Origin: a bacterium | GTDB taxonomy: Bacteria; Patescibacteriota; Minisyncoccia; UBA6257; 02-FULL-45-10c | Length of the DNA: 64,000 bases | Reading direction: 5' to 3' | NCBI GenBank assembly: GCA_021786945.1 | Contig: JAJYMK010000001.1 | Coordinates: 794-64,793 of the forward strand | Part shown: positions 1-64,000 of the stretch, piece by piece | Numbering within the stretch: the stretch's first letter is position 1 | How the letters are laid out: every line of letters starts with the position of its first letter | Notes under the pieces: model-generated | Seen by the model: only the letters and a program-made list of their open reading frames with translations | Databases searched by the model: none | Told to the model about the DNA's origin: nothing | Made by a program: the position numbers and the translations under genes

Positions 1-878
1 ACAAAGTAATCATCCATCCATTTCCTATAAGATGCAATAACTGGTTTTCCGCAGGCCATGGCATCTAAGATAGTCATTTGTCCACTACAATCAGAACCGT
101 CAAAATAAAAATCTTCATTTCTAGACGGAACAATTACTAACCTAGCGCCTTGATATAATTTACGAATAGTTAAATAATCCAAATTATAAAAAATCTCTAT
201 ATTTTTAGGCAAGTCAATAATATTGTTTATATTCCTTTTAGAGCAAACAATTTTTACCTTGATATCGCTTCCCTTAAAAGCTTCTATTAATGTTTTGTAA
301 TCTCTTCCGTTATCTCTACCCACGCTTAAAATATAATCACCATTTTCATGTGTTGGATAAAAAAAATTTTTATCCGTTCCAAAACAAACAACCGATAATT
401 TATTTTCTGGTATACCGATAGATATTAAAAATTTTTTTTGCCAAGTAGATAAACAAATAATTTTATAAGAAAACTTATTTAAAATCCAAGAAATAAATTT
501 TTGTTTACCCCTACTAGATCTTTTTAATAAATTTGTTAGATGTATATTAAAAACAATCCATTTATTATTAGGCCGACCAAACAAACCCTTAAAAAACAAA
601 AGGTTGAGAGCAACCGAAGAAAATATGTAATCGTATTTAAAAATTTTAAAAAAATATAATAAAAAAACCTGATTAAATCCAAATAACTTTCTAAATATTT
701 GCTCAAATTTAAAAGAAAAATCATTGCTAATATCAGCCACATCAGCTTTAAAATTATTATTTTTAATATAATTAAATCCAAATAAAGCAGTATCCGGAAC
801 GATACCTCTTAAATATTCTTTAAAATAAGCTATTCTATTAGCGCCGGCATAGATAAAAACAATTTTCTTATTATTCAT
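1..878 (-). CDS. Glycosyltransferase family 1 (GT4), 5'-partial (gene continues beyond the window start). Start codon ATG at 878-876.
   Basis: I translated the minus frame from ATG at 878 by hand. It is open to position 1 and ends with ...SDCSGQMTILDAMACGKPVIASYRKWMDDYFV, the GT4 C-terminal nucleotide-sugar-binding motif (E..DAMA.G.PVIAS). The track ORF 536..781 is in a different, spurious frame. Partial ORFs are not listed by the track. Confidence 0.8.
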   Translation of the reverse strand, partial: MNNKKIVFIYAGANRIAYFKEYLRGIVPDTALFGFNYIKNNNFKADVADISNDFSFKFEQIFRKLFGFNQVFLLYFFKIFKYDYIFSSVALNLLFFKGLFGRPNNKWIVFNIHLTNLLKRSSRGKQKFISWILNKFSYKIICLSTWQKKFLISIGIPENKLSVVCFGTDKNFFYPTHENGDYILSVGRDNGRDYKTLIEAFKGSDIKVKIVCSKRNINNIIDLPKNIEIFYNLDYLTIRKLYQGARLVIVPSRNEDFYFDGSDCSGQMTILDAMACGKPVIASYRKWMDDYF

Positions 879-987
879 AGTTTAATATTTCAAATATTTT
901 TTAAGTTGTTTTTTATTAAAAAAATAACTTAAAAAATAAAGCATTTAGGCTGTGATTTTTTAATAACAAAATCTCTTAATTTATTTT

Positions 988-1626
988 TTAATTCTTACAA
1001 GACAAAACCTTTACATCGATATATTTATCCTTTTTAAAATAAATTATTTGGCAAGAATTAAAAAATTTATCATATAAACTATTCGGCATTGCCTTGGGAA
1101 TATCTATATATAAAACATTACCAACAAAGTTTTTAAAAATCGACTCGTAACTATTTTCAAAGCCCGGAACGGCATAAATCCTTCTTTCATATTTTCCCAA
1201 CTGTCTTATTTCGTTTCCACCATTATCGTTATAAACCATAACTTTTTTAATATCAGGATTGTTTCTTATAAATTCTACGGAATTTCTTATAAGCTCAGAC
1301 GTTGACCCGTTTATCTTTCCAAATAAATATTCTTCAATAAAAACTCCATTATAAAAAATTCCAACAACCAATAAAGAAATCACACAAGATTTAATTAATT
1401 TTTTATTAAACAAAGATAAACCCATAAAAATAAAACTCAATAACCAATTTAAGCTTATAAATAACCAAGACACGTAAAAACCCAACGGCCCAGATCCCCC
1501 AAAAAACGGAAAAAGAAAATTCCACCTCAAACTAAATACCCGCCCCATCCATTCTTCTTTTGGATAAAGCGGGGGAACAAAATGAGGCAAAAATTGAAAC
1601 GCAAAAAATAGCATACTTAAAATCAA
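988..1626 (-). CDS. Membrane-anchored protein with a soluble C-terminal domain. Probably the C-terminal part of the upstream GT-C transferase (split or translationally coupled, ATGA overlap).
   Basis: 212 aa. N-terminal hydrophobic helices, then a hydrophilic domain. 4-nt overlap (ATGA) with 1623..2666 on the same strand. The combined length of about 559 aa matches PMT/ArnT-type GT-C enzymes. Confidence 0.45.
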   Translation of the reverse strand: MILSMLFFAFQFLPHFVPPLYPKEEWMGRVFSLRWNFLFPFFGGSGPLGFYVSWLFISLNWLLSFIFMGLSLFNKKLIKSCVISLLVVGIFYNGVFIEEYLFGKINGSTSELIRNSVEFIRNNPDIKKVMVYNDNGGNEIRQLGKYERRIYAVPGFENSYESIFKNFVGNVLYIDIPKAMPNSLYDKFFNSCQIIYFKKDKYIDVKVLSCKN

Positions 1627-2666
1627 AACAATGAAAACATTTTTTTATTTACCGGCTCTTTATTTTGATAAAAAATATCAGAAATAACCACACCAGAGAT
1701 TATACAAAGCGGCAATATTAAAAATTGAAAATATCTATCCAATGCGCCAGTAGAAAAATCAAATAAAACGAGATAAAATATTAAGCCCCCGACTATAAAC
1801 AACCAAAAAATTCTCAACTTTTCAGCGATTTCTCTACTCATCCAAAATATAGGTAATAAAAGCAACGGCGAAATATAGATTAATGCTTTAAAAAACTGTA
1901 TAAAGATTTGTAAGTAATTTCTATTGGAAAAAACAATAAAATGAATCCAATAAGAGAAAGACTTTGTTAGATTAAAATACGGAAAAATAAATCTAGACCC
2001 AATTAATACTATTACTAGAAAAATCGACAATCCTCCAACTCCAAAAAAAATATATTTAAATAGCCTTCTTCTTTTCTCTATTGATCTGCTTTGTGAATAA
2101 AAAAAATCAAATACTATAGTACCAATCGCTATAATAAAACTCAGCTTTACCAAAAAACCCAAAATAATTGATAATAAAAAAGCCGCAAACCAAAGGATTT
2201 TATATTTAAATAAAACTGATTCACGCCAGTTAATATAAAAGATTACGGACAATAAGAAAAAGAATGGCAAAATTTGACCGTCGGTGTCAACCATTAATGA
2301 AGCGATTACAGAAAATCCGGAAATTGCATATAAAAAAGAACTTATAAGCGCCGATCTGTCATTAAATATTTTTTTTACTAAATAAAATAATAAAAATAAA
2401 TTGAAAATAGAAAATAAAAAAGGGGTGTATCTAAAATTTTCATATCCAAAAATTTTAGCAGTGTGGGAATAAATAAACTCACTAAGTGGCGGATGAGGTA
2501 TGCTTCCCGGCACGGTAAGCTCCGGATTCATTAATATAGGCCACTTATACTCATCTTGATAGTAGGAAATATGCAAACCCGGAATTCTGATGACAATTAA
2601 TAAAATCAGAATTAGGCCAAATAATAAATTTTTATTCTTTAAAATATTATTCATTTTTTTTGGCAA
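1623..2666 (-). CDS. GT-C fold glycosyltransferase (PMT/ArnT-like, polyprenol-phosphate-sugar dependent), membrane domain.
   Basis: 347 aa. About 9-10 predicted TM helices. A DE motif in the first extracytoplasmic loop (SYYQDEYKWP), as in GT39/GT83 enzymes. Adjacent to a DPM1-like GT2. Confidence 0.6.
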   Translation of the reverse strand: MPKKMNNILKNKNLLFGLILILLIVIRIPGLHISYYQDEYKWPILMNPELTVPGSIPHPPLSEFIYSHTAKIFGYENFRYTPFLFSIFNLFLLFYLVKKIFNDRSALISSFLYAISGFSVIASLMVDTDGQILPFFFLLSVIFYINWRESVLFKYKILWFAAFLLSIILGFLVKLSFIIAIGTIVFDFFYSQSRSIEKRRRLFKYIFFGVGGLSIFLVIVLIGSRFIFPYFNLTKSFSYWIHFIVFSNRNYLQIFIQFFKALIYISPLLLLPIFWMSREIAEKLRIFWLFIVGGLIFYLVLFDFSTGALDRYFQFLILPLCIISGVVISDIFYQNKEPVNKKMFSLF

Positions 2667-3288
2667 TTATTAACATTTGTCCGGCAAAAGGCTTAAATGG
2701 CGAACCGATATACATTCTTACCATAAACGGTAAAATGGGCAAAAACGATGGCCTAGAATTCATAGAAAATGGCAAAAATTTTGGCATTTCATGTATTATT
2801 TTAAAATTATAATTTAACAACGTTTCTTTTAAAGATACATCATCAAATATTTTTTTATGAGTATGATCATCAAAATATTTTTTTGCCGAATAGCGATAAT
2901 TTGGCTGTATTAAAATCAAAACACCATCATTCTTTAGAACTCTTCTTATTTCATTTAAAGTCTTTATAATTTCTTGATCAGTAAAATGCTCCAATAAATT
3001 ACTAGCATGAACTACATCAATTGATTCGTTTTTTATTAAACCAAGATTCCACGCTGGAGCATTTATCATTTCAACATCTTTTGCGGCGTACTTTGGTAAT
3101 TCCGGAGAAATATCAACGGCGTATTTTTTACTGGCCTTAAAATTATTTATAAAATTACAATATCCAGCACCCAAATCTACAACGGATGATTTATTCGTAA
3201 TAAACTTATTTAAATAATTGACTATTTCTTTCCATACAATATTTCTGGATGAATCAAAAATATATCTTGATTGATAATATGAATCCAT
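2647..3288 (-). CDS. Class I SAM-dependent methyltransferase
   Basis: SAM-binding motif I VVDLGAGYCNF (cf. VLDLGCGxG) and motif post-I. 213 aa. Confidence 0.7.
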   Translation of the reverse strand: MDSYYQSRYIFDSSRNIVWKEIVNYLNKFITNKSSVVDLGAGYCNFINNFKASKKYAVDISPELPKYAAKDVEMINAPAWNLGLIKNESIDVVHASNLLEHFTDQEIIKTLNEIRRVLKNDGVLILIQPNYRYSAKKYFDDHTHKKIFDDVSLKETLLNYNFKIIHEMPKFLPFSMNSRPSFLPILPFMVRMYIGSPFKPFAGQMLIIAKKNE

Positions 3289-3291
3289 AAA

Positions 3292-4005
3292 TTAAATCTC
3301 AATGAAACGATACTTTATTATTAAAAAAATCATCTTAAATCCCAGTTTAGCAGCCTTAAAAATATTACCAGTATACATCGACTGACCGATGCGAGGTTTA
3401 AATATAATCGGAATTTCAATTGGGTTAAGACCACACCTTATCAACCAAATCATTAATTCTGGTGAAAAAGTTCCACTCCCATTAGACAATTTAAATAATG
3501 GTTTAATTTTTTCTAGGGCCGAATGAGAAACTAATTTATATGTACAACCGACATCCGTAAGACTGGGTCCATTATGTAAAACTTCTAGAAATTTTGCTAC
3601 AGCCCAATTCCCGAACCTTACCGGAAAAGGCATAAAAGCTCCGGACCAAATCGCCGCTCGAGAAGTTCTGGTGCCAAAAACAACTTCAAAGTTATTACTA
3701 TAATCCAAAAATTTAATTAGATCATTAGGATCAAAAGTTCCATCAGCTTCAGCTATAATAATTAGATCTCCAGTAGATTCTTTTAAGCCCCTCATAATAG
3801 AATACCCATAACCTTGGTTCGGCTCTTTAATATGTCTAGCTTTAGTTTTTTCGATTTCTTCAGAAGTTTTACCCAAAGCATTGTTATTAATAGCTAAAAC
3901 CTCATCTACAAATCCAGTATTAAAAAAACCATTTATTATAGTAGCTATACTATTTTCTTCATTATAAGTAGGCAAAACAATGCTTACTTTTTTATTTTGA
4001 TACAT
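3292..4005 (-). CDS. GT2 glycosyltransferase, dolichyl/polyprenyl-phosphate mannose (or glucose) synthase-like (DPM1/GtrB-like).
   Basis: N-terminal VSIVLPTYNEENSI (GT2 signature), DxD-like IIAEADG. 237 aa is the typical size of DPM1-like enzymes. Confidence 0.8.
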   Translation of the reverse strand: MYQNKKVSIVLPTYNEENSIATIINGFFNTGFVDEVLAINNNALGKTSEEIEKTKARHIKEPNQGYGYSIMRGLKESTGDLIIIAEADGTFDPNDLIKFLDYSNNFEVVFGTRTSRAAIWSGAFMPFPVRFGNWAVAKFLEVLHNGPSLTDVGCTYKLVSHSALEKIKPLFKLSNGSGTFSPELMIWLIRCGLNPIEIPIIFKPRIGQSMYTGNIFKAAKLGFKMIFLIIKYRFIEI

Positions 4006-4043
4006 AAATTTATAGATATAATAACACTTCGAAAAAAGAAAAT

Positions 4044-5099
4044 CTATTTGAACAAATTCTTAACTAATTTATTCAAGCTATGCTTATTTATAACAATGTC
4101 TCTAAGCTTCTTATTAGGCACCTCTCTCTCTTTTATATTTAGAGATAATATATTTTTTAATTGAAAAGCTATGTTTTTATCACTTTCTCTTTCCAAAACA
4201 AATTCTTTATCAATTTCATCATTTAGACTTTTATTAGCAACCAAAACCAAAGACTCACAAGCCATGGCTTCAAATATGGTTTTATCCATACTCCCGCTAG
4301 GGGTTAAATTAACATAAAGTTCGTATTTATTATACAAATCAACAGCTTCTTCGTGTTTAACAGAACCAATAAACTCAACTTTATTTTCTAAATTATATTC
4401 TTTAACTTTTAATTTTAGGCCCTCATAATATCCAATATCTTTAGGAAGCGGATCGCCAACAATGAGAGCTTTAAAAGTTATACCATCTTTATCTAATAAA
4501 TTTAAAGCTTTAATAAACAAATCCGGCTTTTTTATCGGAGAAATTCTGCCTAAAAATAAAATAGAATTTGGTGTTTTCTTGATTTCCGGCTTCCTTCTAA
4601 AAAAATCTGTATCTATACCTACTGGCATAATCTCGGTTTTCTTAAATCTTGCCGTATAAGAATATTTTGAAGTGCAAAAAACTCTATCGGAAACCCAAAC
4701 CGCAAAATTAGTCAAAAAAGATCCGTAGGGATGGTTTCTCCATAACATTATTTTTTTACCTAATAATTTCCATAATTTCCAACCCAAAAGCGCATACTCC
4801 TGATTCATATGCACAAAAACGGCATCATAATTTTTCCTTTCCTGCCAAATATATTTATAGAATCTATATACAAATAAAAACTTGCTAAAAATATGCGAAT
4901 AATACGAATGGCTACGAATATATTCTTCTTTACCAAGAGACAAAACCGTAACATTGGATGGCAAACTATATTCCCCCTTTTCTAAGCAAACAACCGTCAC
5001 TTTTTCGCAGTTTTTAGAAAACTCTTCCGTCCACCTATGAAAGAAGCCAAGAATTGGATCGTTTATGTCTATTTTCTGCGTTACTATTAATAATTTCAT
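4044..5099 (-). CDS. GT4 glycosyltransferase
   Basis: C-terminal FEAMACESLVLVANKS motif (E..EAMA....V). 351 aa. Confidence 0.75.
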   Translation of the reverse strand: MKLLIVTQKIDINDPILGFFHRWTEEFSKNCEKVTVVCLEKGEYSLPSNVTVLSLGKEEYIRSHSYYSHIFSKFLFVYRFYKYIWQERKNYDAVFVHMNQEYALLGWKLWKLLGKKIMLWRNHPYGSFLTNFAVWVSDRVFCTSKYSYTARFKKTEIMPVGIDTDFFRRKPEIKKTPNSILFLGRISPIKKPDLFIKALNLLDKDGITFKALIVGDPLPKDIGYYEGLKLKVKEYNLENKVEFIGSVKHEEAVDLYNKYELYVNLTPSGSMDKTIFEAMACESLVLVANKSLNDEIDKEFVLERESDKNIAFQLKNILSLNIKEREVPNKKLRDIVINKHSLNKLVKNLFK

Positions 5100-5147
5100 G
5101 TATATGATACTAATCTACAAATTTTATAAGAGTGCTACGAATAAAAA

Positions 5148-6011
5148 TTATCTTAATTTAATCTTTTTGCCGTAAACACCCATTAATAAATCTAAATCTT
5201 TTTTGGATTTTATCAATAATTCAATATTTTTCCGTTCAATAGCCGAAAGAACCGTAATTCCGGCTTTGTCTTTTTTCATTTCTTTTTTATAAAGCCTGGT
5301 TAAAGCAGCAAAATCTTTTATAAAGCAATGCCCTCCACCCCCGCGGCCATTTTTATGAACCGGATTTACATGCATTGGGCCAATCCATGGATCCACAACT
5401 ATTAAATCGCCTAAAACTTTCCAATCTGCACCTATTTTTTGAGATAAATCATACAAAATATTCATAAAAACAACTTTTGAATAAAAGAAACAATTTCGGG
5501 CATATTTAAAAAGCTCGGCTTCCCTAGCCATGCAAATTTTCTCGGAATTACTCTTTGGTAAAATATCTAAAACCATTTTAGCTTTGGCGCGATAAATAGC
5601 ACTATTAATCGGAATGCCGATTATATTATGATGCGGGGACGCAACATCTTTAGCGGCAGTAGCCTCAGTTAAAAATTCCGGGGAATGCATAACAAAAATA
5701 TCCGGATTTTCTTTTTGTAATTTTTCTGTCGAACCGGGAATTATAGTTGATTTAATAACGGCAATCTTACCACTTCCAACTAATTTAATAACCTTTTTTA
5801 CAATACCCAAATTAAATCCCTTGGAAGTTGTTGGAGTTGGAACGGCAATAAAAACAATATCGCAATTTTTTATTTTTTCTTTGTTTCCAATATATGGCTC
5901 TTCCTGAGAGTAACGGACAACATTAAAACCCCTCCTTTCAAAGTCGTCAGCATAATTTTTGCCAATCCAACCCTGGCCAATAAAACCTATTTTTAAATTA
6001 TTTTTTATCAT
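5148..6011 (-). CDS. UDP-glucose/GDP-mannose dehydrogenase family protein, C-terminally truncated (lacks the UDP-sugar-binding domain).
   Basis: Rossmann GFIGQGWIG. SPEFLTEATAAKD matches NPEFLREGTAIKD of UGDH. Catalytic-Cys motif GGGGHCFIKDFAAL matches GGSCFPKD. The protein ends about 60 aa after the Cys motif (287 aa versus about 390-440 aa for UGDH). Confidence 0.65.
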   Translation of the reverse strand: MIKNNLKIGFIGQGWIGKNYADDFERRGFNVVRYSQEEPYIGNKEKIKNCDIVFIAVPTPTTSKGFNLGIVKKVIKLVGSGKIAVIKSTIIPGSTEKLQKENPDIFVMHSPEFLTEATAAKDVASPHHNIIGIPINSAIYRAKAKMVLDILPKSNSEKICMAREAELFKYARNCFFYSKVVFMNILYDLSQKIGADWKVLGDLIVVDPWIGPMHVNPVHKNGRGGGGHCFIKDFAALTRLYKKEMKKDKAGITVLSAIERKNIELLIKSKKDLDLLMGVYGKKIKLR

Positions 6012-6012
6012 T

Positions 6013-7125
6013 TTAAATAATTTGTTTATATAACTTCAAATACCTTTCCTTGGTCATTAAATTTTCAGATACTTTAATACTATTTTTACTAAAATAGACC
6101 AATTCCTCTGTATTGGACATCAAAAAATCGACCTCCCTGATCATCGCAGATTCATCTCCCACAGGAACAACGATTCCGTTTTCTTTGTTTTTTAAAACCT
6201 CCCCAGCCAAACCAACGTCTGTCGTGACAACCGGCAATCCCGCCGCCATAGCCTCAATGACCGTTCTACCATAGCCCTCATAATTTGAAGTTAATAAAAA
6301 TAAATCAGCTGTTTTGTAATAAGATACCAAATCATCGGACCAGCCCTCAAAAACAACACTATTATTAATTTTTAAGCGTAAAACTAAATATTTAAGTCTA
6401 GCCTCCTCAGAACCAGAACCAACTATTATCAATCCAAGCTTTGGATGCTTCTTAACTAATTCCGACATCGCTTCTATAGCTAAGCCAATATTTTTTTCCT
6501 TTGTAATTCGCGAAGACATTAAAATTATAAAATTGAATTGCGGATACTTCTTATGAAGATCTGTTTTAATTGGGGCTGTTTTAATCACTTCAACATCTAC
6601 AAAAATAGGAAGCACTATAATTCTATTTAAAATTGAAGGTTTAAAATTAGAAATTAATGAGTGCTTGATTCGTTCCGAAACTACCCGAATTTTATCAGCG
6701 CGAGGAATTATAAATTTAGCCAACGAAACCCTAAATTTATTTAAAAAGGACTCTTGCCAAAAATATGGACTCAAAAAATCCGTATGGATCTGAATTTGAA
6801 GCGATAAATTATATATTTTTTTAAGCATCCACCCTGCTAAGCCCGCCTCGAAAGGATCTTGAGAAGAAATAACAATGTCTTTATTTAAAATTATTGATTT
6901 TGAAATTTTATATATACCCCAAAGATAAAATAATTTACAAAAATGATTCGTAGGATATACAAAAATATTTTCCCCTATTTTTGTCTTTTGATTTTTTAAT
7001 TTTTTACCGGAAAAAACTATTACATGGATTTCTTGAAATAATTTTCCATAATCCAAATATCGGTTCCATACGTCGGAACCCTCTTTAAACAAATTTCTAT
7101 CAGAGCCAATAACTAATAATTTCAT
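6013..7125 (-). CDS. GT4 glycosyltransferase
   Basis: EGYGRTVIEAMAAGLPVVTTDVGLAGEV motif. 370 aa. Confidence 0.8.
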   Translation of the reverse strand: MKLLVIGSDRNLFKEGSDVWNRYLDYGKLFQEIHVIVFSGKKLKNQKTKIGENIFVYPTNHFCKLFYLWGIYKISKSIILNKDIVISSQDPFEAGLAGWMLKKIYNLSLQIQIHTDFLSPYFWQESFLNKFRVSLAKFIIPRADKIRVVSERIKHSLISNFKPSILNRIIVLPIFVDVEVIKTAPIKTDLHKKYPQFNFIILMSSRITKEKNIGLAIEAMSELVKKHPKLGLIIVGSGSEEARLKYLVLRLKINNSVVFEGWSDDLVSYYKTADLFLLTSNYEGYGRTVIEAMAAGLPVVTTDVGLAGEVLKNKENGIVVPVGDESAMIREVDFLMSNTEELVYFSKNSIKVSENLMTKERYLKLYKQII

Positions 7126-7131
7126 AAAAAA

Positions 7132-8220
7132 TTATATTGACTTTAACAATTCAGATAGGCGATTCAGCATAGTTTCAAGTGAAAATCTAGCTAATTCTTT
7201 GTGGGAATTTTCTATAAATTTGCTCTGTAGTTGCTCATTTTTAACAACTTTCAAAATAGCGTCTCTCAACTGGTTTTTATTATTATATTCAACCAATAAG
7301 CCATTATAGTCATTTTTAATCAATTCGGGGTTGCCTCCAATATTTGTGGTAACTACAGGCGCGCTATTCTGCATAGATTCTAAAATAATATGAGAAAGTC
7401 CCTCGTACGATGTATTCAATGCAAATACTTTGGCTAAACCAAAATATTTATGCATTTGTTCATGATTTAAACCACCCAACAAAACAACTTTATTATCTAA
7501 TTTAAGGTTTGAAATTAAAGATTTAAGATTATTTTCTTCCGGACCAACCCCGGCAATAAAAAGTTTGAAATCGTCAGGCAATTCCCGCATAACTTCAATC
7601 AATAAATCAAAACCTTTCCAAGGCACCAATCTTCCCGCGGAAAAAATAATATTATCTTTTTTAATATTTGGTTTAGAAATATCACCTTCCAAAGAATTAT
7701 AAATTACCGTGATTTTTTCTTCGGATACACCCCATTTTTTGACAATGCCTTTCAAATACTCACTAGGCACAACAATTTTATCAGCTTTATCCGCAACCCA
7801 TCTTTCAATACATCTCCTTAATTCAGTTATAAATGAATATTCTTGAGACTGAAAAACCTCGAGAGTTACCAATTCAGAACTAAAACTTTTAATCTGTAGT
7901 TGCTCCCAAGCATAATCACCCACAATCTTAAGTAAAAACTTCTTGTTCAAAAATCTAGCAACCAAAGCCGCTGGCAAACCAACGCTTACAGGATCTTGAG
8001 CATAAAGCATATCCACGCCAAAAGATCTTTTTAAAACCTTAAAAAAATAAACAATATGCCTTATTCCTCTAGGCCATCTCCTGACGTCGCCGAAGCTCAA
8101 AACTTCAACTTCAAAGCCACGCTTTGGAAGCTCATCTTTTAATAATTTGCTATATGTAGCTGGACCCCCGATATCCGGAGGATAAATGCCGGTACAAATC
8201 AATATACGAAGAGAAGACAT
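7132..8220 (-). CDS. GT4 glycosyltransferase
   Basis: EGLSHIILESMQNSAPVVTTNIGGNPELI motif. 362 aa. Confidence 0.8.
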   Translation of the reverse strand: MSSLRILICTGIYPPDIGGPATYSKLLKDELPKRGFEVEVLSFGDVRRWPRGIRHIVYFFKVLKRSFGVDMLYAQDPVSVGLPAALVARFLNKKFLLKIVGDYAWEQLQIKSFSSELVTLEVFQSQEYSFITELRRCIERWVADKADKIVVPSEYLKGIVKKWGVSEEKITVIYNSLEGDISKPNIKKDNIIFSAGRLVPWKGFDLLIEVMRELPDDFKLFIAGVGPEENNLKSLISNLKLDNKVVLLGGLNHEQMHKYFGLAKVFALNTSYEGLSHIILESMQNSAPVVTTNIGGNPELIKNDYNGLLVEYNNKNQLRDAILKVVKNEQLQSKFIENSHKELARFSLETMLNRLSELLKSI

Positions 8221-8303
8221 AATTTAAAATTTAATATTTAAGATTTAAGAATGATTTAATGATTTAATGATTTAAGGATTTAATAATTTAATGATTAAAA
8301 GAG

Positions 8304-8684
8304 CTATTTTTTAAAATCAGAATGTCGTAATAAGAATTTTCTAAAGTTAGATAATTTTATAGAGATATTTTCTAAATTATTATATAGCTCATCAAATTGC
8401 TTTTTATCTATATACTTATTATCCAGCAAAATATACAAAATACAACGCACTTCTCCGGCCGAACCCTTTGATATATTAATGAAATTAGCAAATTCTTTAT
8501 TAGAGCTCCTCTCAAAACCCTCGGCTATATTCAGCATTATTGAATAAGCCGATCTTTTTAATTGATCCGTCAGAGAAAAATCCTTTCGCAATTTCGCACT
8601 ACTCTCTATTAATTTATAAATTTTGTTTACTAGCACTCTTGATTCCATCCATATAGGTAAATCTTCAAATTTAGAAATATTCAT
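8304..8684 (-). CDS. Four-helix-bundle protein (23S rRNA intervening-sequence protein family).
   Basis: MLNIAEGFERSSNKEFANFINISKGSAGEV matches the NIAEG..R....F..FL.IA.GS..E signature of the TIGR02436-type four-helix-bundle family. 126 aa. Confidence 0.75.
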   Translation of the reverse strand: MNISKFEDLPIWMESRVLVNKIYKLIESSAKLRKDFSLTDQLKRSAYSIMLNIAEGFERSSNKEFANFINISKGSAGEVRCILYILLDNKYIDKKQFDELYNNLENISIKLSNFRKFLLRHSDFKK

Positions 8685-8729
8685 GAGAAAAATATTTAAT
8701 ATTTAAGATTAAAAAATAAAATTAAGGGT

Positions 8730-9869
8730 TTATAAACTATAAATTCGTTCTGTTTCGGAGACCATTTTTTCTAAGCTGAATTTATCTTTTACAATTTCCT
8801 TAGCTTTTCGGGAAAGCTCTTTGGCTATTTCTTTATTTTCTATTAATCCACCGATAGCTCGTGCTAAAGCTTCAGGATTTTTCTGGGAAACCATAAGTCC
8901 ATTTTCGTGGTTTTTAATCATTTCCGGTATACCCCCGGCTTCAGTTACCACAATAGGAAGCTCTGCGGCCATAGCTTCCAAAAGAATATAAGGAAGACCC
9001 TCCTTAATCGAGGACATAGCAAAAACATCGAAAGCTTTTAGATATTGGGCGTCGTTGCCGCTCGGAGAAATAATAAAGAATCGGTCAGATAATTTAAGCT
9101 TTAAAATTAAAGATTTAAGATTACTTAATTCTAGGCCGTCGCCAATTATAAAAAAGTATGTGTTTTTTACAAATTTTGCCGCCCCTATAAATGTTTCGTA
9201 ATTTTTTTCTTTGACCAATCTGCCTACCGACCCAACCCACTGATATTTCTCTTCTAATTTTGAAACTTGTGGTGAGTTTACCGAACCATCATTAAATATT
9301 TTAATCATTAAATCTTGTCTTGATTCTTTTTTTGATAAAAACTTCATATCCGCATTTATTCCGTTATGTATAGTGGAAAGTTTTTCTTCTGGGCAAATAT
9401 CATATTCAAGCGCTAAGTTGTAGTCGTATTCGGACACGCAAATTATTTTATCCTGAAATTTTGCCGCAAATTTATGCAATAAAACATAAAACTGACGGAC
9501 AAACTTGCTAATTTCGTTTGTCGGATTAAATACCCAACCATGCGCAGTAAATACCACCCTTATTTTTTTATTAAAATTTTTATTGTATATAGCAGCGGCA
9601 AGAGATCCTAAAACTCCGGCCTTAGAACTATTCAAATGTATAATATCCGGATTTTCTTTCTTGAAAACATTTACCAATTCAAATATAGCCATCCAGTCAT
9701 TGAAAAACAAAAACCACGGATAGGTTTTATTTGAAAGCCATCTCACCTCCCTATCTCCATATAAAACTCGGGAATCGAATTTATTTTTATCCAAATTATC
9801 CGCTAAATCTTTAACGTACTTCTGCGCCCCGCCTATGCCTGATTTAGTTAAAATATAAAGAATCTTCAT
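8730..9869 (-). CDS. GT4 glycosyltransferase
   Basis: EGLPYILLEAMAAELPIVVTEAGGIPEMI. 379 aa. Confidence 0.8.
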   Translation of the reverse strand: MKILYILTKSGIGGAQKYVKDLADNLDKNKFDSRVLYGDREVRWLSNKTYPWFLFFNDWMAIFELVNVFKKENPDIIHLNSSKAGVLGSLAAAIYNKNFNKKIRVVFTAHGWVFNPTNEISKFVRQFYVLLHKFAAKFQDKIICVSEYDYNLALEYDICPEEKLSTIHNGINADMKFLSKKESRQDLMIKIFNDGSVNSPQVSKLEEKYQWVGSVGRLVKEKNYETFIGAAKFVKNTYFFIIGDGLELSNLKSLILKLKLSDRFFIISPSGNDAQYLKAFDVFAMSSIKEGLPYILLEAMAAELPIVVTEAGGIPEMIKNHENGLMVSQKNPEALARAIGGLIENKEIAKELSRKAKEIVKDKFSLEKMVSETERIYSL

Positions 9870-9931
9870 AATACAAATAAAATACTAATATTATACGGAT
9901 TTTACGAATAACTACGAATATTAATTAAGAA

Positions 9932-11119
9932 TTATGATTTTAATGAATTAAAAATTCTGTCCATTTTTTGAGCTACAACATCCCAAGAATAATGAGAAAT
10001 TACTAACTCCGCGGCATTTTTGACTACTTTGTCCCTCAAATCTTTATGGCTTAATATGTAGCTAATTTTTTCTGCCAAATCTTCAGGATCTTCAGGGTTC
10101 ATCAATAAACCAGTCTGACAATTAAATAAGAAATCCGTTATTCCTCCAATCGGGGTCCCGATAACTGGAACTTCCGCAGCCATAGCTTCCAGAAAGGAAT
10201 TACCTAGACCCTCCGATCGCGAAGCACGTACAAAAACATCGGAAATCCTGAAATAAATCGGCAAATCTTTTTGCGGAATTTGGCCCAAAAAGATAATTTC
10301 CCTATCCAGTTTTAATTTTTTTATTTTTAATTTTAACTTATTTAATTCCGGCCCATCACCGATAATTAATGCTTTTATATTGGGCTTTATTTCTTTTACT
10401 TTAGCTATAGCCTCAATCAAAATATCTACTCCGTTTTTATAAACTAGGCGAGAAGTGGTTAAAACCACATACTCATCCGTAATTCCAAGATTATCCCTTA
10501 ATAATTTGAGTTCTGATTCTTTGTATTTTGTTTCAAACAAATCTATATCAACTCCATTAGGTACTACTTCAATTGGACATTCGGCGCCTCTTTTTATTGC
10601 AAAGTCGGCCAAATACTTACTGATTGACTGTATAAAATTAGCTTTTTGAATTATTTTTTTTCCAAACCAACCCACTAGCCCAAATTTTCCCAAAATTAAA
10701 TATTTTTCACTGTCACCTTCCTGCAAAGTGAGAAGCAACGGGACTGAAGGATGATTAAGTTTAAACAATAGCGCGGCAATTCCGCCATAGGAAGCCATTA
10801 AAGCCCAAACAGCATCAAACCTTTTATATTTATGAATATTTTCAGCTTCTTGCCAGGCTTTGTATATATATGAAATTTTTCCCCAAATACGGCCATAATA
10901 TTTTTTAGTTCCGGATTTTCCTATTTTAATATCTCTACCAAAACCAACACGAATAATATCAAAGTTTTCACCTCTTTCCAAAGAAAGCCAGTTTCGGTTG
11001 AATTTATAGGTAAAAATATTGAAATTTTTACCTTTTAGGCGACTTACCATCTCTCTGGCGGCTATTTCCGCTCCGCCCTCAAAGGGACTGTAAGCAAGAG
11101 TAAATAAAGCAATATTCAT
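9932..11119 (-). CDS. GT4 glycosyltransferase
   Basis: EGLGNSFLEAMAAEVPVIGTPIGGITDFL. 395 aa. Its upstream 35 nt are nearly identical to those of the preceding GT4 gene. Confidence 0.8.
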   Translation of the reverse strand: MNIALFTLAYSPFEGGAEIAAREMVSRLKGKNFNIFTYKFNRNWLSLERGENFDIIRVGFGRDIKIGKSGTKKYYGRIWGKISYIYKAWQEAENIHKYKRFDAVWALMASYGGIAALLFKLNHPSVPLLLTLQEGDSEKYLILGKFGLVGWFGKKIIQKANFIQSISKYLADFAIKRGAECPIEVVPNGVDIDLFETKYKESELKLLRDNLGITDEYVVLTTSRLVYKNGVDILIEAIAKVKEIKPNIKALIIGDGPELNKLKLKIKKLKLDREIIFLGQIPQKDLPIYFRISDVFVRASRSEGLGNSFLEAMAAEVPVIGTPIGGITDFLFNCQTGLLMNPEDPEDLAEKISYILSHKDLRDKVVKNAAELVISHYSWDVVAQKMDRIFNSLKS

Positions 11120-11304
11120 GGATACAAATAAAATACTAATATTATACGAGTTTTAACGAATGGATACGAATCACTACGATGCGAATTAATATGTAATAGC
11201 TATATTATAACAAAATACTATACAAATAGGTTACGAATTTATGAATACGAATAAGGACAAATGTGAGTTAATAAATAACTAAAAAGATTTAAAGATATAA
11301 AAAC

Positions 11305-11330
11305 AAAAACTCCCCTTTCGGGGAGTTTTT
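11305..11330. terminator. Bidirectional rho-independent terminator (AAAAACTCCCC-TTTC-GGGGAGTTTTT).
   Basis: Perfect 11-bp stem, 4-nt loop, A/T runs on both sides, immediately 3' of the surface-protein gene. Confidence 0.8.
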
Positions 11331-11367
11331 GCAGTCATTCCGAGTTTTAAAGTCGGAGCTCAAGAGA

Positions 11368-14300
11368 CTAAGGAACCAAGGTGATATTGCTCCATGCCGG
11401 CATTGTAGTAATGGCCGGGTTATGAGCGATACCTTTAGACACTCCATCAGACCAGCTGTATTCAGGCATAGAAACGTTGCCACTAATTGTATTAGTGGAT
11501 GTAACTTTCTGAGCTGAAGTAAGCGGAGTCATGTAGAAGGAAATGTTCTTGGAGCTTCCAGCGGTGATCACAGGAACATTGGTCAAAAGATCAATGGCCT
11601 TAGAAACACCAAAGGTAACTGTAGTTGTGCCCAATGTCTTACCGTTATCGTTATCGTAAACGGTTAGAGTCGTTGAGGTCGCTGTTGAGGTAGCGTTGTA
11701 AACATTCAACAAGATAGTTGTTGAAGCAAGAGTCAAATCCTGCAATGCAGAAGGAGAGCTATTGCTAAATACAACTTTACCAATAAGTGTACCGATGCTG
11801 TCAGTTGTACCAACGGTAGTTCCGCTAGTAGCGACGCTCAATACGCCCTTATAGATAGTGAATGTTGCACCACTGTCAACATGCGAAGTCAATGTATTGG
11901 CCGCATTAGAAGCAGCGCCAGAATACATTGCGCTAAGGAATCCTGCATCAACTGTATCTCCAGAAACAGCATTGTTAATTCCGTTAATATCAGCAACCAT
12001 GCTAAGAGTGACATTGCCGTTCTGAGGAACAACTAATGCACCCGAAGGAATGGTGAAGGTTAACGCAGTGCTTGTTCCAGCCAAACCGCTGATAGTAGAA
12101 CCAACTTGAGTGGTTCCATTCATCAACTTAATGTTGGCAAGATCAGCAGCAACCGTGGAAGTAGCGATAACAGATACACTGGTAACACTGAGACCTTCGT
12201 TGTTGTCAGCAGATAACTTGAAGCTGGCAAGCTTGAGACCAGAAAGGCCCATAGCCACCTGTTGTGAAACGGGAGAATCCGGAGACAAAGCAGCAGACAA
12301 AGTACCAGCAGCATTAACAGCTACTGTTTGTCCAGCTGGAGTGCCAGACAAAGTCTTGCTGGAGTTAGATGACATACCGGTTGCAGAAGCTCCTGTTAAG
12401 GAAACAACTGTAGCGGCAGACGAAGTAGCTCCGCTAATGGTATCAGCATAAACATCAACTATAGCGCTACCGCCAGCAGCAATAGCTATCGGGCTGGAAA
12501 CGCTAAAGGTGTAAGGCTGATCATTAGCCAAGGTTGTCTGAGTATAGCCAATCTGAGTGCTACCATTCAAAACTTTCAAGTTTTGGAAGTGGTTAGCAAC
12601 GTTAGAAGCGGCTGTTTTAAGAGTAACGCTAATAACGTTAGCTCCTTCAGCAGCACCGGCAGACAAAGAGAATGATCCGATCTTTACGCTCTGAGCGCCA
12701 GATACTGTGATAATGTTACCAACAGCATTGTTGACGGTCGCAGAGAAAGAGGCGGAGCTAGCGCTCAATGAATTACCAGACTGAGCCGGAACTGTAACGC
12801 TGGCCAAAGAAGTGTAGCCCTGACCGGAGCCAGAAACCAAATCACCTTCAATAGTACCAGTGTAACCAGAGATTACATCAGCTTTGATAGACAAAACTCT
12901 TGTCTGACCAGCAGGAATGATGTAATTCAAATTGGTTAAATCAGTTTGCTTTGCAGCATCGGAAGTAGATCCCGAAGAAGCCAATGTTCCAATTTGAACA
13001 CCCTGATCATCAACTAACTTCAAATTGTTCCAAACTGTATTCTCAGCTTGAGAACTGTAAGAAATCTTGTATGACAAGGCTGTTATGCGGACAGCTTCAC
13101 CAGCAGCGGCGAAGTCGAAGCTAGCCAATGTTTGATTGGTTGAGCCAGGAACAACGTAGTTAGCTGGAGAATTGGCATCCTTGGAAACTGTAAGTGTTCC
13201 CTGAGAAACGGAAACTTGAGATCCGTTAATTGGGAAGGTTCCGGTGGATGAAGCGCCGACATTGTAAGACATATCTGTGCTTACGACATCATAAGAGCGC
13301 TGGATTGTTAAAGTGAAGTTACGATTAACGCCACCAACAACATCAGCATAAACCATCAAATTGACGGTTTGACCGGAAGGAATCTGCAAAGGATTGCTGG
13401 ACAAGTCAAAGACAACTGTACCATCAGCATTCAAAGAAAGAGCGGTGGCGCCAACTTGGACGGAACCGTTCATTAATTTGATGTTAGCCAAATCGGTAGA
13501 AGCATTGATTGTACCAGTTTCGGTAAGCTTGACGGATTTTACGCTTACAGCGCTATTATTAGCCTGCATGGAAAATTCACCAGCCAAGAAATTGGTAGAA
13601 CCAGCATTTACCTGACCGCCAGTAACGATATCGTTAAGAGCGAGTGTAGCTAAAGCCGGATTGGTGACGGAAACAGCAGTCATAACATTGCTGAGCATCG
13701 GGAAGTTGCCCGATACTGTAGCGCTGGCGGTAATATCGGAAGCAGCATTAACATTCCAAGAATATGTATGGGATGTAGTAACACTAGAGAGAACGTCAGC
13801 GGCAACGGTAATAACTTTTGATGTACCAGCTTTTACTGTGAAGATACCAGCTGGAAGAGAGAAGGAAGCCTTACCATTGGCTAAGCCAAGGTTTGTGGCC
13901 AAAACCTTACTTCCATCCATCAAGTATACATTCTGAATGTCGTTATCGCTGGAGAGACCTCCGCGGTAAACATTCATAGCGGTAACTGTAACATCGCTAG
14001 CACCAGCGGACATATTCAAGTTCAAGAAAGGAACTTGGGTAGCGCCAGCTGGAAAATTACCAGAAACAGGATTGGAAGAAGCAACGCTTACAGACAATCC
14101 AGATCCGGACGGGGTTACTACAGTTCCGGTGGAACCAGTGGAAGTACCAGTGGAACCAGTGGAAGCAGAACCCATAGCAGACAATTTGGCTCTTGTTTTA
14201 GCGCCAAAGTATCCAGCGGCCGGGGAAATTCCCTGAGCAGCTTGGAATTTAGCGAGAGCGGCCTTAGTAGCGTTACCAAAATAAGTGGTCTCGTTACCGG

Positions 14301-14631
14301 CGGAACCAGCTCCGCTAGTGGCTACAGCATAACCGGAAGCATTCAAGAATTTCTGCAAATCCATAACTGCAGCTCCTTTACTACCAACGGTGAGGTCGCT
14401 GGAAGACAAAAGGGAAGCTGGAACAGCGCTAGAAGAAGCAGAAGATCCAGAAGTGCTCAATTGGCTTTGCATAGCCGTAATTTGTGCCATCAAAGCAGCA
14501 ATCTGAGCCTGCAACTCTTCAACGGTAGCACCGTGAACAGAAGACGGGATCAAAGAAGCAGCTCCTGAGAGCGACAAAACTGTAGCTATTGAAACTACAG
14601 AAATTGAAACTTTTGTAATTAATTTACTCAT
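11368..14631 (-). CDS. Large secreted Ser/Thr/Ala/Gly-rich surface protein with N-terminal signal peptide, coiled-coil segment, peptidoglycan-binding (PG_binding_1-like) module and long internally repetitive beta-rich region. S-layer/fibril-like candidate.
   Basis: 1087 aa. Signal peptide MSKLITKVSISVVSIATVLSLSGAASLIPSSVHGA. PG-binding-like DLQKFLNASGYAVA...YFGNATKAALAKFQAAQGI. Repeated module ...ANIKLMNG(S/T)(V/T)QVG(A/S)T... occurs at least twice. GC visibly higher than in neighbouring genes, consistent with the Ala/Gly/Ser/Thr bias. Confidence 0.8.
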   Translation of the reverse strand: MSKLITKVSISVVSIATVLSLSGAASLIPSSVHGATVEELQAQIAALMAQITAMQSQLSTSGSSASSSAVPASLLSSSDLTVGSKGAAVMDLQKFLNASGYAVATSGAGSAGNETTYFGNATKAALAKFQAAQGISPAAGYFGAKTRAKLSAMGSASTGSTGTSTGSTGTVVTPSGSGLSVSVASSNPVSGNFPAGATQVPFLNLNMSAGASDVTVTAMNVYRGGLSSDNDIQNVYLMDGSKVLATNLGLANGKASFSLPAGIFTVKAGTSKVITVAADVLSSVTTSHTYSWNVNAASDITASATVSGNFPMLSNVMTAVSVTNPALATLALNDIVTGGQVNAGSTNFLAGEFSMQANNSAVSVKSVKLTETGTINASTDLANIKLMNGSVQVGATALSLNADGTVVFDLSSNPLQIPSGQTVNLMVYADVVGGVNRNFTLTIQRSYDVVSTDMSYNVGASSTGTFPINGSQVSVSQGTLTVSKDANSPANYVVPGSTNQTLASFDFAAAGEAVRITALSYKISYSSQAENTVWNNLKLVDDQGVQIGTLASSGSTSDAAKQTDLTNLNYIIPAGQTRVLSIKADVISGYTGTIEGDLVSGSGQGYTSLASVTVPAQSGNSLSASSASFSATVNNAVGNIITVSGAQSVKIGSFSLSAGAAEGANVISVTLKTAASNVANHFQNLKVLNGSTQIGYTQTTLANDQPYTFSVSSPIAIAAGGSAIVDVYADTISGATSSAATVVSLTGASATGMSSNSSKTLSGTPAGQTVAVNAAGTLSAALSPDSPVSQQVAMGLSGLKLASFKLSADNNEGLSVTSVSVIATSTVAADLANIKLMNGTTQVGSTISGLAGTSTALTFTIPSGALVVPQNGNVTLSMVADINGINNAVSGDTVDAGFLSAMYSGAASNAANTLTSHVDSGATFTIYKGVLSVATSGTTVGTTDSIGTLIGKVVFSNSSPSALQDLTLASTTILLNVYNATSTATSTTLTVYDNDNGKTLGTTTVTFGVSKAIDLLTNVPVITAGSSKNISFYMTPLTSAQKVTSTNTISGNVSMPEYSWSDGVSKGIAHNPAITTMPAWSNITLVP

Positions 14632-14966
14632 GTTTATTTTTAATTTGATCTTTTCTTAAACGAATTTCAGTCGACGAAATTTTTTGTGTTTAAGAAAAAA
14701 TTATCTTTCTAATTTTCTTTTCTTTCTAAAAAAATTATTTTTACGCTACTCTCTTCATACCCGTAGGCACAAGAGATCGACCTTGCGTAGTTTCGAAATA
14801 ACTTTCTCGGTATCTTTACCCGTACGTTTATAAAAAACGCATGTGGGTTTGCACCAACATCCAAGATGGATATTTGACACCCCCACACCGATTGCAACAA
14901 TTCATGAAATACTGTGAGGATATTTCATTACAGCAATAGGTGTGGGGGAAAAAATTTATTAACCTA

Positions 14967-14999
14967 TAAAAGAAAAGTCTCGCTGTTTAGAGCGAGACT
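14967..14999 (-). terminator. Rho-independent terminator for the upstream minus-strand gene (AGTCTCGCT-CTAAAC-AGCGAGACT + U-run on minus).
   Basis: 9-bp perfect stem. The run AAAAGAAAA on plus is a U-run on the minus strand. It sits about 270 nt downstream of the 15274..16113 gene stop. Confidence 0.65.
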
Positions 15000-15273
15000 G
15001 AATACACCAAATATGAAAACCTAAAGCTGCTTTGCTTTAAGTTTTAATTTGGAAGATTCAGCCTCACACTAAATCTTCTGGTTTATATAATAATTATATA
15101 TTTATTTTTTCAAATTCGCAAAACTTTGAAATTGTGAATAATTTATACAACTTTAAAGCCTTACAAAACTTATTAAATATAACGAACTTCGACCTAATTT
15201 ATTACACTTGATTTACGAATAATATGGTACCAATCTGCGAATGTATGCGAATGATCTAAACCAAGAAAAAGAG

Positions 15274-16113
15274 CTAATTCTTTTTGGGTATATAACTGGT
15301 ACCCGGACCGCTGTTACCCACCCTTTCTATCACCCCCTGATCACACAACTTTTGGAGATCATATCTTAAAGTTCTTTCACTTACTCCCGGAAACTGACTA
15401 ACCATATCTTTTACCGACACTCTTCCAACTTGCCTAACCCTGTCTGCGATTAAATTTTGCCGAATTGCTGAATTGCCGCCGCCGCTAACTGCCCCATTTT
15501 CCGAAATTATCTTTTTTATAACCGGCTTACTAATAAATGATTCTTGTTCTGATTTTTTTATGGATTCTTCACCGTCGGAATAAGCTTTTGCAACAATTTC
15601 TTTTTCTTTATCTATTGTAGCTATTTGGGTTGAAATTGCAGAGGTCGCTTCTTTTGCCGAATTAATTTCTTTTAGAGAATCTTTAATTGCCGAATTACTC
15701 TGACTGCTGCCCTGTTCTATTACTGCAGGCGGCATTGAAAAAATAGATTCAAGATTTAAATGCTCTATTGCAAAAGGATTTGCAATTGCCGAATTGCCGA
15801 ATTCTTTAATTGCCGAATTAAAAACATCTAATTCCTTCAATAATATATTTGCGTTTACGGTTTCAATTTCATACAAAGTATGACCAATCCTAACCAACAC
15901 ATCTAAAGCAGAAATACTTTTAAAGGTCCTGATAAGAGAAACTTTGTCGGCAGCGTCTTCGGTAGCAACGGCCACATTTTCCAAAAACTCGAAACTTAAC
16001 CTCTCTATTCTATTTCTAAGCTCCTCCCTTTTTATATAAAAAGACACCCTATTGAGGGCGTATGAAATTTCACGAGCTTTTTTCTTTAAAAACTCAGGAG
16101 TTATGGAAGACAT
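15274..16113 (-). CDS. Hypothetical protein with C-terminal DeoR-type winged-HTH DNA-binding domain (putative transcriptional regulator).
   Basis: C-terminus RQNLIADRVRQVGRVSVKDMVSQFPGVSERTLRYDLQKLCDQGVIERVGNSGPG resembles the DeoR N-terminal HTH (..V.V.EL...F.VSE.TIRRDL..L...G.L.R.HGGA). N-terminal 200 aa helical, no recognisable family. Confidence 0.5.
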   Translation of the reverse strand: MSSITPEFLKKKAREISYALNRVSFYIKREELRNRIERLSFEFLENVAVATEDAADKVSLIRTFKSISALDVLVRIGHTLYEIETVNANILLKELDVFNSAIKEFGNSAIANPFAIEHLNLESIFSMPPAVIEQGSSQSNSAIKDSLKEINSAKEATSAISTQIATIDKEKEIVAKAYSDGEESIKKSEQESFISKPVIKKIISENGAVSGGGNSAIRQNLIADRVRQVGRVSVKDMVSQFPGVSERTLRYDLQKLCDQGVIERVGNSGPGTSYIPKKN

Positions 16114-16358
16114 TTTAAATACGAATATTTAGACAAATAATTACGAATGAATACGAATTTCAGAATTAAGAGGTTTACGGAGACTGTCGGATTGGGCGGA
16201 TCTACAAACAACAGAGATAATAATACTCGAAATCCGGCAAAAAATCAAGTGGCGAATACTAAATATTAAACCAACATTAACGAATGTATACGAATTAATA
16301 TATACAAATTAATAAAAGATAAAAAACAAATAAAAGATACAATTTGAACTCGTAAATA

Positions 16359-16742
16359 TTATTTATCTATTCTTATAACCCTAATAGGTTTCAAATATTT
16401 ACTTCTAAAATTAACTAGGATTCCCAATTTTAAAAAAGCTTGTTGAAGATAATTTTGTATTTGCCTAAAATTATCGCTAGTTATAAACCGCTTGGATTTT
16501 AATTCTAAAACTATTTTTTCATCCACTATAAAATCCAAAATATTTCCAGAGTCGCCAATAGCCACCTCTCTTTTATAGGGTAATTTTATTTCTTTAAATT
16601 TTTTCTCAATCAGATCCCCATATTGTTTTTCTCTGGAATAAGATCCTAACTCATTGTGTACAGCAAAAAGAATTCCGGTAATCGTATAAGAAAGTTCTGG
16701 ATAAATAATTTTATCGCTCAATATTTTTTTATTCGTAGTCAT
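16359..16742 (-). CDS. GxxExxY-family protein (PD-(D/E)xK nuclease-like fold).
   Basis: LSYTITGILFAVHNELGSYSREKQYGDLIEKKF...ILDFIVDEKIVLELKSKRFITSDNFRQIQNYLQQAFLKLGILVNF parallels the GxxExxY family pattern (..VH.ELGPG..E.VYE.AL..EL...G......DF.V...I.VELKA.....H..Q...YL...GL..GLLINF). 127 aa. Confidence 0.7.
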   Translation of the reverse strand: MTTNKKILSDKIIYPELSYTITGILFAVHNELGSYSREKQYGDLIEKKFKEIKLPYKREVAIGDSGNILDFIVDEKIVLELKSKRFITSDNFRQIQNYLQQAFLKLGILVNFRSKYLKPIRVIRIDK

Positions 16743-16775
16743 TCGTAATAAGTATACAAAATTTAATTCGTATAC

Positions 16776-17519
16776 CTATATCTTCCACTTAGTAAAAAAG
16801 AAAATGACGAAAAACGATAAAACCAAAACAATTAAATTTTTTATTATTAATTTTTTGGTTACCAAACCTCTAAAATGATTTACCAGAAAATCCATACCAA
16901 GATAAAAAATTACCATTGCCAAGGTTGCCGAATTTATAAAACCAAACGGCAACAAAGAAATGACCCAAACAATTTGCAACATAACAAATGCGAAAATTAA
17001 TGCGGCGAGATTATAACGCTTTGGAAAAGTTGCATAAAGCCAAAAGAGCCACTCGCGGACCAACAAAAACAAAACTAAAAAAATCGACAGAAATTTTACC
17101 GGAAAAAGAAAATATTTATCGGCTAGAAAATAAGACAAAAAAACCGAATAAACCAAAAAAAGATTTTTTATGTAATTCCATTCAAAACGATGGGTAAAAG
17201 CAAATTCCTTTATACCCAAAGAAATATAGAATAAAAACGAAAAGAAAATTACCGATAACAGTAAAAATTCGGGGTGGCTAAGCTGACTGATCCCATAAAG
17301 AGAAGAAGCCAAAAGAATTAGAAATGAAGAAAAGTTTTCTAGATTGTTTTGGGTATGATTGCGGAAATATAAAATAAAACAGGCTAAAAGAAAAACAAAA
17401 ATAGGCAGAGTCATGAAATCCGACGTCCTTACCCACAATAAAAGCCCGGCAAATATAAAACTCTTAAGAATTAATCGCAATTGAACGGTTTTCAAAACCG
17501 ATTTTAATTTTTGCACCAT
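16776..17519 (-). CDS. Polytopic membrane protein, hypothetical (real start probably the internal Met MTLPIF at 17417, which removes the overlap with clpB).
   Basis: About 7 hydrophobic helices. The annotated start overlaps the clpB 3' end by 56 nt. Starting at the internal Met avoids this. Confidence 0.45.
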
Positions 17520-20148
17520 TTTTTAATTCTCCTTTAATCATTTTATCGGCCAATTTATCAACTATGGTCTTTTGGATGAGCCTCTTTAAATGTCTGGCTC
17601 CATATTCAGGATTGAAACCATTTTCAACCAAATATTCCAAGGCATCTTTGTCTATATTTATTTTAAAGCCCTTATTTTCCATTTTTTTCTTAATAATATC
17701 TACCTGCAACTCTACAATTTTTCTGATATCTTCCTTTTTAAGAGGATTAAATACCACAATTTCGTCTATTCTATTCAAAAACTCCGGTTTAAATCTCTCC
17801 CTAAGAGCTTCCTGAATCTTATCTTTGAACTCCCCTTCCTTGGCTTCAGCTTCGGAATCAGCGGCAAAGCCAAGCGTAGAAAGCTGCCTCATATATGGAG
17901 CGCCTACGTTGGAAGTCATAATAATAATAGTATTTTTGAAGTTAACTACTCTGCCCTTACTGTCGGTTAAACGGCCGTTATCCAAAACCTGAAGCAGAAT
18001 ATTGAATACTTCGGGGTGAGCTTTCTCGATTTCATCGAAAAGAATAAGGCTATATGGCTTATGCCTGATAATTTCGGTTAATTGTCCACCTTCATCATAA
18101 CCAACATAGCCCGGAGGCGAACCAATGAGTTTGGAGGTAGAATGCTTTTCCATATATTCAGACATATCCACCCTGATTAAAGCCTTTTCGTCGTTGAACA
18201 TGAATTCCGCCAAAGCTTTTGCAAGCTCGGTTTTACCGACACCAGTGGGACCAAGGAACATAAATGAGCCAAGCGGCCTATTTTCATCGGAAAGTCCGGC
18301 TCTGGCACGCCTTAAAGCGCTGGCCACTGCTACAATTCCTTCATTTTGGCCGACCACCCTGCTTTCTAAAGCCTCTTCAATTTTTACCAACTTGGTACTT
18401 TCGGATTCCAACATTTTGGTAACCGGAATACCCGTCCACCTAGCCACAACACTGGCTACATCTTCTTCGTCCACCATTTCTTTTATGAATCTATCGGCGG
18501 TTTTCTTTATTTTGGACTTTCCGGACTTAGAGCTTTCCGTATCTTTCAATAAGTATTTCTTTTCGAAGGCCTTGTATTCTTTTTCTGCCTGAGGGAGCTC
18601 GCCGTAAATAATCTTGGCCACTCTTTCCAAATTAGCGTCACGCTCGGCCATTTCGGCTTCACGTTTCAAATCGTCTATTCTTTTTCTAAGCTTGTTATGA
18701 TCCTCAAAAAGCATTTTTTCCGCACGCCATTTTCCAGAAAGGGCCTCATTTTCTTCTTTGAATTTGGCGATTTCTTTATTAATGGCTTTCATTCTGGCTT
18801 TACTTGCAGCCGAACCCTCTTTCTGCAAAGCGGACTTTTCTATTTCTAATTGAGTAATTTTTCTCCTGACGTGATCTATTTCCTGAGGCAAACTTTCACT
18901 TTCCAATCTTCTGGCGGCGGCAGCCTCATCTATAAGATCCACGGCTTTATCCGGCAAAAATCTGTCGGAAATATATCTAGCAGACAAATTTACCGCGGCA
19001 ATAATAGCCTCGTCACTGATTCTCAAGCCATGATGGAGTTCGTATTTTTCTTTAAGACCACGCAAAATAGTAATGCTATCTTCAATAGTTGGCTCTTCAA
19101 CCAAAATAGGCTGGAAACGTCTTTCCAGAGCCGGATCTTTTTCAATATGCTTCTGAAATTCTTTTAAAGTTGTGGCGCCTATAGCATGCAGCTCGCCCCT
19201 GGCCAAAGCCGGCTTCAATAAATTTGAAGCATCCATAGCACCTTCGGCCGAACCCGCACCAACTATCGTATGAATTTCATCTATAAACAAAATCAATCTG
19301 CCGCTGGCATTTTGAATTTCCTTTATAAAAGCCTTCAATCTGTCTTCAAATTCACCACGGAACTTTGTACCCGCAATCAACGAACCAATATCTAATGCAA
19401 TGATTTCTTTGTCTTTAAGCGGTTCAGGCACATCTCCCGAAACTATTCTTTGGGCCAAACCTTCTACAACAGCGGTTTTACCAACACCCGGCTCACCTAT
19501 CAAAATAGGATTATTTTTTGTACGTCTGGAAAGAACCTGGATAATTCTTCTAAGCTCCTCTTCCCTGCCAATAACCGGATCAAGCTTACCCTGCTTAGCT
19601 TTGTCGGTAAGGTTTACCGCATATTTTTCCAAGACTTGAAATTTACTTTCCGGAGTTTCATCAACTATTCTGGTTGATCCCCTGAGCTGGGCAAGAACCT
19701 TAATTGCGCCTTCATAATTTACTCCGGCTTTCTGCAAAACCGTCTGGGCTTCGGACGGAGTCCATAAAATACCAACTAAAAGATGCTCGCAAGAAACAAA
19801 TTCATCTTTTTGGGCCAATGCAAATTTAGCGGCTTTTTCCAAAATCTGAATAAGCTCCTGAGAAAGATAAATCTGACTGATACTGGCTGCAGCCGGCGCA
19901 GAAGAAAGCATTTTGGGAAGTTTATTTAATTCACCCTCGATACTTTTATCCAAAAGATTAAGATTTACTCCGTTTTTGGTTAAAATGGGCTGGACCAAAG
20001 AACTGCTATCCGAAATTAAAGCAGACAACAAATGAAGCGCCTTGAATTCGCTGTGATTTCTAGAAGCGGCCAATTCCTGGCCATTTTGCAAAGCTTCTTG
20101 AGCTTTTATGGTAAAACGATTGTTGAAACCGTTGTTATTGTTTTTCAT
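17464..20148 (-). CDS. clpB: ATP-dependent chaperone ClpB (class 1 AAA+ disaggregase).
   Basis: 894 aa. Two Walker A motifs ([16 protein letters not shown]). Clp-N domain. Long middle coiled-coil between NBD1 and NBD2, which is ClpB-specific. No ClpP-binding IGF loop seen. Confidence 0.95.
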
Positions 20149-20258
20149 GGATTTTATACAAATTTACAAATAATAAAGGGTTACGAATGAATACGAATAT
20201 AAATACAGTGATTTAAAATACTAAAACCCTCTTTTATTATTTTATCATAATAAAAAAA

Positions 20259-20285
20259 TTAGCACTCTGTCAATTAGAGTGCTAA
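20259..20285. promoter_or_regulatory. CIRCE operator (HrcA binding site) TTAGCACTC-N9-GAGTGCTAA, perfect match, about 110 nt upstream of clpB.
   Basis: Sequence read directly: ttagcactc tgtcaatta gagtgctaa. An extra right half-site with identical spacer flank (tcaattagagtgctaat) lies at 20367-20383. A 10-bp inverted repeat cgacaagctc/gagcttgtcg (20291-20300 / 20352-20361) sits between them. Confidence 0.85.
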
Positions 20286-20407
20286 TAGTTCGACAAGCTC
20301 ACTATAAAATACAGGGCTAAAAATTTATATAAAAATAGCTATTCTCGTCCCGAGCTTGTCGAGGGATCAATTAGAGTGCTAATTTAATATTTTTGCCTAA
20401 AACAATT

Positions 20408-20653
20408 TTACAATTTATTGATATCGGTATTAAGGCTGTTCATTTCGGTATTTAAATCACCCAAATTCATGGAATCTAAACCCTGCTGAACATCGGCGGA
20501 AATATTTTCCGTAGCAGCTCCCCCACTAACACCTTCGGTGCCCATAGGAGCCTTAGAGCCCATACTCATATAAATTGCAATAGCAACAACAACTAGAACT
20601 ACAGCCAATACAATTAACCAAACCATCTTCTTAGAATTTTTTTGTGGTTCCAT
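20408..20653 (-). CDS. Small single-pass membrane protein, hypothetical.
   Basis: 81 aa. TM helix WLIVLAVVLVVVAIAIYM. Gly/Ala-rich exposed tail. Confidence 0.4.
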   Translation of the reverse strand: MEPQKNSKKMVWLIVLAVVLVVVAIAIYMSMGSKAPMGTEGVSGGAATENISADVQQGLDSMNLGDLNTEMNSLNTDINKL

Positions 20654-20665
20654 AATTTATTGTAA

Positions 20666-21565
20666 TTATTTAATTTTATTGTACTCAATCAAAGCCTTGG
20701 TAACTGCGGAATGAGCAACCTGAATTAAATCTTTAACAGAACTCAAGTCTTTATTAAGAGCTGTTCTTGTGGCCGAAACATCGGCTTTAAGATTGGCTTC
20801 GGTGGTAACAGTTATTGTGTATGTTTTCTGAGCCTGAGTTTCAATAGCTGATTTTGCGGCCGAAATCGCATTGTTAGCATCGCTGATGGCGCTATTTACG
20901 GCGCTCAAATCTTTTCCGGTAGAAGAAGCTGCAACAGCACTAACACCGGAAACTATTTTTGCCAAAAAAGAATCCAATTGCGAGGTGGCATTGGTCCATC
21001 TGTCAATAAAACCACTGTTAATTTTGGCTATATTCTGATCTACATTTTCTACAGCGGCTACTTTTGTTTGATTTTTTATAGCCTGAAGTTTTGTCTGCAA
21101 TTCCTGTCTGGCTTGAGCCTCTTTTGTCTGAGCTTCAGCCCGTAAAGAATCTACATTTGACCTAAAAGCATCTCTTTCTTCCTGCATCTTCTGAACAAGC
21201 GATTTTACGGCCTGCGAAGAAGAGGCTGTACCGGAAGCAACCATAGTTCTGATTTCATTTCTAATTTCTTCTCTTGATTGCATTAATTTTTCCTGCTCAA
21301 CCTTAATTTGATTTTTAAGTTCAGTCTGAACTCCTTGGTTGGCTGTTTTAACATCCTCCCTTAATTGAGTTCTTACGGGCTGAGAAGAGGTGGCTCCCAA
21401 AAGACCAGTGCCGGGCTCATGAATTTGAGCTTGGGTCTGCACTCTTTCCATTTCTCCGTTTTGTGCCGGAGCGGCGCCAGATGCTCCATTGCCCATCATT
21501 TGGGCGTTTGCAACCAAACCCAATGACATAGTAAGGGCGGTTAAACCAACAATAATTTTTTTCAT
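20666..21565 (-). CDS. Secreted coiled-coil protein, hypothetical (signal peptide; Gln/Ala/Glu-rich heptad regions).
   Basis: 299 aa. Signal peptide MKKIIVGLTALTMSLGLVANA. Long helical low-complexity segments. Confidence 0.5.
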   Translation of the reverse strand: MKKIIVGLTALTMSLGLVANAQMMGNGASGAAPAQNGEMERVQTQAQIHEPGTGLLGATSSQPVRTQLREDVKTANQGVQTELKNQIKVEQEKLMQSREEIRNEIRTMVASGTASSSQAVKSLVQKMQEERDAFRSNVDSLRAEAQTKEAQARQELQTKLQAIKNQTKVAAVENVDQNIAKINSGFIDRWTNATSQLDSFLAKIVSGVSAVAASSTGKDLSAVNSAISDANNAISAAKSAIETQAQKTYTITVTTEANLKADVSATRTALNKDLSSVKDLIQVAHSAVTKALIEYNKIK

Positions 21566-21643
21566 TTTTATTTATGTTTTAATTTTATTTATAATAAACC
21601 TGCTTACATCGCCTTAAACAGGCATAAATTTATTATACATCTT

Positions 21644-22894
21644 TTAAATATTTCTTTCCTCCAGGGTAACATCCAATTTTATTTCCTTTCCATTTCTTAA
21701 AACGGTTAAAGAAATTTTATCCCCTACCTGATATTTCTGAATCAAGGAGGATAAGGAATTATTTTCATCTATTTTTACCCCATCAACCTCGGTAATGATA
21801 TCTTCGGCTTGCAGTCCTGATTTTTCCGCAGGAGAATTCTTTACGACAGCGGGACCATCCTGATTTCCGCGGACTAAAGCTCCTCGCTTTACCGATAATT
21901 TTTCTTTTTCGGACAATTGATCGTCTAGCGCCAAATATCTAACACCCAAATAAGGAGTCAAAATCTTGCCACTCTTTTTTACCGATTCAATATCATTTTT
22001 TGCTTTATTTATAGGAATCGCAAAACCAACACTCTGAGCCCCAGAAACAATAGCGGTATTCATACCTATTACTTCGCCCTTCAGATTCAAAAGCGGGCCG
22101 CCGGAATTTCCCGGATTGATAGCGGCATCAGTCTGAATCAAACCATCAAGATTTTCCGCGCTCCCCAACCCATCAGAAGCCGTAATTTTTCTGTATAAGC
22201 CCGAAATAACTCCGGTAGAAACCGTATTCCTAAATTCACCCAAAGCGTTGCCTATAGCTATAGCCGTCTGACCAAGTTTCAAAGAATCGGAATCGCCCAA
22301 TTTTAACGGCTTCAAACCATTAACAGAAATTTTCAATACGGCGAGATCCTGAACGCTGTCTCTGGCTAAAACCTCTGCATCGTATTTTTTACCATCATTA
22401 GTCAAAACCGTATATTCAGCTTTTTCATCCGAAACAACATGTTTGTTGGTAAGGATAAGCCCGTCTTCCGAAATGACAAATCCACTACCACCGCCAACCT
22501 CCTGTTTCTTTGTTCCTTTTTGGCAGGGCTGAGTAAAATTTAATCCTCCGCCGAAAAATTGCTGAAATTCTTCCGGTAAATTTTCATAAGGGTTATAAGG
22601 GCACTGCTCAATAACCGGCAAATCTTTGGAAACAATAATAGAAACCACCGACGGAGAAGCTTCTTCGACTGCTTTTATGACCGCCTGCTCATGAGCATCT
22701 TCGGAATCATACATAACGACAGCTTTCGGAGCTTCTATTTTTGTCTCAACCGAAGATTTATTCAAAAACGGCAAATATTTTTGAAGATAATCGGTAAAGC
22801 CCGCCTGAACCACCGACAGATTAGATAAATAAGCTAAGCTAACCAAAACTAAGGCGACCATTAATAAAGAAAAAAACTCTTTCTTATTATTCAT
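21644..22894 (-). CDS. htrA: HtrA/DegP-family periplasmic serine endoprotease with C-terminal PDZ domain.
   Basis: Catalytic Ser in GNSGGPLLNLKGEVIGMNTA, His in LTNKHVV, Asp in DLAVLKI. PDZ at the C-terminus. N-terminal membrane anchor. Confidence 0.9.
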   Translation of the reverse strand: MNNKKEFFSLLMVALVLVSLAYLSNLSVVQAGFTDYLQKYLPFLNKSSVETKIEAPKAVVMYDSEDAHEQAVIKAVEEASPSVVSIIVSKDLPVIEQCPYNPYENLPEEFQQFFGGGLNFTQPCQKGTKKQEVGGGSGFVISEDGLILTNKHVVSDEKAEYTVLTNDGKKYDAEVLARDSVQDLAVLKISVNGLKPLKLGDSDSLKLGQTAIAIGNALGEFRNTVSTGVISGLYRKITASDGLGSAENLDGLIQTDAAINPGNSGGPLLNLKGEVIGMNTAIVSGAQSVGFAIPINKAKNDIESVKKSGKILTPYLGVRYLALDDQLSEKEKLSVKRGALVRGNQDGPAVVKNSPAEKSGLQAEDIITEVDGVKIDENNSLSSLIQKYQVGDKISLTVLRNGKEIKLDVTLEERNI

Positions 22895-23025
22895 AGTAGA
22901 AATTAATTATAAAAATTTAATTTTTAATAATGTAAAATCGACTTTATTTAATTATTTTAACCTATTTTATATATACGAACTGAATATACAAATTGTTGCA
23001 TACTCAAAAACATAAAAAGGCCAAA

Positions 23026-24219
23026 CTATAATATATTTTTTATAACCGAAAAAAGTTTGTCAATACTTTCTTTGTCGGTCTGCCTGCCAAAAGAAATTCT
23101 AAGACTCTCACTCGCCTTTTCATCGGAAAAACCCATTGATTTCAATACATGCGAAGGCTTGGCCATACGCGCAGAACAGGCCGAACCGGCCGAAACAGAA
23201 AAACCCGCCATATCAAGTTTGAAAATAAGATCTTTTTTTCCGGAAAAATAAATATTTATATTGTTTGGCAATCTTTTTTCTCCGATTTTTGGACCATTCA
23301 AAACAAAATTAAAATTTTTTAATTTACCCAAAAAATATTGCTGCAATTTAAACAGTCTTTGCGATTCTTTCTTCCTTAAATCAAAGGAAATTTTAACAGC
23401 ATCGGAAAAACCAATAATGCCCGGAACATTTTCTGTACCCGACCTGAGCCCTTCTTCCTGACCACCGCCAAAAATAACAGGAGAAATAAATTTTTCCCCA
23501 AAAAAACTTCCAAAATTTTTGATATACAATAAACCCACACCCTTCGGACCATAGATTTTCTGGGAAGACAAAGTCATCATATCGATTCCAAGACTTTTAA
23601 CATCACAATCCACATAATTGAAAGCTTGGGCGGCATCGGTATGAAACAAAGGGAAGAACGTTTCGCTATTTTTTAATTTTGAATGTTTAATTTTGAATTC
23701 TTTAATAATTTCTGAAATTTCCTTGATTGGCTGAATAGAACCCACTTCGTTGTTTGCATACATTATAGAAACCAAAACCGTTCTCTCATTTAAAAACGAT
23801 TTAAGTTTTTTCAAATCTATAATTCCGTCTTTTGAAACCGGCAGATAAACAACTTCGGCTAAATTTTCTTTTTCTAAATCTTTGCAGGTTTCCAAAACAG
23901 ACTCGTGCTCAATTTGAGAAGTAATAATTCTAGGTTTTACTTTATTTTTTGAAATAAAATTTTTAACAACGCCAATAATAGCCAAATTATTTGCTTCCGT
24001 AGCCGAACCCGTAAAAATAATTTCCCGGTAATCGCAATTAATAAACTTAGAAATAGCATTCCTGGCCTTAAATACAGCCGCCGAAGCTTCCTGTCCGAAT
24101 TTGTGAATTGAACCTGGATTTCCAAAAATTCTAGAATAATAAGGCTGCATAGCTCTAACTACCCCAGGATCGACTGGGGTTGTAGCCGCATAATCGAAAT
24201 AAAATCTTTTATTCTTCAT
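23026..24219 (-). CDS. iscS: Cysteine desulfurase, IscS/NifS group (PLP-dependent class V aminotransferase).
   Basis: PLP-Lys motif SSQKIYGPKGVGLLY. Catalytic Cys loop SAGSACSA. 397 aa. Confidence 0.9.
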   Translation of the reverse strand: MKNKRFYFDYAATTPVDPGVVRAMQPYYSRIFGNPGSIHKFGQEASAAVFKARNAISKFINCDYREIIFTGSATEANNLAIIGVVKNFISKNKVKPRIITSQIEHESVLETCKDLEKENLAEVVYLPVSKDGIIDLKKLKSFLNERTVLVSIMYANNEVGSIQPIKEISEIIKEFKIKHSKLKNSETFFPLFHTDAAQAFNYVDCDVKSLGIDMMTLSSQKIYGPKGVGLLYIKNFGSFFGEKFISPVIFGGGQEEGLRSGTENVPGIIGFSDAVKISFDLRKKESQRLFKLQQYFLGKLKNFNFVLNGPKIGEKRLPNNINIYFSGKKDLIFKLDMAGFSVSAGSACSARMAKPSHVLKSMGFSDEKASESLRISFGRQTDKESIDKLFSVIKNIL

Positions 24220-24475
24220 ATGTTTAAATTAGCAATTTTTCTCTATAATAATAGGCGCAACTCCTTGATCTTTGGCGTATAGATAACCCAAACCAAAAGA
24301 CAACGAAGTAATAACAAAAAATATCCCGAATAGAATGACTTCTCTCTTTTTCAAAAATTCCGATATTTTAACCGCCAATTCCTTTAATTTATTTGACATA
24401 ACCGCGTTTATTCTACTATAATATACAAATAATTAAAACAGAATGATGGGCTAGGAGCCTAAGTTTTAAATAAAT

Positions 24476-24754
24476 ATGGCACATACTAAATCCCTCGGAA
24501 CCAGTAAAAACTTAAGGGAATCCGAGGCTAAAAGATTAGGAGTTAAAAAACAAAATAATGAAGCCGTTAATGCCGGCCAAATTATTATCCGACAAAGAGG
24601 AACCAGATATATTCCGGGAAAAAATGTCAGAAGAGGAGCTGATGACACCCTCTATGCCGCAACTAACGGAAAAGTAAAATTCCGCTCTTCCAAGAAAACT
24701 AAATTTGATGGAAACAAAAGGTATATCAAAGTAGTGGAAGTTGTAACCGCTTAA
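24476..24754 (+). CDS. rpmA: 50S ribosomal protein L27
   Basis: [25 protein letters not shown]...[34 protein letters not shown] is co-linear with bacterial L27. Confidence 0.95.
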
Positions 24755-24777
24755 TCAGACAAACTCAGGACAAAATC

Positions 24778-24806
24778 AAAATCTCCGCTTTTTGCGGAGA
24801 TTTTTT
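24778..24806. terminator. Bidirectional rho-independent terminator between rpmA (+) and ctpA (-): ATCTCCGC-TTTTT-GCGGAGAT + T-run.
   Basis: 8-bp perfect stem followed by TTTTTT. Confidence 0.75.
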
Positions 24807-24808
24807 AT

Positions 24809-26083
24809 TTAAAACATCTTCTTAACTTCTTCCAAGGCCCTTTCTAATTGCGTATCTTTTCCGGCTTTTACATCGTCGTCGGAAATTTTTACTTCAATAT
24901 CGGGAGTGAGACCAGTCTGATCTATAGTGCCGCCATTTGGCATAATCCATTTGGCAATAGTCATTTTAATCTGTGAACCATCTTTAAGAGATTCCATTTG
25001 CTGGACAGTACCCTTTCCGAAAGTCTTTTCACCTATTAATTTCACTTTTCTGTTGTCACGCAAAGCGCCGGCCAAAATTTCAGAAGCAGAAGCCGAGCCC
25101 TTGTTCACCAAAACAACTATAGGCATGTCTTTAAAAGCTCCAGTTCCATTTGCAAAAAATTTAGTATCCGCACCGTCTCTGGGTCTTTCGCTAACCACCA
25201 AAGTGTTTTTATCAAAAACCCAGCCGGCCAAATTTACGGCAACTTCCAAATAGCCACCCGGATCATTTCTTAAATCCAAAACCATTCCCTTTATATTGCT
25301 ATCTAATAAAATACTCATCGCAGCTTTATAAAAAAGAAATGGGGCTTTTTCATTAAAACTGAATAATTGAACATAAGCGACATTTCCATCTTTTACCTCC
25401 CATTTAAGCGTGGGTACGGAAATGGTTTCCCTGGTCAAAGTAACATCGTGGGGCTTGCTGTCGCCATTACTTAAAAGACTTAGGGTAACTTTTGTACCAA
25501 CCTCTCCCCTTATCTTTTTCACAGCCTCGTTAACATCGGCTGTCAAAACAGGCTTGCCGTCAATTCCTAAAATTTTATCTCCAGCTTTAACGCCGGCGCG
25601 TGAAGCGGGCGTATCTTCAAGCGGAGCAACAACAACAACAAAATCATCCTTTACACTTAATTCGGCACCAATACCACCAAATTCACCCTGTATATCTTCC
25701 TCGAATTTCTTGGAATCATCGGGAGACATAAAAACTGTATGCGGATCTTTTGTGGCACCCACCAATCCGCTAATAGCTCCGTACATAAGATCTTTATCGT
25801 TAAGATTGGCGCCGTCTATATATGTAGACTTCAACAAATTCCAAGCCTGCCAAAAAACACCAAAGTCTACACTAGAGGCTTCGTTTGAATCTATATTGGC
25901 CGCTCCCCTTATGACTATATTTTTAGGGTTTTCACTGCTATAGGTATAGCCAGAATAAAAACCGGCCCCAATCAAAACTAAGGAAGCCAAAATAATTCCC
26001 GAAACAACCAAAAACTTATTAAAAAAATTCCTGACGCCATCCCAATTTATTTTAAACTTAACTTTTTCTATTATTTTTTTCAT
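24809..26083 (-). CDS. ctpA: Carboxyl-terminal processing protease (S41 family, Ser/Lys dyad) with PDZ domain.
   Basis: GMVLDLRNDPGG and VVLVNKGSASASEILAGA...TFGKGTVQ motifs. The track start at 26095 is a GTG read as Met (MRGYMKK). The ATG at 26083-26081 (MKKIIEK) is preferred. Confidence 0.9.
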   Translation of the reverse strand: MKKIIEKVKFKINWDGVRNFFNKFLVVSGIILASLVLIGAGFYSGYTYSSENPKNIVIRGAANIDSNEASSVDFGVFWQAWNLLKSTYIDGANLNDKDLMYGAISGLVGATKDPHTVFMSPDDSKKFEEDIQGEFGGIGAELSVKDDFVVVVAPLEDTPASRAGVKAGDKILGIDGKPVLTADVNEAVKKIRGEVGTKVTLSLLSNGDSKPHDVTLTRETISVPTLKWEVKDGNVAYVQLFSFNEKAPFLFYKAAMSILLDSNIKGMVLDLRNDPGGYLEVAVNLAGWVFDKNTLVVSERPRDGADTKFFANGTGAFKDMPIVVLVNKGSASASEILAGALRDNRKVKLIGEKTFGKGTVQQMESLKDGSQIKMTIAKWIMPNGGTIDQTGLTPDIEVKISDDDVKAGKDTQLERALEEVKKMF

Positions 26084-26086
26084 ATA

Positions 26087-26101
26087 CCCCCGCACCTAAT
26101 T
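26087..26101. repeat. Left terminal inverted repeat CCCCCGCACCTAATT of a GIY-YIG mini-cassette.
   Basis: Reverse complement of the right copy at 26369-26383 (AATTAGGTGAGGGGG), 14/15 match. Overlaps the GIY-YIG stop and the ctpA start region. Confidence 0.6.
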
Positions 26102-26356
26102 AATTTCTATACTCTTTTTAATACGACGTTTTAATTGACTAAATGCATTTCTCCTCAATTTCAAATTAACTTCACGCCCCCTTGCATCATCGCCTGATTT
26201 ATAAGCTTCATAATAAACAATTTCAAATGGTCTGCGATTTTTTGTTGACGGCACCAATCCTTTATTATGCTTTGTAAGTCTTTCTCTAAGATTATTAGTT
26301 GAACCAATATATAAATTATTATCTTTTTTACTTTTTATAATGTAAGTATAAAACAT
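26096..26356 (-). CDS. GIY-YIG nuclease-domain protein (UPF0213-like, 86 aa).
   Basis: FYTYIIKSKKDNNLYIGSTNNLRERLTKHNKG...YYEAY..DDARGREVNLK matches the GIY-YIG catalytic core (Y-x10-Y, R, E, N). Confidence 0.85.
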   Translation of the reverse strand: MFYTYIIKSKKDNNLYIGSTNNLRERLTKHNKGLVPSTKNRRPFEIVYYEAYKSGDDARGREVNLKLRRNAFSQLKRRIKKSIEIN

Positions 26357-26368
26357 AATAAAAAAAAT

Positions 26369-26383
26369 AATTAGGTGAGGGGG
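26369..26383. repeat. Right terminal inverted repeat AATTAGGTGAGGGGG of the GIY-YIG mini-cassette.
   Basis: See the left copy. GC-rich 15-mer in an AT-rich intergenic spacer. Confidence 0.6.
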
Positions 26384-26414
26384 TGAATCTTTATTAATTA
26401 TACCACTATATAAA

Positions 26415-27041
26415 TTAATTTCCGCCGAAATCTATATGTTGCAAAAGCTCATACCTCGCTCCATTTTTAGACAAATGGGATTCCATTAGATCTATACCTC
26501 CAGCCATAAAAAACCAATCCAGGTTTTTGAATTCCCTTCCGATTTCCGGCAATTCTTTTTTTGGTATTTCGGTAAACCCACTCACCTGATTTTCAGGTGC
26601 GGGGGTAAATCTTGCCAAAGTGATATGGGAATTGAATTCCCTGTTCTCCAATTTGAACCTTACTTTATTTTTTATAAGTTCATCTTCCAGGGCTATTTTT
26701 AACGAACCTAAACTTTTGGAGGTTTCGGAGGCTCCATTTAGCCAGATCATGCGCGGAGTACCTTTGGGCGGAGCATAAGAAATATCTTCCAAAGTTATTT
26801 CGGGAGAATCAAAACTATCAGCCACGTCTTCCATTGATTTTATAATCGGTAAAATAGCCTCATCTTCCTGATATCCCAAAAATACAAGAGTAAGATGCCA
26901 GTTTTCATCGGGTGTGATGTGAGTTCCGCCAGAAGACACAAAACTTGCCCCTGGAATCAGAGACTCCAAGGCTTCTTTCTTTTTTGAAATTTTTTTTCTT
27001 ATATCTTCAGGAATGTTTATAGCTATAAATAAGCGTCTCAT
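26415..27041 (-). CDS. thpR: RNA 2',3'-cyclic phosphodiesterase (2H family, LigT/ThpR).
   Basis: Two H-x-T/S-x motifs: WHLTLVFLG and SHITLARF. 208 aa. Confidence 0.85.
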   Translation of the reverse strand: MRRLFIAINIPEDIRKKISKKKEALESLIPGASFVSSGGTHITPDENWHLTLVFLGYQEDEAILPIIKSMEDVADSFDSPEITLEDISYAPPKGTPRMIWLNGASETSKSLGSLKIALEDELIKNKVRFKLENREFNSHITLARFTPAPENQVSGFTEIPKKELPEIGREFKNLDWFFMAGGIDLMESHLSKNGARYELLQHIDFGGN

Positions 27042-27090
27042 ATAAGAATTACTGTTAAATGAATTATCGTATTATAATTTTATCATAGAT

Positions 27091-27426
27091 ATGGAAGGAC
27101 TAAACAACATCAAAAAACAATATATTCAGACCCTGATAAAAAGGACAAAAGAAACTAAGATCTATAAACCATTTCAATCAACCGGGCTTGCTTTGGCTCA
27201 AATTCTAAGAGACTACGAACATAAGGCTATTTACATAAGACTGGCCAAAATATATGATAACGAAGAATTAATCAGAAAAGCCAAGGACGTTGCCGAAAGA
27301 AAAAGCATCGACAATAAGGGAGCGTATTTTATGAAGATTTTAAAAGACATCAAGAAACTGGAGAGACCGAAACTTACCTATAAAAAAAAGATTAAAAAAC
27401 CAATTAAATTAAAACTTGGGATATGA
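27091..27426 (+). CDS. Small basic hypothetical protein.
   Basis: 111 aa, Lys-rich. No recognisable motif. 4-nt overlap with def suggests co-translation. Confidence 0.35.
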   Translation: MEGLNNIKKQYIQTLIKRTKETKIYKPFQSTGLALAQILRDYEHKAIYIRLAKIYDNEELIRKAKDVAERKSIDNKGAYFMKILKDIKKLERPKLTYKKKIKKPIKLKLGI

Positions 27427-27914
27427 TTTGGACAATAAATGACAAAGAGCAGGAAAAATTTCTCAGGCGAAAAGCCTCCGAATTTGATTTTTCTAAACAC
27501 GGCAAAAAAGAAATTCGGGAAATAATTAAAACTATGCGCGTAGAAATGACCAAGGCTATTGGCCTGGGGCTAAGCGCTAACCAGCTTGGTCTGGATATGC
27601 GTCTTTTTGTGGCTAAAGTGGAAGGAAAACAATATGCGATATTCAATCCGGAAATAACCAAACTCTCCAAAGAAAGAGTTCTTATGGAAGAGGGCTGTCT
27701 GAGTGTGCCGGAATTATACGGAGTTGTGGAAAGACCAGAAAAAATAACAATTGAGGGGTTTGACGCCAACGCCAAAAAAATAAAAATCAAAGCCTGGGGA
27801 ATTTTGGCCAGAGTTTTCCAGCACGAGACAGACCATCTGAACGGAATTTTATTCATAGATAAAGCCAAAAGCCTTCATAAATACGAATTGCATAGCCAGG
27901 ATCAAAAAATTTAA
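27423..27914 (+). CDS. def: Peptide deformylase
   Basis: Motifs GLSANQLG, EGCLSVPE, HETDHLNG (HExxH). Confidence 0.95.
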   Translation: MIWTINDKEQEKFLRRKASEFDFSKHGKKEIREIIKTMRVEMTKAIGLGLSANQLGLDMRLFVAKVEGKQYAIFNPEITKLSKERVLMEEGCLSVPELYGVVERPEKITIEGFDANAKKIKIKAWGILARVFQHETDHLNGILFIDKAKSLHKYELHSQDQKI

Positions 27915-27919
27915 AACCA

Positions 27920-28873
27920 ATGAAATATGTATTTTTCGGCACGCCAAAATTTGCCGCTATTGTTCTAGAAAAACTTATCGCAGCTGGCCTTGTACCGGTA
28001 GCCTTAGTCTGTAACCCTGATGAACCAACAGGCAGAAAAAAAATACTCACCCCTCCGGAAACCAAACAATTGATTTTGAATAAAAACATAAATATTCCGA
28101 TTTTCCAGCCCAAAAAACTTTCTGAAATAAAAACAGAATTGGAAAATATCGGCGCAGACGCATTTATAGTGGCTGCTTACAACAAAATAATTTCCGAGAA
28201 AATAATAAATATACCGAAATTCAAAACAATCGGAGTACATCCGTCTTTACTCCCCGCTTACCGAGGGCCATCACCCATACAAACGGCCATTATTAACGGC
28301 GATAAAAAAACCGGCGTAGATTTATTTCTTATCGACAAAGAAATTGATCACGGAGCGGTCTTGGCTAGCACTGAATGTGAAATATCGGAAAAAGATAACT
28401 CGGAAAGCTTAACCGAAAAACTCGCTATCCTCGGAGCCGAACTGATAATCAAGGAATTGCCTGAATATTTAGCAGGAAAAACAAAACCAATCGAACAAAA
28501 CCACGAAAAAGCTACATTTACCAGAAAATTCGAAACAAACGACGGAAAAATTGATTTGCCCCCCCACCTATTTCTTGCTGACCAATTAGAACCAAAAAAC
28601 AAATTTAATATTTTTAGAATATTTTCAAATATAAAAAATAAGATATTTGGGTGCGGGGGCGAAGAAAAAGACTCTCCTGAATCAATTTTTAATAAAATCA
28701 GAGGGCTTAACCCCGATCCTGGAGTTTTTACTTTAATAAAAACAAAAAACGGAGAAAAAAGAATTAAATTACTTGAAGCAAAATTAACGGAAGGAAAACT
28801 AGAAATCCTAAAAGTTCAGCCCGAGGGCAAAAAACCGATGTCTTTTAAAGATTTTCAAAACGGAAATCTTTAA
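27920..28873 (+). CDS. fmt: Methionyl-tRNA formyltransferase
   Basis: N-terminal FFGTPKFA, HPSLLPAYRGPSPIQTAIINGDKKTGV (formyl-transferase core), C-terminal Fmt domain. def-fmt gene order. Confidence 0.9.
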   Translation: MKYVFFGTPKFAAIVLEKLIAAGLVPVALVCNPDEPTGRKKILTPPETKQLILNKNINIPIFQPKKLSEIKTELENIGADAFIVAAYNKIISEKIINIPKFKTIGVHPSLLPAYRGPSPIQTAIINGDKKTGVDLFLIDKEIDHGAVLASTECEISEKDNSESLTEKLAILGAELIIKELPEYLAGKTKPIEQNHEKATFTRKFETNDGKIDLPPHLFLADQLEPKNKFNIFRIFSNIKNKIFGCGGEEKDSPESIFNKIRGLNPDPGVFTLIKTKNGEKRIKLLEAKLTEGKLEILKVQPEGKKPMSFKDFQNGNL

Positions 28874-28875
28874 TT

Positions 28876-30390
28876 TTATTTTAAGTTGTTTGTATAACGC
28901 CCTTTTGGCGTAACCCAAAAACCAAGCTTAAACCTTCCTCCCAAAGCCAGACGTGTTTGAGCTTCCAATCCCGGAATAGCGCCGAAAATAATGAGAGTAA
29001 AAGGCATTAAAACCCACTGCAAAAGATAAAGCGCATAATGCCAAATTTTAAAATCTTTCGGTTTTGGCGGCAAAAGAATTACGCTCAAAATAGCCGAGCT
29101 TGCCACGCCGACCATAGACAATGTGAGGATCCACCTGGTAATTTGCGGGAGATTATAAGCCAACACGGTTTTATCGAAAGCAATTCCCCCAATCAATACT
29201 GGCAACCAACCCAAAGCAAAAATAATAATAGCGTTGGTAGCCCAAGAATGAAATCCCTCCAGAATATTGAAAGCCCAATAAAATTTAGTTTTGAAAGAAA
29301 TATTTTTATTTTTCCTGAATCCATCCAAAAGATAGGGAACGTTTTCTACTCCATAACCCCAGCGTCTCTGTTGTTTATAAATATTTATCATTGTTTTCCA
29401 AAATGTCGGCGCAACATTAGCGTCCATGGAAACCGGATAAAACATAGGTTCTACGCGCCAATCTCCGTCATAGTGTAAAAACAACTGCCAAAATATCCTG
29501 GAATCTTCGGAAACTACATCTTTGTGCCAATAACCTATTTCCGCCAAAGCCTTGAATGGCATTGAATGTGAAGAAAAAGTGGTAAGCCTCTCCGGTCTAG
29601 CCTGTTGCATCATATGCCAAAAAGTAGCGGAAAAGGACACAACCCGAGCCAAGGCCGGTGCCTCAAAAATATTGTTTGTAAAAAGAGGGATGGGCTGAAA
29701 ACTTGTTCTCTGCGGCTTATCACAGGTCAAAAATTTATAAGTCAAAAGACTAAAATACTCACCTCCAATTTGCGTATCTACATCAAAAACAGAAACTAGG
29801 ATATTTTCATAATTTAACTTCAGAGGGTCAATAATAATTTTTCGCACCTGCTCAGCGGAATAACTTTCATTGGAACCCTTTCCGGGAATTTCATCCGGCA
29901 AATCTTTTGGGTGAGTGGTAACCAAAAATTTAAAAAATTTATTCCCAAATTCGGCTTCAATTTTTTTTGCTATTTCCACCGAACTCTCCCCTGCACGCTC
30001 CTCGGTAGCCAAAACCACAATCATTTTTTCTTTCGGATAATTTATTTTGATTAAGCTTTCAAAAGATTCTTTCACAACCTCATACGGCTCATTGTACATC
30101 GGTAAAATAACTAAATGATATATTTCTTTCCAATCTATAAAAGAATTATTCAATAAACTCAATTCCTGAAGCCAATTCTTTTTTTCATTTGCCCTCATTT
30201 GTCCAAAAGCAAATCTAAGGTGCAGGGATAAATATAAAGTTTTTAAAAGCCAATAGGTATCAAATAAAATAATAAAAATGGCCGCCCAAAAAGCAGCTTT
30301 CCACGAAACCAAAAACATAAGCAAAAGCGTGAGCCAAGACAGGGTCGCCGGCAAAATTTCGAAAAATCTGATCATAAATATCCAATACAT
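28876..30390 (-). CDS. Processive family-2 beta-glycosyltransferase (cellulose/chitin/hyaluronan-synthase-like) with flanking TM helices.
   Basis: VILPMYNEPYEV (GT2 N-terminal motif), FDVDT (DxD), and the diagnostic QQRRW motif (KQQRRWGYG). Multiple TM helices N- and C-terminal. 504 aa. Confidence 0.75.
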   Translation of the reverse strand: MYWIFMIRFFEILPATLSWLTLLLMFLVSWKAAFWAAIFIILFDTYWLLKTLYLSLHLRFAFGQMRANEKKNWLQELSLLNNSFIDWKEIYHLVILPMYNEPYEVVKESFESLIKINYPKEKMIVVLATEERAGESSVEIAKKIEAEFGNKFFKFLVTTHPKDLPDEIPGKGSNESYSAEQVRKIIIDPLKLNYENILVSVFDVDTQIGGEYFSLLTYKFLTCDKPQRTSFQPIPLFTNNIFEAPALARVVSFSATFWHMMQQARPERLTTFSSHSMPFKALAEIGYWHKDVVSEDSRIFWQLFLHYDGDWRVEPMFYPVSMDANVAPTFWKTMINIYKQQRRWGYGVENVPYLLDGFRKNKNISFKTKFYWAFNILEGFHSWATNAIIIFALGWLPVLIGGIAFDKTVLAYNLPQITRWILTLSMVGVASSAILSVILLPPKPKDFKIWHYALYLLQWVLMPFTLIIFGAIPGLEAQTRLALGGRFKLGFWVTPKGRYTNNLK

Positions 30391-30450
30391 TATACCCCAG
30401 ACTCTGGATTTTTTTAAATAAAAATGCTTAAATAACTAAGCAATAGCCAT

Positions 30451-30525
30451 GGTCCTATCGTCTAATGGCTAGGACATGTCCCTTTCACGGACAAAATACG
30501 GGTTCGATTCCCGTTGGGACTACCA
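30451..30525 (+). tRNA. tRNA-Glu (anticodon UUC), CCA encoded.
   Basis: Hand-folded cloverleaf: acceptor GGTCCTA/TGGGACT, D-arm GTCT-AATGGCTA-GGAC, anticodon stem TGTCC/GGACA with loop CTTTCAC, T-arm ACGGG-TTCGATT-CCCGT, then A-CCA. Confidence 0.85.
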
Positions 30526-30639
30526 AGAATTATTTCCATTAAAAGCGTTCAGGCGTTGATTTTTTATTCACGTGATATTAGGCTTCAGAAAGGACTTTAA
30601 TAAAAAAATAATTAGCAGAATGGGTTCTAAGGAGGAATA

Positions 30640-31146
30640 ATGCTCAAAACATCAATTAGCAATGCTTTATGGGGACTTATAACCATTGTATTCGGGTTAC
30701 TAATAGCAATTTTAGCCATCTCGGTAAAAAGCGCGGCCATTATGCTTCTTGCCGCATTTTTTGCCGGCACTAGCTTGCTACTCTTTGCTTTGTCCGTAAT
30801 CGAACTGGCAAATCATGAAAAAATTGTAGGTAAATATTTCCTTAAAAAATATTCAAGGGAAAGGAGGTTGGCAACTATCTCCAAAGCTGTTTGGCTTTGC
30901 AGAATAGACGACTACCCTGAATGGTGGAAGTCTCAAAAAGACCAAAATCTCGAAAGCGACCATGTAAGTTTTGGTGTTCTTGTCGCTATTCTCGGAGGAG
31001 TCATTGAGAAAGATGATGTGATTAAATATGGCAATCATCTGGAAAGCTGCCAAATATGCCAACATTATTATAAATCATGGATTCCGCTTATTTCCCGCAA
31101 AATAAAAAAACGGGAAAAGACAATAAAACAAAGCGGCCCTTTTTAA
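30640..31146 (+). CDS. Membrane protein with C-terminal Cys/His cluster, hypothetical. Canonical SD (AAGGAGG) 6 nt upstream.
   Basis: 168 aa. Two TM helices. C-terminal HLESCQICQHYY. Followed by a strong terminator. Confidence 0.45.
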   Translation: MLKTSISNALWGLITIVFGLLIAILAISVKSAAIMLLAAFFAGTSLLLFALSVIELANHEKIVGKYFLKKYSRERRLATISKAVWLCRIDDYPEWWKSQKDQNLESDHVSFGVLVAILGGVIEKDDVIKYGNHLESCQICQHYYKSWIPLISRKIKKREKTIKQSGPF

Positions 31147-31162
31147 GGGCCGCTTTTTTATT
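31131..31162 (+). terminator. Rho-independent terminator AAGCGGCCC-TTTTTA-AGGGCCGCTT + TTTTTTATTT.
   Basis: Perfect GC-rich stem then T-run. Confidence 0.8.
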
Positions 31163-31197
31163 TGGCTAATTTTATTTTAATTTATTAAAATAAATAT

Positions 31198-33573
31198 ATG
31201 ACTATACAAATTATTTCCGGTCTAACTTCGGCCGAGGCAGAAAACAGAATAAAAAAATACGGACTAAATGACGTCGAAGAAAAAAGAACCGGGGTAGTAA
31301 AAAAATTTTTAGCCCCGCTCTACTCCCCTATATCTCTAATGTTGCTTGGAGCAGCGCTGCTTTCACGTCTAAGTAACAGAATTTTTGATGCATATTTTAT
31401 TTTAGCTTTATACTTTGTAAATTATTCGGTTCAAAGATGGCAAGAATTTAAGGCCGATAAAGCATTGGAACAAATAAGACAAAAATTGTCTTTTGATGTT
31501 TCGACTTTCCGTGATAATAAATGGTCACCGATAAACGCTAAATATCTGGTTCCCGGAGACAGAATAAGGCTTGGTTTGGGAAGCATAATTCCAGCCGATG
31601 CTACCGTGACTGCATCAAAAAACCTTTCAACAAACGAAGCGGTTCTTACGGGAGAATCATTGCCTAAAGAAAAAAAGATTGGGGATAAAATTTTTTCCGG
31701 ATCTTTTATAGCAACCGGCAATTTGGAAGCTGAGGTGGTGGCCACCGGAAAAAATACTTTTTTCGGTAAAACGATTTTTTCAATTGAAGCTCCAAAACAA
31801 AAAAGCATACTCGAAAAAGACATTCTTACAATAACCAGATTTCTTACTCTTATAAGTTTAGGCGCAGTTGCTATTCTCACGTTTGCCTTACTGATTAAAG
31901 GTTTTGGGATAAAAGACCTTCTCACTCTCGATTTAAGCCTTATAATAGCCGGAATTCCGATAGCATTGCCGGCGGTTATGGCAATTATTCTGAGTATCGG
32001 AGCCGCAGGACTAGCAAAAAAATTAGTGGTTGTAAGAAGACTCTCAGCGCTTCAAGATCTTGCCAATGTAAATATGCTTCTAACCGATAAAACCGGCACA
32101 CTTACTAAGAACAAAATAAGTATTGAGAACATAATTTCATATCAAAACGAATTATCTACTGAAAATATTGTAGAGCTGGCCCGTCTTGCAACGCTCGATG
32201 AAACTCCGGACGCAATAGATTTAGCTATAATTAAAAAATTTGAAGAGATAAAAGGCTCTACCGAAAATGCGGAAATATTAAATTTTATACCCTATGATTC
32301 GGAAAGAAAAAGATCGACGGTTCTTATTCAAAAAGGACAAGAAAAAATTCTAATAAGCATGGGTGCGCCGCAAATCATTCAGGCATTTGATGAATTTCCT
32401 TCCCCGGAATTAAAACAAAAATTTGAAAACGACATAAATGATGCGGCGGCAAAAGGTTTTAGGGTTCTGGCGGTGGCCATAAATAAAAAAAATGCTGAGG
32501 AAAAAAATATGACTATGGCCGGAATTTTATTTTTGGCTGATCCGCTGGATGAAGACTCTAAAGAAGTTATAAAGTTTTTGAAAGAAAACGGAATCGGAGT
32601 CAAAATGCTTACCGGAGACAACGAAATAATTACAAAAAGGATTTCAACAGAACTCGATCTTCCGGGAAAAATACTATCAGTAAAAGAAACGAGGGATTCA
32701 TACAATAAACCCGAAAGTGCCTTAGAGGAAATGAAGGACGCCGCGGCTTTTGCCGAAATTTTACCGAAAGATAAATATGAAATTGTTAAAATTTTTAAAT
32801 CAAAATATATAGTCGCTGCAACCGGTGATGGTATAAATGATCTACCGGCATTAAAAATTGCGAATGTCGGCATAGCTGTTTCGGGTGCTGTTACTGCCCT
32901 GAAAAGTTTAGCCGATATAGTATTACTCGGCCAAGGCCTTTCTGTAATTAAAGACGCCATTATTGAATCAAGAAAAATATTCGTGCGTCTCTATAATTAT
33001 TCAATCTATAGAATATCCGAAAGTTTCAGATTAATAATAACTATCTTGGTGCTGGGAATTATGTATGGATCTTATCCTCTCCAGCCACTGCAATTGATTT
33101 TATTGGCATTTTTAAACGATGTTCCAATTATCTCACTTGCATTTGATAGGGTTAAAATTTCTTCGGAACCGGCCAGAATAAAGACAAGAGAAAGATTTTC
33201 ATTGAGTCTTTTATTCGGATTTGTCGGCATATTGAACAGCATCTGCTTATTTGTTCTGACACTAAACATTCTTCATTTTCCGATTGAAATAATCCAAACT
33301 ATGTTTTTCTTGAAACTAACCATTTCCGGACACGCACTTATTTTTGTGGCCCATACCAAAGAAAGATGGTACAAATTCTTGCCCAGTAAGGAAGTTATTA
33401 TGGCTACTATCGGCACGCAAATAATAGCTACCGGGCTAGCCGTATCCGGCTATTTAATGCCAAGTAAAATATCATGGCCAATGGCTCTCTTTGTGTGGGT
33501 TTGGGCCTTGATATGGATGCAAATAACCGAACTAACAAAAGATCTTCAGGAAAAATTTGTAAAAAAAGATTAA
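31198..33573 (+). CDS. P-type cation-transporting ATPase (P2/P3-type: 10-TM plan with PMA/MgtA/Ca-ATPase-like N-terminus).
   Basis: Canonical DKTGTLT (LLTDKTGTLTKNK), TGDN (MLTGDNEIIT), GDGxND (ATGDGINDLPALKIANVGIAV). N-terminal EAENRIKKYGLND resembles the N-terminus of P-type ATPases of the H+/Mg2+/Ca2+ groups. Confidence 0.9.
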   Translation: MTIQIISGLTSAEAENRIKKYGLNDVEEKRTGVVKKFLAPLYSPISLMLLGAALLSRLSNRIFDAYFILALYFVNYSVQRWQEFKADKALEQIRQKLSFDVSTFRDNKWSPINAKYLVPGDRIRLGLGSIIPADATVTASKNLSTNEAVLTGESLPKEKKIGDKIFSGSFIATGNLEAEVVATGKNTFFGKTIFSIEAPKQKSILEKDILTITRFLTLISLGAVAILTFALLIKGFGIKDLLTLDLSLIIAGIPIALPAVMAIILSIGAAGLAKKLVVVRRLSALQDLANVNMLLTDKTGTLTKNKISIENIISYQNELSTENIVELARLATLDETPDAIDLAIIKKFEEIKGSTENAEILNFIPYDSERKRSTVLIQKGQEKILISMGAPQIIQAFDEFPSPELKQKFENDINDAAAKGFRVLAVAINKKNAEEKNMTMAGILFLADPLDEDSKEVIKFLKENGIGVKMLTGDNEIITKRISTELDLPGKILSVKETRDSYNKPESALEEMKDAAAFAEILPKDKYEIVKIFKSKYIVAATGDGINDLPALKIANVGIAVSGAVTALKSLADIVLLGQGLSVIKDAIIESRKIFVRLYNYSIYRISESFRLIITILVLGIMYGSYPLQPLQLILLAFLNDVPIISLAFDRVKISSEPARIKTRERFSLSLLFGFVGILNSICLFVLTLNILHFPIEIIQTMFFLKLTISGHALIFVAHTKERWYKFLPSKEVIMATIGTQIIATGLAVSGYLMPSKISWPMALFVWVWALIWMQITELTKDLQEKFVKKD

Positions 33574-33639
33574 TTTTTTAAAAAAACCGGTTTGCATAAC
33601 CGGTTTTAAATTGATAGAATTATTTAAAATAAATAAAAA

Positions 33640-33860
33640 GGCGTCGACGCTGCCAACACAGCTGAGCCGGGAGAAGAAAAGTCTGCCGTCGTTAAAACTT
33701 TGGCAAGACACAGTAAACCTCCCCGGGTTTGCCCGTTATAGCTTAATGAGGTTTAGCTAAAAACTAAACAAAGTAAGGTGGCACCGCATTAAATATAAAT
33801 TGAATGCCCTTACAAAGTTATCAAACAGTCGTTGATAATTTTGTAGGGGCATTTTTATTC
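33640..33860 (+). promoter_or_regulatory. T-box riboswitch leader (candidate Asp specifier GAC) controlling aspS by transcription attenuation.
   Basis: T-box sequence AAGTAAGGTGGCACCGCATT (33766-33785) matches the consensus AAnnnGGGTGGnACCGCG. The bulge UGGC is complementary to the GCCA 3' end expected of tRNA-Asp (G73). GACA (Asp codon plus purine) at 33708-33711 lies in the putative Stem I return strand. An intrinsic terminator ATGCCCTTACAAA...TTTGTAGGGGCAT + TTTTTATT lies at 33803-33858, immediately before aspS. Confidence 0.65.
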
Positions 33861-33861
33861 C

Positions 33862-33887
33862 CACACTTAATTAATTAAGTGTGGGAC
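33862..33887. repeat. Perfect 26-bp palindrome CCCACACTTAATT|AATTAAGTGTGGG between the T-box terminator and the aspS start.
   Basis: Read directly. Each arm is 13 nt with no spacer. It sits in the 24 nt preceding the aspS ATG region. Confidence 0.7.
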
Positions 33888-33911
33888 AAATAAAAAAATA
33901 AAAATAAAAAA

Positions 33912-35318
33912 ATGCAAAGAACATATATAAAAGAATTAAAAAATAAAGTTGGGGAAGAAGTCAGTATTTCCTGCTGGGTGGATATAAGACGCGATCACGG
34001 AAAATTAATATTCGTGGATTTGCGCGATATGTCCGGCAAAGTCCAAGCCGTAGCGCTTCCCAACCACAAAGAAGCTGTGGCTGTAGCAAGCACCATAAGA
34101 CCAGAGTGGGTTGTAGAAGTAACCGGCAAAGTGAATCCTCGTCCAGAAAAACTCGTTAATAAAAATGAAGAAAATGGCGCAATTGAATTGGAAATAATTT
34201 CCATAAACGTACTGAATGAAGCGCTTACACCACCTCTTGACCCTCGTGGAGACGGCCGGGAAATAGATGAAGAAGTCAGACTAAAATACCGCTACTTAGA
34301 CTTGCGCAGGCCAAGAATGCAAAAAAATATAAGAAATAGACACAAAGTTTTGAAATTCGTAAGAGACTTCCTTGATAAAGAAGGATTTATTGAAATAGAA
34401 ACACCAAACCTTACCAAATCAACTCCGGAAGGATCTAGGGATTACATTGTCCCCTCCAGACTTGAACAGGGAAAATTCTACGCTCTTCCGCAATCTCCTC
34501 AGCAATACAAACAACTTCTGATGGCCGCCGGAATGGAAAAATATTTCCAGGTAGCCAGGTGTTTCAGAGATGAGGATACCCGCGGAGACAGACAGCCGGA
34601 ATTTACCCAACTTGATATGGAAATGAGTTTCCCAACACAAGAGGAAATAATTCAGCTCAATGAAAAAATGATGATTGAGCTGGTTAAAACCATTTATCCG
34701 GAAAAAGAAATCCAGCAAATTCCATTTCCACGCCTTACCTATAAAGAAGCGATGGAAAAATATAATTCCGATAAACCGGATTTACGAAAAGACAAAAACA
34801 ATCCGAATCTCTTAGCTTTTTGCTGGGTAGTTGATTTTCCGATGTTTGAAAAAACCGATGACGGAAAATGGACATTCACCCACAACCCATTCTCGGCAGC
34901 GCAGCCACAGCACATAGAAGATCTGATGGAAAAGAAAAATATAGAAAACATTCTGGCTGCCCAATACGATATCGCTCTTAACGGCTGCGAAATTGGCGGC
35001 GGCAGCATCCGAAATCACAAACCTGAAGCTCTCAAAAAAGTATTCCAGATTATGGGCTATGAAGACGAAAGAATTGAAAATAATTTCGGCCATATGTTGA
35101 AAGCTTTTGAAATGGGCACACCCCCTCATGGCGGAATTGCCTGGGGTATAGACCGTCTTATTATGTTTTTGGAAAATGAGCCAAATATCCGCGAAGTAAT
35201 TGCTTTTGCCAAAACCGGTGAAGGAAAAGACTTAATGATGGATTCGCCGTCGGAAGTTTCCACCGAACAGCTCAAAGAGCTCGGCATTAAAATAGATAAG
35301 CCAGAAAAAAAGAAATAA
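33912..35318 (+). CDS. aspS: Aspartate--tRNA ligase, short form lacking the bacterial GAD insertion domain.
   Basis: N-terminal OB anticodon-binding domain. Class II motif 2 FRDEDTRGDRQPEFTQLDMEMSF. Motif 3 GGIAWGIDRLIMF. 468 aa versus about 590 aa for the bacterial type. Confidence 0.9.
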   Translation: MQRTYIKELKNKVGEEVSISCWVDIRRDHGKLIFVDLRDMSGKVQAVALPNHKEAVAVASTIRPEWVVEVTGKVNPRPEKLVNKNEENGAIELEIISINVLNEALTPPLDPRGDGREIDEEVRLKYRYLDLRRPRMQKNIRNRHKVLKFVRDFLDKEGFIEIETPNLTKSTPEGSRDYIVPSRLEQGKFYALPQSPQQYKQLLMAAGMEKYFQVARCFRDEDTRGDRQPEFTQLDMEMSFPTQEEIIQLNEKMMIELVKTIYPEKEIQQIPFPRLTYKEAMEKYNSDKPDLRKDKNNPNLLAFCWVVDFPMFEKTDDGKWTFTHNPFSAAQPQHIEDLMEKKNIENILAAQYDIALNGCEIGGGSIRNHKPEALKKVFQIMGYEDERIENNFGHMLKAFEMGTPPHGGIAWGIDRLIMFLENEPNIREVIAFAKTGEGKDLMMDSPSEVSTEQLKELGIKIDKPEKKK

Positions 35319-35319
35319 A

Positions 35320-36360
35320 ATGCCGGATAAAAAAACCAAAATAATTTTATCTATAGAAACCAGCTGTGACGAAACCGCCATCGCTGTATTGAAATGCTCC
35401 GGAAACATAAAAAAACCGATTTTTAAAATTATCGCCAATGAAGTTTCTTCACAAATAAAAATACATAGGCCTTTCGGCGGAGTTGTTCCCAACCTGGCAA
35501 AACGCGAACACATAAAAAATCTTCCGAAGATTTACCAAAAAATAAAAAAAGAAGTTGTTGGGCTAGAAAGGAAAATTGATCTGGTAAGTGTAACAGTAGG
35601 GCCGGGATTGGAACCGGCGCTTTGGACAGGAATCACTTTTGCCCAAGATTTGGCGCAAAAAATAAAAAAGCCATTAATAGGAGCCAATCATATGGAAGGG
35701 CACCTCTTCGGTTTTTTACTTTCGGAGCAGGAAAATAAATTAGATTTTCCGGCTATCGGACTGGTGGTGAGCGGCGGACACACCGTTCTTCTGAAAATGA
35801 CCAGTCTGACCAAATGGGAAAAACTAGGAGAAACAGTCGACGATGCCGTCGGCGAAGCTTTTGATAAAGTCGCCAGAATTCTGGATCTTCCCTACCCCGG
35901 CGGACCGGAAATTGAGAGACTCGCCCTGAGCCTGCCGAAGGGAGAAAAACCATCTATAAACTTTCCCAGACCAATGCTGAATCAACACAACTACGACTTC
36001 AGTTTTTCCGGATTAAAAACTTCGGTGCTTTATTATTTGCGAGACAACCCCAAAACCAATAAAGCCAATATTGCCGCTTCTTTTCAGCAAGCCGCAATAG
36101 ACGTATTAACTAAAAAAGCCATGAAAGCCGCTGAAGAATTTTCCGCCAAATCAATAATTCTCTGTGGGGGTGTAGCCTGCAATAAAACACTGCGTGAAAC
36201 AATCAGAAAAGAATCCGAAAAAAGAGGTTTAAGTTTTTTTGCCCCGGAAATGAAATTTAATACCGATAATGCCGCTATGATAGGCGCAGCTACATATATT
36301 CATATCCTGGCCAAGAAAAAATCACTTAAAATTGAAGCTGATTCAACTTTGAATCTATAA
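35320..36360 (+). CDS. tsaD: tRNA N6-adenosine threonylcarbamoyltransferase TsaD (Kae1/OSGEP family).
   Basis: LSIETSCDETAIAV (metal-binding). GVACNKTLR. ASKHA fold length 346 aa. Confidence 0.9.
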   Translation: MPDKKTKIILSIETSCDETAIAVLKCSGNIKKPIFKIIANEVSSQIKIHRPFGGVVPNLAKREHIKNLPKIYQKIKKEVVGLERKIDLVSVTVGPGLEPALWTGITFAQDLAQKIKKPLIGANHMEGHLFGFLLSEQENKLDFPAIGLVVSGGHTVLLKMTSLTKWEKLGETVDDAVGEAFDKVARILDLPYPGGPEIERLALSLPKGEKPSINFPRPMLNQHNYDFSFSGLKTSVLYYLRDNPKTNKANIAASFQQAAIDVLTKKAMKAAEEFSAKSIILCGGVACNKTLRETIRKESEKRGLSFFAPEMKFNTDNAAMIGAATYIHILAKKKSLKIEADSTLNL

Positions 36361-36438
36361 AAAACAATAATAAAAAATAAAAAGGGCCCAGATCGGGCTC
36401 CTTTTATTTTTTATCAAAAAGTCTCTATAATATAAATC

Positions 36439-38664
36439 ATGAATAAAGAACTTTCTCCGCAATACGACTCCAAACAAATCGAGGACAATATCTATAAAAT
36501 ATGGGAAGAATCGGGATATTTTAATCCGGATAATCTGCCTACAACCCACAAAAAACCGTTTACCATAATAATGCCGCCGCCGAATGCCAATGGCTCTCTT
36601 CATATCGGCCACGCGTTGTTCGTAACACTCCAGGATATAATGATCCGCTATCAAAGAATGAGGGGCCGAAAAACACTCTGGCTTCCGGGTGCAGACCATG
36701 CCGGCTTCGAAACCCAGGTTGTTTATAATAAAAAATTGGAAAAAGAAGGAAGATCTTTCTGGGAAATTCCCCGGGAACAGCTTTATAACGAAATAAAGGA
36801 TTTCACTTTGGCCAATAAAAAATACATGGAAGGCCAGCTCAAAAAGCTCGGCGCCAGCTGTGATTGGTCCAGGGAAAAATTTACATTAGACGAAGATGTC
36901 AAAAAAGTTGTCTGTGAAACATTCGAAAAACTTTACAATGATGGCTTGGTTTACCGCGCCGAAAAGCCGGTAAACTGGTGCACCAAACACCAAACCACCC
37001 TTTCCGATCTCGAAATAAAATATGAAGAAAAACAAGACAAGCTTTACTATATAAAATACAAAGTTTCTCCTTCGGCAAGCTCGGGACAAGTTGATGAATA
37101 TATCGAAGTGGCCACCACCCGTCCGGAAACAATTCCGGCAGATATCGCCGTAGCCGTACATCCCAAATCTAAATGGGCCAAGTTTATCGGCAAAAAAGTT
37201 ATCAATCCCCTGACCAAAAAAGAAATTCCGGTTTTATCCGACATGGTAGTAGATCTTACTTTTGGAACCGGAGCTTTAAAAATTACTCCATTCCACGATC
37301 CCGTAGACTTTATGGTCTGGCAAAATCACAAAAATGAAATAACCATTCAGCCGTTTTCGGTAATAAACCAGTACGGAAAAATGACCGCGGAAGCCGGGAC
37401 GGATTTGGCCGGATTAAAAGTCAAAGAGGCCAGGGAAAAATCCATTGAGCTTTTGCGCCCAGTCCTAGTTAAAGAACCGGAAGACTATAAACACCAAGTT
37501 TCTGTCTGCTACAAATGCGGCACAACAATCGAGCCCAGAATAATGATGCAGTGGTTCGTTAAAATGACGGAAAAACCGGCGGGTAATCCTTCGGCAAAGC
37601 TCAGGACAAGAAAATCTTTGCGCGATCTCGCTGTAGACGCGGTAAAATCAAAAAAAATAAAATTTATTCCTGCCAGATTTGAAAAAATATTCATGCACTG
37701 GATGAAAAACCTGCATGACTGGAATATTTCCAGGCAAATTGTCTGGGGTATACAGATACCTGTTTGGTACTGTCAGGATAAAACTAACGAAATCTGCAAA
37801 AAAAATGATGGAGTGATAGTTAGTTCTAAAAATCCGGAAAAATGCCCACACTGTGGATCCAATAATTTAAAACAAGAAACCGACGTATTTGATACCTGGT
37901 TCTCTTCGGGACAATGGCCATATGCCACATTAATGACCACAAAAGAATGCGATTTTAAAAAATATTATCCGACCGACGTCATGGAAACCGGCTGGGATAT
38001 TTTGTTCTTCTGGGTAACCAGAATGATAATGTTCGGGCTTTATCGTACCGGTAAAATTCCTTTTAAAGACGTCTATCTTCACGGATTAGTACGTGATAAG
38101 GACAGGCAAAAAATGTCCAAATCCAAAGGCAATGTAATTAATCCCTTGGAAGTCGCGGAAATCTACGGCACCGACGCTGTTCGAATGGCGCTTATTGTCG
38201 GTACCACGGCCGGAAACGATCCGATAATTTCCGAGGACAAAATCCGTGGTTACAGAAATTTCGCCACAAAAATATGGAATGCTTCCCGTTTCGTCCTGAT
38301 GAATTACAAAAAAATTGATGTTAAACCAAAACTTACATCAGCCGACAAAAAAAATCTTAAAGATCTTGAAAGTGCCAAGAAAAAAATAACCAAATATTTG
38401 GATAAATACGACTTTAACCATGCCGCCGAAACCGCCTATCATTATTTCTGGCACACCTTGGCCGACAAAGTGATAGAACAAAGCAAACCAAGAATAAAAT
38501 CGGAAAATCTAGCCGACGCTGCAGCCGCTCAAGAAACTTTGATAAAAATTTTGGGAGAATCCATGAAGCTCCTGCATCCATTCATGCCGTTTATTACGGA
38601 ACAGATATATCAAATACTTCCTACTACTAAAGAAAAGTCTCTTTTGATGATAGAAAAGTGGTAA
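36439..38664 (+). CDS. valS: Valine--tRNA ligase (short form without C-terminal coiled-coil).
   Basis: HIGH motif PPPNANGSLHIGHA. KMSKS motif KMSKSKGN. ValRS-type TLQDIMIRYQRMRGRKTLWLPGADHAGFETQ. 741 aa. Confidence 0.9.
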   Translation: MNKELSPQYDSKQIEDNIYKIWEESGYFNPDNLPTTHKKPFTIIMPPPNANGSLHIGHALFVTLQDIMIRYQRMRGRKTLWLPGADHAGFETQVVYNKKLEKEGRSFWEIPREQLYNEIKDFTLANKKYMEGQLKKLGASCDWSREKFTLDEDVKKVVCETFEKLYNDGLVYRAEKPVNWCTKHQTTLSDLEIKYEEKQDKLYYIKYKVSPSASSGQVDEYIEVATTRPETIPADIAVAVHPKSKWAKFIGKKVINPLTKKEIPVLSDMVVDLTFGTGALKITPFHDPVDFMVWQNHKNEITIQPFSVINQYGKMTAEAGTDLAGLKVKEAREKSIELLRPVLVKEPEDYKHQVSVCYKCGTTIEPRIMMQWFVKMTEKPAGNPSAKLRTRKSLRDLAVDAVKSKKIKFIPARFEKIFMHWMKNLHDWNISRQIVWGIQIPVWYCQDKTNEICKKNDGVIVSSKNPEKCPHCGSNNLKQETDVFDTWFSSGQWPYATLMTTKECDFKKYYPTDVMETGWDILFFWVTRMIMFGLYRTGKIPFKDVYLHGLVRDKDRQKMSKSKGNVINPLEVAEIYGTDAVRMALIVGTTAGNDPIISEDKIRGYRNFATKIWNASRFVLMNYKKIDVKPKLTSADKKNLKDLESAKKKITKYLDKYDFNHAAETAYHYFWHTLADKVIEQSKPRIKSENLADAAAAQETLIKILGESMKLLHPFMPFITEQIYQILPTTKEKSLLMIEKW

Positions 38665-38673
38665 AATTATAGT

Positions 38674-39321
38674 ATGGAATTTTGGCCGCTTATATTAGGA
38701 CTACTACCCTCTATCGCTTGGCTGATTTTTTATTTAAGTGAAGATAAGAATCCCGAACCAAAAAAAACGCTCTTTTTAGCCTTTCTAGCCGGAAGCATTA
38801 CAACATTTGTTGTCTTGACTGTCCAAATATTCGCCAATAAATTTGCCATAAATATAGGCATTCAAGAACATAGCCCTGTATCATTTTTTATTTTAGGTGG
38901 CCTGGAAGAACTGTTTAAATTTGGCGCTGTTTATTGGGTTATAAGCAAAAGACCGGAATTTGATGAACCAATAGATGCGATGATATATATGATTACCGCA
39001 GCACTTGGCTTTGCCGCCGTTGAAAATATTTCTGCCGCCTACAGCGCCTCACTTCCTACAGCTCTAGAAACAACGACTTTAAGATTTTTTGGCGCCACCC
39101 TTCTCCACACGCTTTGTTCGGGATTAGTGGGTTATTACTGGGCCAAATCCATATTGAACAATAAAAAAAATATACTTATATTTGGGCTTACTTTAGCAGC
39201 TTTATTGCATGCAATATTCAACTACCTTATAATTAAATATGAACCAGTAATAGTTCCAACAATTTTCTTAATTGTATTTGCACTTTTCATACTTCACGAT
39301 TTTGAAAAGCTCAAAAAATAA
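38674..39321 (+). CDS. PrsW-family intramembrane metalloprotease-like protein.
   Basis: Polytopic membrane protein with EExxK (GLEELFKF), FxxxEN (GFAAVEN) and a conserved His in LLHTLCSGLVGY, the PrsW/CPBP signature. Confidence 0.6.
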   Translation: MEFWPLILGLLPSIAWLIFYLSEDKNPEPKKTLFLAFLAGSITTFVVLTVQIFANKFAINIGIQEHSPVSFFILGGLEELFKFGAVYWVISKRPEFDEPIDAMIYMITAALGFAAVENISAAYSASLPTALETTTLRFFGATLLHTLCSGLVGYYWAKSILNNKKNILIFGLTLAALLHAIFNYLIIKYEPVIVPTIFLIVFALFILHDFEKLKK

Positions 39322-39344
39322 ATCAATTTAAAAAAATAAAAAAT

Positions 39345-39878
39345 ATGGATCAAGATTCCAAAAAATTTTTCGAAGAATTGGCCGGGGCAAACTCCGAAGA
39401 ACCAAAGACTTTAAAAATAACCGATGAGGAAGAATTTGACGAAGAAGAAGATAAGATAGATAAAAAAAATAAAGAAAAAAAGATTAAGAGTATTGCCGCT
39501 GAAAATACAGAAGAAAAAGATGCAAGCAATGAAATTTTTGAAGAAGGAGAGGGTCAACTAACTATTGATGTTTATCAAAATCCAGACGAAATAATAGTTG
39601 AATCAACAATTGCCGGAGTAAAACCAGAAGATTTAGATATCGCCATCACCAACGAAGCCGTGACAATCCGCGGTAAACGAGAAAAACAAGAAACTATTAA
39701 AGATGAGGACTATTTCTATCAGGAGTGTTACTGGGGTAAATTTTCCAGGTCTATTATATTGCCTCAAGAAATAGATTCTGAAAAAGCTACAGCCTCACTT
39801 AAAAATGGAATTCTGACAATAAAACTCCCAAAGCTTAATAGGCAAAAAACCAAAAAACTTAAAGTAAAATTCGATTAA
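39345..39878 (+). CDS. Hsp20/alpha-crystallin family small heat-shock protein with an acidic N-terminal extension.
   Basis: ACD core. C-terminal ASLKNGILTIKLPK (cf. A.Y.NGVL.I.LPK). 177 aa. Confidence 0.85.
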   Translation: MDQDSKKFFEELAGANSEEPKTLKITDEEEFDEEEDKIDKKNKEKKIKSIAAENTEEKDASNEIFEEGEGQLTIDVYQNPDEIIVESTIAGVKPEDLDIAITNEAVTIRGKREKQETIKDEDYFYQECYWGKFSRSIILPQEIDSEKATASLKNGILTIKLPKLNRQKTKKLKVKFD

Positions 39879-39890
39879 ATCCAACCAAAC

Positions 39891-39922
39891 AACCCCCTCT
39901 TTAAAGAGGGGGTTGTTTTTTA
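39891..39922 (+). terminator. Rho-independent terminator AACCCCCTCTTT-AAA-GAGGGGGTT + GTTTTTTAATTTT.
   Basis: Perfect 9-bp G/C stem then T-run. Confidence 0.8.
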
Positions 39923-40008
39923 ATTTTGCATGTACTAGGTTAAAAGTATATAAGTACTTTAAATTTTAAATAAGTAAGTCTGCTGGGACAAATTCTATAG
40001 GAGGGGTT

Positions 40009-40983
40009 ATGAATCTCGGAAAAATCGGGATCATCTTCAATGGCGGTGGTTTTGCCGGTGCCTTCAGCGTGGGATACATAAAAGCGCTGTGGGAATGCGG
40101 CGTAAGGCCTTCGCATGTCCAGGGAATTTCCGTAGGCGCCTTAAACGCCGCGAAAATCCTGGAATATGAAAACGCCAAAGAACTGGAAAAGATTTGGCTT
40201 GAAATAGAAAAGGCCAAAGCTTCAACGGTTTTTAACTGGAAAGATATACCTCAGAATCTTTGGAAAAAAGCGCCTGCGCTTTTTTCAAACAAGGGCCTCT
40301 GGGATATTATCCAGAAATTAGACATGGAGAAGATAGTAAATTCTCCCATGGAGCTGCAAATAGTGACCTACAACGAGAGCAAGGGTGAAAAAGAAGTTTT
40401 TTCAACAAAAAACCAGAGATTTATAAAAAATCCCGGACTGTTCAAGCAAATCATCTTGGCCTCGGCTTCTATTCCAGGGGTTCTGCCCAGAGTAAAAATC
40501 GGCGATGATTTTCACTCTGACGGAATTTATTTTTCTCTGGAACCGATGATTGAAACCGGATGCGATACAATCTTTTTATTCCTTAACGATCAGTATATGG
40601 AACAAAGCCAGCGCTGGGATGAAAGATTGTTCAACATGAAAAACTCCCTTTATGAAGAAGTTGTTTCTTTCAGAATAAAGGAAGTTCTCAAAGAGCATCC
40701 GGACTTCACCTTGATAAATGAGGCCCTCGATGAAGAAACTGCATCTCTGCCACCCATACTAAAAAGGATAAAAAGCATACGCCAGCAGATAAGAAGCATG
40801 GCTGCATCAGTAGTGAACGGCGATGATATAAACTTCGTACAACACCGTATAATCATCCTGAACACGCGAACGCCCATCTCCACGCTTCATGCAACCGCAT
40901 TTGAAGTTGGAGATATCAAAGCCGCAATCGAACAGGGCTACGACCAAGCTTCGGTTTTACTAAAAAAACTTGGTATGTGCTAA
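40009..40983 (+). CDS. Patatin-like phospholipase
   Basis: Oxyanion GGGFAG, nucleophile GISVG (GxSxG), catalytic Asp in SDGIY. 324 aa. Confidence 0.85.
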   Translation: MNLGKIGIIFNGGGFAGAFSVGYIKALWECGVRPSHVQGISVGALNAAKILEYENAKELEKIWLEIEKAKASTVFNWKDIPQNLWKKAPALFSNKGLWDIIQKLDMEKIVNSPMELQIVTYNESKGEKEVFSTKNQRFIKNPGLFKQIILASASIPGVLPRVKIGDDFHSDGIYFSLEPMIETGCDTIFLFLNDQYMEQSQRWDERLFNMKNSLYEEVVSFRIKEVLKEHPDFTLINEALDEETASLPPILKRIKSIRQQIRSMAASVVNGDDINFVQHRIIILNTRTPISTLHATAFEVGDIKAAIEQGYDQASVLLKKLGMC

Positions 40984-40991
40984 AAAAATAA

Positions 40992-41026
40992 TCCCCTCAC
41001 TCGTGAGAGTGGGGGGATTTTATTTT
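40992..41026 (+). terminator. Rho-independent terminator ATCCCCTCACTC-GTG-AGAGTGGGGGAT + TTTATTTTG.
   Basis: Stem of about 12 bp then T-run, directly after the patatin gene and before tRNA-Leu on the opposite strand. Confidence 0.75.
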
Positions 41027-41027
41027 G

Positions 41028-41111
41028 TGCTCGGGGCCGGAATCGAACCGGCACGCCTTTGAGGGCGGCAGATCTTAAGTCTGCTGCGTCTGCCAGTTTC
41101 GCCACCCGAGC
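41028..41111 (-). tRNA. tRNA-Leu (anticodon UAA), class II with long variable arm. CCA not encoded.
   Basis: Reverse complement folds: acceptor GCTCGGG/CCCGAGC, D-arm GCG-AAACTGGCAGA-CGC, anticodon stem GCAGA/TCTGC with loop CTTAAGA, variable arm CGCCCTCAAAGGCGTG, T-arm GCCGG-TTCGATT-CCGGC, discriminator A. Confidence 0.85.
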
Positions 41112-41167
41112 ATTATCCTAACGGACAGATATAAAACATTATAAACAAACTTCTGTATTTTTCAATT

Positions 41168-41240
41168 GAGGCGCGGGTGGGAATCGAACCCACGTATAGT
41201 TGTTTTGCAGACAACTGCCTTACCACTTGGCTACCGCGCC
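41168..41240 (-). tRNA. tRNA-Cys (anticodon GCA), discriminator U73. CCA not encoded.
   Basis: Reverse complement: acceptor GGCGCGG/CCGCGCC, anticodon stem GTTGT/ACAAC with loop CTGCAAA, T-arm GTGGG-TTCGATT-CCCAC. Confidence 0.85.
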
Positions 41241-41264
41241 GGAAAAACTATTTAAAATAATAGG

Positions 41265-41600
41265 TTATTTTTCACTATCAAGCAAAGCTTTTTCGACCGA
41301 TGCCGCATTTTTAAGACCGAAATCAACCCTAAAAGTTATTTCAGGCATAGGCCTTAAATTTAACTTACGATTTAATTTAAACTGGAGATCTTTTTTATGA
41401 TTATTTAAAATTTCCAAAACTTCTTCTGATTTTTCCGAAGGCAATACACTAAAATTTACAATTGCATGTTCCAAATCCTCGTTTACCTCAACCTCAGTAA
41501 TTGTCATCAAAGCTCCCGGAAATTCCAATTCACGCATAATTATCTTGCTCAGCTCTTCCCTTATTAAACTATTCATTCTTTGTGGCCTAAAAAATCGCAT
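41265..41600 (-). CDS. rbfA: Ribosome-binding factor A
   Basis: 111 aa. KH-like ...ITEVEVNEDLEHAIVNFSVL...LNRKLNLRPMPEITFRVD pattern. Located directly downstream of infB, the conserved operon order. Confidence 0.85.
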   Translation of the reverse strand: MRFFRPQRMNSLIREELSKIIMRELEFPGALMTITEVEVNEDLEHAIVNFSVLPSEKSEEVLEILNNHKKDLQFKLNRKLNLRPMPEITFRVDFGLKNAASVEKALLDSEK

Positions 41601-41611
41601 ATCAGAAAATT

Positions 41612-43066
41612 TTAACGCATTATCAAATGATATTCCGGTTTTATATCTAACTCCGAATCAACCAGTAATCCACATTCCTTTCCGGCAGGCACACTGACAG
41701 CGTCCAATTTATTCTCCTGCAAATTTACAACCTTACACGTACCAATTGTTTCTCCCCTGACTTGAATTTCCAACGAAGAATTATTTTTTATTTCTCCGCT
41801 AACTACCCTACCGCCAACTATTTGTTTACCCGATTTCTTTCCAAATACAGCCAAAATTTCCAAATCTCCCGCAATATCACCGGAACCCAAACAAGTAAAA
41901 TAACTTTCGATTGCCTCAATTAATTCATAAATAATTTCTGATGTTATTATTCTGATCTTATTATCCTTAGCCATATTTTCTGCCGCTTTATTAGTCCTTA
42001 CATTAAAACCAAGAACTATAGCCCCTGTGGCAACAGCATTTTTAATATCACCATCGCTTATTTCGCCCACGCCTTCACTAATTATTTCCAGCTGATATTT
42101 ATCTTTCTTGGGAATCTTGTGGACCAATTCCGACAAAGCTTCTAAAGAACCAGAAACGTCCGCCTTTAAGAGCAATTTAATAGTACATCCTCCATCCAAT
42201 TTACAAAATCGTTTCCTTGCTTCCGGACAAGTATTTTTTGCGGTTATTTTTGCGACTTCTTCATCAGACAAATCACCGGCAATAAATTCCTCCCCGACTT
42301 TCGGTAAACTCTCAAAACCTATTATCACGGCCGGACTAGACGGAACCAATGATTCAACTTTATCTTCCAGAAAATTTTCCAAAATTTTAATTTTACCCTT
42401 GGCAGTTGCAGTAGCGATCATATCACCAGTTTTTAAAACGCCATCTTTCAAAATAACACTTACGGTTAATCCCCTTTTTTTATCTTTTTTCGATTCCAAT
42501 ACAACTCCGGCGGCTTTTAATTTTGAATTATAAGTAAGCCCCTCCATTTCAGCGGTAAGTAAGATAAGCTCCAATAACTCACCAATTCCCTCTCCGGTTT
42601 TACTGGAAACACCCTGGAAACTCACATTTCCTCCATATCCCTCAAGCAAAACATCGTTAGCGGCCAAGTCGCTTTTCACCCTTTCAATATCGGCGCTTGG
42701 TTTATCAATTTTTGTAATTGCAACAACGAAAGGAGTCTTTGATTCGTGTAAAACTTTTATAGCTTCTTTCGTCTGAGGCTTCACACCCTCTTCGGCAGCA
42801 ACAACCAAAACAGCAATATCGGCAATAGCCGCTCCACGAACTCTCATTTTGGAAAAAGCCTCATGTCCCGGAGTATCAATAAAAGTAATTTTATTATTGT
42901 TATAAACAGTTTCATATGCCCCAACAGATTGAGTAATACCACCTGCTTCTTTAGCGGCAACGGTAGTATTTCTTATATAATCCAAGAGCGATGTTTTGCC
43001 GTGGTCAACGTGGCCAACAACAACTACAATTGGAGGACGTTTTGAATTATTCTGTGTTTCGGTCAT
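41612..43066 (-). CDS. infB: Translation initiation factor IF-2, short form (G-domain through C2, no long N-terminal region).
   Basis: G1 VVVVGHVDHGKTSLLD. G3 DTPGHEAF. G4 TKID. Beta-barrel domains. 484 aa. Confidence 0.9.
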   Translation of the reverse strand: MTETQNNSKRPPIVVVVGHVDHGKTSLLDYIRNTTVAAKEAGGITQSVGAYETVYNNNKITFIDTPGHEAFSKMRVRGAAIADIAVLVVAAEEGVKPQTKEAIKVLHESKTPFVVAITKIDKPSADIERVKSDLAANDVLLEGYGGNVSFQGVSSKTGEGIGELLELILLTAEMEGLTYNSKLKAAGVVLESKKDKKRGLTVSVILKDGVLKTGDMIATATAKGKIKILENFLEDKVESLVPSSPAVIIGFESLPKVGEEFIAGDLSDEEVAKITAKNTCPEARKRFCKLDGGCTIKLLLKADVSGSLEALSELVHKIPKKDKYQLEIISEGVGEISDGDIKNAVATGAIVLGFNVRTNKAAENMAKDNKIRIITSEIIYELIEAIESYFTCLGSGDIAGDLEILAVFGKKSGKQIVGGRVVSGEIKNNSSLEIQVRGETIGTCKVVNLQENKLDAVSVPAGKECGLLVDSELDIKPEYHLIMR

Positions 43067-43073
43067 TATTTAT

Positions 43074-43136
43074 CCCCTCACCTATTTTTTATATTTACCA
43101 CCTAATTTTTTTGCTTTAAATAATTAGGTGCGGGGA
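43074..43136. repeat. Solo inverted-repeat pair (CCCCTCACCTATTT ... AATTAGGTGCGGGGA) in the infB 5' leader. Same IR family as the GIY-YIG cassette ends, enclosing only about 35 nt.
   Basis: 43074-43088 cccctcacctatttt and 43122-43136 aattaggtgcgggga. An internal 9-bp hairpin cacctaatt/aattaggtg sits at 43099-43130. Confidence 0.55.
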
Positions 43137-43220
43137 TGTACTAAAAATAGCCTTAAAACAGACAAAAGTAAACCCTTAATCTTGAATATGGAACAAAACT
43201 GGTTTAAAATCATTGAATAC

Positions 43221-43310
43221 GGAGGCGTGGCTGAGCGGTCGAAAGCAGCACACTGCTAATGTGTTGAGGGGGAAACCCCTCCGAAGGTTCGAATCCTTCC
43301 GCCTCCGCCA
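43221..43310 (+). tRNA. tRNA-Ser (anticodon GCU), class II, CCA encoded. Integration site of the downstream element.
   Basis: Acceptor GGAGGCG/CGCCTCC, D-arm GCT-GAGCGGTCGAA-AGC, anticodon stem GCACA/TGTGT with loop CTGCTAA, variable stem GAGGGG-GAAA-CCCCTC, T-arm GAAGG-TTCGAAT-CCTTC, then G-CCA. Confidence 0.9.
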
Positions 43311-44830
43311 GATTTCCAACTTTGAACCGTAGAAACTGCAAGGGTTTTCGAGCCCTTTGATGGTTTCGGTGGTTCGAGTTTGGAGACTTGCAAATCCATA
43401 AGAACATCAAAGACTGGCGTCCATATCGGCGTCAGTTTTTGATTACTGACAGTGAACCCCTCAAAACAAAGCTTCATCAATGTGCGTTTTTGATGCATTG
43501 AGCTGGTATTGAACACCTTGTCGGCATGATCCGTGAAGTCCAGTAATTCATTAAATTTCTGCACGAATTTGTCAGACTTGCCCTCAAGCACCCCTAAGCG
43601 GTCCTGATACATTTCCTTCTCCTTTAAAAGCTCGTCCTGAATCTTTATAAAGACATCGGCGTCAATAATACGCTGGGAACGATCCACAACGATATTGCGA
43701 ATTTGTTGCTGAACTCTTATAAGCTCACGCTTGAGACTCTTGCGTTCTTTGTCCTCCTGCTCAAGCCTTTCTTTGGCAAAATATTGAAAGTAAGAATCAA
43801 GCACCTTCTTAAACTTATCAGGTAGATGAACCCGTGATAAATGGTTTGCGACCTGTTCCTCAACGACCTCCCATCTCATGTATTTGCGTTCAGTGCAGTT
43901 TTTGTCCTGCCAGTGAGTGCATGAATAGTAAAGATGACCTTTCTGCATCTGTCCGCAGAGTGTAGACCCACACACTGCACATCTCATAAACCCTGCCATA
44001 GGATACGAATGCTTGCGAGTACGATCGGCGTAATGATTGTGCTGTTGGACTACTTCCTGAACATCATCAAAAAGCTTCTTTGAGATCAAAGGCGGAAAAT
44101 TTGCCTGACAAGTGGCTGATCGAGTTTTTATAAGACCGTAGTAAATTGGATTGCAAAGAAAATGCTCAATTGATTTGCGATTAACATGTTTGCCGGATTT
44201 GCTTTTGAGACCTCGCTTATTAAGTTCGGCCGACAGAGAGTCGTATGAATACTTGCCGGTGGCGTAGAGTTCAAAAGCCAGTTTTATATATGGGGCCCGA
44301 ATGTTATCGATAATAAGAGATTTAGTCTTTTTATCGTTTGTGTACCCAATTGGTGCGTATCCAGGGAATCTGCCACGCTCTACGGCCTCTTTAAGACCTT
44401 TCCTGACCTCCCAGCTGATGTTTTGAGATGTCCACTGGGCAATGGAAGCCATGATGTTCTCAACCAGCTCTCCAGAAAAAGACTCATCGAACTGCTCGAC
44501 TACTGAGACAAGTTTGGCATCATGCTTTTTAAGCATCATCTTAATGGCGGCGTAGTCGGCCACATTACGGCACATACGATCAAGCTTGTGGACTAAGATG
44601 ACATCAACCTTACTATCAGTTTTTGCTCGATGAAGCATTTTCTGAAGCTGTGGACGATCAGTCGTTCTAGCTGATTCGCCCTTTTCCTCATAGATACCAT
44701 CTGGGAGTAAATTCCAGTGATGATCCATTCCGTATTTTTGGCACGCTTTGACTTGTGCCGGAATACTCAATTCTCGTTCGGCCTGACGAGAGGTGGAAAC
44801 ACGGCCGTAGATTAAATAATTTGTACTCAT
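43256..44830 (-). CDS. Large serine recombinase (integrase). The C-terminal about 18 codons are encoded by the complement of the tRNA-Ser 3' half.
   Basis: N-terminal resolvase catalytic domain with YGRVSTSRQ (Ser nucleophile). Recombinase domain. Zinc ribbon CAVCGSTLCG...CTHWQDKNC. Coiled-coil. 524 aa. Confidence 0.85.
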   Translation of the reverse strand: MSTNYLIYGRVSTSRQAERELSIPAQVKACQKYGMDHHWNLLPDGIYEEKGESARTTDRPQLQKMLHRAKTDSKVDVILVHKLDRMCRNVADYAAIKMMLKKHDAKLVSVVEQFDESFSGELVENIMASIAQWTSQNISWEVRKGLKEAVERGRFPGYAPIGYTNDKKTKSLIIDNIRAPYIKLAFELYATGKYSYDSLSAELNKRGLKSKSGKHVNRKSIEHFLCNPIYYGLIKTRSATCQANFPPLISKKLFDDVQEVVQQHNHYADRTRKHSYPMAGFMRCAVCGSTLCGQMQKGHLYYSCTHWQDKNCTERKYMRWEVVEEQVANHLSRVHLPDKFKKVLDSYFQYFAKERLEQEDKERKSLKRELIRVQQQIRNIVVDRSQRIIDADVFIKIQDELLKEKEMYQDRLGVLEGKSDKFVQKFNELLDFTDHADKVFNTSSMHQKRTLMKLCFEGFTVSNQKLTPIWTPVFDVLMDLQVSKLEPPKPSKGSKTLAVSTVQSWKSGGGGRIRTFGGVSPSTH

Positions 44831-44876
44831 ACTTTTTGTTATAAAAAAACAGCAGGGCTCTTGGCGAGCCCTGTGG

Positions 44877-45599
44877 TTAGTATTTTTTTATGTGATAAAT
44901 TAACCGACCTATCGGCTTGACCTCTTCAATAGGGTAGGTCTTCTTAATGCCTGGCTGACTCGTTGTGATCTCTAAAGAGTTACCACGCTTTTTATAATAA
45001 GTCATGATCATTCCGTCTGGCGTATTCAATGCCACGATGTCTCCATCATTAATCTCAATATCCGCATCAAGCATAATCAGGTCGCCGGTGATTATACCTG
45101 CCTCCGGAAATGGAGTGACAGAAACTCTGATACCGAATATACGGTGATCACGCACGATCCCGTTTTTTGGAATAAAAATAAATTCCTCCGCATGTTTGAG
45201 GTGCAGATCAAGATCGTCCACCGGAATCGTGTTGAACAGTGGCATCTTGTAATGAGCAACCTCGTCGGCTGTAATTGTCTTTTTCAATTCCTCCAAACCA
45301 GCCTCCAATTTGTGAGTCATCTCTTCGACACGCTTCTCGCCAGCCTCTTTGATATTAAATTTGTAATCAGAGGAAAGACTAACCTTGTGGATCTTCGCTT
45401 CGGTCCACTGTTTTTTTATTTCATCCTCCGAAGTCTCGTAAGCATTCGCTAAAAGACTCAACTGCTTCTGCGAAGGGAGTCGAGTGTCGTTTTCCAGCTG
45501 GCTGACATAACTGGCAGAAAAGCCAAGGCGATCTGCAATATCCTTGGCTGTCCACTGATTGGTTTCTCTTTGTTTTTTTAGATATGAGCCAAATGACAT
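44877..45599 (-). CDS. CI/LexA-like repressor: N-terminal XRE-family HTH and C-terminal S24 peptidase domain.
   Basis: HTH TAKDIADRLGFSASYVSQLEN. C-terminal S24-like VTPFPEAGIITGDLIMLDADIEINDGDIVAL. Divergent from a Cro-like gene. Confidence 0.8.
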   Translation of the reverse strand: MSFGSYLKKQRETNQWTAKDIADRLGFSASYVSQLENDTRLPSQKQLSLLANAYETSEDEIKKQWTEAKIHKVSLSSDYKFNIKEAGEKRVEEMTHKLEAGLEELKKTITADEVAHYKMPLFNTIPVDDLDLHLKHAEEFIFIPKNGIVRDHRIFGIRVSVTPFPEAGIITGDLIMLDADIEINDGDIVALNTPDGMIMTYYKKRGNSLEITTSQPGIKKTYPIEEVKPIGRLIYHIKKY

Positions 45600-45755
45600 A
45601 TTTTTGTTATTTGCTTAATTAATAATCCTAATTACATCTTAGTATAATATAGCAAATATGTAAAGATTAAGCAAATATGCTTATCCACAAGGACAGTAAT
45701 TGACGAATTAAGCAAAATTGCTTAATATGACTATAGAGGTCTAATTTATCAAACT
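45600..45755. promoter_or_regulatory. Phage immunity region with three operator-like palindromes built from TTAAGCAA/TTGCTTAA half-sites, plus divergent promoters.
   Basis: O3 perfect palindrome TTAAGCAAAATTGCTTAA (45708-45725). O2 TTAAGCAAATATGCTTAT (45669-45686). O1 half-site TTGCTTAATTAA (45611-45622). Confidence 0.7.
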
Positions 45756-45962
45756 ATGAAAAAAACACCAACCAACATTCGACTGAGGGATATTAGAATC
45801 GAGAAAGGGCTAACGCAATACAAACTAGCCCGTATTCTCGGCTTTAAACATAACACAGCGATCAGCCGATATGAGACCGGAAGAAAACGGCCGAATTTGG
45901 AAACCGCCCAGAGAATTGCCCTAGCGTTGGGGGTAAAAGTAGAGGATATTTTTTTGCCTTAG
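45756..45962 (+). CDS. Cro-like XRE-family HTH protein (68 aa).
   Basis: LTQYKLARILGFKHNTAISRYETG, the classic XRE helix-turn-helix. Confidence 0.8.
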   Translation: MKKTPTNIRLRDIRIEKGLTQYKLARILGFKHNTAISRYETGRKRPNLETAQRIALALGVKVEDIFLP

Positions 45963-46041
45963 AAGTTAAGCAAAAACGCTTAATGGAAAAGGTGTGTGAG
46001 GGTCAATAAAAGTGTGAGGTCACTCTTATGAACCAAACCAC

Positions 46042-46320
46042 ATGTCCAAACCAACAAAGGATGAGGAAGCTCTCGTTGAGCTTACCAAAAACGCCTTATC
46101 CGAGGTGCTCGGCCGAGAACCGAGTAAGCAAGAAGTTTGGCGTGTCCATGCTGGCTTTAAACGCATGGCATTCATGCTGTTAGAGCATTTAGATCACATC
46201 AAAAAGTATGACAACGAGAATTCTAATCAAAAGAATAATTCAGAGGATCTGGAAACGGATGACTCGCAAGCCATTAACCCGGAGAGAGCTTTTGGCGAGA
46301 AGGGAGAGCTTGCTGAGTAA
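46042..46320 (+). CDS. Phage hypothetical protein (acidic C-terminus).
   Basis: 92-aa ORF after cro. An alternative overlapping frame, 46208..46420, encodes an Arg-rich 70-aa peptide. Which one is real is unresolved. Confidence 0.35.
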   Translation: MSKPTKDEEALVELTKNALSEVLGREPSKQEVWRVHAGFKRMAFMLLEHLDHIKKYDNENSNQKNNSEDLETDDSQAINPERAFGEKGELAE

Positions 46321-46511
46321 TTTCACAATCCGAGAATTAGAAAACCCGAATATTCGGCGTGGCTTTTGCAGAGCAATGGACAACATCGACCGAGCTCTCC
46401 CGAAATCCAGTGAATGGTAGATAGCACCTTACTCTCCCCTCAATGACGCCAGGCGTGAAGGGAGGAATAAGGCGCGATCTGTGGGTCGGTCACGCCTTTT
46501 TATTCACGGCC

Positions 46512-47078
46512 ATGTCGGACGATAAAATAAAAGTAAGAGATTTAAGAAATGGCGATTGGTTCTGGATTAGCAAAGTACTTCTCGATGAGTATGGAAGCAA
46601 AATTAAACCAATCGGCATCGCTATTTATAATTGCCTGGCTGAACACGCTAATCAGGAGGGTTTTTGTTTTCCATCCCATAAGCTTATCGCTGACAGAATT
46701 GGCTCGAGCGTTTCTAGTGTGCAAAGAGGTATCCGACAACTCATCAAGCTTGGACTAATAAACAAGAAACGCCGAAAATTTTCTAATGTGTATTACCTGT
46801 TGAAAGTAGATAGGTCAGATAGACCGAACTTAAAACAGATCGGTCAGCCTGACCGGCAGTTCGGTCATACAGACCGGTGGGATCGGTCCAATGGACTTAC
46901 TAACAAGAATAAAGAAAAAGATTTAAATAAAAAGAATTACGAGCAAATTAAAAATTTCAAAGAATTAAGGTCGATGTTAGCCGAGAAAATGTCCATTGGA
47001 GGGGTAAAGATAAAAATTATAGACGGTAAGAAGCACATGTGGACGGGACAGAAATGGGTAGCAGTCGAGGATACTTAG
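46512..47078 (+). CDS. Winged-helix DNA-binding protein, phage replication-initiator/DnaD-like N-terminal domain (putative).
   Basis: WFWISKVLLDEYGSKIKPIGIAIYNCLAEHANQEGFCFPSHKLIADRIGSSVSSVQRGIRQLIKLGLINKKRR is a typical wHTH of phage replication proteins. The track start at 46443 lies inside a terminator-like hairpin (GGCGTGA...TCACGCC + TTTTTATT, 46454-46503), so the ATG at 46512 is preferred. Confidence 0.5.
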   Translation: MSDDKIKVRDLRNGDWFWISKVLLDEYGSKIKPIGIAIYNCLAEHANQEGFCFPSHKLIADRIGSSVSSVQRGIRQLIKLGLINKKRRKFSNVYYLLKVDRSDRPNLKQIGQPDRQFGHTDRWDRSNGLTNKNKEKDLNKKNYEQIKNFKELRSMLAEKMSIGGVKIKIIDGKKHMWTGQKWVAVEDT

Positions 47079-47182
47079 ATTGCTTTTAACGGTTCGGGGA
47101 GGAGGTCGAACCCGAGCTTTTAATTGGTCGTTTATTAATCATTTATGATCAGGGCTCAAAAAACCCACAAATAAAAAACAGT

Positions 47183-47503
47183 ATGGATAAATTTGAATCA
47201 AATATTGGTAATTGTCCTCACTGCACAAAAGTCATCTTTAAGAATGGGGCTTTTACTTCTAATGCTTCATTCACGATGCGTTGCCCAAGCTGTCAAAAAC
47301 TTTTAGAAATAGAAGTAAGAACAAAAATTGAGATTACAATTAGGCCTTCTGAAAGATATCTATTGGACAAAAAAATAAAATTAGGAAAATTATCCGTTAT
47401 TTTTGGTTTTACAATGCAACCGCTTAGTGCTCACTGCATGGTCTGTATAATATGCATCGCAGAAACCTGTGGTTGCATATGTTGCCAACCATTTTTTATT
47501 TAA
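47183..47503 (+). CDS. Cys-rich zinc-ribbon protein, hypothetical.
   Basis: CPHC...CPSC ribbon at the N-terminus. C-terminal CMVCIICIAETCGCICC. Confidence 0.4.
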   Translation: MDKFESNIGNCPHCTKVIFKNGAFTSNASFTMRCPSCQKLLEIEVRTKIEITIRPSERYLLDKKIKLGKLSVIFGFTMQPLSAHCMVCIICIAETCGCICCQPFFI

Positions 47504-47597
47504 GCCTTTAATTAAAACAAAAGGAGCTCTTTTGAGCCCCTTTTTTGCCGTTTGTTTGCCCCTTGGGCGAGTTTTCTACACATTTATTAATGGATGA

Positions 47598-49526
47598 TTA
47601 AGTTCTAAATTTATATAATTGTAGACCATTCAAAACAACAATTAGAGTAACGCCAACATCGGCAAAAATAGCCAAAGATAGATTACTTAAACCGAATACA
47701 GCCAAAATTAAGAATATAAACTTAGCGCCTAGCGCAAAATAAGTATTAAATTTTATCTTAGATACGGTCTTTCGACTCAATTCAATCAAATAAGGTATAA
47801 GTTTAAGATCGTCATTCATTAGAGCTATATCTGCACTTTCAATAGCGACATCGGAGCCAAGCGACCCCATAGCTATGCCTACACTGGCTCCCGCCAAGGA
47901 CGGTGCATCATTAACGCCGTCGCCAACCATTGCCACTTTAATATTTTGTTTGGATTTGTCGGTTATGATGTTAACTTTATCTTCGGGCATTTTTTCTGAA
48001 TATATTTCAGATATGCCCAACGCTTGGGAAACATATTTAGCCGATCCGTCATTGTCGCCAGTCACCATGTAACATTTTATCCTCAATTTTTTTAGTTTAT
48101 CAATCGTTGGTCTTGAGTCATTTCTTATTTCATCAGATAAGGCAATTATTCCTTTTACTGTTTTTTCTCCGCCCAAGAATATAACCGTCTTACCTTCTTC
48201 TTCCAGTCTAATTTTTTCGCCCTCCATCTGTTTACTGATTTCAGTATTGTTAAATTGACTTTCAACCAATCCAATTTTTCCCAGGCAGTGTCTGGTATCA
48301 GTGCAGACTGTACAATCTCCTAAAACACCTTCTCCTTGCATTGATTTAAAATTATTAAATTGATGAATCTCTACCTCTTGCGAAACCGCTTTTTCAACTA
48401 CACCTTGTGATAATGGGTGTTCGGAAAATTTACCAAGACCAGCAGAACAGCTTAATACTTCTTCTTTAGTAAAACCATTAAAAGGTATGATATCGGTCAC
48501 TTCGGGTTTCCCCACAGTTAATGTCTTTGTTTTATCAAAACCAATTTCTGTTATTTGAGATAAGTCCTCAATAATCTTACCACCTTTGATCAAAGCTCCT
48601 TTTTGACTGGCGTTACCGAGCGCTGAAAATACTGAGATTGGTGTTGATATCACTAAGGCGCATGGGCAGGCAATAAGCAGAATTGTCAGTGATTGCACCA
48701 GCCAAAATTGCATTGAGCCATTAAGAACAAAGACAGGAACGATAAATAATGCAATAGCAAAAATAGTTACGGCCGGCGTATAATAGCGTGCAAATTTTTC
48801 AATAAATTTTTGTGACTCTGCTTTTTTCTTTACTGCTTCGCCGGTCATGTGAACAATTTTATTCAGGGTTGAGTCTTTTGCCTCTTTTTCGATTTTAATT
48901 TCTAAATAACCGCCATTATTTACTGATCCGGCATATACCTTGTCGCCAATCATTTTACTTTTTGGCAGTGGTTCACCTGTGATTGTCGATTCATCAACCA
49001 GGCTGTCACCAAAAACAATCTCTCCATCAAGACCAATTTTGTCTCCGGGTTTGATTATAATAATTTCTCCAATCCCGACCTCTTCGATTCTTACACTCTT
49101 GCCGGATTTAAGTTCGGCCGTTTTCGGAGAGCTGTTTATTAATTTTTCTAAAGCTAAACGACTTCGCTGAATGCCGTATTCCTCTAAGGCTTCACCCAGA
49201 CCAAACAAAACTACAATGATTGAGGCTTCTTCAAATTTCTGAAGGAATATTGCCCCGATAATTGCAATAGCCATCAAGAGATTGATATCCGAGAAATTAA
49301 ATTTGAATAAATTTTTGAATCCGCTGAGAAATATTTTTCTGCCAAAAATTAAAATCACGGCAATAAAAAACGGAAATCGAATCCACGGACTAAGATCAAT
49401 CGAGAGAAACGAGAGCACTTCCAGCGGAATAATAAAGAATAGTGCACCTACTAACCACCTGATTTTGCTATGTGATGGTTTTATTTTATTTTTTTGTTCT
49501 TTAGAACAATTTTCGCAATCATCCAT
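47598..49526 (-). CDS. P1B-type heavy-metal-translocating ATPase (element cargo) with a non-canonical phosphorylation motif DKTKT.
   Basis: CPC motif LIACPCALVISTP. GDGVNDAPSLA. TGDN-like MVTGDNDGS. DKTKTLT instead of DKTGTLT (I checked the DNA: gat aaa aca aag aca tta). The track start at 49604 overlaps the next gene. The internal Met (MDDCENC, 49526) is preferred. Confidence 0.8.
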   Translation of the reverse strand: MDDCENCSKEQKNKIKPSHSKIRWLVGALFFIIPLEVLSFLSIDLSPWIRFPFFIAVILIFGRKIFLSGFKNLFKFNFSDINLLMAIAIIGAIFLQKFEEASIIVVLFGLGEALEEYGIQRSRLALEKLINSSPKTAELKSGKSVRIEEVGIGEIIIIKPGDKIGLDGEIVFGDSLVDESTITGEPLPKSKMIGDKVYAGSVNNGGYLEIKIEKEAKDSTLNKIVHMTGEAVKKKAESQKFIEKFARYYTPAVTIFAIALFIVPVFVLNGSMQFWLVQSLTILLIACPCALVISTPISVFSALGNASQKGALIKGGKIIEDLSQITEIGFDKTKTLTVGKPEVTDIIPFNGFTKEEVLSCSAGLGKFSEHPLSQGVVEKAVSQEVEIHQFNNFKSMQGEGVLGDCTVCTDTRHCLGKIGLVESQFNNTEISKQMEGEKIRLEEEGKTVIFLGGEKTVKGIIALSDEIRNDSRPTIDKLKKLRIKCYMVTGDNDGSAKYVSQALGISEIYSEKMPEDKVNIITDKSKQNIKVAMVGDGVNDAPSLAGASVGIAMGSLGSDVAIESADIALMNDDLKLIPYLIELSRKTVSKIKFNTYFALGAKFIFLILAVFGLSNLSLAIFADVGVTLIVVLNGLQLYKFRT

Positions 49527-49530
49527 AAAT

Positions 49531-50463
49531 TTAAAATATAATGAATTTATTGAGCACACTTTTGTATACTCTGTAAGGCTTCGGTCCGACAAATGCCTTA
49601 CCATTAATAAATACGGTGGGTGTTCCGTATAGATGTGTTTTTCTTAATTGATTGACCTGATTAGTCACAGCTTCTTTTGTTGCGGAGTCGTTAACACAAT
49701 CATTTATTTTACTGATATCAAAATCAAAATTTTTCAATATCGTATTGATGTATTCGGACTGATAGATTTCCACCTTATCAACAGTAAATAGGTAGTCATT
49801 AAAAGACCAAAATCTATCTCCATATTCCTTATAAACGCAATAACCGACTTCAGATAGAAAATTGGTATTTTCTTTGGCTGGGTAATGAGCGAAAATATAA
49901 TTGGTCTTTTTTTCTCGTACTAACTTTTGAATATCCGGATAAGCCTTTCTTGTGTAGTCGCATTCATAACAGCCGATCAAAACTATCGTATCTTTAGCGC
50001 CGACTTGCTTAGTCGGAAAGGACGATAAGTCAACGCCGTCCAATGATACATTTTTTTCTGATTTTTCTTCAATTCCGCAAGAAGCATTTATTTCAGTCAC
50101 TTTGTTGTTCTCTCCCTTTGGATCAAAAGCACAAAATCCGCTTTGATTTAATCCATTGCAACTACCGTAAAGATAATAGTTATAACCTCCCTTAACGACA
50201 TAGAATGTGCTGGCAATCATAAGAATAAAAAATATCCAGGCAAACACTTCGTAATAACGATTAAAAGCACGAGCCAAAAAGGTTGACCGATTAAGTAGTT
50301 TGGCAACCATGTGGCTCTTAATTTTTTCTTTGAAGCCAGTATTGCACGGACGCAAGGTCACTCTCCTAAACACGCAATCCAGGGCCTCCTTGGCCATTTG
50401 CCTGTGGGTGGCACTGAAAATGCCAAGTATGGAAAATATTATTAAAGCTACAATACAAATCAT
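49531..50463 (-). CDS. Membrane-anchored DsbA-like thiol:disulfide oxidoreductase (CxxC = CYEC) with an N-terminal 2-TM domain bearing two extra Cys pairs.
   Basis: Thioredoxin-fold motifs IGCYECDYT and YGTPTVFINGK (cf. DsbA GVPTFFING). N-terminal TM helices with C..C loops. Confidence 0.6.
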   Translation of the reverse strand: MICIVALIIFSILGIFSATHRQMAKEALDCVFRRVTLRPCNTGFKEKIKSHMVAKLLNRSTFLARAFNRYYEVFAWIFFILMIASTFYVVKGGYNYYLYGSCNGLNQSGFCAFDPKGENNKVTEINASCGIEEKSEKNVSLDGVDLSSFPTKQVGAKDTIVLIGCYECDYTRKAYPDIQKLVREKKTNYIFAHYPAKENTNFLSEVGYCVYKEYGDRFWSFNDYLFTVDKVEIYQSEYINTILKNFDFDISKINDCVNDSATKEAVTNQVNQLRKTHLYGTPTVFINGKAFVGPKPYRVYKSVLNKFIIF

Positions 50464-50473
50464 AATTTTGTTT

Positions 50474-51187
50474 TTAGAAATTTCTAATTTTATTTACTTT
50501 CCAATTCATCAGATGTCTGGTCAGATTTTGATAAATGAACTTTTTTATTAAATTCAGCTTCTGTCTGTGAGCAGGAAAGAAAGAATCTGGATCATCAAAG
50601 ACTCCAAAGTCTTTTTTTACGGCCTCTTTTTGGATATAGGTGTCATTTTCATTCCAATAAATATCTGGGTTTTTGAATTTTTTTGTACCAACACCAAAGC
50701 CACAAAAAGCACCGTCACAATTCTTGAATTTTATTTGTAATTTCTTGATATATTCTAAATCTAAAATAAAACCCTCTATGTTTAACCATTTACCTTTGTA
50801 ATACACTTCCACCCAGCTATGAATAATTTCTTCCGGAGCCAGCTTATACCATATCCCAGTTATAATACCTTTTTGCAATTCTTTATGGATTGTAAATCCA
50901 TGAATCCTGCAAGGAATTCCGATTGCCCGGAGTAATGCCATAAATAAAATCCCTTTTGTATTGCAATGACCATAACCCTCACTTAAAATTTCCGAGGCAG
51001 GAAGGGCATCATCTGCATTATACCCAAACCTAATCTCATCGCGAATAAAATTATAGACTGTATATATTTTTTCTTTGTCGGGGAGGGCTTCCCATTTGTG
51101 GATACTGATTAACTCCTGAATATTCTTGCTGTGAAAATTTAACAAAAGGGTTTCTTCCAAATATTTGTTCATGCTATTATTTGTCAT
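50474..51187 (-). CDS. Transglutaminase-like cysteine protease superfamily protein.
   Basis: Cys in EGYGHCNTKGILFMALLRAIGIPCR. His in HSWVEVY. Downstream Asp. Confidence 0.65.
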   Translation of the reverse strand: MTNNSMNKYLEETLLLNFHSKNIQELISIHKWEALPDKEKIYTVYNFIRDEIRFGYNADDALPASEILSEGYGHCNTKGILFMALLRAIGIPCRIHGFTIHKELQKGIITGIWYKLAPEEIIHSWVEVYYKGKWLNIEGFILDLEYIKKLQIKFKNCDGAFCGFGVGTKKFKNPDIYWNENDTYIQKEAVKKDFGVFDDPDSFFPAHRQKLNLIKKFIYQNLTRHLMNWKVNKIRNF

Positions 51188-52461
51188 ATTATCTTCATAA
51201 TTTTATCCAAACTGTTGATAAAGACGCTCGCTTCTTCCAGGCTGTTGTAGAAATAAAGTGATACTCTGGCGGAATTATAAATTTTCTTATCATTAAACCA
51301 AGAATGAACACAGTGTTGCCCCGATCGAATCATAATATTAGACATCTCATCAAGCATTAAGGCAAATTGGTGCATGTCCACACCATCAATATAAAAAGAA
51401 ATTATACCTGATCTTAAGGCCGGATCACCGGGGCCGATGATCTTTATTTTTGGCCACCTACTGAGCTCATCCGTTATATATTTATTAAGTTCATATTCCT
51501 GCTTTTTTATACTGTCAAATCCCACAGCTTCGAGATATTTAACTGCTTCGCCGAGTCCGATAATTCCGGCGTAATCCTGCAGGCCAGCCTCAAACTTTTC
51601 TGGAGCTTTTAACATTTCATGTTTAGTGTAAGTGGAATACTCAACCGTATCTCCGCCGACCATGAATGGCTCTAATTTTTCCAATAAACTGTATTTGGCA
51701 TAAAAGACTCCAGTTCCGGTCGGTCCTAACATTTTGTGACCAGAAAAAGCGAGAAAATCTACATCTAAATCTTTAGCATCTATTTTTTTATGGGGAGCAC
51801 TTTGGGCGGCATCCAAAAAAACAAGTGCGCCGTTTTCGTGGGCGATTTTTATAATTTCTTTAGCCGGGATAGTCGTGCCATCCAGATTAGAAGTATAAAC
51901 CATTGATATCAATCTCGCTTCTTTTGCCAGCTCTTTATATTTTTCAAGATCAAATGTCCCGTCGTCTTTTGATTTAACAACTCTATGCCTGATCCCTTTG
52001 TTTTTTACCAACATCTGCCACGGAATCAAATTGGAATTATGCTCCTTGTCGGTTGTAAGCACTAAATCACCTTTTACCCATGGGAATGTATGTGCCAGTA
52101 AATTAATGGCTTCTGTGGTATTTCGTGTAAAAACAATTTCTTGTTCGCCAGCATTAATAAACTTGGCAATAATTTGCCTTGCTTCTCTTACTTTTTTTGT
52201 TACTATTTCCCCTAATTTATGAGAACTTCTGCCGGAACAGGCTGGGAATTCAAAATAATATTCATTCATGGCGTCAATGACCTGTCGGGGTTTCAAGCTC
52301 ATACAAGCATTGTCAAAATAGACAATGGGTTTGCCTTTTATTTGCTTACTTACCAGTAGGAAGTCTTTTTTTATTTTTTCGTAATCTAACATGTTTAGAT
52401 ATGTTACTGATCGGGGGCATTTTTTATTGATGCCCCCGATCAATTTTATAATTAGTGACAA
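51184..52461 (-). CDS. sufS: Cysteine desulfurase, SufS/CsdA group (class V aminotransferase).
   Basis: PLP-Lys FSGHKMLGPTGTGVFY. Catalytic Cys in RSGQHCV (cf. RAGHHCA). 425 aa. Confidence 0.8.
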   Translation of the reverse strand: MSLIIKLIGGINKKCPRSVTYLNMLDYEKIKKDFLLVSKQIKGKPIVYFDNACMSLKPRQVIDAMNEYYFEFPACSGRSSHKLGEIVTKKVREARQIIAKFINAGEQEIVFTRNTTEAINLLAHTFPWVKGDLVLTTDKEHNSNLIPWQMLVKNKGIRHRVVKSKDDGTFDLEKYKELAKEARLISMVYTSNLDGTTIPAKEIIKIAHENGALVFLDAAQSAPHKKIDAKDLDVDFLAFSGHKMLGPTGTGVFYAKYSLLEKLEPFMVGGDTVEYSTYTKHEMLKAPEKFEAGLQDYAGIIGLGEAVKYLEAVGFDSIKKQEYELNKYITDELSRWPKIKIIGPGDPALRSGIISFYIDGVDMHQFALMLDEMSNIMIRSGQHCVHSWFNDKKIYNSARVSLYFYNSLEEASVFINSLDKIMKII

Positions 52462-53471
52462 CCTCCATTGCCAGAGCTTCCTGAAGGTGCGACGCCTCCA
52501 CCAAAGCCTGGGGCTGGTGTTTCGCTCGATAATTCAGTAGAACATTCTTTGGGAGGATTATTGAAAGCAGAACAGATAGACTTTAATAAACTTTTACTAT
52601 CCCTTCCGCTTTGGCTTTGAGTGCCATTGATAACCAGTGTTGGCGATCCTTGCACGCCATATTTATTATTGTCGCTTTTAAATATTTCAAATCCCGGGTA
52701 GCTTCCCTTAAACCCAACTTTGTTGTTGAAATTTTCCAACACCTTGTATTCTTTATCGGTTTTAGCAACACAGCTACTGAGTTTAGTTTTATCTACTCCA
52801 GACTGGATAAGACAATTTTCGGCTCCACCGTCACCATCCTTCAAGAAACATTCCAAATAAGTCAAATATTTTGCTGTCTGTTCTTTTTGAATACAGTACT
52901 GATTTAACTGTTCCTTTAATTCTTTCTCACCATGCATGGCATAGTCTGTGAATTTTATCTTAAAGTCAATTTTATCACCCAAGACTTTGGCTACTGGCAA
53001 AATTCCCTTTTCAATCTGAGTCCCGTAAGGGCAGTGACTCATCACAAACAGTTCCACCGCAGGTTTGTCAGATTTCTGTTCGACGGTGGATACAACAGGA
53101 TCAGAGTCTTCTTTTGTGTTTTCTTTACTGCCGGCCACACTATTTTTAATCATCTCAAGAGATTGTGGAAAAAACCTTTTACCATCTTTAGTCACAAAAG
53201 ATTCAATCTTCTGCTCATTGTAGGTCACCTCCAATTTATATAAGTTACCTTCCTTACCTAGCACTTTAACCGTTGCTGACCCTTTGCCCTGTAAAAGTTC
53301 TGAATTCACAAATTCAGTTGATTTAGCCTCAATATCCTTAACTGAAAGCCAAGATGAGGAAGCGAAAGCGTAATACGCAAATCCAGCCAGCCCTGCCAAG
53401 ATAATCCCTGCCGTAATCCCAATTAATAATTGTTTATTCAATATTTTATTTAGTGTCATAATTTTATTCAT
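52452..53471 (-). CDS. Membrane-anchored thioredoxin-fold (DsbA-like) protein with degenerate active site CPYG and a Gly-rich C-terminal tail ending in Cys-His.
   Basis: VMSHCPYGTQ. GSPTLVINGTQ (cis-Pro loop region). N-terminal TM. 339 aa. Confidence 0.5.
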   Translation of the reverse strand: MNKIMTLNKILNKQLLIGITAGIILAGLAGFAYYAFASSSWLSVKDIEAKSTEFVNSELLQGKGSATVKVLGKEGNLYKLEVTYNEQKIESFVTKDGKRFFPQSLEMIKNSVAGSKENTKEDSDPVVSTVEQKSDKPAVELFVMSHCPYGTQIEKGILPVAKVLGDKIDFKIKFTDYAMHGEKELKEQLNQYCIQKEQTAKYLTYLECFLKDGDGGAENCLIQSGVDKTKLSSCVAKTDKEYKVLENFNNKVGFKGSYPGFEIFKSDNNKYGVQGSPTLVINGTQSQSGRDSKSLLKSICSAFNNPPKECSTELSSETPAPGFGGGVAPSGSSGNGGCH

Positions 53472-53529
53472 TAATGTTTAGGTAATAAAAGACTACCCAG
53501 CACAAAACAAAGGTAGTCAACCACAAACA

Positions 53530-53970
53530 TTAATAAATTTTTGGGTTCAAAATCCCAGCCGAGAAAAGAATTACTAGGAGGCTAAGGGGGCCGGGTGATG
53601 GATTAATTTGAAATTTTTGATTACATGAATCACGATCAGAAAAGTTTGTTTTGTTTTTGAAATATCCAAACAGAATAAGCGAAAAGAGTAAGACAAGTAT
53701 TAAAGAAGTCATTCCGTCTGTTTTGATAGTCGCATTAAGAAATTGGGATCTTTCTTGTATGTGCTGGTCGAATGTTTCGCTTACGCAACTATTATCACTG
53801 CAAACTGGTGCACTAAAAGAACAGCCATCTGGTAAGCATATATTCCAAGAAAAAGACAACAGCACCACAAAAGATGTCAAGATAAGAAAAGTGGTAATTA
53901 TGTTGTTTTTTAAGAATCTATGCATATGAATAATTATTCGGGAATATATTCCTGATGACCACAATGACAA
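53530..53970 (-). CDS. Cys-rich membrane protein, hypothetical.
   Basis: 146 aa. Two TM segments. CLPDGCSFSAPVCSDNSC. Confidence 0.35.
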   Translation of the reverse strand: MSLWSSGIYSRIIIHMHRFLKNNIITTFLILTSFVVLLSFSWNICLPDGCSFSAPVCSDNSCVSETFDQHIQERSQFLNATIKTDGMTSLILVLLFSLILFGYFKNKTNFSDRDSCNQKFQINPSPGPLSLLVILFSAGILNPKIY

Positions 53971-54449
53971 GCTGTGCCATCGTTTGTGGACATACTAAAA
54001 TACGACCGCTTAGCGACAATAATTAAATCCGCAAAATTAGGATGGAACGACAAAACTTGCGAATCGGCTTGTAGTGATCGTATGAGCTTTCGGTCCGCTT
54101 CATCCGGTGTTGGGTCAATAGAGCCCGGATGGTTCAATAGAATAATAAACTTCTTGGCCAAAAATAGAGAGAAGTAATGCCACAGCATTTGAGTATCAAA
54201 ATTCTTGGGAGATGATCCGAGGAAAACTTGATGACCGAGGAATAGATTTTTGTCATCAAGATAAATTCCAATAATCTTGGAAACATTCTCGTTTTCCAAG
54301 TCCTTAAGAAATTTATATAAGTCCTCTGGATCACGAACTTGACCCTGAATAGGTAGTTCAACATCAGTCTCAACGATTTCAAATTTCTTCAAATATCGTT
54401 TACCTTCCTGATGTATATTTTCCTCTTTTTTATCTTCTTGTTTTTTCAT
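53934..54449 (-). CDS. RadC-like JAB/MPN domain protein.
   Basis: LLNHPGSIDPTPDEADRKLIRSL matches the RadC JAMM motif H.HPSG.P.PS..D. 171 aa. Confidence 0.65.
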   Translation of the reverse strand: MKKQEDKKEENIHQEGKRYLKKFEIVETDVELPIQGQVRDPEDLYKFLKDLENENVSKIIGIYLDDKNLFLGHQVFLGSSPKNFDTQMLWHYFSLFLAKKFIILLNHPGSIDPTPDEADRKLIRSLQADSQVLSFHPNFADLIIVAKRSYFSMSTNDGTACHCGHQEYIPE

Positions 54450-54468
54450 AGCGATTTCTTATTAAAAT

Positions 54469-55539
54469 TTATATTTTTACATATCTCGTACCACGGCCAC
54501 GCCCGACACGCTTGACCTTACCGAGTTCAACCAGACGATCCAATGCTTGGCGAACCGTACCGAGGGCAATGTCTGTTGCCTTGACGATTTCGCCGGGAGC
54601 CGCCTCGCCGACACTTGAGATATGCTTCCATACCTCAAATTGTTTTGGTGAGAGAGTGTCTTCCACCCTTTCCTCTTCGAGATATGATAATGCTTTTGTT
54701 GCTTGTTCTCTGACAGCTGAAAGAAAAAAATTCAACCAAGGAGAGATTGTGTCGTGATCAGTCTTGAAAGTTTCTTGTGATTTTCGTAGAGCGATATAGT
54801 ATTCATCTTTTCTGCGTTCAACTATTTGCTCGTGAGAAACATACTGAATGAATTGATATCCCGACTGTAAAAGCAATAGATTTGTAAGGACACGAGAAAG
54901 ACGACCATTACCATCTTCGAATGGGTGGATTTTCAAAAACTCAACGATAAAGTTTGCGATGATTAGGAGGTTATGAAAACGATTCTTCTCAAAAGCATCA
55001 TTTGTCCAATCAACAAGCTCATTCATTTCTTTGCCGGTAAGATAAGCTGGTGTGGTTTCAAACATTATTTGAGCAATGTTTCCGTCCAGTCCAAGAACAC
55101 CGACAGTATTCTCTTTCTTTTTATAACCACCACGATGAGCATCGTCTTTGTGTGAATACTTAAGAAGTTGATTGTGAAGTGAAGTGATCAAACTTTCTCT
55201 CAATGGTAAATTCTGATAACTATCAAAAACATTCTGAAGCGTTTCTAAATATCCCTGAACCTCTTGAGAATCACGATCGGCAAATTTTGAGACAGTAAGA
55301 CCTCTCATAACTTTCTCAACCTCTTCATCGGTCAATCTCGCACCCTCAATACGAGTGGAAGCACCGGCTGAAGTGATCAGTGTAGATTTTTTTAGATTGG
55401 TAATGGCTTGCGGAGTCATTCGTAGCCCAGATTTAAATTCACCACGAATTCCGTCAATCTCAGCCAAAAGAGCCACGATCTGTGGATCGGGATTTTTTAT
55501 TCGATGGTCAAATTTGTTGAAAATGTCGTCCATATTCAT
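54469..55539 (-). CDS. Fic/DOC family protein (AMPylator-type) with C-terminal winged HTH.
   Basis: Fic motif HPFEDGNGRLSRVL (HPFx[DE]GNGR). 356 aa. Confidence 0.9.
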   Translation of the reverse strand: MNMDDIFNKFDHRIKNPDPQIVALLAEIDGIRGEFKSGLRMTPQAITNLKKSTLITSAGASTRIEGARLTDEEVEKVMRGLTVSKFADRDSQEVQGYLETLQNVFDSYQNLPLRESLITSLHNQLLKYSHKDDAHRGGYKKKENTVGVLGLDGNIAQIMFETTPAYLTGKEMNELVDWTNDAFEKNRFHNLLIIANFIVEFLKIHPFEDGNGRLSRVLTNLLLLQSGYQFIQYVSHEQIVERRKDEYYIALRKSQETFKTDHDTISPWLNFFLSAVREQATKALSYLEEERVEDTLSPKQFEVWKHISSVGEAAPGEIVKATDIALGTVRQALDRLVELGKVKRVGRGRGTRYVKI

Positions 55540-55860
55540 AGTTTTGGTTGATAATTTAACGCTATAAGTTATATAGTGGATTATAATGGATTACAGCCGT
55601 AAATGCAAGTCAAAGACCTATAAATATCGAAAAGTCCCGAATATGGAGGTTTTATTGGAATATTAGGCTTAAAATTGGGGTTCAAGTACTGGTATTTCCA
55701 ATGTGAATGAAATTATGTTATAATTTAGTCAACTGGTAATGCTTTGCGTTAGTAGCCGTGAAATATGACAGCTTGCTGCTTTTTTTCAATATACAGGTAT
55801 AATAGCGTTAGCTTAGGTAACAGCAAGCTTCATAAAAAACATCCTTTAAATTTATATCTT

Positions 55861-56826
55861 ATGAACAAACAAATTAGTAAAAAATATAAGTCGCTCGACT
55901 TGTTTGCCGGAGTCGGTGGAATAAGGATGGGTTTTGAAAAAGCTGGGTTTGAGACTGTCTTTGGAAATGATTTTGATGCATATTGCAAAATTACCTATGA
56001 TTTAAATTTCAAGGATGTCCCATTAACGGTTGCTGATATTTCAAAAGTTAAAAGCTCCGATCTGCCAAATTTTGATATTCTCCTTGGAGGATTTCCGTGC
56101 CAGCCTTTTTCAATCGCAGGATATCGTAGGGGGTTTCTTGATACAGGACGGGGTGATTTATTTTTTGAAATTGTAAGAATTTTGCGTGACAAAAAACCAC
56201 GAGCAGTTTTTCTTGAAAATGTAAAAAATTTAAAATCACATGATGGTGGAAAAACTTTTAAGATTATCTCTGATGCCCTTGAGGATCTTGGCTATCATGT
56301 AAAGGTAAAAATACTTAATAGCGTAGAATACGGAAATGTGCCTCAGAACAGAGAAAGAGTTTATATTGTTGGTTTCAAATCAAAAAAACAATATGATGCC
56401 TTTGAATTTCCCGAGCCCGTAAAACTAAGCAAAACTATCGCCGATATTCTTGAAAAGAATGTAGACGAAAAATATTATTATACAAATTCACCACTTTATC
56501 CGGAACTCAATAAAACAATCAAAAAAAATAATGTTGTATACCAGTGGCGTCGCATTTATGTTCGGGAAAATAAGAGTGGAGTTTGTCCAACCCTAACTGC
56601 GAATATGGGCATGGGCGGTCACAATGTTCCCCTGATCAGAGATCATAAGGGAATCCGCAAATTAACCCCACGGGAATGTGCAAGGTTCCAAGGATTTCCT
56701 GACAGTTATAAACTTCCAAAAGATTTTCCTGATACGAAGCTTTATAAACAATTTGGTAATTCAGTTACCACAACCGTGATCGAAAGAGTTGCTAAAAAAA
56801 TAAGCAAGGCTTTAGATGTAAAATAG
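55861..56826 (+). CDS. DNA (cytosine-5)-methyltransferase.
   Basis: Motif I LDLFAGVGGIRMGF. Motif IV GGFPCQPFSIAG. Motif VI FLENVKNL. The track start 55765 is probably too early. I prefer the Met (MNKQISKK) at 55861. Confidence 0.9.
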   Translation: MNKQISKKYKSLDLFAGVGGIRMGFEKAGFETVFGNDFDAYCKITYDLNFKDVPLTVADISKVKSSDLPNFDILLGGFPCQPFSIAGYRRGFLDTGRGDLFFEIVRILRDKKPRAVFLENVKNLKSHDGGKTFKIISDALEDLGYHVKVKILNSVEYGNVPQNRERVYIVGFKSKKQYDAFEFPEPVKLSKTIADILEKNVDEKYYYTNSPLYPELNKTIKKNNVVYQWRRIYVRENKSGVCPTLTANMGMGGHNVPLIRDHKGIRKLTPRECARFQGFPDSYKLPKDFPDTKLYKQFGNSVTTTVIERVAKKISKALDVK

Positions 56827-56827
56827 C

Positions 56828-58009
56828 ATGTTTTTAGAAAGACAATCACAAAGTCAGGTTGGTTATTACGAACGGCTCCTAAAGGCCGTTGGTTCGTTGT
56901 CGAATCTTTTCTCAGAATCTCCGGAACCATATCTTGCATCACGAGCTACGGAAAATTTATTTTGTAAAGCTTTTGAAGCTCAGAATCTTTCTCGTTCAGA
57001 CGCTTCAGCTGATGCGTCTAAGGGAAAAATTGGATTTGGTATAAAAACATTTCTTGAGGGAAATGGTAGAACAATGCAAAAGGTTGCGGAATTTAATAGT
57101 GACCATTTGATGTTTGGCACTCTTCCGCCCGAGGAAAAAGTAAGAAAAATCGCTGAACTTAGAAATGAGCGTATTTTAACCACGAAGCGTATTTTTGGTC
57201 TGGATGATCTTATTTATCATTGTATAACTCGTAAGGTGGGGAAAATTATTGTATACGAAACTCCCGCCCCACTTATAGATATAAACAGCATAAGAGATGT
57301 TAAGGTCACCGCAAGAGGTGCTACGATACAGTTTTCTGATTCTAACGCTGAATATTCATTTAATAATTCAAAAAGCACTCTTTATAAAAGATTTATAACT
57401 CCCGATCGAGTACTTCTTGATGTGCCTGTAAGGATTTTAACAGACCCATTTTCTGCTGTAGAAAAATTAATATCAGAAGCTGGTCTTATCTTTGCTCCAG
57501 TCAAAGTTTTACCGCATGTATTCTTACCACTATACTCTATGAGGGGTGGTGTTAAGCGCGTACCAGAGAAAAGCGGATTGAACCAATGGAATGCAGCCGG
57601 TCGGCCACGCGATCCAAATGAAATATATATTCCAATTCCTGTGTGGATTCACCGTAAATTTGACGGTTTTTTTCCTCCTCGGGATGGAGCATTCGAACTT
57701 ACGCTCCCAGACGGAACCACTATGAGTGCCAAAGTGTGCCAAGATAATTCCAAGGCATTAATGAGTAATCCTAATTCAGCATTGGGTAAATGGTTATTAA
57801 GAGATGTCTTAAATTTGAAAGAAAAAGAGCTTTTGTCATATGATAAACTTCAAACCATTGGCCTTGATACGGTTGTAATTTACAAGGTCGATAATGAACA
57901 TTTTGATATTGATTTTACTCGTGTGGGTTCTTATGAGAAATTTGAAATTGAAAATGGTGAAAATAACGAATCAGAAACCGACACAACCCAAGATCAAGAC
58001 GATGAATAA
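56828..58009 (+). CDS. Putative Type II restriction endonuclease cognate to the C5-MTase (assigned by context).
   Basis: 393-aa ORF, stop-start overlap with the MTase (TAGCATG). No recognisable family motif by eye. The call rests on genomic context. Confidence 0.4.
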   Translation: MFLERQSQSQVGYYERLLKAVGSLSNLFSESPEPYLASRATENLFCKAFEAQNLSRSDASADASKGKIGFGIKTFLEGNGRTMQKVAEFNSDHLMFGTLPPEEKVRKIAELRNERILTTKRIFGLDDLIYHCITRKVGKIIVYETPAPLIDINSIRDVKVTARGATIQFSDSNAEYSFNNSKSTLYKRFITPDRVLLDVPVRILTDPFSAVEKLISEAGLIFAPVKVLPHVFLPLYSMRGGVKRVPEKSGLNQWNAAGRPRDPNEIYIPIPVWIHRKFDGFFPPRDGAFELTLPDGTTMSAKVCQDNSKALMSNPNSALGKWLLRDVLNLKEKELLSYDKLQTIGLDTVVIYKVDNEHFDIDFTRVGSYEKFEIENGENNESETDTTQDQDDE

Positions 58010-58304
58010 ATTATGCACAGAAAAAACTATTGTGCTGTTTTTTGAAAAGTAGTATAATGCAATTAACAATCAAATAGAGTTATGCCTCACGAGGCATCCT
58101 GAAAGGAATTCCAAGTTTAAGAGCTTGCGATTAATTATCACTTTTTGTGGTAATCAATCGCAAGCTCTTTTTTGTTTGATTGTTGCCAGCTCTCTGCCAC
58201 GCCCAATAACGGTCGACATCCAATCTTGTTAATCGACCTCACACTGCCCGAGCTCAAGGGTTCGGGTAATAAAAATATACAAGGGATGTGGGCGTGCCAG
58301 AGAT

Positions 58305-59342
58305 TTGAGAATTAAAAAAAATATGTTTAGTAAATTTCAAGCATTGCCGAGTTACTTCGGCGGAAAAAGAAAACTGGTCAAGCACATTTTTAAGCCGATC
58401 AAAAAGACCGAGGGAATTTTTATTGATGCATTCTTGGGAGGCGGATCAGTGAGTCTCTACGCCAAAGCAAAAGGATACAAAGTTATAAGCAACGACATCG
58501 CCTTCCGGTCAGTGATCATCGGTCGAGCGATTATCGCAAACAATTCCGTCAAACTTGAATCCGAGGATTTAGCGAGATTATTTTTTGAAACAAAACACGA
58601 CAGCTTTATAAAAAAGAATTATTGTCCAAAAGTATTCACCACCAAGATTGCCGAATTTTTAGATAACGCTTTCGCTTCTGCCAACAAAGTGGAAAACGAA
58701 ACAAAACGCTACCTTTTATTGCATTTATTGATTAAGTTTATTCTTTCTTGTCGACAGTTTGGAAAGTTTACACACACCCGGGACACGCTGGATTTGGAAG
58801 CTCGAAAATGGGAGTGGCCACTCCGGTCCAAGTCTCACGCCCCAAAGAATTTGCGGATGATACAGAATCCAATGATGACTTTGGAAAAATTAAAAGACGA
58901 AATTAATCATGGTATTTTTGATAACCATCAAGACAATGAAATACACCAACAGGATGTGTTTGATTTTCTCAAACAAGTTAAAGGTAATGTTGTTTATTTT
59001 GATCCTCCTTATCCTGGCTCTTCTGCCTACGAAGTTGAGTATGGGATTTTAGATAACATTCTCGCCAACAAAAAGCTGGATAATAAACCGAGTGGTTTCT
59101 CCAACAACGATGCTGATGAATTTTTAGAAAAAATGCTTGAGTCGGCAAAACATATTCCACAGTGGATCATCTCGCTCGGACAAAACAAAGAGGATGTCGG
59201 AATGAAGCCAGAAAAACTTTTGGCGATGGTGCAGAAACATCGCAAAGCCGAAGTGCAGATGATGGAACACAAATGGAGTGTGGCCAACGCCGGAGGTCGA
59301 AACCAAAGTAATAACATCGAATACATGATCGTAACTTTATGA
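58305..59342 (+). CDS. DNA N6-adenine methyltransferase, Dam/D12 class (orphan, phage-type).
   Basis: Motif I-like LPSYFGGKRKL and FLGGGSV. Catalytic DPPY (YFDPPYPGSSAY). Confidence 0.85.
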   Translation: MRIKKNMFSKFQALPSYFGGKRKLVKHIFKPIKKTEGIFIDAFLGGGSVSLYAKAKGYKVISNDIAFRSVIIGRAIIANNSVKLESEDLARLFFETKHDSFIKKNYCPKVFTTKIAEFLDNAFASANKVENETKRYLLLHLLIKFILSCRQFGKFTHTRDTLDLEARKWEWPLRSKSHAPKNLRMIQNPMMTLEKLKDEINHGIFDNHQDNEIHQQDVFDFLKQVKGNVVYFDPPYPGSSAYEVEYGILDNILANKKLDNKPSGFSNNDADEFLEKMLESAKHIPQWIISLGQNKEDVGMKPEKLLAMVQKHRKAEVQMMEHKWSVANAGGRNQSNNIEYMIVTL

Positions 59343-60148
59343 AAAAAGAAAAAACCGAAATCAAAATAGTGAAAATAAAAGAGTGCGTTCCGAACTGGTG
59401 GAATCCGAACGAAATGAACGCTCGCCAATTTTCATCACTTAAAAAAGCTTTGACTAAATACGGACAAACCAAACCAATACAAGTGGGAGTCTGGCCGAAC
59501 ATGAAAGTCAAAGACGGCTATGTGATCGTGGGCGGATATCACACTTGGAAAGTGCTTGGCGAACTTGGCGAAGCCGAGATTGAAGCCAATATCCACAATT
59601 TCAAAAATGAGGACGAAGCCAAACTTTATGGGTTAACCGATAACATTCACGGTTCAAACCAACAAATAAAACTCGGCAAGCTCGCCTACGAGTTAACCCA
59701 AAACGGATATTCAATCAAAGACATTGCTCAGAATCTTGGCGAGGAAGATATCAATGTCAAAGATGCCCTCGACTTAGTGAAAGATGAAATAGAAAAGAAA
59801 ATGATTGAGCTTAAAAAAGCCGAGCGAGAAAATACTGTCGTTTTGAATTTCATCGTAGACAAAGACCCAGAAGCATCAGCCGATGAATTTATAAAAGCCG
59901 TAACTGCATTTGCGAAAGCAAAAGGCATAAAGGTCGAGAAAGCAGTCAAAGATATAAATAAGCAAAGAGAAACTATCGCTCTAATGAGTTTCAATGTGAC
60001 CAATCCGCAAAAAGGCGTGATAGATGAAGCGTTAAATACCCTGACAAAAGAAACCAAAATGACCGAGAGTGAGGCGATCGCAGAGGTGTGTAGCCGATTT
60101 ATAAATACACAAAACGGCAACATTCAGCAACAAACCGCAACAAAATGA
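59339..60148 (+). CDS. ParB-like nuclease (ParB/Srx N-terminal) domain protein.
   Basis: KIKECVPNWWNPN...KPIQVGVWPN..DGYVIVGGYHTWKVLGELG parallels ParB-N (I.PNP.QPR... PI.V..... Y.LI.GERR.RAA..LG). 4-nt overlap with the Dam gene. Confidence 0.6.
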   Translation: MKKEKTEIKIVKIKECVPNWWNPNEMNARQFSSLKKALTKYGQTKPIQVGVWPNMKVKDGYVIVGGYHTWKVLGELGEAEIEANIHNFKNEDEAKLYGLTDNIHGSNQQIKLGKLAYELTQNGYSIKDIAQNLGEEDINVKDALDLVKDEIEKKMIELKKAERENTVVLNFIVDKDPEASADEFIKAVTAFAKAKGIKVEKAVKDINKQRETIALMSFNVTNPQKGVIDEALNTLTKETKMTESEAIAEVCSRFINTQNGNIQQQTATK

Positions 60149-60567
60149 ACAAAAAAGTTGATATCAAATGCACCAAGTACCAAGAAGCGATTCGCCTTAA
60201 GTATAACGGCGAGTCTTATCCTGTTATTGCCCGAAAGCTTAAAACTCCGGTATCAACAGTTGAGAAATGGTTTGCTTTTGGCGGTTTGCTTAAGGAGGAA
60301 TACGAAACTTATAGAGATGGACAGAACGAAATCAGAAAAAGCCAAGCCGAGTGGATACTGCACAAAAGCGTTGAGACTGCCTCATCGATGCTCGTTGCCC
60401 TTATGGGGAGTCCCGATGACGGCGTAAAATTTCGTGCGTGCAAAGAGATACTCGACCGTGAACTCGGAAGCCCCAAAGAAACCATCGAACATAAAGGATT
60501 ATATGGAACAGGCCTAAGCTATGAACAAATACTCAGAAAAGCCAGAGAGAGACCACCCGACGGTTAA
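60145..60567 (+). CDS. Putative terminase small subunit (HTH protein preceding TerL).
   Basis: 140 aa. HTH-like YPVIARKLKTPVSTVEKW. Position immediately upstream of, and overlapping, the large terminase gene. Confidence 0.45.
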   Translation: MNKKVDIKCTKYQEAIRLKYNGESYPVIARKLKTPVSTVEKWFAFGGLLKEEYETYRDGQNEIRKSQAEWILHKSVETASSMLVALMGSPDDGVKFRACKEILDRELGSPKETIEHKGLYGTGLSYEQILRKARERPPDG

Positions 60568-62167
60568 AACGCTGGTGGATTTCGTGAATTTTTTCGATGC
60601 TGATCCGAGAGAATTCATCGAGGAATGCCTGTTCATAAAGACGAAAGACCAGCAAACTGTTCCTTTAAAGTTTAATACCGCTCAGTACCTGATTTATAAG
60701 AGAATCAAAGAACTGAAAGCCCAAAACAAACCGATCAGAATGATTATTCTTAAAGCCAGACAAGAGGGCGTGTCCACACTTTGCGAGGGTTTGATATTCG
60801 AACGAACCGCAAGGTTTGAAAACAGCAATTCACTGATTGTCGCTCACGAACCTGAATCGACCGATGCGATATTCTCAATGAGTAAACTGTTCTACGACCT
60901 CCTGCCGTTTGATGTTAAGCCAATGCGACGGTACGACAACAAAAAGCAGATGGTCTTTGAGAATCCGGACGAGAAAGGCCGAACCAATAATCCCGGACTG
61001 CGAAGCCGAATGGTTATATCAACCGCCGACAAGACAAAAATCGGTAGAGGTTTGACCATCCATAACTTCCACGGTTCAGAGGTAGCCTTTTGGAAAAATG
61101 CCAAAGCTTTGATGCTCTCAGTACTGCAATCAATTCCGAGCTTACCGAACACTGCCGTCTTTCTCGAATCAACTGCCAACGGTTTCGGTGGTGACGGCGA
61201 ATACTTCTACCAAATGGTACAAGATGCTCTGGCTGGCAAAAACGAATTCGAGCTTATATTCCTACCATGGCACTTGATGCCCGAATATAGCCAACCATTC
61301 GCAAGCGATGCCGACAAAAAGAAGTTTGCCGAAACATTGGACGAATATGAGAAAGAATTGAGAGCAAAAGAAAACCTGACCTATGAGCAATTGAAATGGC
61401 GTAGATGGGCAATCCAAAACCTCTGCGGTGGCGACACGGATAAATTCAAACAAGAATATCCTGCCACTATCGAGGAATCATTCGTTGCCTCAAGTAAAGC
61501 TGTAATTCCGAAGCAGTACATCGAAGCTCAAAGTAAATTCGTCAGACAACCGATAAGAAAACTGGACGACATCCTGATATACGAGGAACCCAACCTGAGA
61601 CATTTCTACAGTCTGGGTGCTGATCCAGCCGAGGGTATCGGACAAGACGATTCGGCGATCACGATCATAGACAAGATGACCGGACGAGAAGTCGGAAGTT
61701 ACATCGGGCAAATCCAACCGGACTTATTTGCCAAGAAAATCAGACAATCAGCCGAACTGTTCAACGATGCTCTGGCAGTAATCGAAATAAACAATCACGG
61801 ACTGGCGGTAATCAACGCTCTCAAGACTGAATACTCAAACATTTACCAACGAACAGTCTTTGACAAAGTCACCAACACCAAGAGAAAAGAGCTTGGCTGG
61901 AAAACCAGCCAAACAACCAAACCTCTGATGGTCGATGACTTCATAGCCGGATTGCGTGACGATGACATCGGTTTGTCGAGTCAATCAACCGTAAGCCAAA
62001 TGATGACATTCGTTCACACCAGTGAAAGCAGTAAGTACGGTATGGGAGCGGAAACTGGACAGAAAGATGATGCATTAATTTCGGCAATGCTCGCATGGCA
62101 AGGATTAAAAGAATTACCAAGCGAGATGCCAATGACACGCAAAGGTCGAACAATAAAACTTTATTAA
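60521..62167 (+). CDS. Terminase large subunit (ATPase + RNase-H-like nuclease).
   Basis: Deviant Walker A KARQEGVST. Walker B/coupling region TIHNFHGSEVAFW. Motif III FLESTANG. Nuclease Asp cluster LGADPAEGIGQDDSAITII. Confidence 0.75.
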   Translation: MNKYSEKPERDHPTVKTLVDFVNFFDADPREFIEECLFIKTKDQQTVPLKFNTAQYLIYKRIKELKAQNKPIRMIILKARQEGVSTLCEGLIFERTARFENSNSLIVAHEPESTDAIFSMSKLFYDLLPFDVKPMRRYDNKKQMVFENPDEKGRTNNPGLRSRMVISTADKTKIGRGLTIHNFHGSEVAFWKNAKALMLSVLQSIPSLPNTAVFLESTANGFGGDGEYFYQMVQDALAGKNEFELIFLPWHLMPEYSQPFASDADKKKFAETLDEYEKELRAKENLTYEQLKWRRWAIQNLCGGDTDKFKQEYPATIEESFVASSKAVIPKQYIEAQSKFVRQPIRKLDDILIYEEPNLRHFYSLGADPAEGIGQDDSAITIIDKMTGREVGSYIGQIQPDLFAKKIRQSAELFNDALAVIEINNHGLAVINALKTEYSNIYQRTVFDKVTNTKRKELGWKTSQTTKPLMVDDFIAGLRDDDIGLSSQSTVSQMMTFVHTSESSKYGMGAETGQKDDALISAMLAWQGLKELPSEMPMTRKGRTIKLY

Positions 62168-62169
62168 AT

Positions 62170-64000
62170 ATGGCAAATACAAAAGAACTACAAAAATTCA
62201 ATAGTGAGTACGATGAAGCCAAGAAAAACTTCTTGTACTACTACAAGCCCGAATTTGATCGGGGTTATAAACTGTTTTCCTCTTACAACGGTGATCGTGC
62301 CGAGCAATTGGAAAAAACAATTGACGGCGAGATCTGGCAGTCAAATGTTTTTATTCCTCAAGTATTTTCATACATCAAAACCTTTTTACAAAAGACAGTC
62401 GGCATAACACCTGACTTCAAGCTCGAGGGTAAAAACAATGAAGCCTTGAAAGACCTTGTGCTGTGGCTTTGGGAGATTGGCATGAGTGACGACTTAGTCG
62501 ACTTCTTCCTGCAAGTATTTATCTGCGGAACTACAATCGGAAAAGACTTCCTCAGAAAAGAAACCAAGAAAAAGAGACAAAAAGAAATCGGTATCATCGA
62601 CAAGATCAAGAAGCTGGTATTCAAGACTGCAACATCCAAGATCGTCTTCCGACCAGACTTTGACCCTGTGGATATTTATAACTTCTATCCACATCCGAGA
62701 ATGAAAAAGATTGCCGATCCATTCCCAGTATTCCATCGCTATGTGCTGACACTGGATGAAATGAAAGCTCAATATCCGGATGTGAACGAAAGTGTGTGGA
62801 AACAATTCCTAAACACTGACGGCGAAGTGGCAAAGTCCGGTGGCGATATCACAGACTATGCTTATGTGCGAAAAGAAGTCTTGATACAACTTAGAAAGAG
62901 TTTGAGAGAAACAACTAAGGCGACAAGTCCGATTGAGGGTAACCCAAACAATCCGGTCCAAATGCCAACGACCAGTGAGAAGTTATTTGAAGTCGTTGAA
63001 AGATGGATTGATGACAGGTTTACTGTATTCCTGCCGATGGACGGCACACCAATAGAAATAAAAGACGGTGACAATCCGTACGACCACGAACAGAAACCTT
63101 ATTCCAGAACTGGATTCTTCCCAAGACCGTTCTCGTTTTACTGGCTCGGTATTCCAAAACTTGTTGACCATTTGCAAGAACTTCTCAACTCCGTAACCAA
63201 CCAAAGAGTCGATGCGGTGACAATGAAAATTCACAGCATGATTGCGGCCGCACCGGTGGCTCTACCCGGATACAAGCAATCAACCATAACAGTCAAACCA
63301 CTCGGAATCTTATGGACTAATGATCCAAACTCAGTCAAAGAACTTAAATTCGGCGATGTTAACTCTTCGGCTTTCGTAGAGCCTGACCACATCAAAGAAG
63401 CTATGAGAATTGCTGTGGGAATAGACGAATTCACCACTACGGCCGGTGTGGACAGAAAAGAAACTGCGACCGTTGCCTCGTTTATGCGAGAAGCAACACT
63501 TGAGGGTGTGAAGTTATTCCTGATCATGCTTCGCAATTCTTACATCATGCACTTTGACCACTGGATCAGCATGATAAAGCAATTCTGGACAAAGAAGTCT
63601 GTAATGCCCGATAAGGCCGTAGCAATTCTGACCAGACACGGACTTATAACCGAAGCAGACGAAAGCGTAAATGGATTGTTTGACGATGAGTACGAGATGT
63701 CCCTCGAATCAACATCATCACTGGCCACATCTTCCGAGCTTAAGAAAGCAAAAGATTTGGAATTATGGGGATTGATTAAAGATGTGAACGAATTAACTGA
63801 TGCCGAAACTGGAACGGTGTATTCAATCAAGAAATTTAAAATATTAATGAAGCTTTTTGAGGATTACGGCTGGGAGCCGACAAACTACATCACCGAACAG
63901 AAACAACCTCCGATCGTACCGACAGATCAAGGTTCAGAAATACCAGCCGGTGAAGCACCTGCCGTTGACCCAAACGAACCCCCAGCACCAGCACTTCCCG
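62170..64000 (+). CDS. Portal-like phage structural protein, 3'-partial (continues beyond the window).
   Basis: Open frame from ATG 62170 to the window end (spot-translated at 63001 and 63961 without stops). The first gene after TerL and longer than 610 aa. The call is mainly by position. Confidence 0.4.
   Translation, partial: MANTKELQKFNSEYDEAKKNFLYYYKPEFDRGYKLFSSYNGDRAEQLEKTIDGEIWQSNVFIPQVFSYIKTFLQKTVGITPDFKLEGKNNEALKDLVLWLWEIGMSDDLVDFFLQVFICGTTIGKDFLRKETKKKRQKEIGIIDKIKKLVFKTATSKIVFRPDFDPVDIYNFYPHPRMKKIADPFPVFHRYVLTLDEMKAQYPDVNESVWKQFLNTDGEVAKSGGDITDYAYVRKEVLIQLRKSLRETTKATSPIEGNPNNPVQMPTTSEKLFEVVERWIDDRFTVFLPMDGTPIEIKDGDNPYDHEQKPYSRTGFFPRPFSFYWLGIPKLVDHLQELLNSVTNQRVDAVTMKIHSMIAAAPVALPGYKQSTITVKPLGILWTNDPNSVKELKFGDVNSSAFVEPDHIKEAMRIAVGIDEFTTTAGVDRKETATVASFMREATLEGVKLFLIMLRNSYIMHFDHWISMIKQFWTKKSVMPDKAVAILTRHGLITEADESVNGLFDDEYEMSLESTSSLATSSELKKAKDLELWGLIKDVNELTDAETGTVYSIKKFKILMKLFEDYGWEPTNYITEQKQPPIVPTDQGSEIPAGEAPAVDPNEPPAPALP

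Follow-up and report, generated by a model that had tools for sequence, protein, structure and literature searches.

The locus lies in a window of 64,000 nt, the whole stretch of DNA that was analysed, where the spacer between ctpA and a LigT gene holds a complete 297-bp element (element B, minus strand, 26087-26383, measured from C-run to G-run). Its open reading frame (26096-26356, minus strand) encodes an 86-aa stand-alone GIY-YIG nuclease. The two arms of the element, CCCCCGCACCTAATT (26087-26101) and AATTAGGTGAGGGGG (26369-26383), are complementary at 14/15 positions; if A...T and two further bases are included, the figure is 17/18. An earlier reading made from the letters of this DNA (henceforth the sequence-only reading) had described 14/15 inverted repeats at both ends of the GIY-YIG ORF; both the coordinates and the complementarity hold, the pairing is far from chance, and a repeat search returned this arm pair as the longest inverted repeat in the interval 24-30 kb. 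In the sense of the gene, the 5' terminal inverted repeat (TIR; ACCCCCTCACCTAATT, 26369-26384, minus strand) ends 12 nt before the ATG, and the 3' TIR (AATTAGGTGCGGGGGT, 26086-26101, minus strand) holds the stop codon of the ORF (TAG, 26096-26098) and ends 3 nt before the ATG of ctpA. The immediate flanks of element B read TATA and TGAA, i.e., there is no intact target-site duplication (TSD).

The only domain found in the protein is GIY-YIG (PF01541, E 2.9e-17), with residues Y5, Y16, R26, H30 and E62 all present. An alignment of 45 homologs has 13 invariant columns, including Y5, Y16, H30 and E62, and R26 is kept in at least 90% of the sequences; dN/dS between homologs is 0.03-0.16. The ORF is under strong purifying selection, and the nuclease is apparently active. 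An AlphaFold (AF2) model with a pLDDT of 91.6 consists of a beta-beta-alpha-alpha-beta-alpha core and a basic C-terminal helix, and its best matches among solved structures are Slx1 (rmsd 1.4-2.2 Å, 28-35% identity) and the UPF0213 proteins BH0048 and EF2693. The same Slx1/UPF0213 (YazA, BH0048) group provides the best matches in both sequence and fold (e.g., 1zg2 at E 9e-12), while the match to TIGR01453 falls far under the cutoff of that model. Viral contigs yielded only 6 weak matches to the family, and a plasmid collection gave two distant matches, of use only as Ssn and UPF0213 references (see below). Element B contains no transposase of a known class (DDE, DEDD, HUH, Ser, Tyr or Cas1), its only ORF being the GIY-YIG gene, and neither a DDE nor a HUH transposase came to light in those parts of the window that were annotated or in the flanks scanned directly with Pfam.

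The terminal core of the element, CCCC[C]NCACC…GGTGNGGGG[G], forms five inverted pairs in the window, one enclosing the GIY-YIG gene and four gene-less (29-101 nt). The motif AGGTGMGGGG, with at most one mismatch allowed, has 10 matches in the window against 2.58 expected, a count reached in 0 of 100 shuffles, and 9 of these 10 matches belong to inverted pairs. The sequence-only reading had noted two of the pairs, namely element B and one in the infB leader; both are real, and it had missed the other three, at 14880-14948, 26577-26605 and 28559-28659. None of the four gene-less elements has an assigned strand. Element A (14880-14948) is a 69-nt hairpin with the consensus core CCCCCACACC / GGTGTGGGGG, lies between genes upstream of the gene for a 1087-aa PG_binding surface protein, and has a DNA fold of -19.5 kcal/mol (z -6.4). 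Element C (26573-26609 including its duplications) is a strong 29-nt DNA hairpin (26577-26605; z -5.5) inside the LigT gene, with the 4-bp TSD TAAA on each side (26573-26576 and 26606-26609); element and TSD together amount to 33 nt, i.e., 11 in-frame codons (TPAPENQVSGF). Element D (28559-28659), 101 nt long and inside fmt, makes up 105 nt with 4 further nucleotides, or 35 in-frame codons between the formyltransferase N and C domains of Fmt, and the resulting insert splits the Pfam C-domain match; no TSD is preserved at this site and the terminal stem is no different from shuffles (z -1.65). Element E (43074-43135) occupies 62 nt of the infB leader and folds mainly as its terminal stem (z -3.1). 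It is the second copy described by the sequence-only reading as enclosing about 35 nt, and its arms do enclose 34 nt. Intact TSDs are missing from elements A, B, D and E. Element E shares an arm of ~20 nt with element B (18/20), and the proposal that it is a miniature "cassette footprint" of B, i.e., an internal-deletion derivative, was rejected: only these arms are common to the two, and the interior matches are AT-rich noise. A T.C mismatch at arm position 6 is common to B, C and E and to a hairpin in the related locus L088.

Relatives of the protein of 84-86 aa number in the hundreds and come mostly from metagenome-assembled genomes (MAGs) of Patescibacteria. We searched the gene flanks for inverted repeats in 80 genomic loci of ~20 kb from other genomes, mostly of Patescibacteria, that carry homologs at 52-71% identity and represent many candidate phyla. 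An enclosing inverted repeat scoring at least 19 was present in 51 of the 80 (the maximum for shuffled flanks was 15), the CCCCACAC core stood in inverted orientation on both sides of the gene in 46, and 29 had no detectable enclosing repeat. The terminal repeat profile is ~21 nt long: positions 1-10 are conserved in sequence (CCCCCACACC), positions 11-21 vary in sequence and are paired in 55-87% of the elements, with three or four pair types per position, and from position 22 onward pairing stands at ~25%, which is the random level. Between the 5' arm and the ATG there are usually 0-30 nt, in a few cases more, and the stop codon is often within or adjoining the 3' arm. Given this repeat profile and the fixed position of the gene, the gene together with its ~21-nt terminal inverted repeats is a conserved unit, which measures 283-355 bp. 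Sub-motifs of the repeat (...CACCTAAT, ...CACCAATT, ...CACCTATATTTTTAT, CCCCCTCACTC and CCCCCCACCAC) go with particular protein clades, and in one clade (cluster 33; CCCGCACAC) the gene is flanked by complete hairpins instead of sitting inside one.

The homologous loci also hold ~30 short gene-less elements (19-202 nt) with the same termini and unrelated interiors, most of them long perfect hairpins. By comparison, 0.54 Mb of control loci chosen on fmt, and not on the GIY-YIG gene, contained only 4 core pairs, all of them in L086 and L088, i.e., in the nearest relatives of the window. The gene-less hairpins, including the four in the window, behave as non-autonomous MITE/REPIN-like relatives of the gene-bearing unit. 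Among the 40 closest pairs of gene-bearing elements listed, there were no near-identical copies at different loci of one genome; where two gene copies lie on one contig (L051 and L060), their identity is below the ~85.5% of these 40 pairs. Since no near-identical gene-bearing pair was found within one genome, recent transposition of the gene-bearing form is not evident among the loci compared. Elements that are 86-88% identical in DNA do occur at different insertion sites in different MAGs. One protein of the family (P0066) recurs in identical form on 22 contigs and occupies a single locus throughout, and the exact protein of the window was likewise found at one locus. Because of the constant position of P0066, the GIY-YIG gene appears to be a single-locus, long-lived resident of each population (i.e., RAYT-like) and not a multicopy insertion sequence (IS), with the hairpins as the multiplying part.

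For the analysis of target sites, the C-run and the G-run were taken as element boundaries and re-paired flanks served as the control. An exact 4-bp direct repeat was present just outside the termini of 35 of 81 elements, where the control gave 3.3 on average and 9 at most, and a 5-bp direct repeat was found in 1 of the 81 only. The duplicated tetranucleotides vary (TTTA, TAAA, ATAA, CAAG, CGTG, TAGG and others) and flank gene-bearing and gene-less elements alike. When pooled, the targets have a weak palindromic preference, G|TWWA|C, and their flanks tend to look like element ends. DnaA-box-like sequences were seen at 6 of 36 targets.

The gene order ctpA-LigT-orf111-def-fmt is kept in the relatives retrieved with Fmt, and empty sites can therefore be read directly. 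The LigT insert TPAPENQVSGF is missing from 6/6 aligned orthologs. Specifically, the DNA of the window reads AGA TTTA[CCCCCGCACCTGAAAATCAGGTGAGTGGG]TTTA CCGAAATACC (29-nt insert in brackets), while L086 reads AGA TTTA CAGAAATTCC with a single TTTA; the TTTA is followed by CCG in the window and by CAG in L086. The 35-aa insert in Fmt is absent from the three closest relatives retrieved (L085-L087), which read GATTTG|GAAAAAGA at this point. The sequence-only reading had suggested comparing orthologous loci with and without the GIY-YIG gene, and element B as a whole proved absent from the ctpA-LigT spacer of L086 and L087 (a spacer of 17-31 nt there) and present in that of the more distant L088, the genes in the window and L088 being ~71% identical. 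Occurrence of element B in the window and L088 together with its absence from the closer L086 would take more than one (precise) loss, or else more than one insertion into the same spacer. Further gene-bearing elements lie at the 3' end of tRNA-His (L020, L042 and, in the opposite orientation, L063) and in the 5' acceptor region of tRNA-Ser (L037) and tRNA-Ala (L034), and at all three kinds of site the tRNA end is regenerated by the terminus of the element itself. Read from these sequence comparisons, gene-bearing and gene-less elements alike insert with a 4-bp TSD, also in frame in essential genes or at tRNA ends. The family is thus very probably one of mobile elements with TIRs and TSDs, and the early idea of a mobile unit or MITE family is borne out by the conserved TIRs around homologous genes, the 4-bp TSDs and the orthologous empty sites.

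A second idea of the sequence-only reading was that the element may donate a ribosome-binding site, as one arm was said to lie about 8 nt before the ATG of both ctpA and infB. In fact, 7 nt separate the G-run from the ATG at infB and 3 nt at ctpA. Element ends are not enriched before starts (18 of 170 have an ORF start within 30 nt, and the share for random positions is 16%), the AGGUGAGGGG arm in the infB leader RNA is locked in a stem of -20.5 kcal/mol in which it is fully paired, and the close relatives L086 and L087 have no element upstream of ctpA. Donation of a ribosome-binding site thus finds no support as a property of the family, and an incidental effect on the expression of ctpA or infB is conceivable. 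We also considered whether the motif is simply the general Shine-Dalgarno (SD) context of the organism, an outcome that the sequence-only reading had named as a refutation of its own proposal. This candidate was rejected, since the motif is confined almost entirely to inverted pairs and most leaders are AT-rich and have no SD sequence, with a GGAG-type SD in only ~3 of 49 genes. A known RNA family or an intrinsic terminator was rejected too, with tRNAs as the only Rfam families found in the window and 0 terminator-like sites in the interval 25900-26700.

Among known systems, the closest is Ssn/NTS. Ssn proteins are small, consist of a GIY-YIG domain alone (cd10448) and cut only single-stranded DNA (ssDNA), beside cognate hairpin repeats; the NTS/SRM repeats flank the ssn gene and are dispersed in hundreds of copies, and the authors noted an IS-like layout and an analogy to REP/RAYT, with mobility not shown (Chenal et al. 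2025, PMC11893778). The words "duplication", "direct repeat", "Patescibacteria" and "Candidatus" are absent from the text of that paper. As in Ssn/NTS, a GIY-YIG-only protein of ~85-95 aa (~90-100 aa in the definition of the Ssn family) is tied to dispersed hairpin repeats, which also occur inside genes. By contrast, the gene here usually sits inside one split hairpin, between its arms, although in cluster 33 it has a complete hairpin on either side, as in Ssn; empty sites and exact 4-bp TSDs can be demonstrated here and are not reported in PMC11893778; and the hosts are MAGs of the candidate phyla radiation (CPR), with CCCCCACACC as the core. The published SRM search sequence (HGTCWYN(0-2)YYVSBRHN(0-5)WNVSBRGN(0-2)RNCYNB) had 0 matches in the window and matched within 500 nt of the gene in 0/88 loci; as a positive control, it gave 4 matches around an Azospirillum gene. 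This Ssn-type locus has its gene between sufB and sufC, with inverted pairs of CGTCATCCCCGCGAAGGCGGGGATCCAGG on both sides. The profile of our family scored 54.4 bits against the SRM-flanked Azospirillum protein (AZO_p3) and 57.4 bits against YazA of B. subtilis (UPF0213), values so nearly equal (54 vs 57) that the family is about equidistant from the two and may belong to either the cd10448 or the cd10456 (UPF0213) clade. We class the locus with the known, Ssn-like pairing of a GIY-YIG nuclease and hairpin repeats, of which it is a variant, and the gene inside the hairpin, the exact 4-bp TSDs, the empty sites, the in-frame insertions in LigT and Fmt, the regeneration of tRNA ends and the CPR hosts are unreported features. 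A literature search on GIY-YIG transposons or transposases, their TSDs and palindromic repeats in CPR bacteria found nothing beyond PMC11893778.

Other systems resemble the family in part. In REP/REPIN-RAYT systems, or REPtrons (Nunvar 2010; Bertels & Rainey 2011; Ton-Hoang 2012; discussed in PMC3733652 and PMC3337134), the gene for the enzyme is single-copy, persists vertically and is flanked by repeats thought to be dispersed by that enzyme, with many short palindromic non-autonomous copies and with recognition of a hairpin, probably in ssDNA. These likenesses set aside, RAYTs are HUH Y1 transposases that go with a GTAG tag, whereas here a GIY-YIG nuclease goes with CCCCC termini. Elements of the IS200/IS605 type make no TSD, unlike those described here. 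With classical IS and MITEs the family shares TIRs, a TSD of fixed length, an ORF running into the terminal repeat and gene-less derivatives, but it differs from them in having no DDE, HUH, serine or tyrosine recombinase domain, in the lack, among the loci compared, of multiple near-identical autonomous copies per genome (the window has one gene copy) and in a size of only ~300 bp. IS200-type elements are among the smallest known IS, and an element of ~300 bp is less than half that size. The UPF0213 genes, such as yazA of B. subtilis, lie in ordinary operons with no flanking repeats, unlike the genes of the present family. Finally, free-standing GIY-YIG homing endonucleases of the I-TevI type share the catalytic domain and the presence/absence polymorphism among relatives. 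The label "homing-endonuclease-like", used by the sequence-only reading, does not fit in its classical sense: the protein has no DNA-binding domain or module, there is no intron or intein link, the family is nearly absent from viral and phage contigs, and its layout is one of TIRs and TSDs and not that of homing by recombination.

Considering all this, our preferred reading, to which we give a probability of about two in three, is that element B is a copy of a compact transposon-like family, found mainly in Patescibacteria/CPR, with the nuclease as its cognate enzyme. That the nuclease itself mobilises the elements is a stronger claim, for which we see only slightly better than even odds; we infer it from the sequence patterns and from analogy with Ssn and Slx1. 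In the mechanism that the biochemistry of the related Ssn nucleases and the Slx1-like fold suggest, the two repeats pair into a stem, as an ssDNA hairpin or a cruciform, and the nuclease would recognise the base of this stem and cut both at the element/flank (i.e., stem/flank) boundaries and at target sites that resemble them; repair and ligation by the host would then complete the move and yield the 4-bp duplication. Recognition of the stem base seems the most economical option, because only the outer 10 bp are conserved in sequence and the next 11 merely paired, and an 86-aa protein cannot read a duplex of 21 bp. It also fits Slx1, as this structure-specific nuclease cuts branched DNA (Slx1 itself carries a RING domain and needs Slx4). 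The weakest link of the model is the insertion step by a hydrolytic nuclease: GIY-YIG enzymes are hydrolytic nucleases for which we know of no strand-transfer activity, and a nuclease-only route to a 4-bp TSD therefore needs the putative host steps. Also counting against the preferred reading are the missing TSDs of elements A, B, D and E, the 29 of 80 homologs with no detectable enclosing repeat, the lack of near-identical gene-bearing copies within one genome among the loci compared, and the distribution of element B over the window, L086 and L088. The proposal in its full form is offered as a tentative one, somewhat short of an even chance: the 84-86-aa GIY-YIG nuclease would be the only mobilising enzyme that the ~300-bp units encode and, through recognition of the stem base and with 4-bp duplications completed by host repair, would cause hairpin MITEs to spread into the genes of CPR bacteria, essential genes among them.

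The most serious competitor, which we nevertheless consider improbable, is a domesticated host system of the Ssn/NTS type, in which a structure- or sequence-specific ssDNA nuclease serves the host (for example, by restricting or shaping the recombination of incoming or replicating ssDNA at hairpins) and the hairpins spread by other means. Such a role has a precedent in Neisseria, where SsnA modulates natural transformation and mobility was only speculated upon (PMC11893778). It would agree with a gene that is held at a single locus per population under strong purifying selection, with the occupation of the same ctpA-LigT spacer in the window and L088 at ~71% identity, which is compatible with long vertical inheritance, and with the cluster 33 gene between complete hairpins, which recalls NTS-ssnA-NTS. 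However, a resident host gene does not account for gene-bearing units with 4-bp TSDs at unrelated sites including tRNA genes, for the absence of the whole gene-bearing unit from close relatives, or for 86-88% identical elements at different insertion sites in different MAGs, and neither the annotated parts of the window nor the flanks scanned with Pfam give any sign of another mobilising enzyme. That no DDE or HUH transposase was seen in these regions also weighs against a model in which the hairpins are MITEs of a transposase encoded elsewhere and the GIY-YIG gene, having inserted into a hairpin loop on one occasion, has since been carried along as a passenger.

This passenger model would explain why 4-bp TSDs and TIRs, the classical sign of strand transfer by a transposase, go with a type of nuclease not known for strand transfer, as well as why the hairpin interiors are unrelated to the gene-bearing element; the data are loci of ~20 kb, so that a transposase acting in trans may sit elsewhere in the genome. 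We rate it as more doubtful than domestication, given that the association of gene and termini holds across many phylum-level lineages, that the start codon (usually 0-30 nt from the 5' arm, in a few cases further) and the stop codon (in or next to the 3' arm) have fixed places, that protein clades co-vary with TIR sub-motifs and that the control loci chosen on fmt are almost devoid of hairpins. Very unlikely, in our view, is the notion that the hairpins are non-mobile structural or regulatory features (terminators, mRNA stabilisers or Shine-Dalgarno context) that flank the gene by chance. Although they fold stably as RNA or DNA and two arms lie just upstream of start codons, the empty-site comparisons already contradict this notion, as do the TSDs and the in-frame insertions in LigT and Fmt; moreover, the terminator and Rfam searches described above returned no candidate, element ends are not enriched upstream of starts and the organism hardly uses SD sequences.

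How short palindromic repeats spread, among them REP-like, CGTC-tagged and Rickettsia RPE-type repeats that come to lie within protein genes, has been an open question for decades. At the level of sequence, the CPR family supplies sharp termini, exact 4-bp duplications, orthologous empty sites and a nuclease gene within the mobile unit, and because of these features short oligonucleotides and an 86-aa protein now suffice for a direct test of the proposition that a GIY-YIG nuclease mobilises hairpin elements. If this proposition were true, it would add a new enzymatic class to transposition, with this nuclease-only "GIY-YIG transposase" as its founding member, and the units would be by far the smallest autonomous bacterial transposons. 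It would also explain insertions in essential genes of streamlined genomes and, by extension, the dispersal of Ssn-associated, CGTC-type and RPE-type palindromic repeats, and it would provide a very small module for cutting DNA, specific for both structure and sequence, whose specificities already vary in nature.

The CGTC-tagged REPs, including the Rickettsia RPEs, are palindromic elements tolerated in frame in conserved protein genes, as are those of the present family; they differ in sequence family and termini and have been described as lacking a dedicated transposase or other dedicated enzyme (Di Nocera et al. 2013, PMC3733652). In L088 and L089, canonical repeats of the SRM/CGTC type (translating to ...VIPAKAGIQ) are found at exactly the same codon boundary of Fmt at which the window carries element D. 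Both repeat families thus circulate in these bacteria, and the Fmt linker tolerates either.

Among the homologues of the small GIY-YIG gene, one protein clade (cluster 33) bridges the two architectures, i.e., a gene inside a split hairpin and the NTS-ssnA-NTS arrangement. At the cluster 33 loci (L046, L050, L052, L070 and L071) the GIY-YIG gene lies outside any split hairpin, and complete CCCGCACAC hairpins (28-202 nt) are instead found on both sides of it, which is the same layout as in Ssn systems (known small GIY-YIG nucleases with their hairpin repeats). The Ssn architecture was represented by a positive-control locus on Azospirillum lipoferum plasmid AZO_p3, where a GIY-YIG gene between sufB and sufC (L084 2857-3475) has canonical NTS-like repeats on its two sides, arranged as two inverted pairs.

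GIY-YIG elements were also found at the ends of tRNA genes. Three genomes carry one at the 3' end of tRNA-His (L020 9888-9960; L042 9887-9958; L063 10268-10340), with both orientations represented, and others lie in the 5' acceptor region of tRNA-Ser (L037 10275-10362) or tRNA-Ala (L034 10277-10347). In all five loci the 3-5 nt that end or begin the tRNA come from the element terminus, and the tRNA gene thus stays intact. A DnaA-box-like target, TTAT|CCACA, with TTAT or ATAA as the duplicated tetranucleotide, was present in 6 of the 36 insertions bearing a target-site duplication (L045, L048, L049, L059, L060 and L071); this could reflect either a likeness of the box to the element end or a preference for DNA near the origin.

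Within coding sequences, the Fmt orthologues of two relatives contain canonical Ssn-related repeats (L088 6691-6888; L089 2341-2451), which are NTS-like, tagged with CGTC/TGTC and read in-frame (translation ...VIPAKAGIQ). They occupy the codon boundary DL|E, identical to the site of the gene-less CCCC-type element D (28559-28659) in the window, meaning that a single permissive linker has received two unrelated palindromic families. The LigT orthologue of L088 (about 4144-4773) carries a 24-aa insert, AGGVAFKEPGSRALGRPSDGLG, which differs from the insert in the window's LigT and is not present in the window. In the same relative, ctpA has two possible start regions, and a 29-nt hairpin (3764-3792) lies inside the longer one and keeps the frame (29+4 = 33 nt). 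This hairpin shares with the window's elements B (26087-26383, GIY-YIG-containing), C (26577-26605) and E (43074-43135; C and E both gene-less) a T.C mismatch at arm position 6 (CCCCC-T-CACC vs GGTG-C-GGGGG), where the family consensus is an A-T pair; the asymmetry may mark orientation or specificity.

Element E, in the infB leader, is separated by 85 nt from the region of a large serine recombinase (43221-44830, minus strand; 524 aa; Resolvase, Recombinase and Zn_ribbon_recom domains). The 3' end of the recombinase gene overlaps a plus-strand tRNA-Ser(gct), followed by an HTH_3 gene, and this region resembles the edge of an integrated element. Considering all gene starts in the window, a Shine-Dalgarno sequence of the GGAG type precedes only about 3 of the 49 long ORFs and leaders are AT-rich, which together suggest that translation initiation in this organism is largely SD-independent. 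The window also encodes a restriction-modification cluster (55765-60148), in which a C5 cytosine methylase and a D12 adenine methylase occur together with a protein whose C-terminal domain is NgoFVII-like.

Follow-up and report, generated by a model that had tools for sequence, protein, structure and literature searches.

A predicted reduced T-box riboswitch with an ultrashort Stem I and an asparagine specifier upstream of aspS in a member of the Patescibacteriota

The window analysed here, a stretch of 64,000 nucleotides from a bacterium of the Patescibacteriota, carries an aspS gene whose product, a bacterial-type aspartyl-tRNA synthetase (AspRS), matches the NCBIfam profile aspS_bact with 594 bits. 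The match to this 590-aa profile falls into two stretches and the GAD insertion domain is therefore absent, in keeping with the short-form aspS recognised in the preliminary description; homologues of the enzyme occur in Paceibacterota, Moranbacteria and other Patescibacteria. The tsaD gene begins 2 nt past the aspS stop codon, so that the two genes are probably co-transcribed and tsaD would likewise come under the control of the structured leader preceding aspS. The features of the locus are as follows.

33591-33620, + strand: predicted sigma-70-like promoter (TTTGCA, 18-nt spacer with TG, TAGAAT), matched in a consensus scan
33640-33668, + strand: ultrashort Stem I, a 29-nt K-turn hairpin (20-leader alignment A2, covariation)
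33653-33658, + strand: specifier loop CCAACA, with codon AAC (Asn) at 33655-33657 and the 3' purine A at 33658
33669-33723, + strand: Stem II, with a 5-bp base GGGAG/CUCCC (Rfam alignment, covariation)
33724-33738, + strand: Stem IIA hairpin CGGG-UUUG-CCCG (Rfam IIA alignment, high posterior probability)
33751-33769, + strand: Stem III, GUUUAG/CUAAAC with a 7-nt loop, flanked by purine-rich strings (covariation)
33773-33813, + strand: antiterminator (covariation in 15 leaders; layout common to 28 of 28 folded leaders)
33804-33859, + strand: intrinsic terminator, a 21-bp hairpin at 33804-33852 (dG -28.1 kcal/mol) with a U-tract
33860-33885, no strand assigned: perfect 26-bp palindrome, CCCACACTTAATT followed by AATTAAGTGTGGG, flanked by the U-tract of the terminator and by the A-rich stretch that precedes the start codon
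33912-35318, + strand: aspS, the gene under the predicted control, encoding the 468-aa AspRS
35320-36360, + strand: tsaD, encoding a t6A transferase subunit

Judging from the promoter consensus, the transcript is predicted to start at about 33627-33630, which is 10-13 nt 5' of Stem I. Between the end of the promoter-like site and Stem I there are 19 nt, which leave no space for a further 5' element, and a comparable site (TTGCAx-16..19-TAnnnT, 7-19 nt 5' of Stem I) is present in 14 of 25 related leaders.

The leader region folds far more stably than its shuffled counterparts (z = -7.5) and is matched by the Rfam T-box family RF00230 at 33635-33814 on the + strand with 58 bits, corresponding to E = 3.2e-12 when a 421-nt region was scanned and to E = 4.9e-10 when the whole 64-kb window was compared with all 4227 families. 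The alignment covers the K-turn, the Stem II S-turn, IIA with the F-box, Stem III and the T-box, with 74 Stem I model positions deleted. Since Stem I is almost entirely missing, the score does not reach the RF00230 gathering score of 93; an Rfam scan of the window at the gathering threshold reported tRNAs alone and missed the T-box, which was recovered by E-value thresholds. The covariance-model match anticipated for this leader was thus obtained in terms of E-value, but not in terms of the family's score cut-off. Low-scoring matches of the region to other Rfam families (trpB motif, snoRNAs, miRNAs) fell on the hairpins of the terminator and the palindrome and were discounted.

The same leader was found at 32 of 170 CPR/Patescibacteria aspS loci, always upstream of aspS and on the same strand; the open reading frames that separate T-box and aspS in some relatives encode unrelated small proteins. 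The relatives' leaders score between 36 and 58 bits against the gathering score of 93, and the short Stem I therefore renders the family low-scoring and lets it escape default annotation. Helices, K-turn, S-turn, F-box, 7-nt bulge and codon plus purine are kept across about 55-75% AspRS identity, and over the whole aptamer 90% of alignment cells are paired, against at most 49% in slid controls, and both partners have changed in 23 of the 34 pairs. The RF00230 match, the recurrence of the leader at related loci, as the preliminary description had proposed to look for, and covariation in each helix bear out the T-box call, and comparative sequence identifies the leader 5' of aspS as a genuine T-box riboswitch of reduced architecture.

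Its distribution is sporadic: a relative with 92% AspRS identity (L168) lacks the leader, which is therefore dispensable. Such loss, together with the presence of the leader in just 32 of the 170 loci, the lack of an elbow-binding platform and the sub-threshold Rfam score, would suit a relic that is decaying or no longer functions, or a leader acting solely by constitutive attenuation or termination of the upstream ATPase gene. Both possibilities appear very improbable, as compensatory changes preserve pairing in each helix, and the K-turn, S-turn, F-box, bulge and codon plus purine persist over the divergence given above; moreover, the leader has a promoter-like site of its own, and the upstream gene has a separate hairpin, at 33585-33605.

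From a 3-bp base (GGC/GCC), Stem I passes through a K-turn into a 4-bp upper helix, which is capped by a 6-nt apical loop. The K-turn comprises a 3-nt bulge, GUC, and tandem G-A pairs at 33646-47 and 33664-65, whose positions either show no variation in alignment A2 or are conserved to at least 90%. Across the 20 leaders of this alignment, 89.4% of Stem I cells are paired compared with at most 40.6% in slid controls, six of eight pairs changed on both sides, and the covariation score was reached by none of 500 shuffles. A fold check of Stem I, suggested in the preliminary description, accordingly located the K-turn but not the distal platform (IDTM) that receives the tRNA elbow, which is absent from the 29-nt hairpin; the canonical long Stem I implied there is replaced by an ultrashort one.

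The apical loop has the consensus N-N-(G/A)-A-C-A in 29 non-redundant leaders, and its final three positions are invariant in alignment A2. At the specifier position, GAC (Asp) occurs in 14 and AAC (Asn) in 15 of the 29 leaders, the window carrying AAC, and no other codon was seen among them. The reading register is fixed because GAC, found in half of the family, agrees with the gene downstream; the two codons together correspond to both tRNA substrates of a non-discriminating AspRS. Within the clade of AAC leaders, the first two loop positions vary (CC, AC, CU, CA, AA, AU) while AAC stays fixed, and AAC is retained across a deep clade, including the window, in which AspRS identity falls to about 70%. 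The drift of the neighbouring positions indicates selection on AAC itself. Computation thus assigns the window specifier to Asn, and the Asp specifier originally proposed is not supported for the window or its clade.

Switches between GAC and AAC occurred at least three times on the AspRS tree. The two codons differ by a single transition, and where Stem I is short, contacts from Stem II lend stability to the codon-anticodon helix and might make up for a mismatch (PMC7583486), so an AAC loop might conceivably read tRNA-Asp (GUC) despite an A-C mismatch at the first position, all members then being Asp sensors. We consider this improbable: AAC is fixed across the deep clade, with L109 as sole reversion, beside freely varying loop positions 1-2, and no further codon is seen although several other one-step changes from GAC are possible. 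All known T-box varieties, furthermore, use three consecutive Watson-Crick pairs between specifier and anticodon (PMC7583486), and canonical specifier pairing is strictly preferred (PMC7778990). With an A-C mismatch of this kind, AspRS need not be non-discriminating.

Downstream of Stem I, the base of Stem II is paired in 96% of cells and changed on both sides at five of five pairs. Its S-turn is formed by AAGAAAA (33674-33680) and AGUA (33712-33715), and in the Rfam-aligned Stem II the motif is oriented so that its 5' side carries GAA and its 3' side AGUA. The distal extension of Stem II (approximately 33681-33711) is lineage-specific and missing in the closest T-box-bearing relatives, L167 (95% AspRS identity) and L084 (91%). 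On its 3' side lies the GACA at 33707-33710 that had been put forward as the specifier of a canonical T-box sensing tRNA-Asp. The tetranucleotide is real, the downstream gene is aspS, and UGGC suits G73 of tRNA-Asp; yet it sits in the distal, non-conserved portion of Rfam-aligned Stem II, in a segment deleted from the same two relatives, whose switch otherwise stays fully conserved, and the covarying K-turn hairpin with its conserved codon-plus-purine loop is at 33640-33668 instead. Comparative sequence refutes this specifier, and we give the corresponding tRNA-Asp model practically no credence.

The Asn-specified leader continues with Stem IIA, in which three of four pairs changed on both sides, and the F-box CCGUUA (33733-33738); together they contribute the 5' portion of the IIA/B pseudoknot. 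Covariation of this pseudoknot was recognised by eye in relatives (CUGC:GCAG, CCUG:CAGG, CCGC:GCGG); the IIB pairing of the window was not located. Stem III changed on both sides at four of six pairs in the leaders that possess it, and is missing in the minimal variants L003, L091, L093, L103, L125 and L170.

Positions 33775-33788 hold the T-box core, AAGGUGGCACCGC, which forms part of an antiterminator of two helices. Helix A1 pairs GUAAGG (33773-78) with CCUUAC (33808-13), and helix A2 pairs GCAUU (33786-90) with AAUGC (33803-07); the two enclose the 7-nt T-box bulge UGGCACC (33779-33785), whose UGGC would pair with a tRNA 3' end GCCA. In 15 leaders, A1 is paired in 100% and A2 in 92% of cells, with compensatory changes in both. 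Among close relatives, the last base of the UGGN motif is C or U, either of which pairs with G73, and G73 is present in the sole CPR tRNA-Asp recovered from the 170 aspS loci, in which no tRNA-Asn genes were found. Pairing of UGGC with a G73-CCA tRNA end is therefore plausible, as supposed earlier, whereas tRNA-Asp as the cognate tRNA is unsupported.

The intrinsic terminator ends in the U-tract UUUUUAUU (33852-33859). Its 5' arm begins 4 nt before the 3' strand of A1 and contains the 3' strands of both A2 and A1, and formation of the terminator therefore excludes the antiterminator. All 28 folded leaders have a terminator of 16-23 bp with a U-rich tail; it overlaps the antiterminator, its 5' end lying 2-6 nt before the 3' strand of A1. 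No Shine-Dalgarno sequence at functional distance was found inside the alternative helix, which is followed by the U-tract; the expression platform is a transcription terminator and not a Shine-Dalgarno sequestrator. The Rfam match, conservation and covariation, together with the computed mutual exclusion of the helices, speak for attenuation by competition between terminator and antiterminator, as first suggested. The terminator is as strong as had been noted, but does not immediately precede the gene: 52 nt, palindrome included, separate the U-tract from the aspS ATG, compared with about 24-40 nt in relatives.

The palindrome in this spacer was confirmed as perfect over 26 bp. The window contains it once, against a chance expectation of 0, and has no longer inverted repeat; its ends are rich in G+C and its middle in A+T. 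An identical copy is present in L081 and L082, which derive from two independent samples and have identical AspRS, and it is absent from L084 (91%), L167 (95%) and every other leader; no viral contig matched it. From this distribution, the palindrome is best described as a recent lineage-specific insertion outside the conserved switch, and the preliminary description was right to leave it unexplained. As ACAAAUAAAAAAA comes after it on the + strand and AAUAAAAAUG on the - strand, it lacks a U-tract on both strands and was not listed in the terminator scan; a role as intrinsic terminator was rejected.

Its perfect dyad, its length and its identity in two other samples could also mean that it works as a second means of control, whether as a protein operator on the DNA or as a hairpin that stabilises or processes the read-through mRNA, and in L167 a different G+C-rich hairpin, UCCACCA-AC-UGGUGGA, occupies the equivalent place. 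We regard such a role as rather unlikely. The palindrome is missing from other leaders, among them those of the 91% and 95% relatives; the 64 kb contain neither a second copy nor a clear half-site family (seven weak matches against 2.3 expected); and no U-tract, neighbouring regulator gene or promoter-like site accompanies it. The observations would fit equally well with a small insertion, neutral or selfish, into a spacer prone to such events.

These elements suggest how the leader may operate as a transcription-attenuating, reduced T-box, in a model that we hold to be likely. The nascent leader, starting a few nucleotides before 33640, would fold into the 29-nt K-turn hairpin, whose apical loop would display AAC followed by A. 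The hairpin is expected to dock on the S-turn of Stem II and on the IIA/B pseudoknot, as in the ultrashort ileS T-boxes, with no distal Stem I platform to grip the tRNA elbow. tRNA-Asn (anticodon GUU) would pair with AAC; the complementarity of its anticodon and discriminator base is assumed from general features of bacterial tRNA-Asn. If the tRNA were uncharged, its 3' GCCA would pair with the bulge UGGC and stabilise the antiterminator at 33773-33813, and RNA polymerase could read through into aspS-tsaD. With aminoacylated tRNA the antiterminator would remain unstabilised, the 21-bp terminator at 33804-33859 would form and transcription would end. We infer the binding of tRNA, its identity and the sensing of its charge from the architecture of the leader.

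The AAC specifier agrees with aspS only if the encoded AspRS is non-discriminating, which the window enzyme presumably is. Such an enzyme would furnish Asp-tRNA-Asn for GatCAB, and an Asn sensor on aspS would then be sensible, since the switch would gauge the very step that AspRS catalyses. Among the window ORFs of at least 380 aa, none corresponds to asnS, gatA or gatB, and no usable literature account of GatCAB or AsnRS in CPR was found. Adjacency of aspS and tsaD occurs in 3 of 8 AAC loci, 0 of 12 GAC loci and 2 of 109 T-box-free loci. Since the adjacency is limited to the immediate clade of the window, the idea that Asn T-boxes and tsaD are functionally linked in general, through t6A on ANN-reading tRNAs, was considered and set aside.

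T-boxes serve as a model for how one RNA recognises another structured RNA. Current models assign to the transcriptional type a long Stem I with an elbow platform that captures tRNA before the polymerase has passed, and to the translational type a short Stem I under no time limit. We lean slightly towards the view that the leaders described here represent an unannotated T-box class of CPR/Patescibacteria, in which an ultrashort Stem I devoid of the platform is coupled to a terminator and the specificity toggles between Asp and Asn on aspS, some members measuring about 110 nt. An ultrashort Stem I joined to a transcription terminator is a combination considered atypical in the field, and would offer a direct test of the division between transcriptional and translational T-boxes. 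If the class is real, it runs counter to the working rule by which a T-box acting during transcription must have the platform to capture tRNA rapidly: either the polymerase of slow-growing bacteria with small genomes allows more time, or the Stem II contacts suffice. Transcriptional T-boxes generally require a long Stem I and are said to depend on the elbow-binding platform to capture tRNA quickly (PMC7583486); should the platform be needed here too, a terminator-type T-box that lacks it might work poorly or depend on a slow or paused polymerase.

The repeated Asp/Asn switching, if confirmed as such, would be a natural readout of an AspRS serving both tRNAs. The toggle would mark, from sequence only, which tRNA limits AspRS function in uncultured organisms, and would therefore indicate the indirect Asn-tRNA pathway. 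The class would also extend tRNA-sensing regulation to a lineage believed to be poor in regulatory RNA, in a family that default Rfam thresholds overlook. Members of about 110 nt, without the IIA/B pseudoknot and Stem III, would be the most minimal T-boxes known and could serve as compact parts for engineered tRNA sensors.

The closest structural parallel is provided by the actinobacterial ileS T-boxes with an ultrashort Stem I (Sherwood, Grundy & Henkin 2015, as covered in the review PMC7583486), for which structures from Nocardia farcinica and Mycobacterium tuberculosis are described there (PDB 6UFM, 6UFG). In both groups a K-turn forms the foot of a very short Stem I, a purine follows the codon in the apical loop, the third codon base is C, Stem II bears an S-turn, and the IIA/B pseudoknot includes the F-box; neither has the IDTM or an elbow platform, and the antiterminator-type discriminator with its 7-nt bulge is alike. 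In N. farcinica ileS, the codon is A16-U17-C18 and the purine A19, with C preferred as third codon base (PMC7583486); when position 33640 of the window is taken as nt 1, its codon (nt 16-18) and purine (nt 19) coincide with these, and the S-turn adenines are at nt 38-39 in both. The two differ in their expression platform, which in actinobacterial ileS is a Shine-Dalgarno sequestrator and in the window family an intrinsic terminator with a U-tract, as well as in host, gene and specificity (Actinobacteria, ileS and Ile, as opposed to CPR/Patescibacteria, aspS and Asn/Asp). Some relatives of the window leader additionally lack IIA/B and Stem III, unlike the actinobacterial ileS T-boxes.

Canonical RF00230 leaders such as those of Bacillus subtilis tyrS and glyQS have in common with the window the T-box sequence, UGGN-NCCA pairing, competition with a terminator, the K-turn, the layout of Stem II, IIA/B and Stem III, and an aminoacyl-tRNA synthetase gene downstream. 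Stem I, by contrast, measures 29 nt in the window and about 90 nt in the canonical form, and the internal specifier loop, AG bulge and distal-loop platform of canonical T-boxes are lacking.

A functional parallel exists among the clostridia, where the Stem I of the so-called two-codon T-box (Saad et al. 2013, PNAS) is reportedly of the long Firmicute type. In Clostridium acetobutylicum, according to PMC4206432 and PMC4574755, which cite Saad et al. 2012 (JBC), an Asn T-box controls aspS2-gatCAB; the citing papers mention three AspRSs, extra copies of GatCAB and dual specificity of the T-box. The window differs in its ultrashort Stem I, in having no aspS paralogue within its 64 kb and in an aspS operon that does not include gatCAB. 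As far as those papers describe the clostridial system, an Asn (AAC) T-box lies upstream of an AspRS gene in both organisms, and the logic would be shared: uncharged tRNA-Asn is sensed, and the enzyme that makes Asp-tRNA-Asn is raised.

The aspS leader matches the Rfam T-box family RF00230 at 33635-33814 with 58 bits under E-value reporting (E=3.2e-12 when the local region alone is searched; E=4.9e-10 when the complete 64-kb window is run against the 4227 Rfam families). This bears out the T-box call of the preliminary description, whose listed sequence features (T-box core, hairpin with tail, palindrome and aspS) were all found; its interpretation held only in part, as neither the Asp specifier nor the implied canonical architecture was recovered, Stem I being ultrashort. 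The locus comprises:

33591-33620, predicted sigma-70-like promoter
33640-33668, ultrashort Stem I, a 29-nt hairpin (3-bp basal stem, K-turn, 4-bp helix, 6-nt loop)
33775-33788, T-box core AAGGUGGCACCGC, from sequence inspection
33804-33852, predicted terminator (dG -28.1 kcal/mol), 52 nt from the ATG
ending at 33859, UUUUUAUU tail of this terminator hairpin, from sequence inspection
33860-33885, perfect 26-bp palindrome
33912, start of aspS, the regulated gene (468-aa bacterial-type AspRS without GAD insertion)
2 nt after aspS, tsaD, with valS next
upstream of aspS, P-type ATPase

The default Rfam scan did not report the T-box, which scores below the RF00230 gathering score of 93 because 74 consecutive Stem I model positions are deleted; the alignment keeps the K-turn, Stem II S-turn, IIA, Stem III and T-box with high posterior probability. 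The leader region folds far better than its shuffles (z = -7.5), and RF00230 and leader-based scans located a single T-box in the 64-kb window.

Related loci were collected from reference genomes, metagenomes and exact-protein look-ups (170 CPR aspS loci), T-box presence being scored by the core motif or by a covariance model derived from this set of leaders. The same leader, proposed earlier as something to be sought in relatives, was present in 32 of the 170 (29 non-redundant leaders, the window counted), in every case ahead of aspS and on its strand. AspRS homologues place the host in CPR/Patescibacteria, among Paceibacteria/Moranbacteria-like lineages. Eight of ten relatives tested with Rfam scored 36-58 bits and two gave no RF00230 match at E ≤ 0.001, so the class is systematically missed by default annotation. 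The TBDB short-Stem-I model was used only on Actinobacteria or on hits Rfam had already found (PMC7778990), and our literature search returned no co-mention of T-box riboswitches with Patescibacteria, candidate phyla radiation or Parcubacteria.

The Stem I K-turn consists of a 3-nt bulge and tandem G-A pairs. Across 20 leaders, 89.4% of Stem I cells were paired, against at most 40.6% with the 3' partners slid; both partners vary in six of the eight pairs, and none of 500 shuffles reached the observed score. The whole aptamer, in a 15-sequence alignment, was 90.3% paired versus no more than 48.5% in slid controls, with both-side changes in 23 of 34 pairs and compensatory changes in Stem I, the Stem II base, IIA, Stem III and the antiterminator helices A1 and A2. 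The promoter-like site at 33591-33620, similar to sites preceding 14 of 25 related leaders, leaves no space for further 5' RNA structure. The aspS T-boxes of loci L003, L091, L093, L103, L125 and L170 are reduced further, lacking the IIA/B pseudoknot hairpin and Stem III, to both of which published structures give essential roles; a purine-rich linker of ~17 nt joins Stem II to A1, and aptamer plus antiterminator span ~109-114 nt in total (e.g. L093, 1052-1160; L170, 2347-2460).

All 28 leaders folded carry an antiterminator (A1, UGGNACC bulge, A2) and a 16-23 bp terminator (dG about -20 to -34 kcal/mol) ending in a U-rich tail; the 5' arm of this terminator begins 2-6 nt upstream of the 3' strand of A1. 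The modelled hairpin at 33804-33852 is predicted to stop transcription and not to mask a ribosome-binding site. Upstream of the aspS ATG, no Shine-Dalgarno-like sequence was seen in the window (33886-33911) or in relatives; the 26 nt before it are nearly all A with few T, likewise in relative L084.

The preliminary description had taken GACA at 33707-33710 as the specifier. These bases are part of the 3' strand of distal Stem II and cannot be the specifier, because that segment is absent from the otherwise intact switches of L167 (95% AspRS identity) and L084 (91%). The Stem I apical loop has the consensus N-N-(G/A)-A-C-A; in the 20-leader alignment, positions 4-6 are invariant, 1-2 vary freely and 3 is only G or A. 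Among the 29 non-redundant leaders, positions 3-5 spell GAC in 14 and AAC in 15, and since GAC is an Asp codon, matching aspS, the reading register is fixed. Read this way, the window loop, CCAACA, presents the Asn codon AAC, not an Asp codon, with the conserved purine next to it on the 3' side. With 33640 numbered nt 1, the codon occupies nt 16-18, the purine nt 19 and the S-turn adenines nt 38-39, a spacing identical to that of the ultrashort-Stem-I N. farcinica ileS T-box, whose structure prefers the third base found here, C (PMC7583486).

On the AspRS tree, AAC leaders form a deep clade that takes in the window and spans AspRS identities as low as ~70%, and GAC/AAC switches number at least three (L143 outside the clade; L109, with GAC, inside it). 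The depth of this clade, given the free variation at loop positions 1-2, indicates that AAC is probably maintained by selection, and the leader family has shifted only between these two codons, read by the pair of tRNAs that a non-discriminating AspRS aminoacylates. The window bulge reads UGGC; its fourth base is C or U in close relatives, both pairing with G73, and the single CPR tRNA-Asp recovered encodes G73-CCA. UGGU occurs only in AAC leaders (6/15, versus 0/14 GAC leaders), which could reflect shared ancestry or an acceptor-end difference between the two tRNAs.

Most likely, tRNA-Asn-dependent transcription antitermination controls aspS-tsaD. Uncharged tRNA-Asn would make two contacts that stabilise the antiterminator, its GUU anticodon pairing with AAC and its GCCA end with UGGC; tRNA-Asn carrying Asp or Asn could not do so, and the terminator would form. 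We infer a non-discriminating AspRS, for which Asn sensing on aspS would be physiologically sensible. The indirect Asn-tRNA route is described in a passage of PMC8406222 as used by most bacteria, and passages in PMC4206432 and PMC4574755 record an Asn T-box on aspS2-gatCAB in C. acetobutylicum. Neither asnS nor gatCAB was found within the 64-kb window.

The 26-bp palindrome, previously left unexplained, is real, unique in the window and its longest inverted repeat, and is identical in two other samples. It is missing from every other leader compared; in L084 the A-rich stretch ahead of the start codon begins right after the U-tract. Neither strand shows a U-tract after the palindrome, and no clear half-site family in the 64-kb window or match in viral contigs was found. 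A function as operator or mRNA hairpin seems rather unlikely, and the palindrome is best described as a probable recent insertion in an insertion-prone spacer. Half-site-like sequences with 2 mismatches lie near gene starts (CCCGCACCTAATT twice, CCCTCACCTAATT once; 26089-26101 (+), 43122-43134 (-) and 26369-26381 (-)); the window holds 7 such matches versus 2.3 expected, probably by chance. At the palindrome site, L167 (~230-400) has a different, small G+C-rich hairpin, UCCACCA-AC-UGGUGGA, plus ~130 additional nt ahead of aspS; the two hairpin arms are similar to the GGUGG core of the T-box and to its complement. The window holds another perfect palindrome, 32 nt long (AAACAACCCCCTCTTTA / TAAAGAGGGGGTTGTTT; 39887-39918), which may be a bidirectional terminator.

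The stretch upstream of aspS has undergone remodelling among close relatives. In L168 (92% relative; ~2900-3000, compared with window 30451-33573), aspS has no T-box and is immediately preceded by a tRNA-Glu gene; the same tRNA-Glu sits 3.4 kb upstream in the window, separated by a 168-aa ORF, the P-type H+-ATPase and the T-box. Three unrelated loci carry a conserved ORF of ~50 aa with two CxxC pairs (MAIKPxCxxC...KYHLCxxCY) between T-box terminator and aspS (L103 1735-1884, L106 2291-2446, L114 1126-1284), which would be co-regulated with aspS. Two genes downstream of the T-box(AAC)-controlled aspS of L170, a 668-aa fusion (5023-7029 (+)) combines a glutamyl-tRNA-reductase-like N-terminal half with an archaeal-type AspRS/AsnRS-like catalytic core without anticodon-binding domain, every family match being below its cut-off. 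Elsewhere in the window, a 524-aa CcrB/XisF-like large serine recombinase ORF (43256-44830 (-)) overlaps, on the opposite strand, the 3' part of a tRNA-Ser(GCU) gene (43221-43310 (+)), suggesting that a mobile element has integrated at this tRNA.

Among known T-boxes, the window aptamer is related to the actinobacterial ileS elements with ultrashort Stem I and looks like a member of that group; those elements act on translation, whereas the window element has a terminator. Canonical Firmicute T-boxes share its expression platform but have a long Stem I with an elbow-binding platform, described in reviews as generally required in transcriptional T-boxes (PMC7583486; PMC11297988). The interest of the element lies in its combination of short Stem I and terminator, its presence in CPR and its Asp/Asn specifier toggle; it lacks one defining feature of each class.

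Follow-up and report, generated by a model that had tools for sequence, protein, structure and literature searches.

Gene content of the element

The left 43 kb of the window (the whole stretch of 64,000 nucleotides that was analysed) are ordinary chromosome with genes for ClpB, HtrA, LeuRS, IF-2, RbfA and glycosyltransferases. As this part is contiguous with host DNA in a strain whose integration site is empty, the possibility that the window represents a huge phage with translation genes was rejected. The host tRNA-Ser(GCU) gene with encoded CCA occupies positions 43221..43310 of the plus strand (ARAGORN; Rfam score 60.6 bits). To the right of it the gene content switches to phage functions, as an earlier sequence-only reading had proposed, and Pfam and PHROG matches bear this out, those of the small terminase and the portal being weak.

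The integrase gene (43256..44830, minus strand) encodes a large serine recombinase (LSR) of 524 aa in the prophage form. The protein contains the Pfam domains Resolvase (4.6e-31), Recombinase (PF07508, 8e-15) and Zn_ribbon_recom (PF13408, 6.2e-07) and matches the PHROG integrase family phrog_95 (1.5e-96). In an alignment of 29 sequences of the integrase family, positions R10, S12, D84, R85 and R88 of the catalytic domain are invariant, and so are the zinc-ribbon cysteines C284, C287, C304 and C312. The resolvase domain, the Recombinase domain with a zinc ribbon, and the short att core without long end repeats are all as in LSRs. No Phage_integrase domain, which would indicate a tyrosine recombinase, was observed among the ORFs scanned in the window part of the element. 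The gene does run into the tRNA gene, as had been noted: the overlap of 55 nt provides 17 sense codons and the stop codon, all derived from the complement of the tRNA.

The gene of a CI-like repressor (44877..45599, minus strand) and that of a Cro-like HTH regulator (45756..45962, plus strand; HTH_3, 2.6e-16) are divergent, and a consensus scan found divergent promoter-like sites on the intergenic side between them, at 45619-45752. The repressor has an N-terminal HTH domain (HTH_3, 2.4e-12; phrog_4) and a C-terminal domain of the LexA/S24 fold. The earlier label CI-S24 is correct as regards the HTH domain and a weak S24-like domain, but overstated in that the catalytic serine is missing. Indeed, the Peptidase_S24 match (E=0.0012) is below the Pfam cut-off, and comparison with the LexA structures 3k2z and 1jhf shows proline at the position of the nucleophilic serine and V-D at the Ala-Gly site, the lysine being kept. 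Judging by these residues, the repressor is probably not cleaved in the LexA manner. The CI/Cro-type switch would maintain lysogeny. Between the repressor and integrase genes there is a terminator-like GC-rich hairpin followed by a T-run (44852..44874), a pattern match from the consensus scan; integration would also place this hairpin between the repressor gene and int. The gene of a replication initiator with a winged helix-turn-helix domain (HTH_36, 5.1e-11; phrog_428, 1.3e-16) lies at 46443..47078 on the plus strand.

Further to the right is a cargo block of about 8 kb on the minus strand (47598..55539). According to Pfam, it encodes a P1B-type ATPase with the CPC motif and a non-canonical DKTKT, a DsbA/thioredoxin protein that is a membrane protein, a transglutaminase-like protein, a cysteine desulfurase-like class-V aminotransferase, a thioredoxin-like protein, a small membrane protein, and RadC-JAB and Fic proteins. 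It is followed on the plus strand by genes of a C5 cytosine methyltransferase, Dcm (55765-56826; DNA_methylase, 2.4e-93), and an NgoFVII-like restriction endonuclease (56828-58009; RE_NgoFVII_C, 2.1e-14) that pairs with it. The GC content, 0.363 in the host, is 0.417 in the lysogeny module and 0.43-0.44 from the Dam gene to the structural genes, so that the rise claimed earlier holds for these regions; however, in the cargo and restriction-modification genes it returns to 0.37.

One possible explanation is that a mobile element of its own sits nested within the prophage and makes up the block at 47.6-58.0 kb, comprising the cargo and the restriction-modification genes, which would then not be a set of morons acquired by the phage. 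Its composition is host-like, with a tetranucleotide correlation of r=0.95 with the host for the cargo and 0.94-0.95 for the whole block, versus 0.64-0.74 for the phage core. Moreover, the genes of the cargo part (47.6-55.5 kb) run on the opposite strand, with the restriction-modification pair on the plus strand, and this part is missing from relatives that are 94-97% identical and whose homology ends at approximately 47,580. On the other hand, a Pfam scan of the block found neither a recombinase nor a transposase, the only repeats flanking the cargo are AT-rich matches at the chance level, and in the relatives the same place is taken by other, unrelated genes, as would be expected of a variable moron slot. 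A nested element is thus unlikely, and the cargo on the minus strand consists of strain-specific morons.

The remaining genes in the window, all on the plus strand, encode a Dam-type N6-adenine methyltransferase (58305-59342; MethyltransfD12, 1.9e-22), a ParB-like protein (59339-60148; phrog_723, 1.5e-15), a putative small terminase, TerS (60145-60567; phrog_2538, 8e-05, a weak match), the large terminase, TerL (60521-62167), and the portal protein (62170..64000), cut by the window end. The expectation that TerL and the portal would match phage families is confirmed for TerL by PHROG (phrog_2, 2.5e-19) with no Pfam match, and for the portal by weak matches (phrog_1216, 1e-05; SU10_portal, 5.8e-05, below the cut-off). 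In the extended contig the portal protein has its full length of 624 aa and adjoins an SU10-type major capsid protein and an adaptor. The extension of the window's own contig (L001) and another assembly of the same prophage (L041), which match at 100%, carry this capsid protein (PF17236), the adaptor (PF24175), tail genes, a LysM protein, an amidase (Amidase_2) and a 72-aa membrane protein; the PF17236, PF24175, LysM and Amidase_2 assignments are precomputed Pfam matches. Thus the features of a temperate tailed phage are present: att sites and an empty attB; terminase, portal, capsid, tail and lysis genes; and a repressor/Cro-type switch. The gene set suggests a podovirus-like phage with an SU10-type structural module.

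Boundaries, host and possible activity of the prophage

The element comprises 36,417 bp, from position 43305 to approximately 79,727 in window-equivalent coordinates. It extends past the window end, and the window contains its left 20.7 kb (43305 to the end). An empty site was found in a conspecific strain (L012), which is 100% identical to the window at 39889-43310 and 99.98% identical to the right flank, from position 9937 of L041 onward; another empty site is L014. The right junction was taken from other assemblies of the same prophage (L041 and L042), reached from the empty site via MltG. The insertion place is between the tRNA-Ser(GCU) gene and the cell-wall gene mltG; a promoter-like site facing mltG was not above chance expectation in the scan.

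The source names of homologous proteins include Parcubacteria, Patescibacteria and Minisyncoccota, and by MltG the nearest genomes are MAGs of Patescibacteria, some of them from Microgenomates-group lineages. A scan of GTDB genomes with MltG yielded only relatives at no more than 63% identity, where the tRNA-Ser/mltG synteny is not conserved. Together with the empty site and the recovered attL, attR and attB, these source names and MltG relatives substantiate the earlier suggestion of a temperate phage at tRNA-Ser in a CPR host. We consider it very probable that a temperate podovirus-like phage of 36,417 bp has integrated in a Patescibacteria chromosome, between the genes tRNA-Ser(GCU) and mltG, and that everything in the window from 43305 onward is its left part. 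The phage's own LSR would have catalysed integration at the very 3' tip of the tRNA gene.

The evidence that the element may be active is the polymorphism between strains. A defective or cryptic remnant, no longer excising or forming particles, would be consistent with several observations: no recombination directionality factor was recognised, the repressor lacks the LexA-type cleavage residues, the cargo ATPase motif is non-canonical, and pattern scans of viral contigs for attP-form junctions produced only one unrelated chance match (L043). However, from the integrase to the terminase, portal, major capsid protein, adaptor, tail and lysin genes nothing in the gene set is missing or interrupted, and the flanks of the lysogen and the non-lysogen are 99.98-100% identical. 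In addition, near-identical copies of the prophage occur in several samples and closely related phages reside at other tRNAs, which points to recent mobility. A remnant is, in our opinion, improbable.

Attachment sites

The att sites can be described at the base level: attL was recovered in the window, attR in L041 and L042, and attB in L012 and L014. The blastn alignments of the empty site with the left and right flanks overlap by exactly 6 nt, which in the attB/attL/attR comparison define the att core CCGCCA (43305..43310). This core is the 3' tip of the tRNA gene: the last two nucleotides of the acceptor stem, the discriminator G and the encoded CCA. In attL, the tRNA gene makes up the B half. 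Its sequence matches that of the tRNA at the empty site L012 at 100% and is not altered by integration; the mature tRNA-Ser stays intact. Since CCGCCA is the only sequence common to attB and attP, and likewise to attL and attR, the crossover dinucleotide must, by this comparison, fall within it. The inferred attP has its symmetry centre 1 bp left of this 6-bp core.

The P' arm of attL (43311..43345, starting GATTTCCAACTTTGAACCGTAGAAAC) belongs to the 3' coding end of the integrase gene; together with the P arm at attR it makes a perfect inverted repeat of 12 bp. Because the attP core sits within the integrase ORF, at its 3' end, the protein tail differs between the two states: integration swaps the C-terminal tail, the protein having 524 aa in the prophage and a predicted 557 aa in the excised circle. 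The swapped tail, which follows the last conserved motif, is itself not conserved and shows no evident degradation tag.

The locus is almost certainly not a classical tRNA-targeting island, in which attP carries a copy of the tRNA 3' half, the tRNA is regenerated and the displaced fragment forms a long direct repeat at attR: the integrase gene does abut the 3' end of an intact tRNA, as is usual in tyrosine-integrase islands, and the P arm faintly resembles a T-arm (CCGG-TTCAAAGTT-CCGG), but attR shares only CCGCCA with the tRNA, no tRNA fragment is duplicated there, a repeat search found a 25-nt tRNA segment once in the window and not at all in loci L001-L003, and the enzyme is a serine recombinase. 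The attR sequence refutes this reading. Accordingly, the direct repeat of this 25-nt segment at attR, which had been proposed as a test of the prophage, does not exist and would not be expected from a serine integrase. As that proposal assumed repeats of the tyrosine-integrase style and the enzyme is a serine integrase, it would have led to the wrong rejection of a real prophage.

In JGI metagenomes, the B' arm had no exact match. One locus (L004) was considered as an attP-form genome and rejected, as its integrase is just 27% identical and its P' side has no inverted repeat; a tandem arrangement at one tRNA is more likely there.

Target range and half-sites

In metagenomes, we observed approximately 48 related attL junctions. 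They are independent, and all read tRNA...CCGCCA|GAT..GAACC, with the same P' arm after CCGCCA. The tRNAs are tRNA-Ser with anticodons GCU (17 junctions), GGA (13), CGA (8) and UGA (6), and tRNA-Asp (about 6). Four loci (L044, L045, L046 and L047) have integrases 96-99% identical to that of the window and identical or near-identical P' arms, yet are situated at different tRNAs. Since near-identical integrases occupy both tRNA-Ser (GCU, GGA, UGA, CGA) and tRNA-Asp, the integrase seems mainly to need a tRNA that starts with GG and has the discriminator G and encoded CCA.

A second complete set of att sites (L058 and L124) likewise has only a short common core: it shares the core CCGCCA and a similar P arm, and its B' arm is unrelated. 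Thus the downstream half-site B' is not conserved between the two fully resolved sites. The bacterial half-site would be the tRNA T-arm together with the 3' acceptor strand. In attB, the motif GGTTCGAA is situated 11 nt from the core. In attP the same motif, as GGTTCAAA, is found 16 nt from the core in the P arm, and it recurs in the P' arm as a perfect inverted repeat of 12 bp. The half-sites of attB and attP of serine integrases reportedly differ by 5 bp (the RD/ZD model), and the offset between 11 and 16 nt would fit this expectation. The half-site model for the present integrase is based on the two resolved B' arms and this 5-bp rule. One tentative generalization, which we rate as slightly less than an even prospect, is a widespread LSR clade whose attB is essentially one half-site (the T-arm and the acceptor end CC-G-CCA) with the downstream half-site almost unconstrained, so that one phage could, in many hosts, use any tRNA (Ser, Asp) that has G1G2, G73 and an encoded CCA, inserting behind it.

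Discussion

The integrase has much in common with the large serine integrases of phages (phiC31, Bxb1 and the A118/LI family): the three-domain architecture, the invariant catalytic Ser and Arg, the Cys4 zinc ribbon, a short core, att sites of less than approximately 50 bp, an inverted-repeat attP, and no long direct repeats at the ends. The core is 6 bp here; in mycobacteriophage Int-S sites it is 5-8 bp (PMC8092301). However, the characterised members of these families use protein-coding genes or intergenic DNA, whereas in the present clade attB is the tRNA 3' tip, several tRNAs are tolerated, and the attP core is inside the integrase ORF.

Tyrosine integrases are the enzymes with which tRNA genes are usually associated as targets. 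As in elements of this type (P4, P22, Islander-type), int lies beside an intact tRNA gene whose 3' end faces the element and which remains functional afterwards. The differences are the enzyme family, an attP without a copy of the tRNA 3' half and thus no displaced tRNA fragment, and the position of the crossover, which is in the last 6 nt and not in the anticodon loop, the T-loop or the boundary of the T-stem and acceptor stem.

The attP-within-gene systems are a further parallel. SSV1-type integrases are split on integration. In these, as in mycobacteriophage integration-dependent immunity (PMC8092301), attP is in a coding sequence and integration alters the C-terminus of a phage protein; in contrast, here the gene is that of a serine integrase and only a non-conserved tail is swapped.

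In the TIGER/Islander survey (Mageeney et al. 2020, PMC7192596), 14 of 297 S-Int elements were at t(m)RNA genes, a use said there to be unreported before and to need experimental proof. The present locus clearly belongs to this class. At the sequence level, it goes beyond the survey in providing an empty site, both junctions, the approximately 48 related junctions, the 6-bp core and evidence for the use of many tRNAs by one integrase.

The earlier remark on how poorly the prophages of ultra-small bacteria are characterised holds only in part, as such prophages have been published (PMC12455944 and PMC12647753). PMC12455944 describes Paceibacteria prophages of approximately 43.7 kb with a C5 methylase, similar to the present one in host phylum, size class and the presence of DNA methyltransferases and auxiliary genes; these reports are not known to resolve the att sites or the integrase mechanism. 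CPR prophages as such are already known, and the prophage, including its strain-specific metal and thiol-redox cargo, is otherwise an ordinary new member of them. What stands out is the LSR clade that targets the tRNA tip.

The locus thus gives base-resolved attB, attL and attR, backed by the natural junctions, of a clade of serine integrases whose cut at the CCA tip preserves the whole tRNA. This bears on target choice by integrases and explains breaks of MAG contigs at such sites, by which prophages are lost from bins. For CPR bacteria, which now have almost no genetic tools, it also opens a practical way to obtain them. If the one-half-site reading is true, it would settle whether serine integrases really use tRNA genes and would provide an integration tool without a landing pad for CPR bacteria, and possibly far beyond.

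Integrase gene and host chromosome

The tRNA-Ser(GCU) gene (43221-43310, plus strand; ARAGORN and Rfam) is overlapped on the minus strand by an open reading frame (43256-44830) encoding a large serine recombinase (LSR) of 524 amino acids, with three LSR Pfam domains and a match to phrog_95 (1.5e-96). As the sequence-only reading had proposed, the integrase gene runs into the 3' half of the tRNA: the final 55 nt of the frame are its complement.

The left 43 kb of the window are ordinary chromosome, coding for glycosyltransferases, ClpB, HtrA, a P-type ATPase, LeuRS, RbfA and IF-2, as well as a PrsW-family protease, an Hsp20-family protein and a patatin-like phospholipase. Positions 1-15000 contain a run of group-1 glycosyltransferase genes with very low GC content (0.27-0.33), beyond which lies a gene of higher GC content (11368-14631, minus strand; GC 0.43-0.46) whose 1087-aa product has a peptidoglycan-binding domain. 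Thus the host composition is heterogeneous by itself.

The earlier suggestion of a CPR-type host is supported. Homologous proteins bear the source names Parcubacteria, Patescibacteria or Minisyncoccota, the closest MltG genes among GTDB genomes come from Patescibacteria MAGs, including Gottesman-, Ames- and Roizmanbacteria, and the standard genetic code fits. This assignment reaches CPR, not class. Prophages of Patescibacteria have already been reported (PMC12455944, PMC12647753, bioRxiv 10.1101/2024.03.08.584096).

Right junction and extent of the prophage

The TerL gene of the window was found in the ENA contig ERZ27236928:k141_59091 (L001), which matches the window at 100% identity across 13.5 kb and goes on through an SU10-type major capsid protein, a beta-helix fibre and an SU10-type adaptor. 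In related phages, the last genes encode, in this order, a LysM protein, a protein of ~940-1060 aa, an Amidase_2 lysin and a 72-aa membrane protein.

The IF-2 protein of the window is also encoded, at 100% identity, on the Logan contig SRR22746137_42533 (L012), and also on L014. In both, mltG (yceG) lies directly 3' of tRNA-Ser with no phage between, its ATG being 2 nt past the CCA. A 100%-identical MltG is encoded on L041 (ERZ27237183) and on L042, from the same sample as L001, and here the phage right end is joined to mltG. In blastn comparisons, L012 equals window positions 39889-43310 at 100% identity and L041 from position 9937 onward at 99.98% identity, the two alignments overlapping by exactly 6 nt, and positions 1-2382 of L041 equal L001 at 100% identity. 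It follows from these boundaries that the prophage is 36,417 bp long, from window position 43305 to 79,727 in window-equivalent coordinates. Pattern scans of viral contigs for attP-form junctions found no excised form, and no recombination directionality factor was recognised in the element.

Attachment sites

The attB site reads ...GAAGGTTCGAATCCTTCCGCCTCCGCCA followed by AATGACTAGATC. In attL, the same tRNA sequence is followed by GATTTCCAACTTTGAACCGTAG, and attR reads ...ATACCGGTTCAAAGTTCCGGACATCGTCACCGCCA followed by AATGACTAGATC. The reconstructed attP contains ...GTCACCGCCAGATTTCC..., and CCGCCA (43305-43310) is the sole sequence it has in common with attB. A 25-nt repeat of tRNA-Ser had been predicted at attR; it is absent, as expected of a serine integrase. 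The 6-bp core resembles those of mycobacteriophage Int-S sites, which are short (5-8 bp, PMC8092301).

The reconstructed attP contains a perfect 12-bp inverted repeat, CGGTTCAAAGTT/AACTTTGAACCG, with 26 bp between the arms and the centre of symmetry 1 bp left of the shared CCGCCA block. In the P arm, the motif GGTTCRAA ends 16 nt ahead of the core; in attB, as the T-loop of the tRNA, it ends 11 nt ahead. In the structural model of the LI integrase (Rutherford et al. 2013), the half-sites of attP and attB are reportedly offset by 5 bp, and the 5-bp shift of GGTTCRAA would fit this spacing. The general RD/ZD framework for serine integrases has been confirmed (PMC5814800). Everything mechanistic beyond the junction sequences is inferred.

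Related integrases and their tRNA targets

A protein search yielded about 33 clusters of LSR homologues with 64-90% identity. Their C-termini all have the form ...SGG-x-x-IRT..., the sequence obtained when a tRNA 3' end is translated in frame. When metagenomes were scanned with the family alignment, 80 loci came up, and in all those with a readable junction (about 48) it was tRNA...CCGCCA followed by GAT(T/G)(T/G)(C/G)C.A.TT.GAAC. Counted together with the window and L008, a locus with a 78% identical LSR, the targets are tRNA-Ser with anticodons GCU (17), GGA (13), CGA (8) and UGA (6), and tRNA-Asp GUC (about 6). The Ser and Asp tRNA classes begin with GG and have discriminator G, hence the common CC-G-CCA.

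Integrases 96-99% identical to that of the window were observed at Ser-UGA (L044), Ser-GGA (L045, L047) and Asp-GUC (L046), with P' arms identical or near-identical to the window's; this points to a single enzyme with many tRNA targets. In the second fully resolved element (attL on L058, attR on L124) the core is unchanged and the P arm is similar. Its B' arm is the terminator of the tRNA and matches the B' arm of the window element at 3 of 15 positions. The dissimilarity of the B' arms suggests that attB would be recognised mainly via the tRNA half-site.

Many more distant LSRs (30-40% identity; among proteins P0049-P0118), some of them named Actinomycetota, have GFEPxT, GIEP, DSNP or GIRT tails, which are translations of tRNA complements. 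Judging by these tails, the overlap of LSR and tRNA genes appears widespread outside CPR. The few computational cases of serine integrases at tRNA genes still require experimental proof (PMC7192596). Searches of the openly accessible literature turned up no account of an LSR clade that inserts at the CCA end of tRNAs.

Several loci are unusual. L008, where the LSR is at tRNA-Ser(CGA), also contains a tyrosine recombinase (2155-2976; Phage_integrase, 6e-22) in the variable region. Two odd variants of the target site were seen: in L094 (5557-5640) the integrase adjoins a tRNA-Ser(GGA)-like sequence with ~8 nt in place of the variable arm and T-arm, and in L093 (5557-5774) there is a 23-nt tRNA 3' fragment ~115 nt away from an intact tRNA-Ser. 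L124 (18207-18420) has a second copy of a tRNA-Ser 3' end ~190 bp past attR, followed by TGAAAA and a terminator, with inverted T-arm-like fragments between the two copies; this arrangement may have been left behind by earlier integrations there. In the IMG/VR contig L010 (6001-7538), an LSR only 24% identical to that of the window is followed ~250 bp past the end of the match by tRNA-Glu(UUC) on the opposite strand. In L004 (17945-19561), the right end of a related phage, with a P arm ending CACCGCA, adjoins the 3' end of an LSR gene whose frame reads on into the P arm. It was rejected as an attP form, since this LSR is only 27% identical and the P' side lacks the inverted repeat, and looks like two tandem elements at one tRNA.

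Phage genes and the variable region

The list of phage genes first read to the right of tRNA-Ser was largely confirmed by Pfam and PHROG matches. The integrase gene is followed by a CI-like repressor (44877-45599, minus strand) with an HTH match and a LexA-fold C-terminal domain, a Cro-like HTH protein, a replication initiator with a winged helix-turn-helix domain, an 8-kb cargo block on the minus strand (47598-55539), a Dcm/NgoFVII-like restriction-modification pair (55765-58009), Dam, a ParB-like protein, a putative TerS with weak support, TerL, and a portal protein, likewise with weak support, that is truncated by the window end. TerL, which was to be compared with phage families, is well supported (phrog_2, 2.5e-19).

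In alignment with LexA structures, Pro takes the place of the catalytic Ser in the repressor and V-D that of Ala-Gly, and the Lys is retained. Its C-terminal domain has the S24 fold but probably lacks RecA/LexA-style self-cleavage, in which case induction may go by another route. A hairpin with a T-run separates the repressor gene from int.

In GC content, the cargo (0.372) and the restriction-modification pair (0.368) are close to the host (0.363), as opposed to 0.42-0.44 in the phage core; the tetranucleotide correlations with the host are r=0.94-0.95 and r=0.64-0.74, respectively. Homology to relatives 94-97% identical over 43.28-47.24 kb ends at about 47,580. At the cargo position these relatives have a PD-(D/E)XK nuclease, and L008 has yet other genes. 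Pfam scans and a repeat search found no flanking repeats or recombinase at the cargo and restriction-modification block. We read the cargo as a variable moron slot. It encodes a P1B-type ATPase (47598-49604, minus strand) with a CPC metal motif, in which DKTKT replaces the invariant phosphorylation motif DKTGT; the host P-type ATPase (31198-33573, plus strand) has DKTGT. Between the restriction enzyme and Dam genes there is a hairpin (58119-58169) with 23-nt arms, 91% complementary, and a 5-nt loop; the composition changes from host-like to phage-like at this gap.

Consequences of integration

Integration leaves the mature tRNA, including CCA, unaltered; the 3' trailer alone changes. Since attP lies inside the integrase frame, the 524-aa prophage form of the LSR has a host-encoded tail, and the circular form is predicted to have 557 aa. 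The tails of homologues beyond IRT vary in length and sequence, so the tail of the prophage form is probably incidental. In its layout, this resembles systems with attP inside a gene, such as integration-dependent immunity (PMC8092301).

After integration, mltG is without its native upstream DNA. The phage right end contains TTGTAA-17-TATAAT facing mltG; the site is kept in relatives, and the result of the scan is not above chance.

The MAG contig of L013 (1-168; GCA_027424165.1, DAIBYD010000001.1, 502,876 bp) breaks off after 14 nt of this same tRNA-Ser, and the contigs of L006, L008, L044 and L045 end at the tRNA, shortly after it, or close to attR. Assemblies break at this att site, so CPR bins probably often lack such prophages.
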